Below are positions 1 to 64,000 of a stretch of 64,000 nt of DNA, in pieces (positions within the stretch are counted from its first letter, which is position 1; every line of letters begins with the position of its first letter). The stretch lies in assembly GCA_044222185.1 (NCBI GenBank), contig JBGANV010000009.1, positions 32,001-96,000 on the forward strand. The letters are read 5' to 3'. A program made the position numbers and the translations under genes. The notes under the pieces were generated by a model that searched no databases, was not told where the DNA came from, and worked only from the letters and a program-made list of their open reading frames with translations. This DNA comes from Planctomycetota bacterium. Lineage in GTDB: Bacteria > Planctomycetota > GCA-002687715 > CAIWVZ01.

Positions 1-474
1 CTCGATCTCCCGGACGGTGTTCGCCGTCTTGTCGCTGGCGTCGATCTCGCGCGACATCTGCGCGCGCAGTCCGTCGACCGCGGCTGGATCCTGCACGAGC
101 CACAGCACGACATCCACCGGGCCCGTTCGCGGGCTCGCGATGAGCTGCGTGAGAGCCTCGTCGAGCTTCGCCGCGGGGTTCGCCGCGCGAAGCGCGGTCT
201 CGTGGGCGAGCATCGCCGAGACGTCGGCGCGGGTGCCGTCGGCTGCAACGGCGGTTCCAGAAACGCGGCCTGAAGCATCGACGGTCTTCGTCTCGACGAC
301 CGTCGTTCCCTGGAGGGGGAAGTTCAGCACGCGCTGATCGTGAATCTGGGCAGGCTTTGCAGGCGCGGCGACGGGCTGCTGCGCTGCCGTCATGCTGCAG
401 ACGAGCGCCAGAGCGGCCACCAGGGCCTTGGCGCGACGAATGGCTGATCGTGTCATTGCGTTCCTCTTGGTCAT
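1..474 (-). CDS. Secreted protein, N-terminal part only (runs off the left edge); possibly a peptidase pro-region
   Basis: Read by hand on the minus strand: ATG at 474 (alternative 456) opens a frame to position 1. MTKRNAMTRSAIRRAKALVAALALVCSMTAAQQP is a basic n-region plus hydrophobic h-region signal peptide, followed by ...AKLDEALTQLI...PVDVVLWL. It is absent from the ORF track because there is no stop in the window. Confidence 0.7.
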   Translation of the reverse strand, partial: MTKRNAMTRSAIRRAKALVAALALVCSMTAAQQPVAAPAKPAQIHDQRVLNFPLQGTTVVETKTVDASGRVSGTAVAADGTRADVSAMLAHETALRAANPAAKLDEALTQLIASPRTGPVDVVLWLVQDPAAVDGLRAQMSREIDASDKTANTVREIE

Positions 475-773
475 GGGACGTGGGGGAATTCAGTCCCGGG
501 GCGCCAACCGCGACCCGGGTGTCCAACTCACATGGACCAGAGCGTCCACGCCGGAATGAAAGTGACAGCGGCCGGTCGGTGAGTGTCGCCGGGGCGGCGG
601 AGGTCGGTGTCGACTCAGCCACGCCTCGTTTCCGCGTAATGACTTATGGCGATCATGTCGACGGCGTAGATCGGTCGAATGCGCGTTCCCGATGCTGTCC
701 GCCCTCGGCGCGGACCTGCAGGATTTGCGGATGACGCGGATGCGGGGACGGACCCTGCAACAATTGCCGCCAC

Positions 774-1583
774 GTGAACGACGAGATCCCACCGCCACCG
801 TCCCCTGACCTCCCGCTCCGCAACCTGAAGCTCGTCATCTCCTATGACGGCACGGCGTATCACGGGTGGGAAACGCAGAAGAACGGCCTTGCCGTCCAGG
901 AAGTGATCGAGGCGGCGATCCGACGCATCACCGGCGAGAGCGCGGCGATCGAGGGCTCGGGCCGAACCGACGCGGGAGTCCACGCGCTCGCTCAGGTCGC
1001 GAGCTTCACCCTTCGCAACCCGATCCATCCGCGGAAGCTCCTGCTGGCGCTGAACGCCGTACTCCCTGACGACGTCGCCATCGTGGAAGTCAGCGAAGTG
1101 CCGCCGGGATTCCACGCCCGTTTCTCCGTGACGGCGAAGACGTATCGCTATACGATCCTCAACGACCGCGCTCGGCGCCCTCTGCTTCGCGCGACGAGCT
1201 ACCACTTCCCGCAGCCGCTCGACGTCGAGCGCATGCGCGCGGCCGCCGAGCATCTCGTCGGAACGCACGACTTTCGCGCCTTCGCGAAAGAGGCGGCGCG
1301 CAGGAAGAACTGCGTGCGGACGATCTTTCGTGCCGACATCCGCCGGGATGGTCCGCTCATCCACTGCGAGTTCACCGGCAGCGGGTTCCTCTACAACATG
1401 ATCCGGATCCTCGTCGGGACGCTGATCGACGTGGGGCTCGGTCGCCGCAGGCCTGAGTCGTTCGCCGATCTCGTCGAAGGTCGCGGTCGCGCAGACGCCG
1501 GGTTCACCGTGCCGGCATGTGGGCTGTGCCTCGTCGACGTCCAATACGACTCGACCGAACCGTTACGCCCCAAGCACCTTTGA
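774..1583 (+). CDS. truA: tRNA pseudouridine(38-40) synthase TruA
   Basis: Motifs YDGTAYHGW, GRTDAGVHA (catalytic Asp), FHARFS, GTHDF, GFLYNMIRILVG. Confidence 0.97.
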   Translation: MNDEIPPPPSPDLPLRNLKLVISYDGTAYHGWETQKNGLAVQEVIEAAIRRITGESAAIEGSGRTDAGVHALAQVASFTLRNPIHPRKLLLALNAVLPDDVAIVEVSEVPPGFHARFSVTAKTYRYTILNDRARRPLLRATSYHFPQPLDVERMRAAAEHLVGTHDFRAFAKEAARRKNCVRTIFRADIRRDGPLIHCEFTGSGFLYNMIRILVGTLIDVGLGRRRPESFADLVEGRGRADAGFTVPACGLCLVDVQYDSTEPLRPKHL

Positions 1584-1671
1584 GGGTTTGCATGAAAAGC
1601 CGCGGATCGGTGAAGCGGCGGTGCGCGAATCCAGAACGGGCATCAGTGGCGCGCGATCCGGAGACGACCCC

Positions 1672-1677
1672 TATAAT
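1672..1677 (+). promoter_or_regulatory. Putative sigma70 -10 element for hpf
   Basis: Perfect TATAAT in a GC-rich background, ~60 nt upstream of the hpf start; no clear -35. Confidence 0.45.
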
Positions 1678-1735
1678 CAGCTGCTCACCTGGCGGGGCCC
1701 GGTGGGCATCGGCAAACCGTCGAAAGGAGCCACAC

Positions 1736-2035
1736 GTGGAGATCACCGTCACCTGCCGGCATTCCGGGATCACGCCGAGCATGAAGTCGTATGCGCAGGA
1801 GAAGGTGCAGAAGGTCACGCGGATTTTTGATCGCCTGACTTCAGCTCAGATCACATTGGATCACGATGGGGCCCTGCATCGGGCCGAAGTGAACGTTCAC
1901 GCTCCGTCAGGGCAGACGGTCGTCGCACACGCGACGTCCGCGAGCATGTTCAGCGCGCTCGACGAGATCGAGAGTCGGCTCGAGAACCAGTTGCGCAAGC
2001 TGAAGAGCCGGATCGTGGAGCGCCGGCACCAATGA
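1736..2035 (+). CDS. hpf: Ribosome hibernation promoting factor HPF/RaiA (short form)
   Basis: AAGGAG RBS then GTG at 1736; EITVTCRHSGITPSMKSYAQEKV...SMFSALD...LENQLRKLK matches the S30AE/HPF pattern. Confidence 0.93.
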   Translation: MEITVTCRHSGITPSMKSYAQEKVQKVTRIFDRLTSAQITLDHDGALHRAEVNVHAPSGQTVVAHATSASMFSALDEIESRLENQLRKLKSRIVERRHQ

Positions 2036-2334
2036 ACGACGCCTGATGGCAGGACCGTGGCGCGTCACACGATGCGCCACCTTGCGACCCCGGATGCCTC
2101 GCGGCGTTCCGGGGTCGTGTCGTTCCGGGGGTGTTCGTCTGGCGTTTCGGCAACGCGCGTGTTGCCTTAACGGGGCGTCGCCTGGGACCGGCGCGGCTGG
2201 CCACGCAATTCCACGCCCTGCCCCGCGCGCAACGGTCGGGATTCGGGCGCCCGGGCCGCCGCTCGATGCGGCACGGAGTGTGCATTGGCGGCGGAGCGTC
2301 CCCACCCCACAGACCGCACACGCCGGAGCCCGCC

Positions 2335-4527
2335 GTGAACACATCGCGCCTCGTCTCATTCGCCCTGTCAGCCGCGACCCTCGCCGCCGCCGCTGCGGGG
2401 CAGCTCTCGGGTCCCATCAAGCTCTACTCCAACCCCACCTGGTCCAACTGGACCACCGTCCCGTGCCAGGTGATGCCGACGCCGGCAATCAACAACGAGG
2501 CGGCGGACGATTTCGTCGTGAACGGCACGATCATGCGCGTGCTCGCCAACGGCTCTGGATGCTTGACCTGCGGCACCGTCAACGGAGTCTGGGTCCGGTT
2601 CTATGCGTGGAACAACGGCGCCGTCGGAGCGCTGCAGCACGAGCAGTTCGTCGCTTCGACGGACCCGCGCCTCCTCCTCGGCAACTCCTCCACGTCGGCC
2701 ATCGAGGTGACGCTCCCGATCCCGTTCGTCGCCAGCGGTCACCACTTCATCTCGGTTCAGGCGAGCTTCAACCCGGGAGGGACGTGGGGCATGTGGAGCG
2801 CGGATTTGAACTCGCCCCAAGGCTCGGCGGTGAAGGTCCGCACGAACGGCGGCGCCTGGGGTCCATACAACCAGATCTTCGGCGGCGTGCTGAACGCCGA
2901 CATCGACTTCGAGCTGTGGGGCATTCCCAACGTCATCCCGCCGCAGCCGGCGGTGGGACCGTGCGGGACCTGGTCGAATCTTGCGGCCACGTGGCCACAG
3001 GGGACGACGCGGTCGCTGGTCCGTGCCATGCGCGTGATCGGATCTGGCGATGCATGGCTCGTCGGCGAGTCCGACCTGAACCCCAACGGCAACATCGAGA
3101 CGTTCTCCATGGCGCAGCACTGGGACGGCGCCCGGTGGAATCTCGTTCCGACGCCGTCGCCGGCGCCCGCGCCCGGCCTGACCAACTGCGCGCTCTTCGC
3201 CGTCGACGGAACGTCGAGCAGCGATGCCTGGGCGGGTGGCTGGCAGAACATGGTCGTGAATGGCGGGTGGACCGGACAGCAGCTCCTCACGATGTACTGG
3301 GACGGGAACCAGTGGACCGTCGTTCCCGCGCCGCTGCCGACGACGAACCTCGGCGCGAGCGTCAACGGCGCCTCGGTGCGAAGCATCTCCGCTTCGGCAC
3401 CGAACGACGTCTGGTTCGCCGGCAACTGGGTCGATCTCAACCTCGCCACGTCGTTGACGTCTCATCCCGGGTTGCTGATGCGCTGGAACGGGTCGAGCTT
3501 CCAACGGTTCACTCCGCCGATCGTCTCGGGAGCGAGCGGTCAGGCCTTCGCTTCGATCAAGGCGTTGGCGCCGACCGACGTCTGGGCCGTGGGCTCTGCG
3601 ACGAACGGAACCAACTCGCCGGCCGTCGTGTTCCACTGGAACGGGACGTCCTGGACGAACATGCCGCCGCCGAATCCGTATCCGGGCTACTTCATCAACT
3701 ACCGCCAGGTGACGGCGCGCTCGATCACGGACGTCTGGGCGCTTGGCGAGGCGTCGAACATGGTCCCGGGCCAGGGTGGCACGTTCCTCTCGCATTGGAA
3801 CGGCAGCGCGTGGTCGACGGTCCAGGGCCCGGCCTGGTCGTCGACCACCGGCCCCCTCGCGCAGATCCACCTGGACCCGACCGGTGACATCTTCGCCATC
3901 GGGACCGGGGTGTGGCGCTACCACTCCGGAGCCTGGACGCAGATCGAAGCCTTCCCGACCGTCTCAGGGCTGGGACTCAGTTCCATCGATTCGTCCGGGC
4001 CCTGCGAGCTCTGGGTTGCGGGTGGGCAGCAACTGGCACTGCAACCGATGCCTTACGCCGCTCGCACGAACGCGCCCGGCCTGTGGAGCACACGGACGCG
4101 GCTTTCCTGCACCACGCTCGGCGCGCCGGCACTCCTGACCCGCGTGACGCCGCCGCTCGTGAACTCGGTCTTCACGGTGGCGGCCGCCGACGCACAGAAC
4201 TTCCTCAACGCCCCTGGGGGCGTGGCCCAGGCCATCTGGGTGATCGCCGCTCCGTGGGCCACCGCGGCCGGCTGCGGTGCGGCGTATCCGACGGGTGGCG
4301 TGGGCGGTGGAGCCGGCGAGCTCCTGATCGATCCCAACGCGCTCCTCGTCGCCATGGGGCCGACGACGGTGAGCGCGGCCGCGCCGACGGCCACGTGGTC
4401 CATCCCGCTTCCGCCGGTCGTGGCGCTGGTCGGCGTCGAGGTCTCCTCGCAGGCGGCCTTCCTGAACGCGGCGTCGCCCGGACAGATGGTCTTCACCAAC
4501 GCGCTGGACATCCACCTGGGTCTGTGA
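2335..4527 (+). CDS. Secreted beta-propeller-repeat protein with shared C-terminal domain
   Basis: GGAG RBS and GTG 2335; signal peptide NTSRLVSFALSAATLAAAAAGQ; N-terminal AADDF domain; about five repeats of D[AV]W[AL][VG]G...[HR]W[DN]GxxW; distinct C-terminal ~150 aa. Confidence 0.85.
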   Translation: MNTSRLVSFALSAATLAAAAAGQLSGPIKLYSNPTWSNWTTVPCQVMPTPAINNEAADDFVVNGTIMRVLANGSGCLTCGTVNGVWVRFYAWNNGAVGALQHEQFVASTDPRLLLGNSSTSAIEVTLPIPFVASGHHFISVQASFNPGGTWGMWSADLNSPQGSAVKVRTNGGAWGPYNQIFGGVLNADIDFELWGIPNVIPPQPAVGPCGTWSNLAATWPQGTTRSLVRAMRVIGSGDAWLVGESDLNPNGNIETFSMAQHWDGARWNLVPTPSPAPAPGLTNCALFAVDGTSSSDAWAGGWQNMVVNGGWTGQQLLTMYWDGNQWTVVPAPLPTTNLGASVNGASVRSISASAPNDVWFAGNWVDLNLATSLTSHPGLLMRWNGSSFQRFTPPIVSGASGQAFASIKALAPTDVWAVGSATNGTNSPAVVFHWNGTSWTNMPPPNPYPGYFINYRQVTARSITDVWALGEASNMVPGQGGTFLSHWNGSAWSTVQGPAWSSTTGPLAQIHLDPTGDIFAIGTGVWRYHSGAWTQIEAFPTVSGLGLSSIDSSGPCELWVAGGQQLALQPMPYAARTNAPGLWSTRTRLSCTTLGAPALLTRVTPPLVNSVFTVAAADAQNFLNAPGGVAQAIWVIAAPWATAAGCGAAYPTGGVGGGAGELLIDPNALLVAMGPTTVSAAAPTATWSIPLPPVVALVGVEVSSQAAFLNAASPGQMVFTNALDIHLGL

Positions 4528-4657
4528 CGTCTGGCAGGCCTTCGGGCGTTGCGTCTGGTGGTGGCGCCACATACCGTGACGCCGCTGCCTTGCCGCGGCT
4601 GCCGACGCACTGGCGTGATTCGGCGACGCGACCGAGAACACGGCCCGGACCGACGCA

Positions 4658-5131
4658 ATGGACCTGGAAAGCCTGCTCCCGACCCGCATTGCCCTCAACG
4701 ATCTGAAGGTGACCGATGCCGCTGGCGCGTTCCAACACGTCGCCGAGGCTCTGGCTGCCGCCACGATCATCGCCTCTGCTGACGTGACCTTCGTCGCCGA
4801 CGCCTTCGTCGACCGCGAGAAGAAGGGATCGACGGCGCTGGGCTTCGGCATGGCCGTGCCGCACATCTTCTTCGAGCGGGTGGCGACGCCGCACCTCGTG
4901 GTGGCGAAGTTGGGCACGACGGTCGACTTCCGCGCCGTCGACGGCCGCCCTGTGAACCTCCTGTTCTGCCTGATCTCGCCCGAGTCGGCCCGCCCCGCCT
5001 ACCTCCACATCCTCGGGTCGGTGGCACGCGTCGCGCGCGACAAGGACTGGCGGCGCTACATCGAGCGCTCCGCGACCGCAGGACAGGTCTACGACGCCCT
5101 GATCAAGGGCGACAAGTCGCTCGCGCGCTGA
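4658..5131 (+). CDS. ptsN: PTS EIIA component (Fru/Mtl/Ntr family, PtsN-like)
   Basis: DREKKGSTALGFGMAVPH (phospho-His), VDFRAVDGRPVNLLF. Confidence 0.9.
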   Translation: MDLESLLPTRIALNDLKVTDAAGAFQHVAEALAAATIIASADVTFVADAFVDREKKGSTALGFGMAVPHIFFERVATPHLVVAKLGTTVDFRAVDGRPVNLLFCLISPESARPAYLHILGSVARVARDKDWRRYIERSATAGQVYDALIKGDKSLAR

Positions 5132-5138
5132 GGACGGA

Positions 5139-6128
5139 GTGGACGAGCCGCTTCCCGCATCGACACGCGTGACCGTGATCGGTGGTGGTACGGGAATCTC
5201 GCCCTGCCTCTCCGGCATCAAGCACCTGACCGAGCTGGTGACGGCGATCGTCACCGTCGCGGACGACGGCGGTTCGTCCGGGCGGTTGCGGAAGGACTAC
5301 GACATGCTTCCGCCCGGCGACATCCGCAACTGCCTGGTCGCGTTGTCCTCCGCCGAACCCCTGCTCGCCGACCTCTTCAACTACCGCTTCGACGACGCCC
5401 TCCTTCGTGGGCACTCGTTCGGGAACCTCTTCCTCGCCGTTCTCACGAAGCTCACGGGCGACTTCCGCCAGGCGATCGAGCGGGCGCGGATGATCCTCGA
5501 CGTGCGAGGCGTCGTCCTTCCATCCACCACCCAGAGAGTCGTGCTCGTCGCCGAGCATCCGGATGGGACCAAGTCCACGGGCGAACAGTGGATCTCACGC
5601 AGCCAGAAGGCGATCGTGCGACTCCATCTGCGCCCCACGCCGCCCCCGATCTCGTCGGAGATCCGTGCGGCCGTCGAGGACGCCGATCTCCTCGTCATCG
5701 GGCCGGGAAGCCTCTTCACGAGCATCGTCCCGAACCTCCTGGTTCCCGGGATGTGCGCGGCCATCGAGGCGTGCAAGGGGCGCGTCGTCCACGTCGCGAA
5801 CCTCGTCACACAGCCGGGGGAGACGGACGGATTCGACCTCGAGCGCCACGTTCGCGCGATCCAGGAGATCGGCGGGCTGAAGCGCCTCGACATGGTGCTC
5901 GCCCACCGCGGGGACATCCCGGCGGCCATCGTCGATCGTTACAAGGCCTCGGGTGCCGAGGTCCTTCGCGCGCCCCCGCTCGGTGAGCGGATCTGTGGCA
6001 TCCCGATCGTCGGGGCCAACCTGGCACACGAAACCGAGGACCATCGCCTGCGCCACCACAGCTACCGGCTTGCCGAGGAGCTCCGACGGGTCTGCCAGGG
6101 CGTTCATGACGGAGCCCGCAATGGCTGA
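5139..6128 (+). CDS. yvcK: YvcK/GlmR family (gluconeogenesis factor, UDP-GlcNAc-binding)
   Basis: IGGGTG, VADDGGSSGRLR, PPGDIRNCLVAL, GHSFGNL, GPGSLFTSIVPNLL, TQPGET. Confidence 0.95.
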   Translation: MDEPLPASTRVTVIGGGTGISPCLSGIKHLTELVTAIVTVADDGGSSGRLRKDYDMLPPGDIRNCLVALSSAEPLLADLFNYRFDDALLRGHSFGNLFLAVLTKLTGDFRQAIERARMILDVRGVVLPSTTQRVVLVAEHPDGTKSTGEQWISRSQKAIVRLHLRPTPPPISSEIRAAVEDADLLVIGPGSLFTSIVPNLLVPGMCAAIEACKGRVVHVANLVTQPGETDGFDLERHVRAIQEIGGLKRLDMVLAHRGDIPAAIVDRYKASGAEVLRAPPLGERICGIPIVGANLAHETEDHRLRHHSYRLAEELRRVCQGVHDGARNG

Positions 6129-6420
6129 AGCAACTTCCGGAGAAAAACGAGCCGCCCGAGTGACGAAGATCGTGAACAAGCAGGGGTGGCATGCGCGCCC
6201 GTCGGCGCTCGTCGTGAAAACGGCGAACAAGTTCAAGTCGCGCCTGCAGATCACGATCAACGGCGAAACGGCCAACGGGAAGAGCATCATGGAGGTGATC
6301 ATGCTCGCGTCTCCGCTCGGGACCGAGGTCCTGATCGAAGCCTTCGGCGACGACTCCGAGGAGGCCGTCGCGGCGATCATGTCGTTGGTCGAGTCCGGGT
6401 TCGGCGAAGAGCTGGCGTGA
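6121..6420 (+). CDS. ptsH: Phosphocarrier protein HPr
   Basis: NKQGWHARPSA (His15) and NGKSIMEV (Ser46); start overlaps the yvcK end. Confidence 0.95.
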   Translation: MAEATSGEKRAARVTKIVNKQGWHARPSALVVKTANKFKSRLQITINGETANGKSIMEVIMLASPLGTEVLIEAFGDDSEEAVAAIMSLVESGFGEELA

Positions 6421-8162
6421 TGCGCATCTTCTCCGGAACCGTCGTCTCGGACGGCATCGCCTCGGGGGAGGCGCTCGTCCTGCGTCGCGGCGAGATCCAG
6501 ATCGAAGAGCAGTCGATCAAGCCCGCGCAGCGCGAGCGCGAGATCACCAGGCTCAAGCGCGCCGTCGACGCGACCCGCAAGGAGATCGATCAGCTCGAGC
6601 GCGAGACCCAGGGCAAGCTGGGTGACATCTCCCGACTCCTGAACATCTACCAGACTCTCCTCGACGACCAGACCGTGATGGGGCCGATCTTCGACCTGAT
6701 CCGTCTGAAACTCATGTCGGCGCCGACCGCAGTCCGGCAGGTGCTGCGCAACTTCGCCACCGAGTTCCAGAAGATGGGCGAGCCGTTCTGCAACTACGCG
6801 CCGGAGCTTCTCGAACTGGAGCGCCGGATCATCGCGGCGTTGATGGGCGAGGACTTGATGCGCCTCGACCGGTTGCCACGCCCCGTGGTGATCATCGCGG
6901 ACGAACTCACGCCCATGCAGGCGCTCGCACTCGATCGCGACAAGGTGCTGGGCTTCGCCATGGAAATCGGCAGCCCCGAATCGCACACGGCGATCCTCGC
7001 TCGCCATCTCGGGATTCCTGCCATGACCGGACTCACCGGGATCTGCGACGCAACCACCATGGGCGCCCGCGTGATCATCGACACGATCGGCGCGCGCGTC
7101 GTCCTCGATCCCGACAAGGAGACCGCGCAGGACGTCGCCAAGCTCAAGCGCAAGATCGACCGCGTCAGGCAGGCCTCGGCCGAACAGGGACCGCGCCGCG
7201 CGATCACCCAGGACGACGTCCCGATCGAGTTGCGCTGCAACATCGACACGTGTGAGAACGCCTTCGACCTGGCGGAGAGCGGCGTGCAGGGCGTGGGGCT
7301 TTTCCGTACGGAATACCTCTACCTCGGCAGCGCCGTGCCGCCCGACGAAGCGGCGCAGCTCGAGCAATATCGAGGCCTGCTCAAGTCGTTCGGGTCGCGT
7401 CCCGTCGTCATCCGCACGATGGACTTCGGTGCAGACAAGTTCGACCACCGCGTGAACGCGCCTCGCGAGCCCAACCCGTTCCTGGGGCTCCGCTCGATCC
7501 GCCTGAGCTTCGAACGCGAAGACCTCTTTCGTACGCAGCTCCGCGCCATTCTCCGTGCCTCCGTCCATGGGAACGCGGCGATCATGTTCCCGATGATCAT
7601 GGACGTGGCGGACTTCTGCCGCGCGCGTGGCATCGTCGAGTCGGTGAAGGACGAGCTGCGGGCCAAGCGGACGCCGTTCGTCGAGGGCATTCCCATCGGC
7701 GCGATGATCGAAGTTCCGTCTGCAGCGCTCGTCGCCGACAGCATCCTCGGCGAAGCGGCGTTCCTCAGCATCGGAAGCAACGACCTCACGCAGTACACGC
7801 TCGCCGTCGACCGTACGAACGGTCGAGTGGCCCACCTGTACAAGCCCCACCACCCCGCGGTGTGTCGCCTCATTCGTACGGTCATCGAGGCCGGGCAGAA
7901 GGCCCAGCGGCCGGTCTCGATCTGTGGCGAGATGGCCGGGAACCTGCGTTGCATTCCGCTGCTGCTCGGCCTCGGGCTACGGTCGCTCAGCATGGCGGCG
8001 CCCCGCCTCTTCGACGTCGCCGAGCGCATTCGGCGCGTCTCGATCCCTGCGTGCGAGGAACTTGCCTCCGCCGTGCTGCGCGCCGGAGACGCCGACGAGT
8101 CGTTGAAATTGCTCGAGGAGTTCGAGGCCCGCTCCGCCGATCGGCGTCGCCGCTCACGTTGA
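6420..8162 (+). CDS. ptsI: PEP-protein phosphotransferase, PTS enzyme I (no GAF domain)
   Basis: TGATG coupling to ptsH; SHTAILAR (phospho-His), GVGLFRTEYL, EPNPFLGLRSIR, MIEVP, SIGSNDLTQY, ICGEMAG. Confidence 0.96.
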   Translation: MRIFSGTVVSDGIASGEALVLRRGEIQIEEQSIKPAQREREITRLKRAVDATRKEIDQLERETQGKLGDISRLLNIYQTLLDDQTVMGPIFDLIRLKLMSAPTAVRQVLRNFATEFQKMGEPFCNYAPELLELERRIIAALMGEDLMRLDRLPRPVVIIADELTPMQALALDRDKVLGFAMEIGSPESHTAILARHLGIPAMTGLTGICDATTMGARVIIDTIGARVVLDPDKETAQDVAKLKRKIDRVRQASAEQGPRRAITQDDVPIELRCNIDTCENAFDLAESGVQGVGLFRTEYLYLGSAVPPDEAAQLEQYRGLLKSFGSRPVVIRTMDFGADKFDHRVNAPREPNPFLGLRSIRLSFEREDLFRTQLRAILRASVHGNAAIMFPMIMDVADFCRARGIVESVKDELRAKRTPFVEGIPIGAMIEVPSAALVADSILGEAAFLSIGSNDLTQYTLAVDRTNGRVAHLYKPHHPAVCRLIRTVIEAGQKAQRPVSICGEMAGNLRCIPLLLGLGLRSLSMAAPRLFDVAERIRRVSIPACEELASAVLRAGDADESLKLLEEFEARSADRRRRSR

Positions 8163-8178
8163 GGCGGCCGGCCGATCG

Positions 8179-10257
8179 ATGGTTGGCGTGATGGAATCTG
8201 CACCCGACGACAGGTCTGCGCCCGCCGGTCCAGGGCTCGGTTCGTGGTTCGGGTGCGCCGTTCGATCGACGAGGGACTTCAGCGTCGTGGCCGTCCTCGT
8301 CGACGCCGCCTCGCTCACTCTTTCGGGAAGCGGCGGCGTGAGCGCAGCCCTTCGCGTGCTCGTCGTGTCTCTCGCGAGCGCCGTCCTGTGCGCCGGTGCC
8401 GCGGCGCTCGCGGCGCTCGGGGTCACGGGTGCAAGCGTCGCTCCGATCCGTTCTGCGCGTCGGCGGGGCCTCGTCGCCGGGATCGTGTTTGGCCTCATGG
8501 TCGGGTGCGTGCTGTGGCTTGCCGGGGGCTCGCTTCTCTCCGGACGCGGGATCTCGGGACAACCCTGGATCGGCACGGCGCGACTCGTGTTCTCCGTTTC
8601 GACGTGGGGCGTCGTACCACTCGCCATGGCAGTCGCCTGGTCGTGGCGGGCGCGGCGCGCGGCAGCCGGGAGCTGGGCCGCGTCCCGCGTGCGACGCTTC
8701 GTCTGGTGGGCAACGGCGGCGATCGGCGCCGTGTTCGTCGGCCTCGATTGGACGGTGTATCCGCTCCTCTATCCCGTCGGTCACATCGCCCTGTGGTTCC
8801 TCGTGGGGCTCTGCGTCTTCGTCCTGAGGTGGTTGCGGCCGCGCGGGGAAGGACCCGCGAGCTTCCGGACTGCTGCGTGCAGCGTCGCGGTGCTCGCTGC
8901 GGCGGCCGCGGTTCTCTGGATCGATCCGCTCTCCGGCGATTCCACGGCGCGCGCGTCGGCGTTCAGGCAGACACGCTTCCTGCGCCGCGCCCTTCCGCAC
9001 CTGCGTGCGATCAGCCCGGATGCGGCGCGTCCCATCGATCCCGCGACGCTCGATCGTCTGCGCGCGGGCGGCCGGCTGGACGGGGAGACGCTCGATCGCG
9101 CGATCCCGGGCCGCCGCAAGCTCAACGTCGTGTTCATCAGCATCGACGCGTTGCGCGCGGATCGTCTCCATCGGAACGGCTACGCGCGTGACCTGACCCC
9201 CAACCTGGACGCGTTGCTTGCAAAGGGGACCTACTTCCGCAGCGCTTGGACGATCTACCCCTACACCATGTTCGCGTTCTCCGGTCTGTTTCGAGGCTGC
9301 TACGCCTCCGGCACGGACGCGTACCCGGAGATCCTCCGACCCGGGACGACCTTCGCGGGAACGCGCAAGCCGACGCTCGGCGGACTCCTCTCCGCTGCGG
9401 GATGGCGAAGCGAGGCCGTCGTCGGATTCCCAACGTTCGTTTGCAGCTACTTCCGGCGCGATCACGAGGGCTTCGGCGCACTGAACAAGAAAGCGGAGCG
9501 AAGCTGGTTCCTGCGGCCACTGGTCGCCGAGGAGGTCACCTCGCTCGCTCTCGACGCGCTCGACCGAGACCCCGACAAACCGTTCTTCCTCTGGGTGCAC
9601 TACTTCGATCCGCACGCGCCCTACGACCCGCCGGGCGATCGGCCTTTCGGCACGGCGAAGCCCGACCTGTACGACAACGAAATCCTCTACATGGATCGGG
9701 AGCTGGGGCGCTTCCTCGACGGGATCCGAGCCCGGGGCCGCATGTCGGACACGGCATTCTTCGTGCTCTCGGACCACGGTGAGGACCTCGTCGAGTTCGA
9801 CCATGGCACCGCTCTGACCGAGGAGCAGATTCACGTACCTGTCGGCATCGTGATTCCCGGCGCCGAGCCGCGAGAGATCGGCTCGCCGGTCGATCTCGCC
9901 AGCCTCATGCCGACGGCGTTGGAGCTGCTCGGGTTGCCGATCCCGGCGACCGTGCACGGGCGGTCGTTGCTCCCGTTCGTCCTCCTCGGCGATGCAAAGG
10001 CGGAGAGCCGCGGGGCTTTTCCGCCGCCGCTGGCGTTCGTCGAACTGGGTTCCGTCGAGGAGAAGCGGGGGCCTCCGCCCCAGCTCGCGGTGCGAGAGAA
10101 CGACTGGAAGCTCGTTCATCACGCGGACGCGGACACGTACAGCGTGTTCGACCTTCGCGCCGATCCGCAGGAGGCGCACGACGTTGCGCCGGCTCGTCCC
10201 GACATGGTGGAGCACCTCCGGGGCATCCTCGATGCCTTCCGGGCGATGACGCGCTGA
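8179..10257 (+). CDS. Membrane-anchored sulfatase/alkaline-phosphatase-superfamily hydrolase or transferase
   Basis: Several N-terminal hydrophobic helices; NVVFISIDALRAD, TPNLD, HYFDPHAPY, YDNEI, SDHGE...HG, VPVGI. Confidence 0.88.
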   Translation: MVGVMESAPDDRSAPAGPGLGSWFGCAVRSTRDFSVVAVLVDAASLTLSGSGGVSAALRVLVVSLASAVLCAGAAALAALGVTGASVAPIRSARRRGLVAGIVFGLMVGCVLWLAGGSLLSGRGISGQPWIGTARLVFSVSTWGVVPLAMAVAWSWRARRAAAGSWAASRVRRFVWWATAAIGAVFVGLDWTVYPLLYPVGHIALWFLVGLCVFVLRWLRPRGEGPASFRTAACSVAVLAAAAAVLWIDPLSGDSTARASAFRQTRFLRRALPHLRAISPDAARPIDPATLDRLRAGGRLDGETLDRAIPGRRKLNVVFISIDALRADRLHRNGYARDLTPNLDALLAKGTYFRSAWTIYPYTMFAFSGLFRGCYASGTDAYPEILRPGTTFAGTRKPTLGGLLSAAGWRSEAVVGFPTFVCSYFRRDHEGFGALNKKAERSWFLRPLVAEEVTSLALDALDRDPDKPFFLWVHYFDPHAPYDPPGDRPFGTAKPDLYDNEILYMDRELGRFLDGIRARGRMSDTAFFVLSDHGEDLVEFDHGTALTEEQIHVPVGIVIPGAEPREIGSPVDLASLMPTALELLGLPIPATVHGRSLLPFVLLGDAKAESRGAFPPPLAFVELGSVEEKRGPPPQLAVRENDWKLVHHADADTYSVFDLRADPQEAHDVAPARPDMVEHLRGILDAFRAMTR

Positions 10258-10409
10258 GCGACGCCCGCGGTCCGCGGCTGCAGGGATCGGGTCGCCGGGC
10301 TCTCCTCACTTCAGTAAGCGCCATCCTTGGACCGAAAAACTCCTTGGTCCGTGCACACGCCCCGCGTCTGCCGGACGCGCGTTCCCGCGCCACGGAGGGT
10401 CGGCAGATC

Positions 10410-11441
10410 ATGTTCGCAAAAGCGAGGAGTTTCGTCGGACTCGACATCGGTTCGAGCGCCGTCAAAGCGGTCGAGCTCACGGACCGCAACGGCGCGCTCG
10501 AGGTCACGGGCTTCGGGCAGATCGAGGTCGGAGCGGAGGATCCCGCGGCTCGCTCGCGCGCGATCGCCGAGCTGATGCGCGAGGGCGGCTTCAAGAGCCG
10601 CCGCGTGATCACTGGCCTCTCCGGGAAGATGGTGATCGTTCGCTACCTCACGATGGTGAACATGAACGACGACGAGCTGAAGAACGCGATCGCGTTCGAG
10701 GCCGGCAAGTACGTTCCGTTCCCCCTCGAAGACTGCGTGATGGACTGCCAGCGGATCGAAAGCCCGGTCGATCGCGCCGGCCACGGCAACATGAACGTGT
10801 TGTTCGTCGCGGCCAAACGGTCACAGGTCGTCGAGCATCTCGAGATCATCAAGGCTGCAGGCTTCACGCCGGAGGTGGTCGACCTCGACGTGTTCGCTCT
10901 CAGCAATGCGTGGGCGCTCTCAGCGCCGGCGACCCCCGAAGGCGAGAAGCCCAAGACCGTCGCATTCGTCGACATCGGCGCGCAGAAGACGTGCTTGAAC
11001 ATCGCGATCGGCACCACGTCGCTGTTCACGCGCGAGATCTACTACGGTGGCCAGGACTTCACCCAGGCCGTCGGCCGCCGGATGAACGTCGAAGCGCGCG
11101 ACGCCGAAACGATCAAGCGAGAACCAGGCGAGAACGACGGACTCGTTCGCGAGGCCGTGCTCCCGACGATCGACGACCTCGGCAACGAGATCCAGCTCTC
11201 GTTCGATTACTTCGAGAACCAGTTCGAGCACGAGATCGACGAGATCCTGCTCTCTGGCGGAGGAAGCCGGCTCGAGATCGTCGTGGAGTCGTTCGAGAAG
11301 ATCTTCGAGAAGCCCACGACCGTGTTCAATCCCTTCGAGGCCCTCGCGATCAACTCGGCGATCGACGCCGATCTGCTCGCCTGCAACGCGGGGCGCCTGG
11401 CGGTGGCAGCGGGCTTCGCGGCCCGAGTCCGGAAGAACTGA
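10410..11441 (+). CDS. pilM: Type IV pilus assembly protein PilM
   Basis: GGAGG RBS; VGLDIGSSAVKAVEL actin-like motif, VDIGA, AETIK, EIQLSFDYF, LSGGG. Confidence 0.95.
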   Translation: MFAKARSFVGLDIGSSAVKAVELTDRNGALEVTGFGQIEVGAEDPAARSRAIAELMREGGFKSRRVITGLSGKMVIVRYLTMVNMNDDELKNAIAFEAGKYVPFPLEDCVMDCQRIESPVDRAGHGNMNVLFVAAKRSQVVEHLEIIKAAGFTPEVVDLDVFALSNAWALSAPATPEGEKPKTVAFVDIGAQKTCLNIAIGTTSLFTREIYYGGQDFTQAVGRRMNVEARDAETIKREPGENDGLVREAVLPTIDDLGNEIQLSFDYFENQFEHEIDEILLSGGGSRLEIVVESFEKIFEKPTTVFNPFEALAINSAIDADLLACNAGRLAVAAGFAARVRKN

Positions 11442-11444
11442 GCC

Positions 11445-12152
11445 ATGATGATTCGAATCAACCTGCTCCCGCAGGACTTCCGTCGCAAGGAATCGACCCC
11501 GTTCGCCGTCCTGGGACCGATGCTCGCGTGCATCGTCGTCACGCTCGGCGCGGGCTTCGCCTGGGCGTGGCTGCACTTTGCCGAGCTGAACACGCAGCTC
11601 GATCGGCTGTCGGAGCTGACCCAGGTGCTTCAATCCAAGGCTCGAGGCGTGGCGTACGTCGGCGCGCTGAAAGGCGAGCAGGACGACTTCGCCCTCCGCA
11701 AGCAGACGATCCAGGAGATCGCGGGCTCGCGCATGCTCTGGACGAAGAAGCTCGATCAGTTCTTCAACGTCGCCACGAGCGACGAGGACGGTCAGCAGTA
11801 CCTCATCTGGTTGAACACCTTGGAAGTGAAGCCTCCGCCGGGCACCGGCGGCTCCAACAAGAACCCGGTGGGCGAGACCGTTTCGATGAAGGGGTATTGC
11901 CTCGCGGAGCAGAACCCGCTGCAGCACTACAACACCTTCCACGCGGCCATTCGGAATTCCGAGTTCTTCACCGATTTCGTCAGCCTCGACGATCCGTCGG
12001 GCAAGTCCGTGGAATTCGACGACGGGATGCAGCCATCGTCCGCATGGGACATCGATCTGTCGATGATCATGAAGCCGCGTGAGCTGCCGAAGGGGAAGAA
12101 GGCGGCGCAACCACCCACCAACCGCATCGCGGAAGCGGGCAGCAAGAAGTGA
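11445..12152 (+). CDS. pilN: Type IV pilus assembly protein PilN
   Basis: MIRINLLP PilM-binding motif, one TM helix, coiled coil; follows pilM. Confidence 0.9.
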   Translation: MMIRINLLPQDFRRKESTPFAVLGPMLACIVVTLGAGFAWAWLHFAELNTQLDRLSELTQVLQSKARGVAYVGALKGEQDDFALRKQTIQEIAGSRMLWTKKLDQFFNVATSDEDGQQYLIWLNTLEVKPPPGTGGSNKNPVGETVSMKGYCLAEQNPLQHYNTFHAAIRNSEFFTDFVSLDDPSGKSVEFDDGMQPSSAWDIDLSMIMKPRELPKGKKAAQPPTNRIAEAGSKK

Positions 12153-12171
12153 TCTGCAAGGAGCCGTGACT

Positions 12172-13734
12172 GTGGCGGACATCAGACAACACAAGAAGAC
12201 GCTCTGGATCACGATCGGCGTCTGCGTAGTGGGGATCGGTGGCTTCGGCTGGTTCGGGTACCAGGACTGGCTGGCCCGCGACGAAGCGATCACGAAGATC
12301 GCTTCGACTCAGACGGAGATCGAGCGCTCCGAACAGCAGATCCGAAGCATCCCCGAACTCGAAGAGCGCGTGATCGCGCTCCGCGAGAGCGTCAAGGAGT
12401 GCGCGCGGATCCTGCCGGACGACAAGGAGATCAACTCCTTCGTCCAGCAGCTGACGGAGTTCGCGTCGAAGGCCGGCGTGCGGATCATCAAGCTCGACGA
12501 CGAAGACGCGCGCGTCCGTTCGAGTCGCAACAAGAAGGGCGCGACGGCCACGTTCGATCGCGTCGTCTACAAGATCAGCCTCGAGGGTCAGGTCGAGCAG
12601 GTCCTGCGGTTCATGGATCTGTTCGAGGGGCACGAGCGATTCGTGCGCATTTCGACCTTCAAGATCGTTCACCACGCTCAAGCGCAGCCCGGCGTCGATG
12701 CGCTGACGATTCCGCACCAGGTCGACATCGAGTTGGAGACCTACGTCTACAACCCGAAGACGAAGAACTACACCCAGGTCGAGATCCCGCAGGAGGCCAT
12801 GAAGGTCGAGAAGCTGCGACAGTCTGGCAAGGTCCCGGCGGATCCCATGGCCGAGGTTCACCTCGCCGTCTACCACCGCGATGCTCCACGCGATCGCCGC
12901 GACATCTTCCTCGACCCGCGTCTCGTCGGTGACAAGAAGGCCCGCGAGGCCGAGGCTGCGCGCAAGAAGGGCGAGGAAGTCATCAGCCAGTTCGCGGAGA
13001 AGCTGAAGGAAGTGATCGGGAGCATCACGGCCGAGGCGAAGATCGAGAATACGGTCCGGCGCCTCCAGCAACGCGAGAAGACCGATCAGCTCGTGAAGGA
13101 CCTGGGCGCGTCCATCGCCAAGCACAAGGCGGAGACGCCGTTCACGGACGACAAGTTGAAGGAGCGATTCTCGAGGGACGTCGAGCGTCCCTTCGACGAG
13201 ATCGTGCGGGCGCGTGCCAGCGGAGACGACAACACCGCGCAGGCCTTCGCAGTCGAGCACTTGCAGGATCTCATCGGGCGCATGAAGACGGCCGGCGACG
13301 AAGGTCGCTGGGAAGACGTCGTGAGCGTCGGCGACGAGGTCGGCCAGCTGAAGCGCACGGCACCCGATGCCAAGCCGATCCAGGACCTGTTCAAGCAGGC
13401 CGAGAACTTCGAGCGGGTCGCGAAGATCCACATCGAGTTCAAGTCGCGGTCGTACACGTTCGGCGGAGCCGTCTGCTACCAGAGCGATCCGACGCACGCC
13501 GTCGTCATCATCAACGGGCGTCCCTATTCCCCCGGCGAGACCGTCGACGGGGAAGTGCGCGTGAAGACGATCACCCCTGCAGAAGTGACGTTCGAGTTCC
13601 GTGGTGTGACGCTGACGGAGGCGATCAAGTCGTCGGTCGGTGGAACACCTAACTCGGGAAATACCAACGGCGCGAGAAAGAAAACATCGCGGCCCGGCGT
13701 GTTGCCGGCCGATCAGAAGAGAAGGGGCGGCTGA
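12172..13734 (+). CDS. pilO: PilO-like protein with long C-terminal extension ending in a GspB/PilP-like beta domain
   Basis: AAGGAG RBS and GTG 12172; TM helix, coiled coil, ILPDDKEINSFVQQL...LEGQVEQVLRFMDLFEGHERFVRI (PilO); ~300 extra aa ending VIINGRPYSPGETVDGEVRVKTITPAEVTFEFRG. Confidence 0.8.
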   Translation: MADIRQHKKTLWITIGVCVVGIGGFGWFGYQDWLARDEAITKIASTQTEIERSEQQIRSIPELEERVIALRESVKECARILPDDKEINSFVQQLTEFASKAGVRIIKLDDEDARVRSSRNKKGATATFDRVVYKISLEGQVEQVLRFMDLFEGHERFVRISTFKIVHHAQAQPGVDALTIPHQVDIELETYVYNPKTKNYTQVEIPQEAMKVEKLRQSGKVPADPMAEVHLAVYHRDAPRDRRDIFLDPRLVGDKKAREAEAARKKGEEVISQFAEKLKEVIGSITAEAKIENTVRRLQQREKTDQLVKDLGASIAKHKAETPFTDDKLKERFSRDVERPFDEIVRARASGDDNTAQAFAVEHLQDLIGRMKTAGDEGRWEDVVSVGDEVGQLKRTAPDAKPIQDLFKQAENFERVAKIHIEFKSRSYTFGGAVCYQSDPTHAVVIINGRPYSPGETVDGEVRVKTITPAEVTFEFRGVTLTEAIKSSVGGTPNSGNTNGARKKTSRPGVLPADQKRRGG

Positions 13735-13838
13735 GCACCGCCAAAGGAACGTCGTGCAGCGCCGGCCAAGGCCGGCAACGGCGCGGTGGGTCCCGTGAAG
13801 AGGGATGACTCATCGCACCGTCTCCGAGGAGGCTACTC

Positions 13839-15962
13839 ATGGTGATTCGGGAAGAGGGAATCCGGGGAAATCGCGGCTGCGCCGTCGCAGCGATCGCGTT
13901 GGCGTTCGTTCTGGGACTGCCGGCCATCGGCCAGCATCCGGTCTCCAGTCGTCGTGACTCGCCGGACAAGAACGACACGCGCGTGTCGCTCCACGTCAAG
14001 GAGCAACCCATCGCCGACGTGATCGCGACCATTCGTGACCGGGCCGGCGTGAACATCGTCCTGGCCGACGGGATCGACGAGAAGGTCACGATCGACCTCG
14101 AGCTCGTCCCGTGGCGTCTTGCACTGGAGACCGTCGCCGAGAAGGCGGGGTGCGTGCTCGTCGAGAAGGCGGCGAACCTCATCCGCATCGAGCAGCCGCC
14201 GCGCGTGACGTTCGAATTCGCCGGCGCCGACATCCGCGTCGTCGTCGACGCCATCGCGAAGGTCGCCGGTGCGTCCGTCGTGCTGGCTCCGAACGTCGAG
14301 GGCGCGGTCTACCTCCGCATCAGCGACGTCCCGTGGCGCACGGCACTCGACACGGTCGCGAAGTCACTGGGCTTCGTCGTCGTCGAAGAGCCGTGGAACA
14401 TCCTGCGCGTCGTCAGCCCGGCGTCCCTCGAGACGCAGATGGAGACGCGCATCTTCCCCATGAAGTACCTGCGCCCGCCGGCGCCCTACGTCCCGAAGAT
14501 CAAGACGGAGTACGCCGAAGGTTCGGTGAAGGCCCCGTCGCAGGATCCCGAGAAGGACTTCACGCTGATCAAGTCGATGCGCAACGCCCTGTCCAACGGC
14601 GGCAAGCTCGACTACATCAGCCGATACAACATGATCGTTGTGAAGGACATCCCGCCCGTCATCGCGCAGATCGAGAAGATCCTGCAGGAAGTTGACGTCG
14701 AGCCGTCGCAGATCTTCGTCGACGTCAAGTTCGTCACGACGACCAACACGGACGCCCTGACGTACGGCTTCGACATCAGCGACCAGGGAATTCGTGCGGG
14801 CATCTCCGGCGGCGCCATCCCGACGCGGCTCCCGTTCAACTTGGGCGGCGGCGGCTGGAACAACGCGCTGATCGCAAACGAAGGCGGGCACACGCCGGGC
14901 TTGAGCGAGGCCGACACGCTCAGCGCCATGACGTTCGGCACGCTCGACTTCACGAAGACGACGTTCACGTTGGACCTCCTCAAGAAGGACGAGCGATCGC
15001 GGATCGTCCAGGCGCCCAAGCTCATGGCGCTCGACAACCAGGAAGCGACGATCTTCGTGGGTCGCACGATCCGCTACGCCCAGACGGAAGCGTCGGCGGC
15101 TCAGAACGGTGGCTTGACCTACTCGATCAAGGAGGCTGACAACTCCCCGGTCCAGACGGGCTTCCAGCTCTACATGATCCCGCACGTCATCCCCGGATCG
15201 AACAAGATCATGATGACGCTGATCCCCGAGGCCGAGCAGCTCGTCGGCAACAGCGACGATCCGCGCCTCGCCGGGTTCCAGATCTTCAAGTCGGGCGAAG
15301 GCACGCCGAACGAGGTGTCGATCGCGTTGCCGCAGGTGGCGTCGAGCACGCTCGTCACGACGCTCTTGATCGAGTCGGGTCACACGGCCGTCATCGGCGG
15401 CCTCATCACCGAGACCGAGACGGAGCGCGTGAACAAGGTTCCGATCCTCGGCGACATCCCGTTCCTCGACTTCTTCTTCAAGAGCACGAAGAAGGCGCGA
15501 GTGCAGGAGAGCTTGATCATCTTCATCACGCCGCGAATCGTGCGCGATTCGGGCGAGGTCGATCAGCTCGTCGATGCGGAGACGCTGCGCCGTCAGAAGG
15601 CCGTCGAGGAAGAGATCGAGAAGATCTACTTCGGCGTGAAGCTGACCCCGCCCTCGTGGAAGCTCGAGAAGGAAGGCGGAAAGGCTGACGCCCCAGGCGC
15701 CGAGACCGGCCCGGCCAAGCACGCGCCAGGCACGTTCGAGAACGTCACGGAGCAGGGGGCGGCCGGTGGAACCGCGCCGCAAACGGGGAACGGCGCGCCA
15801 GCTGGCGAGACCGGGAACGCGAACGGGGGCACGACGCCACCGAACGCCGAGAACAACCCGGTGGCGCCTGGCAATCCGAACGGCCAGGAGGGGACGACGC
15901 CGCCAGTCGAGACTCCCGCCAAGCCGAACGAAGGCGAGACGCCGCCGAACGGCGGCGGTTGA
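13839..15962 (+). CDS. pilQ: Secretin (PilQ/GspD family)
   Basis: Two N0/STN-like domains, N3 domain (YNMIVVKDIP...DVEPSQIFVDVKFV), QAPKLMALDNQEATIFVG, VIGGLI...KVPILGDIPFL..FF, LIIFITPRIV. Confidence 0.93.
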   Translation: MVIREEGIRGNRGCAVAAIALAFVLGLPAIGQHPVSSRRDSPDKNDTRVSLHVKEQPIADVIATIRDRAGVNIVLADGIDEKVTIDLELVPWRLALETVAEKAGCVLVEKAANLIRIEQPPRVTFEFAGADIRVVVDAIAKVAGASVVLAPNVEGAVYLRISDVPWRTALDTVAKSLGFVVVEEPWNILRVVSPASLETQMETRIFPMKYLRPPAPYVPKIKTEYAEGSVKAPSQDPEKDFTLIKSMRNALSNGGKLDYISRYNMIVVKDIPPVIAQIEKILQEVDVEPSQIFVDVKFVTTTNTDALTYGFDISDQGIRAGISGGAIPTRLPFNLGGGGWNNALIANEGGHTPGLSEADTLSAMTFGTLDFTKTTFTLDLLKKDERSRIVQAPKLMALDNQEATIFVGRTIRYAQTEASAAQNGGLTYSIKEADNSPVQTGFQLYMIPHVIPGSNKIMMTLIPEAEQLVGNSDDPRLAGFQIFKSGEGTPNEVSIALPQVASSTLVTTLLIESGHTAVIGGLITETETERVNKVPILGDIPFLDFFFKSTKKARVQESLIIFITPRIVRDSGEVDQLVDAETLRRQKAVEEEIEKIYFGVKLTPPSWKLEKEGGKADAPGAETGPAKHAPGTFENVTEQGAAGGTAPQTGNGAPAGETGNANGGTTPPNAENNPVAPGNPNGQEGTTPPVETPAKPNEGETPPNGGG

Positions 15963-15976
15963 TCCGCGATTGGATG

Positions 15977-15998
15977 CAGGGCGGCATCCGTCGCCCTG
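15977..15998 (+). terminator. Stem-loop after the secretin (possible terminator or mRNA stabiliser)
   Basis: CAGGGCGGC-ATCC-GTCGCCCTG; no U-tract. Confidence 0.35.
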
Positions 15999-16127
15999 TG
16001 GCCTCAGGTTCTCGTCTGAGCGAATCGGCGCCGCGCATCCGTGCGGCGCCGTGTTCGTTCCATGCCATGCCGAACGGGTCGCCCGCTCAGCCAACGGCAG
16101 CCCGCTTCGTGTATAAGCGTCGGTCCG

Positions 16128-17936
16128 ATGGCACCGACGCACCAGCGACCCACGGGCCTGAACCACGGAATCGTCGGAAACGGCAGCATCCTCGCCCTCA
16201 TCTCGCCGACGAGTGCGGTCGAGTGGCTCTGCCTTCCGCGCTTCGACTCGCCGTCGTTCTTCGGGCGGTTGCTCGACGCCGGCCGCGGAGGCACGTTTCG
16301 GATCCTGGATCCCACGGGCGAGATCACGGGACGACTCGAGTACGTGCAGGACACGAACGTCCTGATGACCCGATTCGAGAGCGACGATGCGGTGTGGGAG
16401 GTCCTCGACTTCGCCCCGCGCCTTCCTGACGGCTGGGGAACGCGTGCGCCACGCGAGCTGATCCGCATCGTTCGACCGATCCGTGGAACTCCACGCGTCG
16501 TCGTCGATTTCGACCCGCGGCCGGACTACGGGCGTGCGCGCCCGGAACTCGTTGACGTGGGCAACGGGATCCAGGTGCACGGGGCCGAGGTCCCGGTGAC
16601 TCTGCTCACCGACGCACCGCCCGCGTACATCCTCGGGCGGCGTCCGTTTCTCCTGACGGCGCCCGTGCACTTCCGCCTGGTGTATGGGCGCGTCGGCGGC
16701 GCCGTGGACGCGGCCACCATCGGGCACGAGCTGGGCTCGACGATCGAAGGTTGGCGTGCGTGGGCACGGACGTGCGCGCTGCCCATCTTCGAGCCCGCTG
16801 CCGTGCTTCGCTCGGCCCTTTGTCTCAAGCTCCACGCCTACCAGGAGACGGGCGCGATCATCGCGGCCGCAACCACGAGCATTCCCGAAGCCATGGGGAC
16901 CGAGCGCACGTGGGACTATCGGTTCTGCTGGCTGCGCGATGCCGCGTTCACGGTGGATGCCTTGCGACGCCTGTCGCACCTGGCCGAGGGCGCACGGTTC
17001 ATTCACTTCCTACGGAACGTCGCCGAATCGGGTCCGCTCCAACCCGTCTACGGCATCGACGGACGCCGCGATCTCGAGGAAGTCATGCTGCCGCATCTCT
17101 CCGGATTCGCGGGCAACGGCCACGTTCGCATCGGCAATGCTGCGGCTATCCAGCGTCAGAACGATTTGTTCGGTGAGTTGATCCTCTGCCTTTCGTCGCT
17201 GCTGGAGGATCCGCGTTCGCTCGAGGCGGAGCGAACGGGCTACATGCCGCTCGTCGAGCGACTCGTGGAGGAGGCCGTGGCCGCAGCGCCGACGGATGAC
17301 ATGGGCATCTGGGAATTTCGCACGATGCTCAAACCGCACACGTTCTCCCACGCGATGTGTTGGGCGGCCATCGATCGCGGGTCGCGTGTCGCACGAGTCT
17401 GCGGCCGCCCGGACCTCGCGGCCCGGTGGGAGGGAATCTCCGCGACCGAGCGGACGACGGTGCTCGAGCGCGGATTCAACGCCTCTCGTGGCTACTTCAC
17501 GCAGGCGCTCGACGGAGAGAACCCCGACGCGTCCAATCTGTTGCTCGCGTCCATCGGCCTGATTGACGGCCGCGATCCCCGGTTCGTTTCCACAGTCGAT
17601 GCCTACGAGAAACTCCTGGGGCGCGACGGCTTGATGCTTCGATATCGCACACCCGACGATCTGGGACTGGCGACGAGCGCGTTCACGATCTGCAGTTTCT
17701 GGCAGGTGGAGGCGCTCGCCTTGTCGGGTCGCCTCGACGACGCGATCGACAGGTTCCGCTACCTCCTCAGATTCGCGAACCCGGTCGGGCTGTTCTCGGA
17801 GGACATCGACCCGCCGACGGGCGCTCTGCTCGGAAACTTCCCCCAGGCGTACACGCACGTCGGCCTCGTCAACGCCGCGATGACGATCGGCGGCTTGCTC
17901 GAGGCGCGCGAAGGGCGGATCCGGACGTGGAGGTGA
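16128..17936 (+). CDS. Glycoside hydrolase family 15 (glucoamylase/trehalase-like)
   Basis: WLCLPRFDSPSFF, GAIIAAATTSIPE...WDYRFCWLRDA, VRIGNAA..Q.QND, GIWEFR, GLFSED...GNFPQAYTH. Confidence 0.95.
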   Translation: MAPTHQRPTGLNHGIVGNGSILALISPTSAVEWLCLPRFDSPSFFGRLLDAGRGGTFRILDPTGEITGRLEYVQDTNVLMTRFESDDAVWEVLDFAPRLPDGWGTRAPRELIRIVRPIRGTPRVVVDFDPRPDYGRARPELVDVGNGIQVHGAEVPVTLLTDAPPAYILGRRPFLLTAPVHFRLVYGRVGGAVDAATIGHELGSTIEGWRAWARTCALPIFEPAAVLRSALCLKLHAYQETGAIIAAATTSIPEAMGTERTWDYRFCWLRDAAFTVDALRRLSHLAEGARFIHFLRNVAESGPLQPVYGIDGRRDLEEVMLPHLSGFAGNGHVRIGNAAAIQRQNDLFGELILCLSSLLEDPRSLEAERTGYMPLVERLVEEAVAAAPTDDMGIWEFRTMLKPHTFSHAMCWAAIDRGSRVARVCGRPDLAARWEGISATERTTVLERGFNASRGYFTQALDGENPDASNLLLASIGLIDGRDPRFVSTVDAYEKLLGRDGLMLRYRTPDDLGLATSAFTICSFWQVEALALSGRLDDAIDRFRYLLRFANPVGLFSEDIDPPTGALLGNFPQAYTHVGLVNAAMTIGGLLEAREGRIRTWR

Positions 17937-20188
17937 ATGTTCCGCGAGTCTCATCTGGCAGGACGGTCCTCGTCGCGAACAGGCTGCCGGCCACGATCGT
18001 CGCCACGGACGATGGCGCTCGCCTCGAGCCTTCGGTCGGCGGCGTCGCCACCGGGCTGAAGGCCGTTCACGATGCGGGCGGGGGCGTCTGGGTTGGATGG
18101 CCCGGCGAGGTTCCACGCCTGTCACGGAATGCGCGTTCGGCCCTCGATCGCGAGTTCTCCGCCCTCCGCCTCGTTCCCGTGCCGCTCTCGGTCACCGAGG
18201 TCCGCCGCTTCTACGAGGGCTATGCGAACGGCGTGTTGTGGCCACTGTTCCACTACCAGCTCGAGCGGTTGCCGTTGGATTCTCGGGACTTCGACGAGTA
18301 CCGCAAGGTCAACGAGAAGTACGCCGACGTCGTCGCGAGGCACGTCCAGCCGGGCGACGACGTCTGGATTCACGACTACCAGCTCGCGTTGCTGCCGGGG
18401 CTCCTGCGCGAGCGGATCCCGGATGCGCGGATCGGCTTCTTCCTGCACATCCCGTTTCCCGCCGCGGAGGTGTTTCGAACGCTCCCGCAGCGTGAGGCCA
18501 TTCTGCGTGGAGTGCTCGGAGCGGACCTCGTCGGGTTCCACACGGTGGGCTACTTGCGCCATTTCGCCGCATCGACCGCGCACTGCCTGGGACTCGAGCC
18601 GGACTTCGACCGCGTGGGTTTCGATGGCCGCAACGTCCAACTCGGCGTGTTTCCCATGGGGGTCGATTCCCGGCACTTCGCCGACCTCGCCGCCGACGAC
18701 GGCGTCCGCGCTCGGGCGGTGGAGATCCGTGCCGGTGCTCCGGAGCGGCTCGTCGTCGGGATCGACCGCATCGACTACACGAAGGGACTGCGAAGACGCT
18801 TGTTGGCGTTCGGCCGCCTGCTCGAACGTTCACCCGAATGGCGCGGCCGTGTCCGCTACGTGCAGATCGCCGTCCCGTCGCGCACGAAGGTCGAGGCGTA
18901 CGTTCGATTCGGCCGCGAACTCGACGAGTTGGTCGGGCGCATCAACGCTGCCTACACGACGGCCGAGCAGGTTCCGATCCACTACGTCGGGCGCGGATTC
19001 GACGATCGCGAGCTGACGGCGCTGTACCGGGCCGCGGACGTGTGCGTCGTCACGCCACTCCGCGACGGCATGAATCTGGTTGCCAAGGAATTCGTCGCGT
19101 CACGCACCGACGATGACGGCGTGCTCGTTCTCAGCGAGTTTGCGGGAGCGAGCGCCGAACTCGGCGAGGCGTTGATCGTGAACCCGTTCGACATCGATGG
19201 AACCGCTGCCGCCCTCGGCCGCGCGCTCGAGATGCCTCGCGAGGAGCGCGCCACGCGCATGCGGACGCTTCGCTCGCGCGTCGTCGGTTGCGACGTGGAC
19301 GCGTGGTCGCGTGACTTCCTTCGACGGCTCGGGACCGCGGCGGCGGCGCCGCGGGCTCCCGCGCGGCAGGCGCGCATGCAGGACGTCGCGACGCTGGTCG
19401 AACGATTTGGCGGCGCGCGCCGGCTGGTGCTGTTCCTCGATTACGACGGCACGCTCGTTCCACTGGCGGCGTCGCCCGCGCTGGCGAGCCCGGACGCGAA
19501 CCTGCTCCAGCTGTTGACCCGCCTGGGTTCCCGGCCCGGGGTCGCGTTGCACGTGGTCTCGGGTCGGCCTCGCGCGGATCTCGCCCGCTGGCTGGGTCGC
19601 CTTCCCGTGGGCCTGCACGCGGAGCACGGCGTCTGGTCGCGCTCGCGACCGGGGGACGATTGGACGCTCGCCGTTCGTGCCGACGTGGATTGGAAGGAGC
19701 GGCTTCGGCCGTTCCTCGACCAGGTCACGATCTCCACCCCCGGGTCGATGCTGGAGGAGAAGACCGCCGGATTCGCCTGGCACTGGCGCGGCGCCGACCC
19801 GGAGTACGGCGCTCGCCAGGCGCTCGATCTGAGGCTTCACCTGGCGGACCTGCTGACCGGGTCGCCCGTCGAGGTCATCCAAGGCGAGAAACTCGTGGAG
19901 GTCCGGTTGCAGGCGGGCAACAAGGGCGCCGTCGTTGCGCGGGTCCTGGCCGGCATTCAGGACGCGACGGCCTGCGTCGCCATCGGCGACGATCGAACGG
20001 ACGAGGACCTTTTCGCCGCGCTGCCGCCGGAGGGCACGGCCGTCCGGGTGGGGCTCGGACCCTCAGGTGCCGAGCATCGACTGGCCGATTGGATGGAGGT
20101 GCGACGCCTGCTCGAAGGCGTCGACCGGCGGCGCCAACTGGACGGAGCAGCGTTCGCATCCGAGTCGGGCGGCACCGTGATCGACTGA
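17933..20188 (+). CDS. otsAB: Bifunctional trehalose-6-phosphate synthase/phosphatase
   Basis: GTGA overlap with the GH15 gene; [43 protein letters not shown]; HAD motifs DYDGTL and GDDRTDED. Confidence 0.96.
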
Positions 20189-20218
20189 CCTCGACGCACG
20201 ACGGCACCGGGTTTGGAC

Positions 20219-20247
20219 TTGCACCTTCGTCGCAGCTGGCGCACAAT
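20219..20247 (+). promoter_or_regulatory. Putative sigma70 promoter opening the long rne leader
   Basis: TTGCAC-N17-CACAAT. Confidence 0.5.
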
Positions 20248-20249
20248 CC

Positions 20250-21016
20250 GACCCAAATTGCTCGGCTGGATTGCGACCGGCCGGGGTCGGCGAGTGGTCG
20301 AGGTGCGTGCCTCGCTCGCCTGGTTCCCGCAGGGAACCAACACGAAACAACGGGCGCCGGTGTGAGCCGGTGCCTTCAGGAACGTCTTTCAGCAGTCAAC
20401 TCATTCCCAGCGAGAGGGAAACGCACAGGCCAGAGCCCGGACACGAGGGAGGATTCGCGGGGCCGGCGGTGGCCGTGGAACAGGGACGGATGACGAGGAC
20501 GGGTGTGCCGATGCAAGTGCACGCTCGGACCGTACGTGCGCAGCGGGGCGACTTGACTCCGCGCTGCGCGCCGCCGCTGTGACGCCTCGGCCGATCGATC
20601 CTCGAATCCCCTGCATGAACGCATGTGATCGTTCGTGGTCGGGCCTGTGCTTCCGCTCCCGGAAGGACTCAACGTGATCGTGGCTACCGTTGGCGGGATC
20701 GAAGCGCGAAAACACGTGCGACTCGTCGAGTCGCGCGTCGCGGATCCCACGGCGGCATGTCCCGTCGGTGAGGGGAAGTTCTCGAGACTTGCTCGGTCAC
20801 GCCGGCAACGGCGCCGAGCCGACATGAACGCGCGCGCGGTCGCGCTCCGCCGGCCATCTCAGGCTGACGGACGCGTCCTGGTTCTCGCTCACACCGACAT
20901 CGTTCGGACGGGCGACTCGAACCCCGTGCGCGCCGCACGCCGCGACAACGCGGCCATTCGATCCCCTGGCCTCGCGCCGAGTCTCTCCGTTGGCGGTCCC
21001 TCGATACGAGAGGGCC
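20250..21016 (+). ncRNA. Candidate structured 5' leader of rne/rng, or a separate ncRNA
   Basis: ~770 nt without a convincing ORF; serial hairpins such as TGGTTCCC-GCA-GGGAACCA, GGCGCCGG...CCGGTGCC, GCGCAGCG...CGCTGCGC and GGATTCG...CGAATCC. Confidence 0.35.
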
Positions 21017-22519
21017 ATGGAGAAGCGCATTTTCATCAACGCGGACGACAACGAAGAAGTCCGCATCGCGATCACCGTCGACGCTAAGCTCGAAGAGATC
21101 TACATCGAGCGGGCGTCCGCCGAGGCCTACCTCGGGAACATCTACAAGGGTGTCGTCACCAACGTCGAGCCCAGCATCGGCGCAGCCTTCGTCGACTTCG
21201 GCGGCGATCGCAACGGGTTCTTGCACGCCTCCGACGTGCTGCCGATGTACCGGCAGAACAACACGCAGATCACGGACGCGGACTGGCGAGAGGATCCGCG
21301 CAAGCACGAGAAGAGGAACATCCAGGAATACCTGATGAAAGGCCAGGACGTCCTCGTGCAGGTCACGAAGGACGGCATCGGCAAGAAGGGCCCGACGCTC
21401 ACGACGTACCTGAGCATTCCCGGCCGTTACCTCGTCCTCATGCCGAGCCTCACGCGCTCCGGCGTCTCGAAGAAGATCGAGGATCGCGAGGAGCGGCACC
21501 GCCTGAAGCAGTTGCTCGAGCGCATCGATCCGCCGCCGGGCATGGGATACATCATCCGCACGGCCGGCATCGGGCGCAGCGAGGAAGAGCTGAAGAAGGA
21601 TCTGGATTACCTCCTCAAGCTCTGGAACACGATCGTCAAGCGCGTGAAGAGCGATCGCACGCCGTCGACCGTGTATCAGGAGTCGGACATCGTCATCCGA
21701 ACGATCCGCGACACGTTCACCGCCGACGTGAACGAGGTCATCATCGACAACGAGATCGTCTTCAAGAAGGCGAAGGACTTCCTCCGCGCCGTCATGGCCG
21801 ACCACGAGGACCGCGTGAAGATGTACACGGACAAACGTCCGCTCTTCCATGCGTTCCAACTGGAGGAGGAGATCGACCGGGTCTTCCAGCGCAAGGTCAA
21901 CCTGAAGAGCGGTGGATCGCTCGTGATCGATCAGACGGAAGCGCTCGTCGCCATCGACGTGAACTCGGGCAAGTATCGCGACGAGGAAGACCTGGAGGAG
22001 ACGGCCTTCCGCACCAACATGGAAGCCGTGCAGGAGATCGCCCGCCACCTGCGGCTCCGCGACCTCGGTGGCGTGATCATCAACGACTTCATCGACATGC
22101 AGGACGACCGCCACAAGCGGGAGGTCGAGCGTCACCTGCGCGAGTGCCTGAAGGATCACAAGGAGCGGATGAAGGTCGCACGCATCTCGCCGTTCGGCAT
22201 GATCGAGATGACGCGGCAGCGAGTCCGGCCGAGCCTCTCGCGCAGCAACTCCGTGCCGTGCCCGCACTGCAAGGGGTCGGGATTCGTGAAGACCGTGGAC
22301 TCCGTCGGACTGAAGATCCTCCGCGAGATCACGGAGGTCTTGTGGCGCAACAAGGCTCGCCGTGTCCGCGTCCGCGCCAATCCCCGTGTCGCCGATTTCC
22401 TCCGCCGCAACAAGGGCGAGAAGATCCGCGGGATGGAAGAGCACTACCAGAAGCCCATCCTCATCGTCGGTGACCACGACCTGGGCACCGAGGACTACGA
22501 AGTGCAGCGACTGAAGTAG
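21017..22519 (+). CDS. rne: Ribonuclease E/G family (catalytic domain, Rng-length)
   Basis: GNIYKGVVTNVEPSIGAAFVD, NGFLH, QVTKDGIGKKGPTLT, IDVNSG, LRDLGGVIINDFIDM, EMTRQR, CPHCKGSG. Confidence 0.96.
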   Translation: MEKRIFINADDNEEVRIAITVDAKLEEIYIERASAEAYLGNIYKGVVTNVEPSIGAAFVDFGGDRNGFLHASDVLPMYRQNNTQITDADWREDPRKHEKRNIQEYLMKGQDVLVQVTKDGIGKKGPTLTTYLSIPGRYLVLMPSLTRSGVSKKIEDREERHRLKQLLERIDPPPGMGYIIRTAGIGRSEEELKKDLDYLLKLWNTIVKRVKSDRTPSTVYQESDIVIRTIRDTFTADVNEVIIDNEIVFKKAKDFLRAVMADHEDRVKMYTDKRPLFHAFQLEEEIDRVFQRKVNLKSGGSLVIDQTEALVAIDVNSGKYRDEEDLEETAFRTNMEAVQEIARHLRLRDLGGVIINDFIDMQDDRHKREVERHLRECLKDHKERMKVARISPFGMIEMTRQRVRPSLSRSNSVPCPHCKGSGFVKTVDSVGLKILREITEVLWRNKARRVRVRANPRVADFLRRNKGEKIRGMEEHYQKPILIVGDHDLGTEDYEVQRLK

Positions 22520-22565
22520 GGGAGCCCGGGCCGGTCGTCAGCCGCGTCGCCGCAGTGAGGTGTGG

Positions 22566-22886
22566 TCCGGAGCGCCGGGCTCCAGCCCGGCCGGATGGCA
22601 GGGCTCCGCCCTGCCGCGACCTCCACCCGCCTCCCGCTCACTCGACGCCTTCCAACGTCGCAAGCCGCCGGCGCACCCACAGCGCTCCGCATGGGCCGCG
22701 GCCCAATCACCGACGACTTCCCATGCCCGATGAAGCGCGACGCGGAAGCCAGCCGCGTCACCACGGGGCCGCGACGTTCCGGAGCGCCGGGCTCCAGCCC
22801 GGCCGGATGGCAGGGCTCCGCCCTGCCGCGACCTCCACCCGCCTCCCGCTCACTCGACGCCTTCCAACGTCGCAAGCCGCCGGCGC
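22566..22886. repeat. 109-bp direct repeat (22566-22674 and 22778-22886) containing two REP-like hairpins
   Basis: Identical copies offset by 212 bp; GCCGGGCT-CC-AGCCCGGC and GGCAGGGC-TCC-GCCCTGCC palindromes; the second copy includes the kinase stop codon. Confidence 0.9.
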
Positions 22887-25366
22887 CATTCCGCCCGCGC
22901 GACCCCCCAATCCGGTCGCGGATCGATCAACGCGAACGCATCGACGAGGTCGAGGTGGAGCCGCGCGATCGCGCAGCGCTCCGCATGGGCCGCGTGCCCC
23001 TCACCGACGACTTCCCATGCGTGGTGAAGGGCGACCGCGGCGTCCGCATGCCGGCCCGTCACCAGGCGCGCCACGGCGAGGCGGCGGAGCACCTCGGGCT
23101 TCAGTGCGTGCGTCCGGTTGGCTTGCACGCGGGTCATGAGCTCATCGGCCTCCACCGAGCGCGACGTTGCGAGCAGGATGTCTGCGAGGCGCAGGTCGAG
23201 CGTGAGGGTATCCGTCTTCAGGGCCGTCGCGTCCACGTAGCCCTCGCGGACGATGCGCTCGGCCTCCGAGAACTTGCCCGCGTTCACGAGGTGCTCGGCG
23301 AGCCTCCCGCACTGATCGACGACGCGGCGGTGCGGAAGTTTGGTCACGAGCCGCATCATGGCGAGGCCGTCTCTCATGGCAACTTCGCCTTCAGCGTCCT
23401 GCCCCGACCTCGCGAGGATCGTTCCCAGGTTGAAGCGTGCGTGCGCGACGTCGAAATGAGGCTGGCCATGGTGGAACTTCTCGATCATGGCGAGTGCCTG
23501 GCGCGCCTTGGTTTCCGCCTCGATCGGCTGGCGGTGGTCGATCAACACGGTCGCCATGGAGCCCAGGACGATCGCCACGTTCTCGTCCTCGTCGCCCAAC
23601 CCGGCGCGATAGATCGAAAGCGCCTCCGAGTAGGCCTCCAACGCGGCATCGAGTCGACCGGTTCGGCGACAGAGGATCCCAAGGCTGCTGAGGGCCTGCG
23701 CCAGATCGAGACTCTCGGGGCCCAGGAGCTCCCGGCGCAGGCGGATGGCTTCACGTTGGAAACGCTCGGCCTGGGCGAATCGTTCGGCCTCGCGATTCAC
23801 GCGCGCCATGTACTGCGCGACGTCAGCGGCCTGTTGGCTGTATCCACCGAACAGCTTCTCCTGGAGCGGCGCCACGGCGGCGAGGTGCTGCTCCGCCGCG
23901 TCGAGGAGACCGACGGCCACGTACGTTTCGACGACGCTCATGCGGATCGCGTACTCGGCCTCCGGCCCACCGGCGATTCCACGCTTCATGAGTTTCTTCG
24001 AGACGTCGTCCACGGCTTCACGCACCGTCATGTCGGCGCGGCCGTCGGCGTACATGGGGTTCCCCATGCGAAACACGTCCCTCATGAACTCGACGATCTG
24101 GACCTTCACGGCCAGATCGGCTTTCGCCTTGACTTCGGAGGCCTCGGCCGCCGCCCGCAGCGCGTCGGCGTTGACGCGAAGGTCGTGCTCCCGCCGGGCG
24201 GCCGCGCGTTCCAACAGGTAGAGGACGATGGGGCCGCCAACGACCAGAAGCACGCCGAGGACGATGGACGTCGCGGCTGCCGGCCGACGCAGTGCGAATC
24301 TGCTGGCGCGGTGAGCGAGACTGGCCCGCCGTGCCGCGACGGGTTCTGATCGCAAGAACCGGTCCAGGTCGTCCGCGAACGCGGCAGCGGTCGGGTAGCG
24401 ACGCGACACCTCCGGATCCATCGCCTTCGCGATGACGGTCGCGAGGTCCCGCGGCACGCTGGAATCGAGGTCGCTCAGCGTCCGCGGACGCGACGCCTCC
24501 AGACGGCCCAACAGCGCCGCCGTCGAACCCGTGCCGAACGGCGGGGCGCCCGCGAGCGTCGCGTACAACGTCGCACCGAGGCCGTACACGTCCGTCCAAG
24601 GTCCCACGTCCGCGTTTCGACCGCGGAGCTGCTCGGGCGCTGCGAACGCGACCGTCCCGAGGAAGTCGCCCGATGCCGTGTGCTGGGATTGCTCGGCGTC
24701 GCGAACGAGGCTGAAGTCGGAGAGCACGGCGGTTCCATCCCGGCGGAGGAGGATGTTGCCGGGCTTCAAGTCGCGATGGATCAGCCCCACGGCGTGAGCG
24801 GCGCTCAGGGCGTGCGCGATCGCGGATCCAATCCGAGCAACGGCGCGCGGATCCGCGGACAGGCGTCCTCCAGCCGCCGCTCTCCCGAGCGTCGTCCCGT
24901 CGATCCACTCCATTGCGAACGCGCAGACGTCGGGCGTCGTGATCACGTCGTAGATCGCCACGACGTTCTCGTGATTGACGCGCCCGAGCGCCCGAGCCTC
25001 CACGGAGAAGCGTTCGCGCGATCGCGGTGAGTTGACGAGCGACGGTGCGAGGACCTTCAGCGCGACGATCCGGCCGACGGCTTCCTGCCGCGCGCGGTAG
25101 ACGATCCCCATTCCGCCGCGGCCCACTTCCTCCAGCAACGTGAAGCCCGGTATGCCCGGAAGCTCCGTTCGGAGGACCGGCTTCCGTGTGACGGCGACGT
25201 CCCGCGCGAGTTCGAGGGCCTCCAGGATACGGTCGCGGAGGTGCTCACGGCCTTCGAGGAATCGGCCGACGTCGAGGACCGCGCCCTCGGCCTGGCATTG
25301 GACCGCTGCGTCGAAGACGTCGTCGACGATCTCGTCGTCGCTGCGAGGATCGGCTTGGATTGCCAT
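22850..25366 (-). CDS. Hanks-type Ser/Thr protein kinase with TM helix and C-terminal TPR repeats
   Basis: GRGGMGIVY, VALKVL, HRDLKPGNILL, DFSL, GTVAFAAPEQ, DVYGLG; TM SIVLGVLLVVGGPIVLYLL; TPR-like LSSLGIL...EALSIYR repeats. Confidence 0.93.
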   Translation of the reverse strand: MAIQADPRSDDEIVDDVFDAAVQCQAEGAVLDVGRFLEGREHLRDRILEALELARDVAVTRKPVLRTELPGIPGFTLLEEVGRGGMGIVYRARQEAVGRIVALKVLAPSLVNSPRSRERFSVEARALGRVNHENVVAIYDVITTPDVCAFAMEWIDGTTLGRAAAGGRLSADPRAVARIGSAIAHALSAAHAVGLIHRDLKPGNILLRRDGTAVLSDFSLVRDAEQSQHTASGDFLGTVAFAAPEQLRGRNADVGPWTDVYGLGATLYATLAGAPPFGTGSTAALLGRLEASRPRTLSDLDSSVPRDLATVIAKAMDPEVSRRYPTAAAFADDLDRFLRSEPVAARRASLAHRASRFALRRPAAATSIVLGVLLVVGGPIVLYLLERAAARREHDLRVNADALRAAAEASEVKAKADLAVKVQIVEFMRDVFRMGNPMYADGRADMTVREAVDDVSKKLMKRGIAGGPEAEYAIRMSVVETYVAVGLLDAAEQHLAAVAPLQEKLFGGYSQQAADVAQYMARVNREAERFAQAERFQREAIRLRRELLGPESLDLAQALSSLGILCRRTGRLDAALEAYSEALSIYRAGLGDEDENVAIVLGSMATVLIDHRQPIEAETKARQALAMIEKFHHGQPHFDVAHARFNLGTILARSGQDAEGEVAMRDGLAMMRLVTKLPHRRVVDQCGRLAEHLVNAGKFSEAERIVREGYVDATALKTDTLTLDLRLADILLATSRSVEADELMTRVQANRTHALKPEVLRRLAVARLVTGRHADAAVALHHAWEVVGEGHAAHAERCAIARLHLDLVDAFALIDPRPDWGVARAEWRRRLATLEGVE

Positions 25367-26298
25367 GGGGCCTCGAAATCTGCCTGGGTGAACCCAGCGC
25401 CTGGCGATGTACGTCGCGGCCTTGGCCGCGGCGCCACGCATGCGCACCGGCGACTCCGTCCGGATCTATCTTCGGGCGGCGAGTCTACAGCAGGCCGCCG
25501 CCGCGCGCTTCGCGGTTCGGGAAACGGTCGCCGCGCGCGCGACGCGGCGGAACCGACACTCGGATGCGGGCCACTCCGAGCCGCTGGCGGGTGTCCGGCG
25601 GTGTGTTCCGGGCGGAACCGCTGGTCGTTCACCGACGTGTCGTTCGAAGGACACGAGCGCGTCCTCGTGCGGCCGTCGAGGGGAACCTCAGCGTCGACCT
25701 CGACCGATCTTGAAGACTCGCCCTGCTGGCCGCGCGGACCGCTCGATCCGACGCGGTCGGGAGGAGTGCCGTCGGCGGGGCATGGACCGAGCTCGACACG
25801 ATGAACCGTCGATTCCACACGGGACGCGGCGGACGGTGAGAGTTGGCCCGGCGCCTTCGCGATCCCGGACTGGGCGACTTGTGTGGGCACGGTCGCGCCC
25901 GGCCCGGTCCTGACGAGCGGAAACGGCGAGTGTCGGGTGGTGGTTCGCATGTTTCGTCGGTTCCAGCGAGGCCGCGGCGAGCGCCGCGGGCGTCCGCCGT
26001 GCCGACCCGTGGGGATCGACCGAATCCAACAACGGAAATCCGGACGTGAAGCGCCGTGAGTTTCCGAAGCGGCATTCACCGGATCGCCCGAAAACGCGCA
26101 CGGTGCCCCGACGCTTTCGCGACGGACTTCCGTTGTTGAGGCTCGGAGTCCCTCGCCGCACGACACGTTCGACTGCGGTCGGCTGCGGGCCGGTGGCCGG
26201 TCGCCGACCCGGGCGCGGCCGCGTGCAGGCGCCTGGAGTTCGATCCCGAAGACCACGTCGATCACGGCCGACCCCGCCCGCCGGAACGGCCAGAAGGA

Positions 26299-29200
26299 AT
26301 GAGCATGAGCCAGGCCAGTCGTAGCCTCGTCACCTTCCTCGCATTGACCGCCTGTGTCGCCGCACAGGGCACCTCGATTCCGATGATCACGGTGCGCTAT
26401 CCGGTCGCGACGGGTCCCTTGCAGAACCTCACGGATTCGCCACTGCCCGCGTTCGCCACGACGCTCTTCGTGCCCGGGGCGACCTCGCTCCGCGTGGAGT
26501 TGGCGGATGTCACGCTGGGAACCGACGAGGATGCCGTCGTGTTTCGAGATCCGCTTTCGGGCGACGTGCAACGGATGACCCGCGGCATGCTGAAGCGGTG
26601 GAAGAACTGGACCGGTTGGTTCAACGGCGCGTCGGTCGAGATGATCGTGTCCGTCGCGCCGGGGTCGGTGGCCGCCGTGTCGGTCGCCTCGGTGTTGACG
26701 ATCCCGGCAATCGGGATCGACGGAAACCAGGGAATCTGCGGGTCCGAAGATCGGGTCCTGAGCAACAGCCAGGCGAGCTGCCGCTTGCTCGGCAACGGCA
26801 CGCTCTGCTCGGGCGCCCTCGTCGACAACTGGCCGTACTGCGTCTCGGCTGGCCATTGCGCGGCCCCGTTCCCGGGCGCGCTTGTCGTCGCGGAGTTCAG
26901 CGTGCCCCCGTCCTCGAGCTCGGGAGCGATCGTTCATCCGCCGATCGCGGACCAATACCCGATCGACGAGTCATCGATCGAGTTCGAGGACGGGGGAGCT
27001 GGAGCGGATTGGTCGGTGTTCCGTCTCCATCCGAACTCGAATGGCGAGTCGGCCTTCCTTCGCCAGGGTACCGCGTTCGTTCCGGCGACATCGCTTCCGT
27101 TCCCCGGAACGTCGGTGGTCCGCATGCGTGGGTTCGGAACGCACCCGACGCCGGCGCTGGACCACTCGACACATACGGGCACCGGGATCTACATCGTCAC
27201 GATCGGAGATCGCATCACGCACCTCGTGGACCTGGACAATGGTGACTCGGGCGGCCCTTTGACCAACGAAGCGACGGGCGAACTCATCGGTGTCAACACG
27301 CACGGTGGATGCAACACGGCGATTGGAGCGAACAGCGCGACGAGCATCTTTCGGCCCGCCTTCGTGACGGCTCGGAACAATGCCAGCGCGTGCGGCCACA
27401 CGTCTCTGACGAACAACGTGAGCGCGACCCAGCTCACCTGTGAACCACGAGAGGTCTCGATCGTTCCCTCGACCAGCGCCTGGAACGTCATCGCCGTGTC
27501 GGACTCGAACGACGACTACGACATCTCGATCGAGGGCGTGAGTTCTTCGTTCAACGGCACGGCCTGCGACTTCCTCGTCTCGAACGGCAACAACGCTCCG
27601 GTGTCGGCGCCCGTGAACGCCTGGGTCGAGGGAATCGGTTCCGTCTCGAGTGGGGACGTGCAGTTCCGCATCGCGGGGACGATCAACGTCGGGACCCTGA
27701 ACGTCATCCCGTGGGGTTCGAACCAACTCGTGGAGATCAAGGAGTTCTCGATCACGACGGCGGGCAACTACGACGTCACCGTCGCGGGCGCGGACGGCTA
27801 CAACTGGCGCGTCTATCGCCCGGGCACGAACTCGAACTGGCGGTCGCGCAGCAGCGCGGACTTCAGTGGAGCCGTCAATGGCGGCACGTTGAACGGCCTC
27901 GCGCTGACGGCCGGGACGCATGCGCTGGTGATCTTCAAGAACGGTGAGCCGGGCGTGGGCGATCCGGCCGCGTTCACGGCCGTCATCGCCCCCAGCACGA
28001 CGTCGATCGCGCTGACCTCCACGCCGACGACGGTCACGAATGACGCGCAGGATTTCACCGTGACCCCGGTAGCCGGTGAGTGGAATGCCGTCAGCGTGTC
28101 CTCGAACTCCAACTGGGACCTGGCGATCGGAGGCGGTTACGACAACCAGGGCAGCAACCTGAACGCCTTCGCGATCGCCAACGGCCACGATGGCGCCATC
28201 GCACCGACGGCAGGCGTCATGGTGAGAGCCGCGGGTACCGATCCGGGCACCGCCCAGCACATGTTCTCCACGACGATCAGCGTGAACTCGACCCTCGCCA
28301 CGACGTTGGTCGCCGGTCGGGTGATCAGGCTCTACGAGTTCAACGTCACGACGGCCGGAACCTACGACATCGGCATCACCGGCGGCGAGTTGGACCCGCG
28401 AATGGAATGGCGTCTCTATGCCCCGACCGGGACGTCGCGGTGGAGGAACCGGAGCGACTACATCGCCGCAGGCGACGTCGGCGAGGACTTCCTCACGGCG
28501 TTCTCCCTTTCGACGGGCTGGCACTGCATCGCGGTGTTCCGAGACGACGGCCCGCCTGCCGCCACGATCGGGTTCAACGTCCACGTCTACGCGGCGACCG
28601 CGGTCGACGCGTTGACCGTCGGCGAGAACAACACCGTGACGGTGGATGACCAGATGTTCTCGGTTTCGAGCCCGCCGGCGACGTGGACGGCCGTCGGCTG
28701 CACCAGCGTCGGCACGACGAACGTCAACGTCTACCTGGGATCGGGCGAGTCCAACTTCGCGACCGGCGGAACCACGGATTTCGTCATCGCGAATGGAAAC
28801 GCGGGAACGATTCCCGACTACCGGGGCATCGTCGTGCGCCTCTCGGGCACGGACGCCTACGAAGTCGAGCGTGCAACCGTCACGTCGTTGACGCCGGGAA
28901 CGACGCTCAACGACTCCTACGCCTCGAACCAGGTCCTCGAGGTGTACGAATTCGACGTCCCGATCCTGCGGTCGTTCGACGTCGTCACGACGGGCCCGTC
29001 CTCCTTCGGTTGGAGCCTGTTCGAGCCAGGGACCAACGGAGCGTGGAGGCGGCGCTCGGACGACGTGATTTCGGGGCTCATCGGTGCGGCATCAGTCGTC
29101 TATACGCCGACTCAGACCGGCCGCCATGCGTTGGTCGTCTATCGCAGCGGCGCGACGGGAGCGACGGCCGCCGTGAGCCTCCTCCTCACGCCTCACAATC

Positions 29201-31254
29201 TCGTGCCCACCCTGACGTCCATCGCGCCGACTCAGGCGACGTCGGGAGCCGCGGCGTTCACGCTGTCGGCGACCGGCTCCGGGTTCGTTTCCGGCGCCAA
29301 GGTGCGTTGGAACGGTGTCGATCTGACGACGACGTTCGTGTCGGCGACGCAGCTCACGGCGAGCGTTCCCGCGGCGAACGTCGCGTCGGCAGGCACGGCG
29401 AGCGTGGTCGTCTTCAACCCGGCGCCGGGCGGCGGGACGTCGGCGGCCCAGACGTTCACGATCAACAACCCCGTGCCAACGCTTGCGTCGTTGAGCCCGT
29501 CGTCGGCCACGTCGCTCGGCTCGGCATTCACGCTGACGGTCAACGGCACGAACTTCCGGAGCGGCTCCGTCGTTCGCTGGAATGGAGCGGCGCGAACCAC
29601 GACCTTCGTGAGTACGACGCAGTTGACGGCCTCGATCCCTGCGACGGACATCCAGACGGCGGGGACGGCCACCGTCACCGTGTTCAATGCGTCCCCAGGC
29701 GGCGGCGTCTCCGGGAATGCGACCTTCACGATCACCAACCCGGTCCCGACGACGAGTGCCCTTTCACCGAGTTCCGCGACGTCGCTCGGTGCCGCGTTCA
29801 CGCTCGTGGTCACGGGGACGGGCTTCCGTTCGACGTCGGTCGTCAACTGGAATGGGGCGCCGCTCGGGACGACCTTCGTGAGTACGACGAGCCTGACGGC
29901 CGCGGTGCCCGCAGCGAACATCGCAACGGCCGGTACGGCGTCCATCACGGTTTCGAGTCCGGCGCCGGGCGGCGGGAACTCCGCCGCACAGACGTTCACG
30001 ATCAACAACCCGGCTCCCACCGTGTCACTCATCAGCCCCTCGACGAGGCTCGCGGGGAGCCCATCGTTCACGCTGAACGTCCAGGGGACCAACTTCCGTA
30101 ACGGGTCGACGATCCGGTGGAACGGAGCCCCGCGTGCGACGACGTTCACGTCGGTCAGCGCGCTGTCGGCGACGATCAGCGCCGCGGACGTCGCGAACGC
30201 CGGCACCGTGACCGTGACCGTGTCGACGCCCTCGCCGGGCGGCGGAACTTCGGCCGGCGTGTCGTTCACGATCACGAACCCCGTTCCGGCGCTCTCGAGC
30301 GTGACCCCGAACGTCCTGCTGACCGGCTCGGGGACGACGACGGTGACGGTCGCGGGGTCGGGATTCAACTCGCAATCGAGCGTGCGGTGGAATGGTTCGA
30401 CGGCGGGCGTGACGACGACCCTGGTCTCGGCGACGAGCCTGAGCGTGAGCGTCTCCGCGTCGCTGCTCGCGGCGCCGGGGAGTGCGACGGTGACGGTGTT
30501 GAACCCGCCACCGTCGGGCGGCGTGACCTCGGGTGCCGTCGTCAACATCGTCGGACCGCGTTTGAGCGGGGTCCTTCCCACGGCGCTCCTCGCACCGCTC
30601 ACGGCCGGCGGTCCCTCCGTCAACGTGACGCTGCTCTCGCCGACGGGCGTCTCCGCGGCGGCGACCGTCTTCCACGTGAACGGCGTGCCCGTGACCGCGA
30701 GCTTCGCCGGCCTGCCGGCGTCGGTCCAGATCACGATCCCATCCAGCATTCCGCAGATGCAGCAGGTCGGTGGCGTGACGATCACGGCCAAGAACTTCGG
30801 GGTCTGGACGTCGAACGCCATCCCCCTCGAGATCGAGGACCGCAACAACCAGGGAACGATCGAGCAGAACCCCGTGGCGCCATCCCCAGGTCAGGCCTTC
30901 GCGCTGATGGTCGAGCGCTGCATCCCGGTGGCTCCATTCATCCTCTTCGCCGACTTCACCAATCCGCCGCCGCTGGCTGGGTGGCCGGACGGAGTCTCGA
31001 ACCTGGTACTCGGAGTGAATCCGTTCCCGGCGAACGCGGTCCTGGATGGCCTCGGAGTGTTCGGCCCGGCGAATCCGCTGGCCGTGTTCTCTCCGGACCC
31101 CGTGCTGCCGGCGCTCGGGACATTCGCACTCCCGGGGCTGATCCAGCCCAATCCGCCCCTGGGGATCTCGATCTCGTTGCAAGCCGTGTACCCGGACCCG
31201 ACGTTGCCAGCGGGGTTCCGTCTGACGCACGCGCGCCGGCAGTTCGCCATGTGA
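26299..31254 (+). CDS. Large secreted trypsin-like serine protease with three ~200-aa repeats, five IPT/TIG domains and the shared C-terminal domain
   Basis: AGAAGGA RBS; signal peptide; catalytic triad motifs SAGHC, ADWSVF, GDSGGP; IPT repeats PTLxSxxP...FTLTVxGxxF...VRWNG...TTFVS.T.LTA. Confidence 0.9.
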   Translation: MSMSQASRSLVTFLALTACVAAQGTSIPMITVRYPVATGPLQNLTDSPLPAFATTLFVPGATSLRVELADVTLGTDEDAVVFRDPLSGDVQRMTRGMLKRWKNWTGWFNGASVEMIVSVAPGSVAAVSVASVLTIPAIGIDGNQGICGSEDRVLSNSQASCRLLGNGTLCSGALVDNWPYCVSAGHCAAPFPGALVVAEFSVPPSSSSGAIVHPPIADQYPIDESSIEFEDGGAGADWSVFRLHPNSNGESAFLRQGTAFVPATSLPFPGTSVVRMRGFGTHPTPALDHSTHTGTGIYIVTIGDRITHLVDLDNGDSGGPLTNEATGELIGVNTHGGCNTAIGANSATSIFRPAFVTARNNASACGHTSLTNNVSATQLTCEPREVSIVPSTSAWNVIAVSDSNDDYDISIEGVSSSFNGTACDFLVSNGNNAPVSAPVNAWVEGIGSVSSGDVQFRIAGTINVGTLNVIPWGSNQLVEIKEFSITTAGNYDVTVAGADGYNWRVYRPGTNSNWRSRSSADFSGAVNGGTLNGLALTAGTHALVIFKNGEPGVGDPAAFTAVIAPSTTSIALTSTPTTVTNDAQDFTVTPVAGEWNAVSVSSNSNWDLAIGGGYDNQGSNLNAFAIANGHDGAIAPTAGVMVRAAGTDPGTAQHMFSTTISVNSTLATTLVAGRVIRLYEFNVTTAGTYDIGITGGELDPRMEWRLYAPTGTSRWRNRSDYIAAGDVGEDFLTAFSLSTGWHCIAVFRDDGPPAATIGFNVHVYAATAVDALTVGENNTVTVDDQMFSVSSPPATWTAVGCTSVGTTNVNVYLGSGESNFATGGTTDFVIANGNAGTIPDYRGIVVRLSGTDAYEVERATVTSLTPGTTLNDSYASNQVLEVYEFDVPILRSFDVVTTGPSSFGWSLFEPGTNGAWRRRSDDVISGLIGAASVVYTPTQTGRHALVVYRSGATGATAAVSLLLTPHNLVPTLTSIAPTQATSGAAAFTLSATGSGFVSGAKVRWNGVDLTTTFVSATQLTASVPAANVASAGTASVVVFNPAPGGGTSAAQTFTINNPVPTLASLSPSSATSLGSAFTLTVNGTNFRSGSVVRWNGAARTTTFVSTTQLTASIPATDIQTAGTATVTVFNASPGGGVSGNATFTITNPVPTTSALSPSSATSLGAAFTLVVTGTGFRSTSVVNWNGAPLGTTFVSTTSLTAAVPAANIATAGTASITVSSPAPGGGNSAAQTFTINNPAPTVSLISPSTRLAGSPSFTLNVQGTNFRNGSTIRWNGAPRATTFTSVSALSATISAADVANAGTVTVTVSTPSPGGGTSAGVSFTITNPVPALSSVTPNVLLTGSGTTTVTVAGSGFNSQSSVRWNGSTAGVTTTLVSATSLSVSVSASLLAAPGSATVTVLNPPPSGGVTSGAVVNIVGPRLSGVLPTALLAPLTAGGPSVNVTLLSPTGVSAAATVFHVNGVPVTASFAGLPASVQITIPSSIPQMQQVGGVTITAKNFGVWTSNAIPLEIEDRNNQGTIEQNPVAPSPGQAFALMVERCIPVAPFILFADFTNPPPLAGWPDGVSNLVLGVNPFPANAVLDGLGVFGPANPLAVFSPDPVLPALGTFALPGLIQPNPPLGISISLQAVYPDPTLPAGFRLTHARRQFAM
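29200..30552 (+). repeat. Five tandem ~270-bp IPT/TIG-domain repeats
   Basis: 90-aa period; DNA-level recurrences such as GACGTTCACGATCAACAACCC (29451, 29991) and GACCTTCGTGAGTACGACG (29601, 29871). Confidence 0.9.
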
Positions 31255-31273
31255 CGGACCGGAGGGGTCGGCT

Positions 31274-31309
31274 GCCTGGTTGAAGGTGGCGGAGCGCCTT
31301 CAACCAGGC
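31274..31309. terminator. 13-bp perfect stem-loop after the protease gene
   Basis: GCCTGGTTGAAGG-N10-CCTTCAACCAGGC; no U-tract. Confidence 0.5.
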
Positions 31310-31393
31310 CGGAAGCCGGCGCATGAGCGTCGATCTGGGGTCGTCAGCGCCGCCGCGAGCACGCGAGTATGATGCCTCGCTCGGTTGGCCGCG

Positions 31394-32017
31394 ATGACGA
31401 ACCCCTTGCTATCGGACGACCCTGAGGTGTGGAACGGGCTGGTGACGGCGGTCAATCCGGCATCGATCCTGGTCGTGATCGCCCGCCGAATGGGGGAGCG
31501 CTTGCAGCTCAGCACGACCGCCGAGGACATCCTCCAGGAGGCCTTGCTGCGGGCCTGGCGATCGCGGCGTGATTTCGAATGGGCCGGGATCGCATCGTTC
31601 CGGCGATGGCTCATCCGGATCGCGGAGCGCTGCGTGGAGGATCAGAGGGACCTTGCGCAGGCGAAAAAGCGCGATGCCGCGCGAACCACGGCGATGTCGA
31701 GCGACGGCCCCTCGTCCCATGGCGGGGGCTTGGAGCCCTGGACGAGCACCACTCCGAGCAGGCTCGCCGACGCGCGTGAGGTGGCCCGGTCGATGGAAGC
31801 GAGCCTCGAAATGGTCCCCGATGACCTGCGGGAAGTCGTCCGACTGCGGTTGTTCGAGGACCTCCAGATCGACGAGATCGCGGCGCGGCTCGGTCTCGGC
31901 GAATCCGGCGTCCGGCACCGCTTTCGGCGCGGCGCCGAGGCCTACCGCCGGTCCCTGCACGCGAGACTCGGTCGGGCCTCGGCGTTTCCGGACGGGGGGC
32001 AGTCGGCGGCCGAATGA
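31394..32017 (+). CDS. ECF-type sigma-70 factor (planctomycete-like, probably kinase-associated)
   Basis: Region 2 STTAEDILQEALLRAW...FRRWLIRIA; linker STTPSR; region 4 PDDLREVVRLRLFEDL..DEIAARLG...VRHRFRRG. Confidence 0.9.
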   Translation: MTNPLLSDDPEVWNGLVTAVNPASILVVIARRMGERLQLSTTAEDILQEALLRAWRSRRDFEWAGIASFRRWLIRIAERCVEDQRDLAQAKKRDAARTTAMSSDGPSSHGGGLEPWTSTTPSRLADAREVARSMEASLEMVPDDLREVVRLRLFEDLQIDEIAARLGLGESGVRHRFRRGAEAYRRSLHARLGRASAFPDGGQSAAE

Positions 32018-32086
32018 TGCCCCGATCCCGTGGCGCGTCGCCGGTCGGCGCCGGGGTCAGCGACAGAATCTCCCTTCGTCCATGAA

Positions 32087-32114
32087 TTGAAGGCCGGACT
32101 CGGGCTGATAGCAT
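32087..32114 (+). promoter_or_regulatory. Putative promoter for rplU-rpmA-obg
   Basis: TTGAAG-N16-TAGCAT with an extended -10 TG. Confidence 0.4.
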
Positions 32115-32161
32115 CCCCGTCCCTCGTGGCGGGAAACCTTCGCCCAGGGAGCGAAACCACC

Positions 32162-32476
32162 ATGTACGCGATTATCCAGGACGGCGGACATCAGTACCGC
32201 GTCGAGCAGGGCAAGAGGGTCCGCATCCAGCTCCGCGAGACCGAGGATGGCGCCAAGATCACGTTCGACCAGGTGTGCCTGGTCGGCGGCGACGGCGCCC
32301 TCAAGGTCGGCAAGCCATTCGTCTCGGGCGCCGTCGTCGAGGGGAAGGTCGTGCGGAACGAAGTGAAGGCCAAGAAGGTGATCATCCTCAAGTATCGCCG
32401 TCGCAAGGCCTCACAGCGGCGCAACGGTCACCGTCAGCGCTACACCGAAGTCGAAATCACCGGCATCAAGGGCTGA
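32162..32476 (+). CDS. rplU: 50S ribosomal protein L21
   Basis: MYAIIQDGGHQYRV...KYRRRK...GHRQRYTEVEITGI. Confidence 0.98.
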   Translation: MYAIIQDGGHQYRVEQGKRVRIQLRETEDGAKITFDQVCLVGGDGALKVGKPFVSGAVVEGKVVRNEVKAKKVIILKYRRRKASQRRNGHRQRYTEVEITGIKG

Positions 32477-32482
32477 TACGCC

Positions 32483-32737
32483 ATGGCACACAAGAAGGGT
32501 GGCGGTTCAACCCGCAACGGTCGTGACAGCAATCCCCAGTTCCGTGGCGTGAAGGCCTACGGCGGACAGACGGTCGGCATCGGCTCGATCATCGTTCGCC
32601 AATGCGGCACCGTGTTCAAAGCGGGTCGCAACGTCCGCATGGGCCGCGATTGCACGCTCTACGCCATGACGCCGGGCACGGTTCGCTTCCTCACGCGCGG
32701 TCGCGTCGAGGTCGAGCCTCTCGCGACGAACGCGTAG
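32483..32737 (+). CDS. rpmA: 50S ribosomal protein L27
   Basis: [16 protein letters not shown]...GSIIVRQ.GT. Confidence 0.98.
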
Positions 32738-32779
32738 TCGGCCGCTCGGCGGCTCCCGGCCCGACGGAAGGCGCATTCC

Positions 32780-33778
32780 ATGTTCCGTGACGAGGCCAGG
32801 ATCTCCGTCAAAGCCGGCGACGGCGGCAAAGGCTGCCTTGCATTCCGCCGCGAGAAGTACATCCCGCTCGGGGGGCCCGACGGCGGAGACGGCGGCAAGG
32901 GCGGTGACGTCGTTCTCCAGGCGACCGCCTCCGACAACACCCTCCTGAGCGTCGCCCGCAGCCCGAACTACCGGGCGGCGCCGGGCCAGCCGGGACGCGG
33001 CGCCAACCAGACGGGTCGTTCCGGCAAGGATCTCGTCATCCTCGTGCCCGTCGGCACCATCGTGCGGGACGAGGAAACCCTCATCCAACTGAAGGACCTC
33101 GCGCACGACGGCGATTCGGTCGTCGTCGCGAAGGGCGGGCGCGGCGGTCGCGGCAACGCGGCATTCAAGTCGGCGCTGAACCAGGCGCCGCGCCAATGGG
33201 AGCCCGGCAAGGTCGGCGAAGCGCGCCGTCTCCTGCTCGAATTGAAGCTGATCGCCGACGTGGGGCTCGTGGGACTTCCGAACGCGGGCAAGTCCACGTT
33301 CATCACCGCCGTCTCGCGCGCGACGCCGAAGATCGCGGACTACCCGTTCACGACGCTCGATCCCCATCCTGGCATCGTCGAGCTTCCGGGCTTCCGGCGG
33401 TTCGTGCTGATGGACCTTCCCGGGCTCATCGAGGGCGCGTCCGATGGGGCGGGCCTCGGCCACCGCTTCCTGCGCCACGTCGAACGCACCCGCGTGCTCG
33501 TTCACGTGGTGGATCTCTTCCCCGGTGAGAAGGCGCCGGCGCCTGAAGATGCCTACCGGACGATCGAAAGCGAGCTCGCCGCGTACAGCCCGGTCCTCGC
33601 GTCGAAGCCCCGGATCATCGTCTTCAACAAGGCGGACGTCGACCCGGTGGGGGCGCCTTCCCGTGCTGCCGAGGCCGCGAAGGCCTTGGGGATTCGGGAC
33701 TACTTCATCGCCTCGGGTGCGGCGCGCGAGGGCCTGAACCCCGTGCTCGAGGCGTGCTGGAAGCTTCTTCGCGGCTGA
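32780..33778 (+). CDS. obgE: GTPase Obg/CgtA
   Basis: FRREKYIPLGGPDGGDGG, GLPNAGKST, KIADYPFTTL, DLPGLIEGA, NKAD. Confidence 0.98.
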   Translation: MFRDEARISVKAGDGGKGCLAFRREKYIPLGGPDGGDGGKGGDVVLQATASDNTLLSVARSPNYRAAPGQPGRGANQTGRSGKDLVILVPVGTIVRDEETLIQLKDLAHDGDSVVVAKGGRGGRGNAAFKSALNQAPRQWEPGKVGEARRLLLELKLIADVGLVGLPNAGKSTFITAVSRATPKIADYPFTTLDPHPGIVELPGFRRFVLMDLPGLIEGASDGAGLGHRFLRHVERTRVLVHVVDLFPGEKAPAPEDAYRTIESELAAYSPVLASKPRIIVFNKADVDPVGAPSRAAEAAKALGIRDYFIASGAAREGLNPVLEACWKLLRG

Positions 33779-33855
33779 GCAGGCCGCGGATCCGTCCACC
33801 CTGACTGCGCCTCCGCCGTTCCCACGGTCGATAGGTCCACTCAGGAGACGCTCAA

Positions 33856-34956
33856 ATGGACCTGGATCGGCTGCTTCGCACGATGGTCGAATCGGACGCG
33901 TCCGACCTGATCTTGAAGGTCGGCAGCGCGCCGGCCATGAAGGCGCACGGGAAGATCCTCTTCCTCTCCGACGGTCCGCTGGACGTCGCGAGCGTGGACT
34001 CGGCGCTCGATCACATCGCCTCTGCGGAGCCGAAGGCGCGCCTCCACAGCCGCGGGGAATGCGACTTCGCGTTCGAGATCGAGAGCCTCGGACGATTCCG
34101 GTGCAACGCGTTCCGGCAGGGCGGGCACGTCTCCATCGTCATGCGACAGATCAAGCGCGTCGTTCCGACGTTCACCGAACTGTCGCTGCCCCCTCGCGCC
34201 TTCACGCAGTTCGCCGCGCTCGAGCGTGGGCTCGTCCTCGTCACGGGCGTCACGGGCTCGGGCAAGTCGACGACCGTCGCCGCGATCCTCGACGCCATCA
34301 ACAACACGCGGAACAAGCACATCATCACGTTGGAGGACCCGATCGAGTATCGCTTCACCGACAACCTCTCGATCATCAACCAGCGGGAGGTCGGATCGGA
34401 CACGGAGACGTGGCTGACGGGATTGCGGTCGGCGATGCGTGAGGCGCCAGACGTCATCATGCTCGGTGAGTTGCGGGACACCGAGACCATGTCGGCTGCG
34501 ATCGCGGCGGCCGAGACCGGACACCTCGTACTCTCGACGCTCCACACGGTGAACGCCATCCAGACGGTCGAGCGCATCATGACGTTCTTCCCGCCGCACC
34601 AGCACGAACTTGTCCGGTTCCAGCTCTCGATGGTGCTCGCGGGAGTCGCAAGCCAGCGGCTCGTGCCGTGCCTGCAGTCCGCGCGCATGATCCCGGCAGT
34701 CGAGGTCCTTCAGGCGTCGCCCCGCACGCGCGAGATCCTCCGCGAGGGCAAGACCCGCGAACTGGAGAAAGCGCTCGTCGAAGGCGCCGAGTACTACGGC
34801 ACTCAGACGTTCAACATGTCGCTGAAGGACCACCTGGACCACGGGCGGATCACCTTGGATGACGCGCTGGCCGCGTCGGACAACCCCGACGATCTGAAGC
34901 TCGCCATGCGCGGGGTGAAGCGCGGCATCGACCGCAAGCTCACGATCGAGCGGTGA
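33856..34956 (+). CDS. PilT/PilU family type IV pilus retraction ATPase (PilU-like)
   Basis: ASDL, GRFRCNAF, GVTGSGKST, TLEDPIEY, QREVG.DT, PDVIMLGELRD, AETGHLVLSTLH; lacks the AIRNLIRE motif. Confidence 0.93.
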   Translation: MDLDRLLRTMVESDASDLILKVGSAPAMKAHGKILFLSDGPLDVASVDSALDHIASAEPKARLHSRGECDFAFEIESLGRFRCNAFRQGGHVSIVMRQIKRVVPTFTELSLPPRAFTQFAALERGLVLVTGVTGSGKSTTVAAILDAINNTRNKHIITLEDPIEYRFTDNLSIINQREVGSDTETWLTGLRSAMREAPDVIMLGELRDTETMSAAIAAAETGHLVLSTLHTVNAIQTVERIMTFFPPHQHELVRFQLSMVLAGVASQRLVPCLQSARMIPAVEVLQASPRTREILREGKTRELEKALVEGAEYYGTQTFNMSLKDHLDHGRITLDDALAASDNPDDLKLAMRGVKRGIDRKLTIER

Positions 34957-35085
34957 GCCAGGCCCCTGGGAGGGGGCGGGCCCTTCGGGAATAGGCGGGA
35001 CGGCCATGCCGTCCACGCTTCCGTCGGCTCCACGCTTCCACGAGCCGCGATGGGCCGGTACGATCCCGGCCTGTTCGAGGTGGCA

Positions 35086-36036
35086 ATGAACATCAACCGC
35101 GCACGCGTCTTTCTGGTCTTCGTGAACGTCGGTCTCGCCGGACTCACGGGCTTCACGGCCTACAAGGAGTTCAAGGCGAAGGACCAACGGAGCATCGCCA
35201 CGGCCCAGTTCGAGGAGAAGCTGAACAGCGAACTCGGCAAGATCGTGCGCGTCTCCGGTCGAACGGGCCTGCGGTCGAACGTCGACCAGAAGGACCTCGT
35301 GGACATGACGGGGCAGCCGAAGGCCGAACCCGTGCCGGAAAGCACGAAGACGGTCGAGACCAAGGCGACGACCTATTCGCCACTCGAGCCCCTCATCCGC
35401 GTCCTGACGATCACGTGCTCGGACAACCCGGTCGAATCGCGGGTCGGAATCGTGCGGAAGGCCGCGGGGGAGACGGGCGCGGAGGCGATCATCTTCGGCG
35501 TCGGTGACATCGTCCCGTTCGCGAACAACGCCCAGATCGTCGCGATCCACACGAAGGACGTGGTGTTCCAGAACGGCGAGCAGCAGGAGACCCTGCCGAT
35601 CAACGAGCAACCCGTCGCCGACGGCGGCGCCGGTGCCGCGCGGCAGCCCGGAACGGACTCTCGCGCCGGCGCCGTCGGCAACATCGCGGACTACCTCGAC
35701 GTGAAGCCCGACTCGGGGATCGTGAAGGTCCGTTCGGGCGGCGCCCGCGCGATCGCCCGTGACGGCGAGCAGGTCCTCGAAGGCGTGATCTTCAGCACCA
35801 CCGACATCGGGGGCGGCAAGAAGGCGCTCAAGGTCGACAAGATTCCGGCCGGCAGCCCGCTCTCCAAGTTCGGCGCCGTCGATGGGGACGTTCTGATCTC
35901 GGTCGACGACATTCCCATGTCCACCAAGGCGGAAGTCGTCGATTACGCGAAGAAGAACCCGTCGAAGAGCCGATTCGACGTCAAGATCCAGCGCAAGGGC
36001 GGGATCCTCACCAAACAGGTCCTCATCGAACGGTGA
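35086..36036 (+). CDS. GspC-like protein (TM, HR-like domain, PDZ)
   Basis: GAGG RBS; N-terminal TM; FGVGDIVP...QIVAIHTKDVVFQNGEQQETL resembles the GspC HR domain; C-terminal PDZ (IPAGSPLSKFGAVDGDVLISVDD...KIQRKG). Confidence 0.7.
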   Translation: MNINRARVFLVFVNVGLAGLTGFTAYKEFKAKDQRSIATAQFEEKLNSELGKIVRVSGRTGLRSNVDQKDLVDMTGQPKAEPVPESTKTVETKATTYSPLEPLIRVLTITCSDNPVESRVGIVRKAAGETGAEAIIFGVGDIVPFANNAQIVAIHTKDVVFQNGEQQETLPINEQPVADGGAGAARQPGTDSRAGAVGNIADYLDVKPDSGIVKVRSGGARAIARDGEQVLEGVIFSTTDIGGGKKALKVDKIPAGSPLSKFGAVDGDVLISVDDIPMSTKAEVVDYAKKNPSKSRFDVKIQRKGGILTKQVLIER

Positions 36037-36824
36037 GCGAGCGGGTGGCGACACCCGGTGCCACAGGCGGCGGCCTCGACCGCGTTCGCGATCTCCGCGC
36101 CTGGGTCCTGGACGTGGGGAACACGCGGACGGCCCTTGGAGCCGTCGCCACCGATGGAACGCTCATCTCCACCTGGCGCGCGCCCACGCCCCGAACCCCG
36201 ACTTCCCCCTGCCGCCTGCCTGACTGGCCGCCCGCCCCGGCGCATGTGGCCTCGGTGGTCGCGGCGGCGGCGACGTGCTGGTCGACAGCCCTCGCGGCCC
36301 TCGGTTGCCCCGTCACCATCTGGGGAGATGACCGCCCGATTCCGATCGCCCACCCCTATCCACCCCCGTCCCGGCCGGGCGCCGACCGGCTGATCGCTGC
36401 TCGGGAGACCTGGATGAGGTTGAGGCGCTCTGCCGTCATCGTGGACGCTGGCTCTGCGGTCACCGTGGACGTGGTGAGTGACGGTGGCGAATTCCTCGGC
36501 GGGGCCATCGCTCCGGGCATACGCGCGCTCGTCGCTGGCATGGCGGCGATCGCCCCCGAACTGCCGCCAGCCGATCCGGCGCAGGTCCGGCCGTACCCTG
36601 CTGGAGCGACCCAGGATGCGGTGAATCTGGGTGTCGACGCCACGGCCTGCGGGATGGCCGTCCGACTCGTGGGGGAGGCACGTGCCTGGATCGGATCCGA
36701 GGCGCCAGTCGTCGTGACGGGTGGTGACGCCGGCCGGTTCGCCGCGTATCTTGCTGCCTGTCAGCCGGCGATCGTCCAAGAGCTCGTCCTGGAAGGCCTG
36801 GCCCGGCTGTCGTTGGAAACGTGA
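36033..36824 (+). CDS. coaX: Type III pantothenate kinase
   Basis: LDVGNTRT, PGADR, VDAGSAVTVD, FLGGAIAPG, VVTGGDA, LVLEGL. Confidence 0.93.
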   Translation: MSERVATPGATGGGLDRVRDLRAWVLDVGNTRTALGAVATDGTLISTWRAPTPRTPTSPCRLPDWPPAPAHVASVVAAAATCWSTALAALGCPVTIWGDDRPIPIAHPYPPPSRPGADRLIAARETWMRLRRSAVIVDAGSAVTVDVVSDGGEFLGGAIAPGIRALVAGMAAIAPELPPADPAQVRPYPAGATQDAVNLGVDATACGMAVRLVGEARAWIGSEAPVVVTGGDAGRFAAYLAACQPAIVQELVLEGLARLSLET

Positions 36825-38041
36825 CTCACACCGAAGCACTGCGAGCCGGGCGGATCTCACCCTGCGGAGAAGGGGCGATCACCATCTTTCGACTCCGCGG
36901 GTCCGACGCCGCCCAAGTGTTGACCCGCATCTTCCGGCCAAGAGGCGCGCGCGCCCTGGCGGTGGAGGACCTCCGCGTCGGTACTCTGATCCTCGGCGGC
37001 GAGGTCCATGACGCAGCCGTCGTGCGGACGAACGGCAACGGCAAGATCACCGAGGTCGACCTGTCGGTGCACGGCGGCCAGTGGCTGGCCGATCAGCTCG
37101 AACATCACTTGCGGAAGCTCGGGGCCGAGCCACTCGACGACACCGACGGCGCCGGGCTTTACGACCCGTGGAAGGCGGGGCCGGCGATCTACCGCGAGGC
37201 CCAGAGGCTCTTTCCCAAGGCGTTCGCCGAGGCGCAGCTGGCGTTCTTCCTGAACGTCATGAGCGGCAACCTCGCGCGGACGATCAGATCACTTTCTGCA
37301 TCGGTGAGCGCGGTCGTCGGTGCCCCGACACCGGCCGCATTGCTTGCCCGGATCGACTCCCTCTTGAGCCGACAGGCGTTCGGACGCGGCATGGCCGACC
37401 CGCCCGTGGCGGTGTTGTCGGGGCTCCCGAACTCCGGCAAGTCGACGCTCTTCAATCAGCTTCTCGGCCGGGAGCGCGCCATCGTCAGCGAGATCGCCGG
37501 GACGACCCGCGATGCCCTCGTCGACAGCGTCGCGATTCTCGGATTCCCGTTCGTCCTCGTGGATACCGCGGGGCAGCGCGAGACGACCGACCCCATCGAG
37601 CGCACGGGAGTTTCCCGGGCGGTCGAGCTGGCCGGCCGCGCCGACGTGCGAATCGTCGTGATCGACGCCACGCGGTCGCCGGAGGAGCAGTCGCACCTGA
37701 TCCCGGACGCATCCGATGGGGTGGCGCGGGGCCGGACCGTCATCGTCGTTTCGAAGCCCGACCTGGCGGACGCCGGCAGGCACACGGCGGCCTGCGCCGC
37801 CCGCGGATTCCACGCGGTCGCCTGCGTGGCTCCGAAGGGCGACGGGCTGCCGGCCGTGCGCTCGACCCTCGTGCGGGCGTCGCCGTTCGGCAGCTCGGCC
37901 GTGTCCCGGCATGCCGCACCCTTCAGTGAGCGCCAGGTCGAGGCGCTGCGTGCGGCACGCCAACACCTCGCCAATGTTGGGCGTGACGGCCAGACGCGAG
38001 CGTTCCGCCTTCTCGACGGCGTGTTGGACGACAGCCGATGA
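36821..38041 (+). CDS. mnmE: MnmE/TrmE-like GTPase (short, atypical)
   Basis: N-terminal GAITIFRLRG...HGG; G-domain GLPNSGKSTLFN, IVSEIAGTTRD, DTAG; lacks the C-terminal FCxGK. Confidence 0.75.
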   Translation: MTHTEALRAGRISPCGEGAITIFRLRGSDAAQVLTRIFRPRGARALAVEDLRVGTLILGGEVHDAAVVRTNGNGKITEVDLSVHGGQWLADQLEHHLRKLGAEPLDDTDGAGLYDPWKAGPAIYREAQRLFPKAFAEAQLAFFLNVMSGNLARTIRSLSASVSAVVGAPTPAALLARIDSLLSRQAFGRGMADPPVAVLSGLPNSGKSTLFNQLLGRERAIVSEIAGTTRDALVDSVAILGFPFVLVDTAGQRETTDPIERTGVSRAVELAGRADVRIVVIDATRSPEEQSHLIPDASDGVARGRTVIVVSKPDLADAGRHTAACAARGFHAVACVAPKGDGLPAVRSTLVRASPFGSSAVSRHAAPFSERQVEALRAARQHLANVGRDGQTRAFRLLDGVLDDSR

Positions 38042-39219
38042 AGCGTGACCTCGTCTCGATCGAGGATCTCTCGAACGACGACGTGCTGGCCCTGCTCGAC
38101 CGAGCCGACGAGATGGCGGCGCACCTGCGCGAGCGGGCACACCTCCTCCGCGACACCATCCTGGCGACGTTGTTTCTCGAACCGTCGACACGCACCCGGC
38201 TGTCGTTCGAGGCCGCCATGCATCGACTGGGAGGGCGGGTCATCACGAGTGCCGACCCCGCGTCGTCATCGACGAGCAAGGGCGAGACGCTGATGGACAC
38301 CATCCGCATGGTTGATGGATATGCGGACGTGATCGTTTTGCGCCACGCCGCAGCCGGGGCCGCCCTCGTCGCGGCAGGAGTGGCCGATGCGCCGGTCATC
38401 AATGCCGGTGACGGGGGACGGGAGCATCCGACCCAGACCCTCGTCGACCTGTTCACACTGCGTCGCGAGCGGGGGAGGCTTCCCGGGTTGACGGTCCTGC
38501 TGTACGGCGACCTGCGTTACGGAAGGACCACGCATTCCCTGGCCCGGGCGCTCGCGCGTTTCGGCGGGCGGGTACTGGCCCTCGCCGAGCCGGGGCTCGA
38601 GCTCCCCGACTACGTGATCGAGGGGTTGGGGGAGATTCCCGGGGTCGAAGTCGCCTCCGTGGAACTCGATGGAGTCAGTGCGGCGTTGCGTCGCCCACGG
38701 CTTTCGACTCTCATAGCCCCGGGTGCGGCCGCATTCGAAGGACGGAGGGTCGTTCTTGAGGCCGGCGAACTGGATGCGATCTACGCGACGCGAATCCAGC
38801 GCGAGCGGCTTCCCCAATCGTCGCGCGGCGCCCCCGAGCTTCCGCGGATCGACGCCGCGTTCCTGGCATCGCCTGCGACCAGGTCGTCGGTCGTGATGCA
38901 CCCCCTTCCCAGGGTCACCGAGATCGACGTGGGAATCGATGCGGACCCGCGGGCGGCGTACTTCCGGCAGGCGGCTGCGGGGGTTCCAGTCCGCATGGCG
39001 GTCCTTGCCGCAGCCATGGGGGATTTACGGCTCGCCTCGGTCGGGTCCCGACGCCGGGAGGCGAACCCCGCCGACCTGCCCCGCGGGGTGCGATGTGCGG
39101 AGCCGGCGTGTATCTCCACTCGCGAGCCTGCGGCGACGCCGCCGCGGTTCCGACGATCCGCGGCGGGTACGGTCCGGTGCCTGTACTGCGAGAATGCGGC
39201 CGTTCAGGAAAGCGTGTGA
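38038..39219 (+). CDS. pyrB: Aspartate carbamoyltransferase catalytic subunit fused to a PyrI-like Zn-binding domain
   Basis: FLEPSTRTRLSFE, KGETL.DT, NAGDG...HPTQ, GDLRYGRT.HSL, TRIQRER, MHPLPR; tail CAEPACIS...RCLYCE. Confidence 0.93.
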   Translation: MKRDLVSIEDLSNDDVLALLDRADEMAAHLRERAHLLRDTILATLFLEPSTRTRLSFEAAMHRLGGRVITSADPASSSTSKGETLMDTIRMVDGYADVIVLRHAAAGAALVAAGVADAPVINAGDGGREHPTQTLVDLFTLRRERGRLPGLTVLLYGDLRYGRTTHSLARALARFGGRVLALAEPGLELPDYVIEGLGEIPGVEVASVELDGVSAALRRPRLSTLIAPGAAAFEGRRVVLEAGELDAIYATRIQRERLPQSSRGAPELPRIDAAFLASPATRSSVVMHPLPRVTEIDVGIDADPRAAYFRQAAAGVPVRMAVLAAAMGDLRLASVGSRRREANPADLPRGVRCAEPACISTREPAATPPRFRRSAAGTVRCLYCENAAVQESV

Positions 39220-39446
39220 CCACGCAGCCCGTGGCGCGTCCTCCTCGAAGCCTGCCCACCCACCGGCTCGTGATGGTGCCCGAAGACCGTGCGGAAGTGC
39301 AACGGACTCGGCGTGACTGAGCGCTCCTGGCTGCCTGGCCCGGGATCCGTCCCCGCCCATTTGCCGGGATTCCATGGAGACGCGTCCGCGGCACGACCCT
39401 TGCTCTTTCGCCGGAATGACCTGCTCAACCACGGACTCTGCCTGGT

Positions 39447-39476
39447 TTGACAGGTGAGGCCTGTCGTTCATAGTAT
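39447..39476 (+). promoter_or_regulatory. Putative sigma70 promoter
   Basis: TTGACA-N18-TAGTAT, ~125 nt upstream of the 39602 start. Confidence 0.55.
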
Positions 39477-39601
39477 GCGCCGCCCTTCTGGGAGCGACGG
39501 AAACCGTGGACGCAAAAAGTGCGTCTGGCAAGTGACTGGCGGTTCTCGCCACCTGCACGATCGCAGGAAGGGTCCTGGTAGACGCTAGGAGAAGCTCAAA
39601 G

Positions 39602-42034
39602 ATGTCCCGACGATTGGTGCAGACCGCGGCTTGCATGTTTGCGGTGACCCTCGGTCTTGGGTTGACGCTCGGTGGCTGTGGCGGTGGTGGAAATGGCGGT
39701 GGAACGTCGAACCAGGGCTCAGGAGTCCTGCAGACCGTGTCGTTCCTCGGCTACGCACCTGGCCCGGGCATCGGCTTCAACGGTACGGTCCCGCTTCCTG
39801 AGGTGTTCCGTGACCAGGCCCTCGAGTTCGCCTTCGACGGCCCCATCGACCCGTCCGGACTCGGCGGGTTTTTCCGCCAGGGCGTGACGACGACCGATCC
39901 TTGCGGCACTGGTGCCAACGTCGAGTTCCTCGGCGTCGCGCCCGCCGGTTCGACGGGAGTGCCGTACTACGCGTTCTGCAATCAGACGCTCGCACGCAAC
40001 GCCCTGCAGATCCGCGAGAACGCCGCGCTCGGTCCGCAGCTTCCCTCGTACATCCTGGGCGTCCACCGCGACAAGCCGAATGTCGTCGTCGTCGACCCAC
40101 GCATCGACGCCACCAACCCGTTCTCGCTGACGCCGAGCCAGGGGTTCAAGGCGACCACCGAGTACGTCTACATCATCCCCGTCGGAAACGCGTTGCGCGT
40201 CGGCGGACGTGAAGTCACCGCCGTCGGTCCGAACGTGTTCGCGCTCCCGATTGCGGCGCCGCCGTTCTCGACCCAGCCGGCGTTGAGCCAGATCTTCCGG
40301 TCGGGCGTGTCGTTCGGACCTGATCCGATCCCGCCCGCGATCGTCTCGATCACGGCTCAGAGCGGTCACCTCGGGACGCCGGCAGATCCGATCCTCGAGC
40401 AGGACCCGATCGTGATCACGTTCACGAAGCGCGTCTCTGCGGCGTCGATCGACACGATCAAGAACGCGATCTTCCGCAACATCAACGTGACGAACACGTC
40501 GAACCCGCTGGGTGTGCCGGTTCCCGGCTCCCTCGATCCATTGAACGTCGGGGTCACCGACGACAGTGCCTACGTGTTCACGCCGACCGTGCCCTACGGA
40601 CCGGGTACGGCGGGAGTCGGCTACGACATCGCGGTTCGCATCGGCAGCTTTGGCGCGCCTGCGAACGTGATTCCGCCCATCAAGGGAGTGCCGACGGGTC
40701 TGAGTGGGACGCAGCTCGACCTCTCCAACTCGCTTGCGGTGACTCTCCGCTCGACGCCCTGCGCCGGCGGATGCCCGTCGCCTGCGAGCGTCACGGAGCC
40801 GTTCGATACGCAGACCCAGCAGGACACGACCTTCGTACCGCCGTTCGCTGGCACCGCCCGCTGGAATGCCGGGTCGGCCCCGGGGTTCCTGACCGGCCGC
40901 GTGATCTCCGGCTCGCCAACCGGGAACAACCTGGCCGCGCTCGGCACACGAAGCCAGTTCACCGTCGATCCGACCCCGCCGACCACCACTCCGTTCACCG
41001 GGCTGTTCTCGCCGTTCGATTCGGCGGCGGCGTTCTCCGGTGGTGCCTGTGGCGCAGGCGGTTGCAACCTTGGAACGACGGTCAACCCCAACGGTGGCTC
41101 GCACATCATGCACCTCTACGAGTCCACTGAACTGGGCTCGCTCGAAGACTCCCTCGAGATGATCGAGTGGAGCCCCGTGAATGGGGTCACGATCCCGACG
41201 ACCTATCCGGCGTACCAGATCTGGTGCGGACTGACGAGCACGGCGGCGCCGCTGAACAGCACCACCTGCCCGGGCTCGGCTACGTGCCCCGGACTGGCGA
41301 CGGTCTACGACCAGAACTACAACCTGGCCACGTTCCAGCCGGGAACTGCAATCCCGGCGGCGTGCACGAGCGCCAGCGCGGCGAACCCGGACAAGGTCGC
41401 GTGCGGCGGCCCGACGGCCTACTCGGTGACCCTGGCGACCACCGCGTTCTTCCCGTTCCCGATCCTGCAGCCGTGCTTCGACTTCGCGACGAGCACGGGC
41501 CAGTCCGGTTCGGGTGTGAACCTGCTGTTCGAGCAGAACATCGAGTCTGGTACCCAGGCCCCGAACTTCAACCGCTACCGCGCGACGGCCTTCACCCCGG
41601 TGCGCCGCTTGATCGCCGCCCCGCTCTCCCTGAATGCGCCGGGTAACTGCGCGTTCGGCGTCGGCGGGTCGTACGACATCTACCGCGCCCGGTTCACGAT
41701 GGTCGGTCTGGTCTCGTCGGCCCGATCGCTGTGGTACGACACCGGCACGCCCGATCCGCAGTACGTGAACTTCATCCTGAACCCGAGCATCCTCTCGCAG
41801 CCGGCTGGCACCCAGTCGATCTGGATCCTCGAGGCGACGGACACGGCGAACCCGGGCCCGGGTACGACGGGCGTGTCGATCACGTTCGTGAACGCCGCCG
41901 GTACGGTGAACACGGCGGGTCTCACCACGCTCGGCAACCTGCGCTACTTCCGCTTCCGCACCCAATTGCGGGCCAACAATCTGACGAACGTCGCGCCGAC
42001 CTACGGCAGCGTCACCATGGCGTACACCTTCTGA
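39602..42034 (+). CDS. Large lipoprotein with Ig-like (Big_5-like) domains
   Basis: AGGAG RBS; lipobox LGGC followed by a Gly linker; PPAIVSIT...PIVITFTKRVSAASI...YVFTP Ig-like segment; Cys-rich middle; ends LRYFRFRTQL...PTYGSVTMAYTF. Confidence 0.8.
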   Translation: MSRRLVQTAACMFAVTLGLGLTLGGCGGGGNGGGTSNQGSGVLQTVSFLGYAPGPGIGFNGTVPLPEVFRDQALEFAFDGPIDPSGLGGFFRQGVTTTDPCGTGANVEFLGVAPAGSTGVPYYAFCNQTLARNALQIRENAALGPQLPSYILGVHRDKPNVVVVDPRIDATNPFSLTPSQGFKATTEYVYIIPVGNALRVGGREVTAVGPNVFALPIAAPPFSTQPALSQIFRSGVSFGPDPIPPAIVSITAQSGHLGTPADPILEQDPIVITFTKRVSAASIDTIKNAIFRNINVTNTSNPLGVPVPGSLDPLNVGVTDDSAYVFTPTVPYGPGTAGVGYDIAVRIGSFGAPANVIPPIKGVPTGLSGTQLDLSNSLAVTLRSTPCAGGCPSPASVTEPFDTQTQQDTTFVPPFAGTARWNAGSAPGFLTGRVISGSPTGNNLAALGTRSQFTVDPTPPTTTPFTGLFSPFDSAAAFSGGACGAGGCNLGTTVNPNGGSHIMHLYESTELGSLEDSLEMIEWSPVNGVTIPTTYPAYQIWCGLTSTAAPLNSTTCPGSATCPGLATVYDQNYNLATFQPGTAIPAACTSASAANPDKVACGGPTAYSVTLATTAFFPFPILQPCFDFATSTGQSGSGVNLLFEQNIESGTQAPNFNRYRATAFTPVRRLIAAPLSLNAPGNCAFGVGGSYDIYRARFTMVGLVSSARSLWYDTGTPDPQYVNFILNPSILSQPAGTQSIWILEATDTANPGPGTTGVSITFVNAAGTVNTAGLTTLGNLRYFRFRTQLRANNLTNVAPTYGSVTMAYTF

Positions 42035-42053
42035 TCTGCTGAAGGTCGCCCAC

Positions 42054-42087
42054 ACGCCCCGCCGCGCTCACGCCCGGCGGGGCGTCT
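42054..42087 (+). terminator. Probable stem-loop terminator
   Basis: ACGCCCCGCCG...CGGCGGGGCGT followed by CTTCAT. Confidence 0.5.
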
Positions 42088-42323
42088 TCATGTCCGGGCG
42101 ATCCGGCCTGGGTGCACGCGACGTAGCCGCTCGTCGACCCCAAACCCCGGGCATCGGCACGCTCGCCGCGTCTTCCGTTTCCGGGAATGCACACCTACAA
42201 TCGGCGCCAGATCCTGAGGTGCACGCGGCTCTCACCACTGCCGATGGGGTGGTCCGTGCCCCGGTCGTCTGAACGCTCACAACTGAGGGCGCCCTTCGTC
42301 GCCCTCTGAATTCCAGGGAAGTC

Positions 42324-43223
42324 GTGTTGAGGGAACCGCGAGAGTTCCTCGTCATGGGGATGGTCGCGTCGATCGGGGCGTGCGTTGGCTCGTTCCTGAA
42401 CGTCGTCGCCTATCGCCTTCCGCGCGAGTGCATGTCGATCGTGAAACCGCGCTCGCGTTGCACGCGATGCGCTCACATGATCGCGTGGTACGACAACCTG
42501 CCGATCCTGTCGTGGCTCATGCTGCGCGGACGATGCCGCGCGTGTCGCGTCGGGATCTCTCCGCGCTATCCACTCGTCGAGCTCTTCGTCGCAGCGCTCT
42601 TCGTCGTGACTGCATTGCTCGTCCTACCGCACGAGGGTTGGCGACGACCTGCCGACCACGCGACACAGTGGCTTCAGGTCGGGGTGATGGCGCTCATCGG
42701 CTCGGCTCTCGTCGCGCTGACGTTGATCGACCTCGACTTCTTCATCCTTCCGGACGAGATCACGAAGTCCGGCATCGTCCTCGGTCCGTTCCTCGCATTC
42801 ATCGCGCCGGGGATTCAGCCGTCGCTCGTGCTCAAGGGATGGACCGTGTTCGGACTCCTCGGAACCCCGCTGGAGACGATGGTCGGTGACCGCGGAGTCG
42901 CTCTCATCCATGGAGTCCTCGGTGCCGTCGTCGCCGGCGGAACGCTGTGGCTCATCGGAGTCGCGGGGACCTGGGCGTTCAAGAAGGACGCCATGGGGTT
43001 CGGCGACGTGAAGATGCTCGCCGCCATGGGCGGTGTATTGGGATTCTGGTCTCTGCTCGCGCTGGTCGTCGCCGTCATGACTGGCGCGGTGGTGGGGATC
43101 GTGGTCAGATTGGTGAGCAAGGGGCGCTACATCCCGTTCGGGCCGTTCCTCGCGCTCGGAATGTGGATCGTGATGCTCTGGGGAAAGCCCTTGCTCGGTT
43201 GGTGGCTCGGACTGTATCGCTGA
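42324..43223 (+). CDS. pilD: Prepilin peptidase/N-methyltransferase
   Basis: GSFLNVV.YRLP, SRCxxC...WYDNLP..SW..LRGRCxxC, RYPLVE, LIDLD...LPD, AMGFGDVKM, IPFGPFL. Confidence 0.96.
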   Translation: MLREPREFLVMGMVASIGACVGSFLNVVAYRLPRECMSIVKPRSRCTRCAHMIAWYDNLPILSWLMLRGRCRACRVGISPRYPLVELFVAALFVVTALLVLPHEGWRRPADHATQWLQVGVMALIGSALVALTLIDLDFFILPDEITKSGIVLGPFLAFIAPGIQPSLVLKGWTVFGLLGTPLETMVGDRGVALIHGVLGAVVAGGTLWLIGVAGTWAFKKDAMGFGDVKMLAAMGGVLGFWSLLALVVAVMTGAVVGIVVRLVSKGRYIPFGPFLALGMWIVMLWGKPLLGWWLGLYR

Positions 43224-43274
43224 GTGGCGGCAGCACGGGGCTGCGACAGGAGCGGCCCTCGGGAGGTGTCGACG

Positions 43275-44039
43275 ATGTTTCGTGCAACGTGGTTCGTGTG
43301 TCTTGGTTCATTGGCGTTCTTGGCGGCCGGTTGTGCGTCGGACGATGAGGCCCTCGCGGAGAAAGACCGACTCATCCAGGAGAAGTCGAGTGAGAACGAA
43401 GGGCTCGCTCGTCAGAACTCCGACTTGAAGTCGACGTCCGTCGTCATGCAGCGCGAGCTCGACGAGAAGAATCGACAGCTCGCGATCGCTCAGGCCCAGG
43501 CGCAACCGACGAACGCGCCAGCGCTCGGCTCCGTGCACACCGAGCCGAAGACCAGCAAGGACGCGACGCCCGTCGCGTCCCACGAGAAGGGCGAGTCGAA
43601 CAAGGGTCGTGCCGCGAAGGTCTCGATCAAGGACGAGGACGTCGACGTCATCGCGCGGGGCGACGGCGCGACGCTCATCCGCATGTCGGGCGGCGCTGGC
43701 TTCGACGCCGGTTCAGCCACGCTGACGAAGCGCGGCAAGGACGCCTTGAAGAAGATCGCGGACGAACTGAAGGACACGACGGGCGAGATCCGCATCGAAG
43801 GTCACACCGATGCGACGCCGCTCACAGGGAAGAACAAGGAGCGGTTCGGCACGAACCAGCACCTGTCGATCGCGCGAGCCCTCGCCGTCCAGGAATACCT
43901 GGTCACGAACTGCAAGTTCCCCAAGTCGCGCATCGGTGAAGTCGTCGGTCTCGGCGAAACCAAGCCGCTGGACAAGGCGAACACGAAGGCTGCGCACGCG
44001 AAGAACCGTCGCGTCGACATCATCCTCCACTCGAACTGA
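43275..44039 (+). CDS. OmpA/MotB-family peptidoglycan-binding lipoprotein
   Basis: GGAGG RBS; lipobox LAAGC; coiled coil; FDAGSATL, IEGHTD, NQHLSIARA, KNRRVDI. Confidence 0.9.
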   Translation: MFRATWFVCLGSLAFLAAGCASDDEALAEKDRLIQEKSSENEGLARQNSDLKSTSVVMQRELDEKNRQLAIAQAQAQPTNAPALGSVHTEPKTSKDATPVASHEKGESNKGRAAKVSIKDEDVDVIARGDGATLIRMSGGAGFDAGSATLTKRGKDALKKIADELKDTTGEIRIEGHTDATPLTGKNKERFGTNQHLSIARALAVQEYLVTNCKFPKSRIGEVVGLGETKPLDKANTKAAHAKNRRVDIILHSN

Positions 44040-44290
44040 GTGACGGACGCCGGGAATTTCCGGTCGACCGCCGGGCGATCCGCAACCACGCGGCCGCCCG
44101 GCGGCTTCGTTTTCCGGGCAGCTCGGCGGCGGGGGGCGCCGGCGCGCATGATTTGCCGCTCGTCGCCACGCATGTGGGAGCGTGTCGATCCGAGGCCGTG
44201 TGCAGCACGGATCGCTACCGACGCCGGATGCAAGAGCGAACGCCGCACTTTTTCCCGCCCCGTCTTCGCATCTGGCCGCGGGTCACGCCC

Positions 44291-44320
44291 TTGCCAGCAA
44301 AAGGGCTTGTGAAGTAATCT
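44291..44320 (+). promoter_or_regulatory. Putative sigma70 promoter for the fusA paralog
   Basis: TTGCCA-N18-TAATCT in an AT-richer patch. Confidence 0.4.
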
Positions 44321-44354
44321 CGCGCACGCACTCAATTCAACCGGTGAGGTCGGC

Positions 44355-46331
44355 ATGTCGAAGCACGCTCCAGCGGATCTTCGGAACGTTGTACTGCTCG
44401 GGCACGGGGATGCGGGGAAGACGACGCTCGCCGAGAACATGCTGTTCAAGGCGGGGGCTGTGAACCGCCTGGGTTCGGTGAAGGAGAAGACCTCGCTCTT
44501 CGACTTCGAACCGGACGAACGGGAACGCGGCCACTCGATCGACTGCGCCGTCGGGCAATGTTCGTGGCAGGGCAAGGACATCAATCTCGTCGATTGCCCG
44601 GGCTACCCGGACTTCTTCGGAGAGGTCATCACCGGCGTTTCCGCCGCGGACCTCGCGCTCGTCTGTGTGAACGCGCACTCGGGGATCCTCACGGGCACGC
44701 GTCGCGGGTTTCAGGCGGCCGAGGCGCGGCAGAGGGCACGCGCGATCGTGGTGACGAAGTGTGACCTCGAGATGAAGCGTCTCGGGATGATCCTTCGCGA
44801 CATTCGTGCGGCGTTCGGCGATCGTTGCATCCCCTACCACGGGCCACCGGAGATCGGAGAGTTCCGCCAGCAGTGGACGGACGCCGCCGTCGAGGCCGAC
44901 GATGCCCTCATGACTCGCTACCTCGAAGGCGAGGCCATCACCGAGGACGAACTGCTCGCCGCGGCCCGCAAGCAGGTCGCCGCGGGCAAGATCATCCCCG
45001 TGGTGTTCACGTCGAGCGAGAAGGGGATGGGGGTCGACACGATCCTGGACATGATCGTCGCGCTCGGCCCGTCGCCGGTGGACGTTCCGCGCCGTCTCGT
45101 TCCGCTGAATGACCAGAACGCGGAACCGGAGCTGATCAAGCCGGACCCGGCCGCGTCCTTCATCGGCACGGTGTTCAAGGTCCAGATCGACAAGCACGTC
45201 GGTCGGCTCGTCTTCGTTCGCGTGCTCACGGGGACACTCAAGCCCGGTGACCTGATCCACTCCATCAACCACCAGAAGAAGGAGAAGGTCGGGCACATGT
45301 TCCGGCCCATGGGCAAGGATCAGAAACCGGTCGAGTCCGCCGGTCCGGGCGACCTGATCATCCTCACGAAGATCGATTCACTTCGATTCGGCGACACGCT
45401 GGCGACGAATCCGGCGAGTCACGTCGCCATCCCCGGTCGCTTTCCCAAGCCGATGTTCGGCGTCGCGATTCGTGCAAAGAACCGCGGCGACGAGGTGAAG
45501 ATGGCCGAAGCGCTGCACAAGCTCGCCGAAGAGTCGGCGACGTTCGTGCCGCACCGTGAAGCTGCCACGGCGGAACTCGTCGCGTCCGGTCTGAGCCAGC
45601 TCCACGTCGACATCATGCTGCGCCGGCTGAAGGACCGGTTCGGCATCGAGGTCGAGACCAGCAAGCCGAAAGTGCCCTACAAGGAGACGATTTCGCTCGG
45701 TGCCGACGGCCATCATCGCCACAAGAAGCAGTCGGGCGGCCGCGGGCAATTCGCGGAGGTGTTCCTGCACGTCGAACCGGGGGAGGCGGGCAAGGGACTC
45801 CAATATCTCTGGGAGATCTTCGGCGGCACGATTCCGCGGAATTACGAGCCCGCCATCGAGAAGGGCGTCCGGGAGGTCATGGCCAAGGGCGTCATCGCGG
45901 GGTACCAGATCGAGGACGTGATCGTCCGCATCAAGGACGGCAAGTACCACGAGGTCGACTCGTCGGACGCCGCCTTCAAGATCGCGGGCGCGCGCGCCTT
46001 CAAGGACGCCGTCGCGAAGGCCAGGCCCTCTCTCCTCGAACCGATCGTGAAACTCGAAGTCACGGTCCCGTCCGAGTGCATGGGCGATATCTCCGGCGAT
46101 CTCAACACGCGGCGCGGGCGCATCCGTGGGATGAGCCAGATCGGGGATCTCCAGGTCATCGAGGCCGAGATCCCCCTCGTCGAAGCTCAGGATTACTCCC
46201 GCGTCCTGACCTCGCTGACATCAGGCCGCGGCAGCTTCACTCTCGAGCCCGACCACTACGAGGTCGTTCCGGCCCAGATCCAACAGCAGATCATCGCGGC
46301 GTACAAGCCGCACGCCGACGAGGACGAGTAG
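44355..46331 (+). CDS. Elongation factor G paralog (EF-G2-like)
   Basis: GHGDAGKTT, DCPGYPDF, TKCD; domain IV-V motifs PKVPYKET, HKKQSGGRGQF, DGKYHEVDSSD, LLEPI, GDLNTRRGRI. Confidence 0.92.
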   Translation: MSKHAPADLRNVVLLGHGDAGKTTLAENMLFKAGAVNRLGSVKEKTSLFDFEPDERERGHSIDCAVGQCSWQGKDINLVDCPGYPDFFGEVITGVSAADLALVCVNAHSGILTGTRRGFQAAEARQRARAIVVTKCDLEMKRLGMILRDIRAAFGDRCIPYHGPPEIGEFRQQWTDAAVEADDALMTRYLEGEAITEDELLAAARKQVAAGKIIPVVFTSSEKGMGVDTILDMIVALGPSPVDVPRRLVPLNDQNAEPELIKPDPAASFIGTVFKVQIDKHVGRLVFVRVLTGTLKPGDLIHSINHQKKEKVGHMFRPMGKDQKPVESAGPGDLIILTKIDSLRFGDTLATNPASHVAIPGRFPKPMFGVAIRAKNRGDEVKMAEALHKLAEESATFVPHREAATAELVASGLSQLHVDIMLRRLKDRFGIEVETSKPKVPYKETISLGADGHHRHKKQSGGRGQFAEVFLHVEPGEAGKGLQYLWEIFGGTIPRNYEPAIEKGVREVMAKGVIAGYQIEDVIVRIKDGKYHEVDSSDAAFKIAGARAFKDAVAKARPSLLEPIVKLEVTVPSECMGDISGDLNTRRGRIRGMSQIGDLQVIEAEIPLVEAQDYSRVLTSLTSGRGSFTLEPDHYEVVPAQIQQQIIAAYKPHADEDE

Positions 46332-46386
46332 CCCGCCAGAGGCGCCCGCGTCTGCAGCGTGGCGCTTCGGATTCCCTCAATCGCGC

Positions 46387-46424
46387 ACGAGGACGCGGCT
46401 TTCCGCCGCGTCCTCGTTTTCATT
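46387..46424 (+). terminator. Rho-independent terminator
   Basis: Perfect 13-bp stem ACGAGGACGCGGC-TTTCC-GCCGCGTCCTCGT followed by TTTCATT. Confidence 0.8.
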
Positions 46425-46551
46425 CCACCCTCCCCTCGTCCGATAGTTAGTCGGACGGTGTCGCGATCCGGCGCTCCTCAGCCGGAGTGTGCCTCACCAG
46501 CGTGACCCGTTTCTCGTCGGGCAGTTTTCGCGGCTCGCTGGGAGGGAAGCC

Positions 46552-47643
46552 ATGTACACGTTCGAGACACTCCTCGATCAGCTCGTCAAGCGCGGCGGGT
46601 CCGACCTGCACATCTCCGCAGGGTCTCCGCCCAAGTTCCGAATCGACGGCAACCTCGTCGACGTCGGCAACGAGGGAATGACGCCGGCCGAGACGAAGCA
46701 GCTGATCTACAGCGTGCTGACGGATGATCAGATCGCAACGTTCGAACGCGAGCTCGAGCTGGACTTCTCGTTCGGCGTGAGCGGGCTCGGACGCTTCCGC
46801 ACCAACGTCTTCCAACAGCGTGGCGCCGTGGGATCCGTGCTTCGACTCATTCCGGTGAAGATCCAGGCATTCGAGGAGTTGGGGCTGCCGCGTGACGTCT
46901 GCGAGCGCCTCTGCCAGCTGCCGAAGGGCCTGATCCTCGTCACGGGTGCCACGGGCTCCGGCAAGTCGACGACGCTGGCGGCGATGATCGATCACATCAA
47001 CCGTTCGCGTGCCGATCACATCGTGACGATCGAGGACCCGATCGAGTTCCTCCACCAGAACAAGAAGTGCCTCTTCAACCAGCGCGAGGTCGGGACGGAC
47101 ACGCACGGGTTCAAGAAGGCGCTGCGGGCCGTGCTTCGTCAGGACCCGGACGTGGTGCTCGTGGGCGAAATGCGCGACCTGGAGACGGTCGAAGCCGCGC
47201 TCACGCTCGCCGAGACGGGACACCTCACGTTCGCCACCCTGCACACGTCGGATGCCGTGCAGACGATCAACCGAATCGTCGACGTGTTCCCCGCGTACCA
47301 GCAACAGCAGATCCGGACGCAGCTGTCGTTCGCGCTCCAGGCAGTCTTCTGTCAGCAGCTCCTGCCCAATGCGAACGGCCGCGGTCGCGTGCTCGCCGCC
47401 GAGGTGATGATCGCGAACTCCGCCATCCGCGCCCTCATCCGTGAAAGCAAGGCGCACCAGATCTACTCTCAGATCCAGACGGGCGGTCGCGAGGGCATGA
47501 AGACGATGAACCAGGCCCTCGCCGACCTCATCGAGCGACGCGCCTTGTCGATGGACGACGCGCTGACCTACTCCACGGACAAGGACGACCTCGTCCGGAT
47601 CCTCGGCCGCCACGTTTCGGCCCCGGTGGGCGCGCGGCGATGA
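46552..47643 (+). CDS. pilT: Type IV pilus retraction ATPase PilT
   Basis: GGAGG RBS; GSDLHI, GRFRTNVF, GATGSGKSTT, TIEDPIEF, LRQDPDV, AETGHL, AIRALIRE motif. Confidence 0.96.
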   Translation: MYTFETLLDQLVKRGGSDLHISAGSPPKFRIDGNLVDVGNEGMTPAETKQLIYSVLTDDQIATFERELELDFSFGVSGLGRFRTNVFQQRGAVGSVLRLIPVKIQAFEELGLPRDVCERLCQLPKGLILVTGATGSGKSTTLAAMIDHINRSRADHIVTIEDPIEFLHQNKKCLFNQREVGTDTHGFKKALRAVLRQDPDVVLVGEMRDLETVEAALTLAETGHLTFATLHTSDAVQTINRIVDVFPAYQQQQIRTQLSFALQAVFCQQLLPNANGRGRVLAAEVMIANSAIRALIRESKAHQIYSQIQTGGREGMKTMNQALADLIERRALSMDDALTYSTDKDDLVRILGRHVSAPVGARR

Positions 47644-49400
47644 ACGTCAGTTTCGATCGGAGGATTCGCTCACTTCTCGAGCGCTCCGGGCGCTACAAGC
47701 CGGAGGATCTCGAGGCGTTGGGCGAAGCTGCCGCACGAGAGAAGCTGCCGCTCGCCCAGATCGTCACCGAGAAGGGCGGCATCAACGAGAAGGAGTTCGC
47801 CGGCCTCCTCGCCCGCGAGTCGAACCTGCCGCCCGTCGATCTGGACATGATCGAGGTGGAGGCGACCGCCGTCGAGTCGCTCGATCGCGCCATCGCCGAG
47901 CAGCACAACATCCTCCCGATCGCGAAGATCGGCACGTTCCTCACCATCGTCGTGTCGAACCCGTTCGACCTGCCGACGATGGACCATCTGAAGGTTCAGA
48001 CGGGCTGCGAACTGCGTCCCATGGTCGCGTCCTATGCCGCGATCCGCCGCGCCGTGCTCGGCCAGTATCGGCGCGACGAGCAGAAGATGGAGGAGCTCCT
48101 CGGCAGCAACGAGGGCGAGATCGAGCTCAAGGCCGAGGACGTCGTCGAGGATTCCGTCGATCTGGCGGACGGCGGTGAGGAAGACAGCAAGGTCGTCCGC
48201 GCCGTCAACATGATTCTGTACCAGGCGGCCGTGGACAAAGTCTCCGACATCCACATCGAGCCGTTCGAGAAACAGACGCGGGTCCGGTTCCGCAAGGACG
48301 GTGTCCTTCGCGAGGCTCACCAACTCGGGAAGGCAACGCATGCGGCGATCATCTCGCGGTTGAAGATCATGGCCGGCCTCGACATCGCCGAGCGCCGCCG
48401 CCCGCAGGACGGCAAGTTCCAGATCCGCGTCAACAGCCGTCAGATCGACCTGCGCCTCTCGATTCTTCCCGTCGTTCACGGTGAGAAGGCCGTGCTCCGC
48501 CTCCTCGACTCGTCGAACCTCGTGCTCAAACTCGACGACCTGGGGTTCGAGCCATCCTGCCTCGACGCCATGCGTCGGGCCATCAGCGCACCCTACGGCA
48601 TGATCCTGGTCACGGGGCCCACGGGCTCGGGGAAGTCGACGACTCTCTACTCGATCGTGAACGAGCTGCTGAGTGATTCCGACAACTTCATCACGGTCGA
48701 AGACCCCGTCGAGTACCAGATCGACGGAGTGAACCAGGTTCCGGTCAACGTGAAGCGCGGGTTGACCTTCGCGGCCGCGCTCCGATCCATCCTGCGCCAG
48801 GACCCGGACGTCATCATGATCGGCGAAATCCGCGATACCGAAACGCTGGACATCGCGATCAAGGCCGCGCTCACCGGCCACCTGGTGTTGTCGACCCTCC
48901 ACACCAACGACGCACCGTCGACGGTCACGCGCATGATCCAGATGGGGGTCGATCCGTTCCTCGTCGCGTCGTCCGTCCTGATCGTCGCCGCGCAGCGGCT
49001 GGCGCGAAAGCTCTGCCAGTTCTGCAGGAAGCCCGTCGAGGTGCCCGTCGAGCGCCTCGTCGAGGTGGGCATGACGCGCGCGGATGCCGAAGGCGCCAAA
49101 CTGTTCCAGGCCGTCGGCTGCGCCAAGTGCAACCAGGGCTACAAGGGCCGATTCGCGCTGCTCGAGATCCTCGAGGTCACACCCGACATCAAGGAGGTCA
49201 TCCTCCGGGGTGGCAACGAACTCGAGATCAAGCGCGTCGCCATGGCGAAGCAGCAGATGATGACGCTGCGCAGGGCAGGGCTCTCCAACGCGCGCCGCGG
49301 CTTGACGAGCATCGAGGAAGTGCTGCGCGTGAGCGCCGGCGACGAGCTCGAGGTGAAGGGCTACGTCCGGCCGAAGCAAGACACACCGACCGAGGACTGA
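47640..49400 (+). CDS. pilB: Type IV pilus/T2SS assembly ATPase PilB/GspE
   Basis: SDIHIEP, LDIAERRRPQDG, GPTGSGKSTTLY, TVEDPVEY, LRQDPD, tetracysteine CxxC...CxxC..GYKGR. Confidence 0.95.
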   Translation: MNVSFDRRIRSLLERSGRYKPEDLEALGEAAAREKLPLAQIVTEKGGINEKEFAGLLARESNLPPVDLDMIEVEATAVESLDRAIAEQHNILPIAKIGTFLTIVVSNPFDLPTMDHLKVQTGCELRPMVASYAAIRRAVLGQYRRDEQKMEELLGSNEGEIELKAEDVVEDSVDLADGGEEDSKVVRAVNMILYQAAVDKVSDIHIEPFEKQTRVRFRKDGVLREAHQLGKATHAAIISRLKIMAGLDIAERRRPQDGKFQIRVNSRQIDLRLSILPVVHGEKAVLRLLDSSNLVLKLDDLGFEPSCLDAMRRAISAPYGMILVTGPTGSGKSTTLYSIVNELLSDSDNFITVEDPVEYQIDGVNQVPVNVKRGLTFAAALRSILRQDPDVIMIGEIRDTETLDIAIKAALTGHLVLSTLHTNDAPSTVTRMIQMGVDPFLVASSVLIVAAQRLARKLCQFCRKPVEVPVERLVEVGMTRADAEGAKLFQAVGCAKCNQGYKGRFALLEILEVTPDIKEVILRGGNELEIKRVAMAKQQMMTLRRAGLSNARRGLTSIEEVLRVSAGDELEVKGYVRPKQDTPTED

Positions 49401-49431
49401 GTCGAGGATCCAACAGGCTAGAGGTTAGACC

Positions 49432-50646
49432 ATGTCGAGTTTCAAGTTCACGGGCAAGGACGCGTCCGGCAAGACGGTGACTGGGCTGATCGACGCGCCG
49501 TCGCAGCAAGAGGCCATCATGGCCGTCCGCAAGCGGGCGCTCATCCCGCTCGAGGTGAAGGCCGCCGGTGGCGCGGCCGACAGGCCGGTCAAGGCGGCGC
49601 GCGCATCGTGCAAGAAGGGCGAAGTGGAGATCTTCACGCGCCAGCTCGCGACGATGATCGGCGCCGGCATCCCGCTGCTCGAATGCCTCGAGATCCTGGA
49701 GGAGCAGGCCGAGAGCCGCGGATTCCGCTCCGCCCTCCACGGCGTCGTCGACGAGATCCGGGGTGGGTCGGACTTCTCCGCGGCGTTGAGCAAGATGCCC
49801 AAGGTCTTCACGCCGATCTACTGCTCCATGGTCCGCGCCGGTGAAGCGTCGGGTCAGTTGAACGAGATCCTGCTCCGCCTCGCGGAGTACATGGAGGGTA
49901 GCGCCAAGCTCAAGCGCGAGATCAAGGCGGCCATGACCTATCCGGTCATCTCGCTGGTTCTCGTGTTCGGCATCACTGCGTTCCTCATGATCGTGATCGT
50001 GCCGAAGTTCAAGGAGATCTTCGACGGCCTGGGTGTTCCGCTCCCGGCGCTCACGAAGAACGTCATGGCGGTGTCCTTGTTCTTGAAGGACAACATCGCG
50101 CTCGTGGCGGGGGGGATGACGGGTCTCGTGTTCGCGATCATCGGGTTCAAGAAGTCGAAGCCCGGACGCCGCTTCTTCGACAAGCTGGTCCTCCGCATGC
50201 CCGTCTTCGGCGACTTGTTCCGCAAGGTCGCACTCAGCCGCTTCAGCCGCACGTTCTCCACGTTGATCAAGAGCGGCGTCCCGATCGTCGGTGCGCTCGA
50301 GATCGTCGGCGAGACGTCCGGCAACACGGTCATCGAGAACGCCGTCGCGCGCGCGTCCGAGAGCGTCAAGGGCGGCGACACGCTCTCCGGACCGCTCGAG
50401 AGCGAGCCCGTCTTCCCGCCCATGGTGGTGCGCATGATCTCGATCGGAGAACGCTCGGGCGCGCTCGAGCAGCTGCTCGCGAAGATCAGTGAGTTCTACG
50501 ACCAGCAGGTCGAGGCCGCGGTCAAGAGCCTCACCTCGATGATCGAGCCACTCCTCATCGGAATCATGGGTTTCGTCGTCGGTGGCATCGTCCTCGCGGT
50601 GTTCCTCCCGATCATGAAGCTGCAGGAGGCGCTCACGCCGAAGTGA
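49432..50646 (+). CDS. pilC: Platform protein PilC/GspF
   Basis: FTRQLATMIGAGIPL, MVRAGEASGQL, AMTYP, VPKF, MISIGERSGAL, SMIEP. Confidence 0.96.
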   Translation: MSSFKFTGKDASGKTVTGLIDAPSQQEAIMAVRKRALIPLEVKAAGGAADRPVKAARASCKKGEVEIFTRQLATMIGAGIPLLECLEILEEQAESRGFRSALHGVVDEIRGGSDFSAALSKMPKVFTPIYCSMVRAGEASGQLNEILLRLAEYMEGSAKLKREIKAAMTYPVISLVLVFGITAFLMIVIVPKFKEIFDGLGVPLPALTKNVMAVSLFLKDNIALVAGGMTGLVFAIIGFKKSKPGRRFFDKLVLRMPVFGDLFRKVALSRFSRTFSTLIKSGVPIVGALEIVGETSGNTVIENAVARASESVKGGDTLSGPLESEPVFPPMVVRMISIGERSGALEQLLAKISEFYDQQVEAAVKSLTSMIEPLLIGIMGFVVGGIVLAVFLPIMKLQEALTPK

Positions 50647-50687
50647 CGCTGGTTCGAAGGCGGCGGCCTTTCGCCGGAGGAGGAGAG

Positions 50688-51326
50688 ATGGATTCGCAGC
50701 AATCGAACGATTGCCCCGCCGTCGCGCCGCGCGCGACGGTGCGCACGTCGTGGGCGCGCGTGATGATCTGTTCCGTCGTCGGCGGTGCGGCACTCGTCGT
50801 CGCGACGCTCGTGGCCGTTCCGAAACCGTCACCGACGGCGGATGACGCGGTCGATCAGGTCATCCAGCTGTACGCGCAGGGGAACCGCGACGCGGCGATC
50901 GCCGCCTGCGACGCGGCGTGCGGTCAGTTCCCCGCTGCCTATCGTCCATGGCTCGCCCGCGGCATGCTCGCGGACGACCGCAACGACCTCGACGGCGCCG
51001 AGAAGGCGTACGTCCGAGCGCGTGAGGTCATGGGCGCACACACGTACGGCGTCGAGGACATCGAGATCACCCTGGCCGACATCAAACGCCGCCGCGGCGA
51101 CGCGCCAGGCTGCCTCGCAGAGCTCGACGCCATCCAGTCACGCGGGGCAACTTCAGGCCGCCTGAATCAAGCTCGTGCGCTGGCTTTCGTCGACCTCAAA
51201 CGCTTCGATGACGCCTTGAGAGAAGCGCAATCGCTTGCCGAAAAGAGGGGCGGTGGCGGCGTAGCACGTCAACTCGACAAGCAGATCCGGCAGGCCATGA
51301 AGTCGCAGACCGCAAAGGGTGGCTGA
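50688..51326 (+). CDS. Membrane-anchored TPR protein
   Basis: GGAGGAGG RBS; one TM helix, then helical TPR-like repeats (AAYRPWLARGML...AEKAY). Confidence 0.75.
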   Translation: MDSQQSNDCPAVAPRATVRTSWARVMICSVVGGAALVVATLVAVPKPSPTADDAVDQVIQLYAQGNRDAAIAACDAACGQFPAAYRPWLARGMLADDRNDLDGAEKAYVRAREVMGAHTYGVEDIEITLADIKRRRGDAPGCLAELDAIQSRGATSGRLNQARALAFVDLKRFDDALREAQSLAEKRGGGGVARQLDKQIRQAMKSQTAKGG

Positions 51327-51428
51327 CGCACACCCGCGGGCGCGACTGCGCGGTGGCCGCGATGGCTTCGCGAGCGCTAGACGCCTCGTGTGTTTTTCCA
51401 TCGAAGCTTGCTTCAGGAGACAGTTCTC

Positions 51429-52121
51429 ATGGTCAAGAAGAACCAAGGCTTCACGCTCATCGAGTTGATGATCGTGATCGCCATCATTGCGATCATCGCG
51501 GCAATCGCGATCCCGAATCTGCTCTCGGCGCGCGTCAGCGCCAACGAGTCGAACGCGATCTCGACGCTCCGCAACCTCGTTTCCGCCCAGGCGCAGTTCC
51601 AGTCCAGCGGTGCGATGGACGAGGACGGCGACGGCACGGGCGAGTACGGCTCGTTCGGCGAGCTCTCGGGCGCCGTCAACCTCCAGCGCAACAGCGTTGG
51701 TGTTGCCGCCCGGCTCAACCCGCCGATCTTGCCGGCGACGTTCCAGGTCATCGACGGCAACGGCCGCGCCCAGAAGTCGGGATACCTCTTCCTCATGTAC
51801 CTGCCGGACAACGCCGGCGCGGGCGTGCCGGAAGTCGTCACGACGGGTGGTGCGGGCGCGACCGTCGACCCGAACACGTGCGAGGCCGTGTGGTGCTGCT
51901 ACGCGTGGCCGGTCACGCCGGGCACCACGGGGAACCGTGCGTTCTTCGTGAACCAGCGCGGCGAGATCCTCCAGACCAAGATGGACGCGCTCCCCTACGA
52001 CACCACCACGAACCCGGGTCCGGCAGCTGACGCGGCGTTCACGACCGCCGGCAGCATCACGGTCGCTCCGGCCCTCAACGCCGTCGGCCAGGATGGCAAC
52101 ACCTGGACGCCGCTCGGCTGA
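51429..52121 (+). CDS. Type IV pilin (N-methylation motif) with DUF2950-like C-terminus
   Basis: AGGAG RBS; MVKKNQG|FTLIELMIVIAIIAIIAAIAIPN; C-terminal YAWP...TGNRAFFVNQRGEI. Confidence 0.92.
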   Translation: MVKKNQGFTLIELMIVIAIIAIIAAIAIPNLLSARVSANESNAISTLRNLVSAQAQFQSSGAMDEDGDGTGEYGSFGELSGAVNLQRNSVGVAARLNPPILPATFQVIDGNGRAQKSGYLFLMYLPDNAGAGVPEVVTTGGAGATVDPNTCEAVWCCYAWPVTPGTTGNRAFFVNQRGEILQTKMDALPYDTTTNPGPAADAAFTTAGSITVAPALNAVGQDGNTWTPLG

Positions 52122-52145
52122 TCGACGCTCGATCATTCGAAGCAT

Positions 52146-52202
52146 CGACCGATACCGATCGCTCGCTCCCAAACTCGGGGGCCGAGCGATCGGGTCGTTT
52201 TC
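52146..52202 (+). terminator. Probable terminator after the pilin
   Basis: CCGATCGCTCG...CGAGCGATCGG stem followed by GTCGTTTT. Confidence 0.6.
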
Positions 52203-52721
52203 GGGCCGGTGTGCGCGCCTCGGCACGCGGTCGGACCGGGGGATTGGAATCGGGGGCGAAGGTCATTACCCTGGCCCGCCCTCGGCCATCGCGCGCGACG
52301 GCGCCCCCGGTCGATCCCGGGCGCGCTGGACTGACGGACGCGACGACAGAGGGAAAAAACACCGGCCGGCCGTCACATCCGCGCCACCCCTGGCGCTGAA
52401 GAAACCGTCGGCGCACGCGAAGCGTGACGTGCAAACCCCCGTTTGCACGGAAGCGTGCAATCGAAACTTCCAGGAAGTTCCGGTGTTGGCGTGATCAGAG
52501 GCGTCGAAATGGCTTCCTCCCCCGGGGAGCCACGGACCGAAGCGATGATTCTCCAGGATGTAATGAAGGCGCGGCGCGCAGGTCGCCGATCCATGCGGCC
52601 CGAGAGCAGCGGCGCAGGGAACGCGACTTGCATAGGCGCGCGTGCTCGCTGGTTCCGTAATGTGGCGGCCGATCGCCACACGGGTGTGGAGCCGGGGGAT
52701 GCCGGCCGTAGGAGCGTCACC

Positions 52722-54461
52722 ATGCAGGTTTTGTCATCAGCCAGAGTCCTCGGGGTCGTGGCAGCCGCCTGGCTCGTCGCCCTCGCCAATGGACAGGCCG
52801 TGACCTATCGGTGCAGCGAGGGGGCGGCAGGCGGAGCGGCCCTCGCCGACAGCGCGAGCCCTGCAATCTCGGGGGACGGCCGTTTCGTCGCTTTTTCGAG
52901 CCTCGCACCCAATCTGGTCGTCGGCGACTCCAACGGTGATCGCGACGTTTTCGTCTTCGATCGCGCAACCGGCGTCATGGAGTGCGTGACCATGGGATTG
53001 GGCGGTTCGGGCGCCAACGGCGCCAGTGACCTCCCGTCGATCAGCCAGGATGGGCGTTTCGTCTGCTTCGTGAGTCTCGCGACGAACCTCGTTCCTGGTG
53101 ACAACAACTACTCGCAGGACGTATTCGTGCACGACCGTCTGACCGGCGCGACCCAGCGCGTCAGCGTCGGGGTCGGGGGATCGGATCCGGACCGGGATTC
53201 GGACCGCGGTGCGATCTCCGCCGACGGAAGATGGGTTGCATTCGGCAGCCAGGCAACCAACCTGGTTCCGAACGACACCAACGGATTCTCCGACGTCTTC
53301 GTGTTCGACCGCGCGACGAGCCAGACCGAACGGGTGAGCGTCGGCGCCGGCGGCAGTCAGGGGGACGGACCGAGCTCGTCGGCGTCGATCTCGGCCGACG
53401 GGATCCGCATCGCCTTTGCGAGCGACGCCCGGAACTTCTCCGGCAAGACCGTGATTTCCACGGACGTGTACGTTCGTGACCGTCAGACCCTGACGACGGT
53501 TCTCATCAGCCACGACGCACTTGGCCAGGCGCGCGGGGGCATCACCCCCGTGATCTCGGCGGATGGTTCGACCGTCGCATTCGATGCGCCGGACGCATTG
53601 CTCACGGCAGATACGAACTCCGGCCACGACATCTACGCTTGGAACTTCGTCACCGCCCAGATGCGAATCGTCAGCGTCTCCTCGCTGGGCGATATCGCGA
53701 CCGGGTTCTCGGTCCCTGGCAGCTTTGGGGTCCCCGTAGCCGTCGAGGCCGATTCCTATGGGCCATCGATCTCGGCTGACGGCCGTTTCGTTTCCTTCGG
53801 GAGCCTCGCCAGCAACCTGGTCAACTACGACACGAACGACGGCCCGGACGCCTTCGTTCACGACATGCTGACGAACCAGACACAGCGCGTTTCCGTCGAC
53901 GCCGCGGGGATCCAGTCCGACGCGTCCTGCGCGTGGAACGAGATCCTCAGTACGCTCGAACGGCCGGTGACCAACGTCGCGATCTCCGCAGACGGCGGGC
54001 ACGTGACCTACGACTCGCCGGCGTCGAACCTGGTGCCGGGTGACACGAACAGCGTTGCGGACGTCTTCGCCATCGACCTCTGGCCGCACCTCACCGCCGT
54101 GACGTCGGCGCAGGTCGGGCACGTCGTTCAACTCGATCTCACGGCGCCGCCCTCCGCGGGCAAGGAATACATCGTCGGCCTCTCCGGCACGACGGGCGCG
54201 GGTACGCCGATCGACCGGCGCCGCCTCCCTGTGGTCGTCGACGGACTGCTCATGCTCTCGCTCATGGCACCGGCGCCATACTTCGTGGGCTTCTCGGGCT
54301 CGCTCGATGCCTTCGGCTCGGCCGAGGCCTACATCTCGATCCCGAACGACCCGAATCTCGCGGGCCTGATGTTCTACGCGTCGTTCATCACGATCGACCC
54401 GGCGGCACCGTCGGGTGTCGATGGCATCGCGAACGCCGTGGTACTCCAGGTCGTGAGCTGA
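52722..54461 (+). CDS. Secreted TolB/PD40-like beta-propeller protein with the shared C-terminal domain
   Basis: AGGAG RBS; signal peptide (LVALANGQ); about seven repeats of ISADGRxVAFxSxAxNLVxxDTNxxxDVFVxD; C-terminal ~125-aa domain. Confidence 0.9.
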   Translation: MQVLSSARVLGVVAAAWLVALANGQAVTYRCSEGAAGGAALADSASPAISGDGRFVAFSSLAPNLVVGDSNGDRDVFVFDRATGVMECVTMGLGGSGANGASDLPSISQDGRFVCFVSLATNLVPGDNNYSQDVFVHDRLTGATQRVSVGVGGSDPDRDSDRGAISADGRWVAFGSQATNLVPNDTNGFSDVFVFDRATSQTERVSVGAGGSQGDGPSSSASISADGIRIAFASDARNFSGKTVISTDVYVRDRQTLTTVLISHDALGQARGGITPVISADGSTVAFDAPDALLTADTNSGHDIYAWNFVTAQMRIVSVSSLGDIATGFSVPGSFGVPVAVEADSYGPSISADGRFVSFGSLASNLVNYDTNDGPDAFVHDMLTNQTQRVSVDAAGIQSDASCAWNEILSTLERPVTNVAISADGGHVTYDSPASNLVPGDTNSVADVFAIDLWPHLTAVTSAQVGHVVQLDLTAPPSAGKEYIVGLSGTTGAGTPIDRRRLPVVVDGLLMLSLMAPAPYFVGFSGSLDAFGSAEAYISIPNDPNLAGLMFYASFITIDPAAPSGVDGIANAVVLQVVS

Positions 54462-54498
54462 CCGGCGGGCTCCGATCGCAGACGGGCGCGCGGTCGGG

Positions 54499-55272
54499 TC
54501 AGCCGAGTATCGGGAGGGCGAACAGCCGCTTCGCGTTCTCGGACGTCAAGCGCCCCGCAGCCTCCGCGCTCATTCCCAGCGTCTCGCCGACGACCTCCAG
54601 GAGGGCCTGGAGAAACGCGGGCTCGTTGCGCTTTCCGCGCTGTCCCTCGGGCGGGAGGAACGGGCAGTCCGTCTCCACGAGGATGCGGTCCCTCGGCGTC
54701 ATGGCGAGAACGGACCGCAGCTCGGCGTTCTTCTTGTAGGTGAGGGGACCTGCGAAGGAGACGAAGAGGCCCAGGTCCAGGGCGCGCTCGGCATCTCCAG
54801 GTCCGCCGCTGAAACAGTGCATGACGCCCGGGGATCCACCGCACTCGGCGAGCGTCTGGTAGACGTCGGCGAAGGCCTCACGGCAGTGGATGATCACGGG
54901 CTTTGCATGCCGGCGCGCCAGGGCGATCTGCCTCGCGAAGGCAGCCCTCTGGGTGTCCTTCGGGGCCCAATCCCTGTAGTAATCGAGGCCCGTTTCGCCG
55001 ACGGCGACGCAGCGCGGCTCGGCCGCGAGGGCTTCGATGACGGCCCAGTCCGCCTCGGACACCTTCGCCGAGTCGTTCGGATGGATGCCGGCCGTCGGGA
55101 ACACGTCCCGGTGCTCGGACGAGAGGTCGAAACAGGCCTTCGACGATATGGCATCCGTCCCGACCGTCACGAACGCGACGACTCCCGCGGCCCGCGCCCG
55201 CTCGAAAACTTGTGCACGGTCTGGGTCGAATCGGTCGAAGTAAAGGTGTGCGTGCGAGTCGACAATCACCAT
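54499..55272 (-). CDS. tatD: TatD family DNase
   Basis: VDSHAH, GIHP, VGETGLDYY, IIHCRE, GVMHCFSG, ETDCPFLPP...KRNEP. Confidence 0.96.
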   Translation of the reverse strand: MVIVDSHAHLYFDRFDPDRAQVFERARAAGVVAFVTVGTDAISSKACFDLSSEHRDVFPTAGIHPNDSAKVSEADWAVIEALAAEPRCVAVGETGLDYYRDWAPKDTQRAAFARQIALARRHAKPVIIHCREAFADVYQTLAECGGSPGVMHCFSGGPGDAERALDLGLFVSFAGPLTYKKNAELRSVLAMTPRDRILVETDCPFLPPEGQRGKRNEPAFLQALLEVVGETLGMSAEAAGRLTSENAKRLFALPILG

Positions 55273-55378
55273 CGCGCGACGATGGCAGGGCTGTCGACCT
55301 CGCGCAACCGTCCGCGCGGGCTCGAGGGAAACCCGCCGCGGGGCGCATGCTAATACCTGACCTCGCCGGGGGAACGTG

Positions 55379-56944
55379 ATGGATCGCACGAGCATGACCA
55401 TGGCTGCGTCCATGGTGCTGATTCTGTTGGGACTGAGCGGGTGGGTGGCTTCCGCACCCAGCCAGTACGGTCCAACCCGCGGGCGAATCGTCGAGGCGCC
55501 TCCATCGGATGCGTCCGCGCCGGCCGCGCCGGCCGCGCCGGCGGTAGCACCTCCGTCGGCTTCGCGTCCCGGTCGAAGCTGGCGAATCAACGAAGTCCTC
55601 GCGCGGCAGCACCAGCCGAGGGTCGGCCCCGAGGTCCCCGCCTCCGTCCTCGCGGACGCGGGCCGTGGAGGGAGCGGATCCGTCGGTGGAACCAGCGTGC
55701 GCGACGCGAAATCCGCCATCCCGGACGCCTCACCCGACGTTCGCGCGCGCGTGGTTGGCCTCCGCGGCCAGGCGCTCGGGCTCGTCGCGAGGGTCGCCGG
55801 GCTCCTCCTTGGGATCGACACAGCCCTGTCGCCCTCGGCGGAACTTCGCCGGCTCCTCCGCGACCCCAAGGTGTCGGAAGTCGTCCGCAACCGCCTCGCA
55901 TCCATGCCTCGCCGCCAGGACGCCGAGTCGGTTCTCGAGCGGGCGCGCCGCGCGACGAGCGCCGACGCAGCGGAACTGGCCGACGCACTCGACCTCGTGA
56001 CGCCCGAGCAGCGGGCGACGGTCGCCGGCGTGATCGCGCGACTGGGCCACGCGGACGGTGAGCCGACCCTCCGTCGTCTGGCTCACAACCTGGACCCCGC
56101 CGTTCGGTGTGCCGTCATCGACGCCATCGGTCGCGAGCGGCTCGTTCACGCATCGGACGTCGTCACCGCAGGCGCATCCGACCCGGTCGAGTCCGTCGTG
56201 ATCGCCGCCGCGGACGCGCTTTCGGCAATGAAGCTTCCCCTCGACCCGGACGTCGGGATCGGTCTGTTGGCCGACCTGCGCGAGCCGTTCTCGCAGGACG
56301 TGCTCGACGCCATGGGACGCAGCCCCGATCAGGCCAAGGTGGTCGCGGCGTTGCTCGACGCCTTCGAGAAACAGGCGATCCGCGACACGTGGTCGGCTGC
56401 AGGCCTCCTGCTGGAGGCCGGTGCATCCGGCGGCGGCGCGTTCCAGGAGTCGCTGCTGCGCAACCCATGTCCGGCAGTGCGAGCCCGCGCATTGATCGCG
56501 CTCGTCAGGAACCGGTCGGCGCCGCTGGGCATGAACGAACTCGAGCGACTCGCCACCGATAAGGACCCCGTCGTTCGCATGGCCGCGGCTCGTGGCTTCG
56601 GAATCCACCCGGACGAACTCTCGCGGGCCGAACTCGTCATGCTGACCCGCGATCCGTCGTTCCTCGTGCGCGACGAGGCGGTGATCGCACTCGGGCTGAA
56701 GGAGCCATTCCACGTCGTTCCGATCCTCCGCCGCGCGCTCGCGGACCCGGACCCATGCGTGCGGAACGCGGCCCGGATCTCGCTCGTCCGCCAGAAGGTC
56801 CGCGTGATGGCGCCGGATCTCGTGGACGACATGGACGACCCCTGGATGTCGGCCCGCACGCGATCCGTGATAGCCTCCATCCTTCCCGAGGTTTCCCAGG
56901 ATCGAGTGGCCCTGAAGGCCGCCCTCGTGGAGGCGACTCACTGA
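55379..56944 (+). CDS. Membrane-anchored or secreted HEAT-repeat protein
   Basis: N-terminal hydrophobic helix, Pro/Ala-rich linker, repeated DPxVRxxA (DPAVRCAV, CPAVRARA, DPVVRMAA, DPCVRNAA). Confidence 0.8.
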   Translation: MDRTSMTMAASMVLILLGLSGWVASAPSQYGPTRGRIVEAPPSDASAPAAPAAPAVAPPSASRPGRSWRINEVLARQHQPRVGPEVPASVLADAGRGGSGSVGGTSVRDAKSAIPDASPDVRARVVGLRGQALGLVARVAGLLLGIDTALSPSAELRRLLRDPKVSEVVRNRLASMPRRQDAESVLERARRATSADAAELADALDLVTPEQRATVAGVIARLGHADGEPTLRRLAHNLDPAVRCAVIDAIGRERLVHASDVVTAGASDPVESVVIAAADALSAMKLPLDPDVGIGLLADLREPFSQDVLDAMGRSPDQAKVVAALLDAFEKQAIRDTWSAAGLLLEAGASGGGAFQESLLRNPCPAVRARALIALVRNRSAPLGMNELERLATDKDPVVRMAAARGFGIHPDELSRAELVMLTRDPSFLVRDEAVIALGLKEPFHVVPILRRALADPDPCVRNAARISLVRQKVRVMAPDLVDDMDDPWMSARTRSVIASILPEVSQDRVALKAALVEATH

Positions 56945-56953
56945 CGGAGGTTC

Positions 56954-58183
56954 ATGCACCTCGCACGATTCGCGGACGATCTGGCGCGGTGCACGGCCTG
57001 TGGCGCTTGCCGCTCCGGCTGCCCCACGTTCGACGTCTCGCTCGAAGAGGGGATGTCCGGTCGGGGCCGCGTCCAACTCGCGAAGCGCCTTCACGACGGT
57101 ACGCTCGCACCGAGTGCACGGATGGCGGAGCTGTTCGACACGTGCACGCGGTGCAACTACTGCACCTCGATCTGCCCCGTAGGCCTCCCGGCCCTCGCGA
57201 TGATCGATGCGGCGCGCGCCGATCTGCGTGAGGCGCGGAGCGCGGGCTTCCGGGAGCGGCTCTTGTTTCGTGGGCTCCTTCCGCGGCGTTGGGCGTTGGA
57301 CGGGATCGTGCGCCTTGCGGCGATGCTGCAACGGGTCCTGGGGCGATCCGCGCGCGCGAAGATCGAGCCGCTGCCCCTCATCGGCAGCACCAAGCGGTTG
57401 CCGCGCCTTCCGTGGGTGAGCGCGCTCCGCCGTCTCGCTGGGACTCGGCCCGCAAATCCCCAGGGAGTGACCGTCTCGCTCTTCGTCGGGTGTCGGACGA
57501 ACTACTTCTATCCCGAGGTCGCCGCCGACGTCGTGTTCCTCCTCGAACGCGCTGGCGCGCGCGTGTCGGTGCCCGGGAAACAGGTGTGTTCAGGAACCGT
57601 GGCGCGGGGCTCGGGCGACACCGCCGCGGCAGAACGCCTCGCGGCGACCAACGTTTCCGTATTCGGCGCCGAGGGCGCGTCACGTGTCGCGACCACCTGC
57701 GGGTCATGCCTGACGTCCTTGCGCTCGCACGGGCCTGAGGCGGGTGTTGCGCCAGCGACGCGGAGCGCAGACTGGGCGACGATCCTGCGGGATCTCGGTT
57801 GGCGCGGCCCGTTTTTTGCACCGGCGCTCCCCGGACCCGTCATCGTCCACGAGACGTGTCAGTACCGGTGGCTTCCCGGACAAGCCCTGGCCGTGCACGA
57901 CCTTCTGCGACTCGCCGGCGTGGATGCGACCCGGCTCGTCGGTCCCACCTGTTGTGGCGGTGCGGCGCCGTTCGCCGTGGCGCACGGCGCGTTCTCTCGA
58001 GAGCTCGGGGACGCGGCGATCGCCGCAGTGCGCGCGGCCGGGACTCGGACGCTGGTCACGGGGGATCCGGGATGCCTGCTACAGTTTCGCGACGCGTTGC
58101 AGGCACATGCCGATCTTCGGCACGTCGAAGTGATCCACTCGGCGACCGCGCTCCGGCGACTCGTCACCGCCGCCCATGGGTGA
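56954..58183 (+). CDS. GlcF/HdrD-like Fe-S protein (two 4Fe-4S motifs plus CCG domains)
   Basis: CTACGACRSGCP, CTRCNYCTSICP, FVGC, QVCSG, TCGSC, TCCGG, PGCLLQ. Confidence 0.88.
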   Translation: MHLARFADDLARCTACGACRSGCPTFDVSLEEGMSGRGRVQLAKRLHDGTLAPSARMAELFDTCTRCNYCTSICPVGLPALAMIDAARADLREARSAGFRERLLFRGLLPRRWALDGIVRLAAMLQRVLGRSARAKIEPLPLIGSTKRLPRLPWVSALRRLAGTRPANPQGVTVSLFVGCRTNYFYPEVAADVVFLLERAGARVSVPGKQVCSGTVARGSGDTAAAERLAATNVSVFGAEGASRVATTCGSCLTSLRSHGPEAGVAPATRSADWATILRDLGWRGPFFAPALPGPVIVHETCQYRWLPGQALAVHDLLRLAGVDATRLVGPTCCGGAAPFAVAHGAFSRELGDAAIAAVRAAGTRTLVTGDPGCLLQFRDALQAHADLRHVEVIHSATALRRLVTAAHG

Positions 58184-59351
58184 GCCGATCCTCTTCCTCG
58201 ACAACGCCGCGACTTCGTTCCCCAAGCCCGATTCCGTGATCGAGGCCGTGGTCCACTTCCACCGCCACGTTCCGGCGAGCGCGGGACGAGGAGCCTACCG
58301 GGAGGCCGTCCTCGCCGGGCAGATGCTCGACACCCTCCGCGCGACGCTGTGCGGACTGTTCAATGGAACCAACCCGGAGCGCGTGATCTTCACGCTGAAC
58401 GGTACGGATGCGCTGAACCTGGCGATCAAGGGATCGGTACGGCGTGGCGACCACGTCGTCACGACGTGTCTCGACCACAACTCGGTGCTGCGGCCGCTCG
58501 CCCGGCTCGAGGCCGATGGAATCGTCGACGTCACGCGCGTGCCCGTCTCCGCGGATGGCGTCGTCGCCGTGGAGGCGATCGAAGCGGCGATCAGGCCGAA
58601 CACGCGCCTGATCGTCATGACGCACGCATCCAACGTCTCCGGAACGATCCAGCCCGCGGCGGCCGTGGGCGCGATCGCAAGGGCGCGAGGCGTGCTCTTC
58701 CTGCTCGACGCGGCGCAGACCATGGGTTCGATCCCCGTCGACGTCCAGGCGATGAACGTCGACCTGCTCGCGTTCCCAGGTCACAAGGCGATGATGGGGC
58801 CGCAGGGGACGGGAGTGCTGTGGGTCAGGCCCGGCGTCGAGATCGCGCCCCTGCGCGAGGGCGGCACAGGGAGCCGTTCCGATCTGGCAATCCAGCCGGA
58901 CTTCCTCCCTGACCGGTTCGAGCCCGGCGCGCACAACGGGCCGGGGCTCGCAGGCCTGCTTGCGGCGGCGCGCTTCGTCGCCCAGACGGGCATCCAGCGC
59001 ATCGCGGAGCGAAAGGCGGCGATCACCGAGCGACTCGTCGCGGGGATGCTCGGGATCCGGGGCGCATCCATCCTCGGACGGGCTCCCGCCGCGGAGCGCG
59101 TCCCGATCGTCTCCGTCCGGTTTGCCGATGTGGACCACGCGAAACTCGCAGCCGAGCTCGACCGGCTGTACGACGTGAAGGTCCGTTTCGGGCTGCACTG
59201 CGCGCCGCTCGCCCATCGCGCGTTCGGGACCGCCGCGTGTGGGGGAGCCATCCGGTTCTCACCGGGTTGGTTCACGACCGATGCGGAGATCGACCGTGTG
59301 CTCCGGGCCGTTCACGTCCTCGTGGCCGGGGCGGGTGCCAGTGCCCCGTAA
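58176..59351 (+). CDS. Cysteine desulfurase family protein (PLP class V, SufS-like group)
   Basis: DNAATSFPKP, HNSVLRP, HASNVSG, DAAQ, FPGHK (PLP Lys), VRFGLHCAP (catalytic Cys). Confidence 0.93.
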   Translation: MGEPILFLDNAATSFPKPDSVIEAVVHFHRHVPASAGRGAYREAVLAGQMLDTLRATLCGLFNGTNPERVIFTLNGTDALNLAIKGSVRRGDHVVTTCLDHNSVLRPLARLEADGIVDVTRVPVSADGVVAVEAIEAAIRPNTRLIVMTHASNVSGTIQPAAAVGAIARARGVLFLLDAAQTMGSIPVDVQAMNVDLLAFPGHKAMMGPQGTGVLWVRPGVEIAPLREGGTGSRSDLAIQPDFLPDRFEPGAHNGPGLAGLLAAARFVAQTGIQRIAERKAAITERLVAGMLGIRGASILGRAPAAERVPIVSVRFADVDHAKLAAELDRLYDVKVRFGLHCAPLAHRAFGTAACGGAIRFSPGWFTTDAEIDRVLRAVHVLVAGAGASAP

Positions 59352-59784
59352 AGCCCCAAAACCCGGGCCGCCTCGCTCAGCCGGATCGGCTGCCGATGGG
59401 CTCGCCATCCGGTTCGACGGCTCGATGATCTGCGTGCTTGGCGTGCAGGATCTCGACCGTGCCGTCGGCTGGTACCGCGAACATCTTGGGTTTGGCGTTC
59501 GGGTCGAGGACCGGGATTCGGGTCTTTGCGACCTGGCGAGTCCGGTCACCAACCTCGTGATTCGCCTGCAGCTGGCCGGGGCCGGAGCCTCGCGCCGCCG
59601 GCTTGCTGGCGCGGCCCTTCTGCTCGGAGTGGCTCGGCTCGACGCGGCGCGCCATGCCCTCGAACACGGAGGCGTCGAATTCGATGGGCCGACCCGCACC
59701 GAGGCCGGCAACCGTCGCATCGCGGACTTCCGTGACTCCGAGGGCAATCGTCTCGCCCTCTTCGAGGATTCGGACGGGGAGTGA
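59341..59784 (+). CDS. VOC/glyoxalase family protein
   Basis: VQDLDRAVGWYREHLGF...GVEF...FRDSEGNRLALFE; start uncertain (GTG 59341 or ATG 59425). Confidence 0.85.
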   Translation: MPRKAPKPGPPRSAGSAADGLAIRFDGSMICVLGVQDLDRAVGWYREHLGFGVRVEDRDSGLCDLASPVTNLVIRLQLAGAGASRRRLAGAALLLGVARLDAARHALEHGGVEFDGPTRTEAGNRRIADFRDSEGNRLALFEDSDGE

Positions 59785-60420
59785 ACGGGTGCGGGCCCGG
59801 CGCGGAGGTTGCGGCGGGGAAACCGCCGGTGCTTGCTCGTCAACGGGCGGCGGTTGGTTTTGGACGGACGTGCCCAGGCACTTGCGAAGGGTTTCCAGAG
59901 TTCGGCGGTACCGCACGGCGACGGTATTCGGGGGGATGCCGAGCATTCGACCGATTTCCTCGTTGGGGCGATCCTCCAGTCCCTTCAGCAGCAGAACCTC
60001 CCGCGCCTGGGGGGACAGGCGGAAAAGCTGGTCGGCCAGGACCGACATGAGCTCGCGGGATGCGGCCCGGTGCTCCGCCAGTGCGTGCTGGCCGTCGCAT
60101 GCGCGCTCGCTCAACCCGTCGAGAAGCCGTTCGATCGTCTCCACATCCCGTCGAGGCTTGCCGCGCACGTGCTTTTGAACGAGCGTGCGCCAGCGGTTGT
60201 AGAGGGTCGAGAGGAGAAACCGGACCAATACCGCGGTCCGAGACTCGTTCTCGATGCGGAGCGCGCCGAGCTTGGGCAATGCGGCAACCCATACGTCCGC
60301 CACGAGGTCCTCGGGGTCGTAGAGGGCACGCAGCTCGCCCGTCAGCAGCACTCGAGCGCGGTATCGCAGAAGCGGCGACCAGCGCGCAACGAATGCGGCG
60401 TTCTCGAGAGTATCGGTCAC
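59377..60420 (-). CDS. ECF-type sigma-70 factor with read-through C-terminal tail
   Basis: LRALYDPEDLVADVW (region 2); LSPQAREVLLLKGLEDRPNEEIGRMLGIPPNTVAVRYRR (region 4); sigma homology ends near 59870 but the first in-frame stop is at 59377. Confidence 0.8.
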   Translation of the reverse strand: MTDTLENAAFVARWSPLLRYRARVLLTGELRALYDPEDLVADVWVAALPKLGALRIENESRTAVLVRFLLSTLYNRWRTLVQKHVRGKPRRDVETIERLLDGLSERACDGQHALAEHRAASRELMSVLADQLFRLSPQAREVLLLKGLEDRPNEEIGRMLGIPPNTVAVRYRRTLETLRKCLGTSVQNQPPPVDEQAPAVSPPQPPRRARTRSLPVRILEEGETIALGVTEVRDATVAGLGAGRPIEFDASVFEGMARRVEPSHSEQKGRASKPAARGSGPGQLQANHEVGDRTRQVAKTRIPVLDPNAKPKMFAVPADGTVEILHAKHADHRAVEPDGEPIGSRSG

Positions 60421-61266
60421 GGTTTGCACGCCCGCGGGGAGCGGGTCATCTCCGGGGAAGGATTGCCTACGGCGGCTGTGTTTGCGAAGCCTCGGGTTCC
60501 TCGTCCGACCCGTGGGCGTGGTCACAAGTGTTGGGCGGGGTGAGCGCCGGCCTGACTCGTTCGACGGGCCAGATCGAACCACCGTTCTCGGCGGCTGTCA
60601 AGTCCGTGCCCGAGTGCGAGACGACCCTGCGATGTGACTCCGAAATGTCCGCGTGATCGGTGGCTGCGACGCCCGATTCGCAACGGAGCGTGTGCCCACA
60701 ACCCGAAAGTCCGGTTGGTGATGCGACATGTGGCCACGGACAAGTACGCCGGCTGCGGTAGCGCGAACTCGTCGATCGCGGTTTGCAACGCTCACGCGTC
60801 GCAGCCGCATGTCCGAATGGCGAAAAAGAATTCCAGGTGCGTGTCACCGTGAGGCCCGTCGGCCAATTACTAACCCTGGAGAGTTCGGCGACGGCTGCAC
60901 GTCGCGGTACTGCTTCGTTGGATCGCCTGGGACACGACACGGCCGCGTGGTCGATCGAAAACCGGGCCGTTACGGCGATGCGGTGCGGTCGGTGCGGCCG
61001 GTCCTGCCGCGATACATGCATCCCCTGAAAGCTGTTGACGCGCTCGGCGCCCTGCGCTGGAGCCTGCACCCACGCCGCCTCGCTGCGCCGATACATGGGT
61101 GTCCGTCATCTGCCAACCGACGCATGCGGTTTCTTCAGGTCAGCCGAGCCTCCACGCACCGCGCGACCCCCATACATCTGCGCACGCCGGGCACGGAACG
61201 CCGCGCCCGGCGCATCGCGCTTCGATTTCAGGACGGTTTCCTTCCGCTCCCATCAGGAGAGATGAC

Positions 61267-64000
61267 GTGACTACTCGTTGCATCCCCTCAGCGTTCGCAG
61301 CCTTTGTGCCAGGTCGGACCATCTCAACGCTCGCGGCAGTCCTGCTGACCTTCAGCACCCTGACAGCAACGGCGTTCGCGACCGGCGGTGAAACCGGCCC
61401 GTCGAAGACCGCGGCGTCCGCGCCGCGGTTGGCAACGACGTGGTATGTGAACTCCGCCCTCGGAGCGAACAACCCCGCGCCGACGAACGGTACGGGAACG
61501 GGTGCCGCCGCGTGGCAGACGATTCAGTACGCGATCAGCGATCCGGCCGTGCTCGCCGGTGACACGATCATCGTCGAGGCGGGGAACTACAACGAGGACG
61601 TCAACGTCAACAAGTCGTTGACGATCCAGGGGGCGGGGGCGGGGCTCTCGATCGTGAGTGGGGTGATCGGAGGGCTCAGCACCTCGACCTTCGCCCTTTC
61701 TGCCTCCGGCATCGTGCTTGATGGCTTCACGATCACCCGCGATGGGAACAACCCAGCACAGTGGGCGCTTGCATTGAACACCGCAGGTGCATCGATCATC
61801 GGCCCGAGCCTGACGGGAATCCGGATCAGTAACTGTCTTTTCACCGGAAACCGGACCGGCATCGACATCAACAACTCGAGCGGCCACACGGTTCGGAACA
61901 ATGTCATCGACTTCAACCGCACTGGCATGATCATGCGAAATGCGACGGACAATCTGACCGTCGTCGAGAACAAGATCACCAACAACTACACGCTCGGCGT
62001 GATCTTCCTGGATGCGAGCTCGGGGAGCAATTCGCCCGTCCAGAGCGCTCTGAACTGCACCTTCTTCAACAACGACATCAGTGGCAACTGGTACGCACAG
62101 ATTGTGGACCGCCAGACAGGCGGCTCCCTCCCCCTACCCGGCGCCAATCTCAAGAACCTCAGCGGCAACTGGCTCGGCACGACGGCTCCTGTCGTGACGG
62201 TCGCGAACTCTGCGGAGCCAAGCGGGAACTCGCCGTTTCCGACGGCGTTCGGCGGACCGGACAGTGCTCCCGGCGGCCAGCCCGACATCGCGGGCGCGGC
62301 ATCCGGGAATATCGACTACACGCCGTACCTGAACTCCGGGACTGACACCGACGTCAGCACGGGCTTCGGAACCAGCGGCTTCCAGGGCAACTTCGACAAC
62401 CTCTGGGTGGATGACAGCAGTGTGCAGACGGGCTCCTCAGGCCGCATCCAGGAAGCCATGGGTCTCGTCGTCGACACGCCGACTCGCGGGACGATTCACG
62501 TCCGCGAGGGTACGTACGTCGAGTCGATCGCCCTGACGAAGTACATCCGCCTCGAGGGCGCAGGTGACGGGACGAATCCGCTCGTCGACAGCGTCATCGC
62601 GCCAGCGCCGGGCAACCCCGGCATCAACGTTCAGGCGAGCGGGACGGCATTGGTTCCGATCGAGATCGTCGCCCTGAATCTGACGGGCGGCTCGCACGGC
62701 ATCAACTTCTCCGGAACGCGGTCGCACGTGACGATCGACAACTGCACGTGCCGGAACTCCACCGGCAACGGTGTCGAGATCAACGGAATCGTCGACGACC
62801 TCGACCTCCTGAACGTCGACCTCATCAACAACATGGCCGGTGCGGGGTTCCGCGTCGGAACGACGGGCAAGCTTTCGAACTCGTCGATCACGAACGGCAA
62901 CATCACGGGGAACGACGACGGCGTGCTCGCGCTGTCGGACCTCTCCGCCACGAACAATGAGACCGGTTTCGTGAACGTCACCGTCACGGGCACCACCGTC
63001 TCGAACAACGGCAACAGCCCGTCGGAAGGCAAGGGCCTCTACTTCGAGAAGGCCAGCGGAGTCGCGCTGTCCGGACTCACGGTCAACGCAAACGGAACGG
63101 GGTCGAACTTCCCCGGCGGCGTCCTGCTCAACCTCAAGCGCGGCAACTTCGGCTCGACGTCGATCACGAACTGCGTGATCACGAACACGGCCGCAGGGCC
63201 AGGCGCGAACGGCCGCGCGATTTCCGTCGACGTCCGCAACGACGGAGCGAATGGCCCCACCACGTTCACCGCCGGGAATGGCGTGAGCGTGACCGGGTGC
63301 ACCTGCACCGGGTCCGTCACCGGCATCCTCGTCGGTGAAGAAGGCGCGCTGACTGGGACGTGCCGCGTGAAGATCCAGGGATCAAACCTCTCTTCGAACG
63401 CGTCCGTCGGCCTGTTCGTGTTCGGCAACGCGCTGGTCGACGCCGGCGATTGCTCTAACTCGAACATCACCGGACTCGGCTCGAGCACCGGTGGAAACAC
63501 GTTCACGGGGTACGGCTATCCGCCGAACGGCACGCCGCCATTCAACGCGGCGATCCTCGGCGCCAACGCCGCGACGGGACCGGACATCCTCGCCTTCAAC
63601 AACAACTTCGGGTTGAACGGCGTCAACAACAACTTCGAGACGTACGTGATCGACGGTTCGGACAATCCGGCCCTCGGCCAGGTGCAGGGGTCGCAGTCGA
63701 CGGGCCTCTTCATCACGTGCCCGCCGGCTCAGTCGATTCAGTGCAACGTGCTGCCCGCGGCTGCGACCACGCTCGCACAGTTCCTCGCTGCCGGCGGGAC
63801 GTCCTCAGCCACGGCCGGGACGGTGAGCTCGTCGGACGGAGCCCTCGTCGGAGGCCTCTGCGGAGGCACGCGGACCCGGACCTACACGGTCTCGGATACC
63901 TGCGGCAACTCCACGACCTGCACGCAGGTCTTCACGATCAACGACACGACGCCTCCGACGCTCGTGACTTGCGGGGCCAACCCAGCAAACGTCTCGGTGG
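61267..64000 (+). CDS. Large secreted right-handed beta-helix (pectin-lyase/NosD-like) protein with HYR-like domain; runs off the right edge
   Basis: AGGAGA RBS and GTG 61267; signal peptide ...STLAAVLLTFSTLTATAFA; two modules (TIQYAI...GDTIIVEAGNYNEDVNVNKSLTIQGAG and RIQEA...IHVREGTYVESIALTKYIRLEGAG); Asn-ladder repeats; end ITCPPAQ...TRTYTVSDTCGNSTTCTQVFTINDTTPP; frame open to the edge. Confidence 0.88.
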   Translation, partial: MTTRCIPSAFAAFVPGRTISTLAAVLLTFSTLTATAFATGGETGPSKTAASAPRLATTWYVNSALGANNPAPTNGTGTGAAAWQTIQYAISDPAVLAGDTIIVEAGNYNEDVNVNKSLTIQGAGAGLSIVSGVIGGLSTSTFALSASGIVLDGFTITRDGNNPAQWALALNTAGASIIGPSLTGIRISNCLFTGNRTGIDINNSSGHTVRNNVIDFNRTGMIMRNATDNLTVVENKITNNYTLGVIFLDASSGSNSPVQSALNCTFFNNDISGNWYAQIVDRQTGGSLPLPGANLKNLSGNWLGTTAPVVTVANSAEPSGNSPFPTAFGGPDSAPGGQPDIAGAASGNIDYTPYLNSGTDTDVSTGFGTSGFQGNFDNLWVDDSSVQTGSSGRIQEAMGLVVDTPTRGTIHVREGTYVESIALTKYIRLEGAGDGTNPLVDSVIAPAPGNPGINVQASGTALVPIEIVALNLTGGSHGINFSGTRSHVTIDNCTCRNSTGNGVEINGIVDDLDLLNVDLINNMAGAGFRVGTTGKLSNSSITNGNITGNDDGVLALSDLSATNNETGFVNVTVTGTTVSNNGNSPSEGKGLYFEKASGVALSGLTVNANGTGSNFPGGVLLNLKRGNFGSTSITNCVITNTAAGPGANGRAISVDVRNDGANGPTTFTAGNGVSVTGCTCTGSVTGILVGEEGALTGTCRVKIQGSNLSSNASVGLFVFGNALVDAGDCSNSNITGLGSSTGGNTFTGYGYPPNGTPPFNAAILGANAATGPDILAFNNNFGLNGVNNNFETYVIDGSDNPALGQVQGSQSTGLFITCPPAQSIQCNVLPAAATTLAQFLAAGGTSSATAGTVSSSDGALVGGLCGGTRTRTYTVSDTCGNSTTCTQVFTINDTTPPTLVTCGANPANVSV

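Follow-up and report, generated by a model that had tools for sequence, protein, structure and literature searches.

Three proteins with signal peptides and unrelated cores, encoded in the 64,000-nucleotide window that is the whole stretch of Planctomycetota DNA analysed here, end in copies of one unnamed Ig-like β-sandwich domain (CTD). The CTD occurs in 226 open reading frames (ORFs) of the 7.08-Mb source genome, usually at the C-terminus. We infer, with a probability of about one half, that it is a portable module by which many different proteins are targeted to, docked at or anchored in the cell envelope.

Three genes with a common 3′ module

All three ORFs claimed by the first-pass annotation were found in their places, and the limits that it gave for the domains agree with the revised ones (Table 1) to within ~80 nt. 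The gene limits and lengths of P0139, P0002 and P0019 are those of the gene-caller starts in the protein database. The N-termini are MNTSRLVSFALSAATLAAAAAGQ in P0001/P0139, MSMSQASRSLVTFLALTACVAAQG in P0002 and MQVLSSARVLGVVAAAWLVALANGQ in P0003/P0019. The core of P0001 is a W-rich, propeller-like repeat region that matched no Pfam family. P0002 includes five CoaZ_rpt_PGGG repeats (NCBIfam NF058597, E 1e-140) and a TIG_SUH match at residues 972–1031, which does not lie within the tail. PF26549, precomputed on P0019, was rejected as the CTD because it is missing from the other CTD proteins listed. A 3363-aa open frame that begins in the window has its own CTD beyond it (G000:C8:102729-103121).

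Table 1. Positions in the window of the three genes, their C-terminal domains and the open frame that runs past its end.
Feature	Position	Strand	Description
P0001/P0139 gene, 730 aa	2335..4527	+	signal peptide, propeller-like core, C-terminal domain
P0001 CTD, main (P0003-like) type	4084..4524	+	leave-one-out HMM, profile A1
P0002 gene, 1651 aa	26299..31254	+	signal peptide, protease-like N-terminal part, repeats, C-terminal domain
P0002 CTD, extended subtype	30769..31251	+	core common with main type 30877-31239
P0003/P0019 gene, 579 aa	52722..54461	+	signal peptide, PD40 β-propeller, C-terminal domain
P0003 CTD, main type	54045..54458	+	leave-one-out HMM, AF2 model
3363-aa open frame, start	61099..64000	+	β-helix N-terminal part; continues past window

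Homology of the three tails

When the C-terminal 170 aa were compared pairwise by BLAST, the similarity (best E 0.011–0.047) was too weak for a decision, and family HMMs were therefore used instead. The search set comprised 61,510 six-frame ORFs of at least 60 aa from the source genome, in which the family seeded by the P0003 tail converged at 182 ORFs and that seeded by the P0002 tail included 51. The P0001 tail as the sole seed of an iterative search recovered only itself; hence, its membership was established by a leave-one-out HMM. In HMMs built without the target (Z = 61,510), the P0003 tail was matched with E 5.3e-19 (ORF residues 552–676 of 677) and the P0001 tail with E 2.1e-6 (ORF residues 724–825 of 826; window 4216-4521). 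Profile A1, which contains the P0001 row itself, placed the P0001 domain at contig 36084-36521 (window 4084-4521). P0002 was matched by an HMM lacking any P0002-type member with E 0.0033, the best domain spanning residues 1580–1700 of 1704. When the two families were compared profile to profile (hhalign) after removal of shared ORFs, a value of 95.5% (E 1.6e-8, 97 columns) was obtained, and a second such comparison gave 95.9% (E 6.2e-9, 104 columns). As judged by these comparisons, the P0002 tail belongs to a sister subfamily of the main type, with about 44–51 copies in the source genome.

The low significance of the BLAST matches could be taken to mean that these Ala/Gly/Pro-rich tails from a 67% GC genome are alike by chance or composition. 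This explanation is refuted by the leave-one-out E values (5e-19 and 2e-6), the 96% given by hhalign, the confident AF2 sandwich models and the 2,719 global clusters matched at E 1e-10 or better, and both final HMMs gave no match in the reversed ORF set. Thus, the homology of the three tails, first proposed from an alignment by eye, is borne out, as is the expectation that an HMM of the domain would find many matches in the genome. The motif read by eye also agrees with the most strongly conserved positions in an alignment of 153 rows, P (140), P (127), L (108), G (123), Q (117) and A (89), followed by S-N near the end. The signature is P-x4-P-x-L-x2-G-x5-Q-A ... P-x-G ... S-N, and in P0003 the motif reads IPNDPNLAG......ASF.

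Predicted fold and C-terminus of the domain

The core of the CTD comprises ~105–130 aa and the P0002 subtype ~155 aa; the last strand of the domain reaches the C-terminus. AF2 models of two CTDs (pLDDT 78 and 75.5) are both all-β, that of P0003 (pLDDT 78) having eight strands, and the P-N-D-P...G motif is predicted to form a loop between strands. Structure searches with the models returned generic Ig/FN3/MG-like matches (VIA: best Z 10.2, 107 chains at Z ≥ 8; Foldseek TM scores ≤ 0.55). Type IX secretion system (T9SS) CTD chains were not prominent among them, which is uninformative either way. The common Ig-like fold suggested by the first-pass annotation is thus predicted, as a generic β-rich sandwich; Ig-like being the commonest extracellular fold, it indicates nothing specific.

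Only some members have the cysteine pair: 27 of the 153 rows contain Cys in both columns, and 48 tails have no Cys at all. The C-terminus is uncharged, with an aromatic last residue in 27% of cases (7% in controls) and Gly at position −2 in 36% of CTD ORFs (11% of controls).

Position, copy number and distribution

The CTD ends within 25 aa of the stop codon in 195 of the 226 ORFs and lies away from the C-terminus in the other 31 (~14%). Where more than 60 aa separate the domain from the stop codon, 11 copies are upstream of an unnamed ~230-aa module and six are N-terminal to Kelch repeats; one ORF has three tandem copies. Identification of the ~230-aa module as NIDO-like found no Pfam support and was rejected. 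Among the best 150 global cluster representatives, the CTD is at most 5 residues from the protein end in 148 and within 15 residues in the remaining two, and none contains more than one copy (domain E 1e-5 or better). The tag had been expected always to be C-terminal, and internal occurrence to speak against it. The C-terminal position holds overwhelmingly, whereas the 31 non-terminal ORFs depart from it. The domain thus does not require a free C-terminus, and its role may be simply structural.

The CTD was detected in 42 of 201 sampled Planctomycetota genomes from about 15 families, with 17–112 matches in each of 22 same-class relatives; its distribution is consistent with clades and multi-copy. 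A global search retrieved 20,262 protein clusters with the CTD, and the description of the domain as lineage-specific does not hold if one narrow lineage is meant. The only protein retrieved by a word-indexed search with the tail of P0003 was P0003 itself. Across genome contigs, the degenerate DNA pattern for IPNDPxLxGxxxxxQA matched only two loci: a true CTD in an uncultured-bacterium MAG (E 1.2e-14), and a second locus that was rejected as a chance match. ESM Atlas neighbours (score 0.85) belong to unnamed clusters, most commonly from Planctomycetota, and are a lead only.

It had further been suggested that the T4P/T2SS-like machine encoded in the window handles the tag. The window has three CTD genes with 2.04 expected from 226 per 7.08 Mb, i.e. 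the genome average. Among the 41 genomes compared first, strong full-length matches to the PilO-T2SSB fusion coincided perfectly with the CTD (26/26 vs 0/15). In the 201-genome sample this co-occurrence dissolved and was discarded: with the C-terminal half of the fusion, 32 genomes had both, 10 the CTD only, 17 the fusion only and 142 neither. The CTD without the fusion was found, among others, in all five CTD-positive f63 genomes, and the fusion without the CTD in f28 (6/6). The two profiles hence disagree in both directions, and a tie between the CTD and the nearby T4P/T2SS-like genes is not supported.

Cargo and signal peptides

Cargo regions from the source genome (n = 182) fell into 67 BLAST clusters, which extends to the whole genome the observation that unrelated cores share the tail. 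In a Pfam scan of one representative from each of 40 clusters, 23 representatives had no Pfam family. The families found in the genome cargo include TIG, FG-GAP, multicopper oxidase, di-haem peroxidase, CHRD, peptidases M14 and S8, LamG, arylsulfotransferase and GSDH, among others. Metagenomic cargo (53 of 150 global hits) included M10, trypsin, FG-GAP, RCC1, Kelch, Ig, PD40 and SdrD_B, and no Pfam family had its best stretch inside the tail.

By a crude home-made score, 166 of 218 family ORFs are signal-peptide-like, compared with 810 of 2045 control ORFs, and a stricter signature, [AGS]Q after the hydrophobic core, is present in 140/218 and 435/2045, respectively; as the crude heuristics are positive in 27–49% of control ORFs (40% for the first score), only the enrichment is meaningful. 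Full-length CTD proteins from metagenomes were signal-peptide-like in 76 of 99 cases. Signal peptides, predicted earlier for all carriers of the tag, are present on all three window proteins and enriched family-wide, but not found on every member.

Comparison with named families and sorting systems

No Pfam or NCBIfam domain matched the CTD in the three full proteins or in 22 main-type and 21 P0002-type tails, in agreement with its description as uncharacterised. Named Ig-like Pfam families (Big_x, PKD, fn3, TIG) were not recurrent on the 43 tails scanned. Against PDB chains, sequence profile A1 gave a best E of 0.38 (antibody light chains) and A2 gave no match. No description of the domain was found in the literature searched.

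The T9SS CTD is an Ig-like sandwich that ends many diverse Sec-exported cargo proteins (PMC11285876). The type A domain of Bacteroidota (PF18962 Por_Secre_tail/TIGR04183) resembles the new CTD as a terminal Ig-like β-sandwich on unrelated Sec-exported cargo, and both mark tens to hundreds of proteins per genome. The T9SS domain is shorter (~60–108 aa compared with ~105–155 aa), always last and present once per protein, whereas the new CTD is non-terminal in ~14% of ORFs and in one is repeated in tandem three times. The sequence profiles do not match either: PF18962 and TIGR04183 had no match at E up to 1 in the three proteins and the 22 and 21 tails. SprA_N and Por_Secre_tail were not found in the 93.8%-complete source genome, nor was PEP-CTERM (PF07589); these absences are weak because the controls, too, gave no signal. 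Exosortase (PF09721) likewise had no match in the source genome, the control being positive in one genome. PEP-CTERM/exosortase signals occupy the same position on 'choice-of-anchor' cargo (the P0002 repeats are 'choice-of-anchor Z' in NCBIfam), but are tails of ~25 aa with a motif, a helix and basic residues, whereas the new CTD folds as a domain and lacks a hydrophobic helix at its end. Hence, the CTD is neither a T9SS CTD nor a PEP-CTERM signal.

TIGR03437 of Acidobacteria is also a large, uncharacterised C-terminal domain that closes proteins with TIG/CoaZ-type repeats like those of P0002, and JGI labels 5 of 120 listed homologues of the P0002 repeats as 'TIGR03437 family'. The sequences are nevertheless unrelated: the TIGR03437 HMM had no match on P0002 and the 21 P0002-type tails, and both CTD HMMs had none on the 120 listed homologues.

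Dockerin (PF00404) of cellulosomal proteins is a small non-catalytic module, mostly C-terminal and sometimes internal, on dozens of unrelated secreted enzymes; it is helical, binds Ca and docks non-covalently to a common partner. The new CTD is similarly non-catalytic, mostly C-terminal, sometimes internal and appended to unrelated secreted proteins, and differs in being a β-sandwich. Pfam dockerin had no match in any scan of CTD proteins, tails and cargo.

Possible roles of the domain

The first-pass annotation regarded the tails as a secretion or surface-anchoring tag. Homology, C-terminal position and diverse signal-peptide-like cargo agree with that proposal; the ~14% of non-terminal copies do not. 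Under the envelope-targeting reading, to which we give about one chance in two, cargo would first be exported by Sec, a signal peptide being seen or likely on most members, and all members would be extracytoplasmic. The folded CTD would then be recognised by a common putative envelope component, and this receptor would retain, dock or sort the many unrelated cargo proteins at the envelope or on the cell surface. Some cargo usually regarded as periplasmic (multicopper oxidase, cytochrome c peroxidase, GSDH) argues against envelope targeting. A true secretion signal, recognised by a dedicated outer-membrane translocon (T9SS-like or T2SS-type) and perhaps cleaved afterwards, would share the T9SS architecture of Sec signal peptide, diverse cargo and terminal Ig-like sandwich (PMC11285876). 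It would also suit the hundreds of cargo proteins per genome, the failure to find known C-terminal sorting systems in the source genome (most controls being silent) and the coincidence with the PilO-T2SSB fusion in the first 41 genomes. That coincidence was lost in 201 genomes, however, CTD density in the window is average, HMM similarity to T9SS CTD families is nil, and internal, N-terminal and tandem copies are not known from T9SS CTDs, so that a secretion signal is improbable. A docking module would account for these copies better than a signal that is cleaved, and the function may be closer to the non-covalent docking or anchoring of dockerin or SLH domains.

Alternatively, the CTD may take no part in sorting and be an Ig-like domain of an ordinary kind, structural or ligand-binding, such as a stabilising cap, a spacer, or an adhesin or oligomerisation module. 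Its generic fold (VIA Z 10.2; Foldseek TM ≤ 0.55) and the internal or tandem members are what such a domain would show, and the P-N-D-P...G motif, in a modelled inter-strand loop, may be purely structural. The C-terminal bias, too, may be neutral, since a 3′ end is where a mobile domain is added most readily. However, PKD, FN3 and Big domains are usually internal and repeated, whereas the CTD is single-copy in the best 150 global hits and terminal in 148 of them, and a single copy recurs across 67 unrelated cargo clusters of one genome. The cargo is mostly not carbohydrate-active enzymes, which argues against a substrate-binding CBM. On balance, an ordinary domain seems rather unlikely. A tentative and somewhat doubtful reading is that the CTD is the cargo tag of a new Planctomycetota envelope sorting or secretion system, a functional counterpart of T9SS with a putative receptor or translocon of its own.

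The placement of the very large exported protein sets of Planctomycetota, in the outer membrane or beyond it, is not well understood. One unnamed domain on ~226 proteins of a genome, present in all sampled genomes of the same class, in about one-fifth of the phylum sample and in >20,000 clusters, is a concrete handle for experiments on this placement. If the proposed sorting or secretion system is real, it would handle about 3% of the proteome in certain lineages. Even if the function is mundane, a curated HMM of the CTD would annotate thousands of 'hypothetical' tails and would mark extracytoplasmic proteins in such genomes.

Homology of the three C-terminal domains

The three open reading frames pointed out by the first-pass annotation were confirmed as real in the genome studied (G000; 7.08 Mb in 16 contigs, GC roughly 67%), and their products P0139, P0002 and P0019, read from the gene-caller starts, each carry a classic Sec-type signal peptide at the N-terminus. 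The core of P0001 (the longer form of P0139) consists of W-rich repeats that matched no Pfam family, and P0002 includes five NCBIfam 'choice-of-anchor Z' repeats (NF058597, E 1e-140). Coordinates of these and related features are collected in the table; the window itself is G000:C8:32001–96000.

Pairwise BLAST between the last 170 residues of the three proteins gave weak matches (best E 0.011–0.047), and therefore 61,510 stop-to-stop translations of at least 60 aa from the whole genome were searched with iterative HMMs. The search seeded with the tail of P0003, the PD40 propeller, converged at 182 ORFs and that seeded with the P0002 tail gave 51, while the P0001 tail as sole seed recovered no ORF but itself in this set. 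Neither final HMM had a match in the reversed ORF set. Leave-one-out HMMs recovered P0003 and P0001 with E values of 5.3e-19 and 2.1e-6, respectively, both at the extreme end of the ORF, and an HMM lacking P0002-type members matched P0002 weakly (E 0.0033, residues 1580–1700 of the 1704-aa ORF). Profile-profile comparison of the two families after removal of shared ORFs gave 95.5% (E 1.6e-8), and a second comparison gave 95.9% (E 6.2e-9). The profile of P0002-type tails also cross-matched main-type (P0003-like) tails of other genomes. Judged by these profile comparisons, the three tails are homologous, as had been proposed from an alignment by eye, and a chance similarity, to which the weak BLAST scores would correspond, is exceedingly improbable. 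The motif drawn up by hand coincides with the most conserved alignment columns (P, P, L, G, Q-A, S-N). The P0002 tail is an extended subtype of the C-terminal domain (CTD), expanded mainly in G000 (44 matches) and one relative (30).

Coordinates of CTD-related and other features (G000, genome studied; C, contig)
Feature	Position	Strand	Size	Description
P0001/P0139	window 2335–4527		730 aa (P0139, gene-caller form); 798 aa from first GTG	CTD protein
P0002	window 26299–31254		1651 aa	CTD protein, extended subtype
P0003/P0019	window 52722–54461		579 aa (P0019, gene-caller form)	CTD protein, PD40 propeller
Signal peptides ending [AGS]-Q	window 2335–2403; 26299–26370; 52722–52796			examples
PilO gene	window 12079–13734	+		long C-terminal extension with T2SSB-like piece
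Open frame	window 61099–64000, on to G000:C8:103121	+	3363 aa	beta-helix N-terminal part; own CTD beyond window
S8 subtilase L088	G000:C8:29517–32489 (window 1–489, tail)	-	991 aa	PPC, internal CTD-like domain, terminal ~230-aa module
Kinase-CTD open frame L062	G000:C14:150280–153954		1225 aa	uninterrupted by stops
CTD tandem arrays	G000:C6:815008–819155; C15:351521–359000; C5:36563–46691; C7:609711–619709

Predicted fold

AlphaFold2 models from two paralogue alignments were all-beta sandwiches (pLDDT 78.0, pTM 0.67, eight strands; and pLDDT 75.5, pTM 0.71). Foldseek and VIA-align retrieved generic Ig, FN3 and macroglobulin-type domains only (top Foldseek E 2.7e-4, TM ≤0.55; top VIA Z 10.2, with Z ≥8 for 107 chains); the predicted fold is a generic Ig-like sandwich. 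No PDB chain matched the CTD by sequence, and a search of 43 tails against Pfam and NCBIfam gave no recurrent family. The domain is nameless in Pfam (2025 copy) and NCBIfam (release 20), in agreement with its first-pass description as uncharacterised, and no description of it was found in the literature searched.

The final strand extends to the C-terminus. Aromatic last residues are found in 27% of the 160 terminal main-type copies (7% of control ORFs), and 36% have Gly at position -2 (11% of controls). Only some members have a Cys pair; of the 153 aligned tails, 27 have both columns occupied and 48 are free of Cys altogether.

Copies and cargo in the genome

The CTD was found in 226 ORFs of G000. 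The expected terminal position held for 195, in which the domain ends within 25 residues of the stop; in the other 31 it lies elsewhere, and 26 copies are separated from the stop by more than 60 residues. Downstream of 11 of these 26 lies an unnamed ~230-aa module with the motif FPFYG..NG..F..PRIA.WDDL, which is common to 11 ORFs of G000 and has no Pfam match. Six of the 26 are followed by Kelch repeats (confirmed by Pfam for two), one ORF has three CTDs in tandem, and other copies stand ahead of beta-helix or unknown regions. Tandem arrays of two or three paralogous CTD genes are frequent, and the family may therefore have expanded in part by local duplication.

Single-linkage BLAST clustering grouped 182 cargo regions (≥120 aa) into 67 clusters, two of them large (60 and 42 members) and the rest mostly singletons. 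Among one representative from each of 40 clusters, Pfam identified TIG, FG-GAP, multicopper oxidase, di-haem cytochrome c peroxidase, CHRD, peptidases M14 and S8, LamG, arylsulfotransferase, GSDH, NHL and protein kinase, and assigned no family to 23. In L062, a Ser/Thr kinase is followed by a membrane helix, a helical region, a second signal-peptide-like hydrophobic segment (residues 851–870), a LamG-like part and the CTD; the frame may represent a genuine fusion or may run together two separate genes.

By a home-made score, signal-peptide-like starts occur in 166 of 218 family ORFs versus 810 of 2045 gene-like control ORFs, and the stricter signature, [AGS]Q immediately behind the hydrophobic core, in 140 versus 435. 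The proposal that carriers have signal peptides thus stands as an enrichment, which does not prove export of every member.

Signal peptides in G000 mostly end in [AGS]-Q directly after the hydrophobic core (140 of 155 signal-peptide-like family ORFs and 435 of 762 such controls; Gln makes up 2.7% of residues). This ending resembles the 'Q-rule' described in Bacteroidetes (PMC5837995), an article that makes no use of the word Planctomycetes. Glu_cyclase_2 (PF05096) had no match in G000.

Distribution beyond the genome

A profile of 22 tails, searched against 1.84 billion cluster representatives, matched 20,262 proteins at E ≤1e-3 and 2,719 at E ≤1e-10. Matches were thus many, as the first-pass annotation had envisaged, and among the best 150 the distance from the CTD to the protein end is at most 5 residues in 148 and at most 15 in the remaining two; a second copy at domain E ≤1e-5 was seen in none of the 150. 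Of those starting with M and at least 250 aa long, 76 of 99 have a signal-peptide-like start. Cargo on 53 of the best 150 included matrixin, trypsin, FG-GAP, RCC1, Kelch, Ig, PD40, LamG and SdrD_B; Pfam gave no family for 23 of the 53, and for no family did the best-matching stretch lie in the tail.

The 22 relatives that share the class of G000 (one order with four families in the GTDB sample) are all positive, with 17 to 112 matches each. In a phylum sample of 201 genomes (≥85% complete), 42 are CTD-positive, from roughly 15 families, and presence tracks families (for example, f8 and f25, 5/5 each, versus f7, 0/9, and f15, 0/10). This phylum is probably Planctomycetota, to which ESM Atlas neighbours scoring 0.85 point as a tentative lead.

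Relation to T4P/T2SS-like genes and known sorting systems

The window includes genes for PilM, a PilO-T2SSB fusion, a secretin, a prepilin peptidase, three T2SSE-family ATPases, GspF/PilC and a pseudopilin, and the P0003 gene follows that of the pseudopilin. The three complete CTD genes in the window compare with 2.04 expected per 64 kb from 226 CTD genes in 7.08 Mb. In an initial set of 41 genomes, the fusion had strong full-length matches in exactly those with the CTD (26/26 versus 0/15). With the C-terminal half of the fusion, the 201 genomes comprised 32 with both, 10 with the CTD only, 17 with the fusion only and 142 with neither, this profiling being a single-sequence query for one component that possibly missed divergent versions. 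Genomes with the CTD only include all five CTD-positive members of f63, and f28 has the fusion in 6/6 and the CTD in 0/6. The association is as expected from shared ancestry and breaks in both directions, and the suggested handling of the CTD by this machine is unsupported rather than excluded. The PilO extension occurs in 49 of the 201 genomes; in some relatives it is split or has stop codons within the match.

C-terminal tag domains are an already known kind of module, to which the CTD family has no detectable sequence relation. SprA_N, Por_Secre_tail, exosortase and PEP-CTERM had no match in G000 (93.8% complete), though in control genomes the exosortase search alone gave a match and the other three silences are weak. 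The P0002 repeats bear the NCBIfam label 'choice-of-anchor', and the 120 listed homologues of the repeats include many labelled Acidobacteriota and five to which JGI gives the name 'TIGR03437 family'. The tails of the latter are unrelated to the CTD; hence, in different phyla, different terminal domains fill an equivalent place on similar cargo. Anchoring or sorting modules usually show such a pattern, but this reasoning is by analogy.

Interpretation

Roughly 14% of the copies are non-terminal, one ORF has the domain in tandem, and enzymes that are typically periplasmic are among the cargo. These features keep alive a plain structural or binding role, which is rather unlikely. They also fit less well with a cleaved export signal than with a folded docking module, and a true secretion signal is less likely still.

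With its strictly terminal position and single copy in each protein, the CTD is found on very diverse cargo with signal peptides, in many copies per genome and throughout the clade, as would be expected of a targeting or anchoring tag. The CTD may thus be an envelope targeting or docking module, a reading to which we assign a probability of about 0.5.
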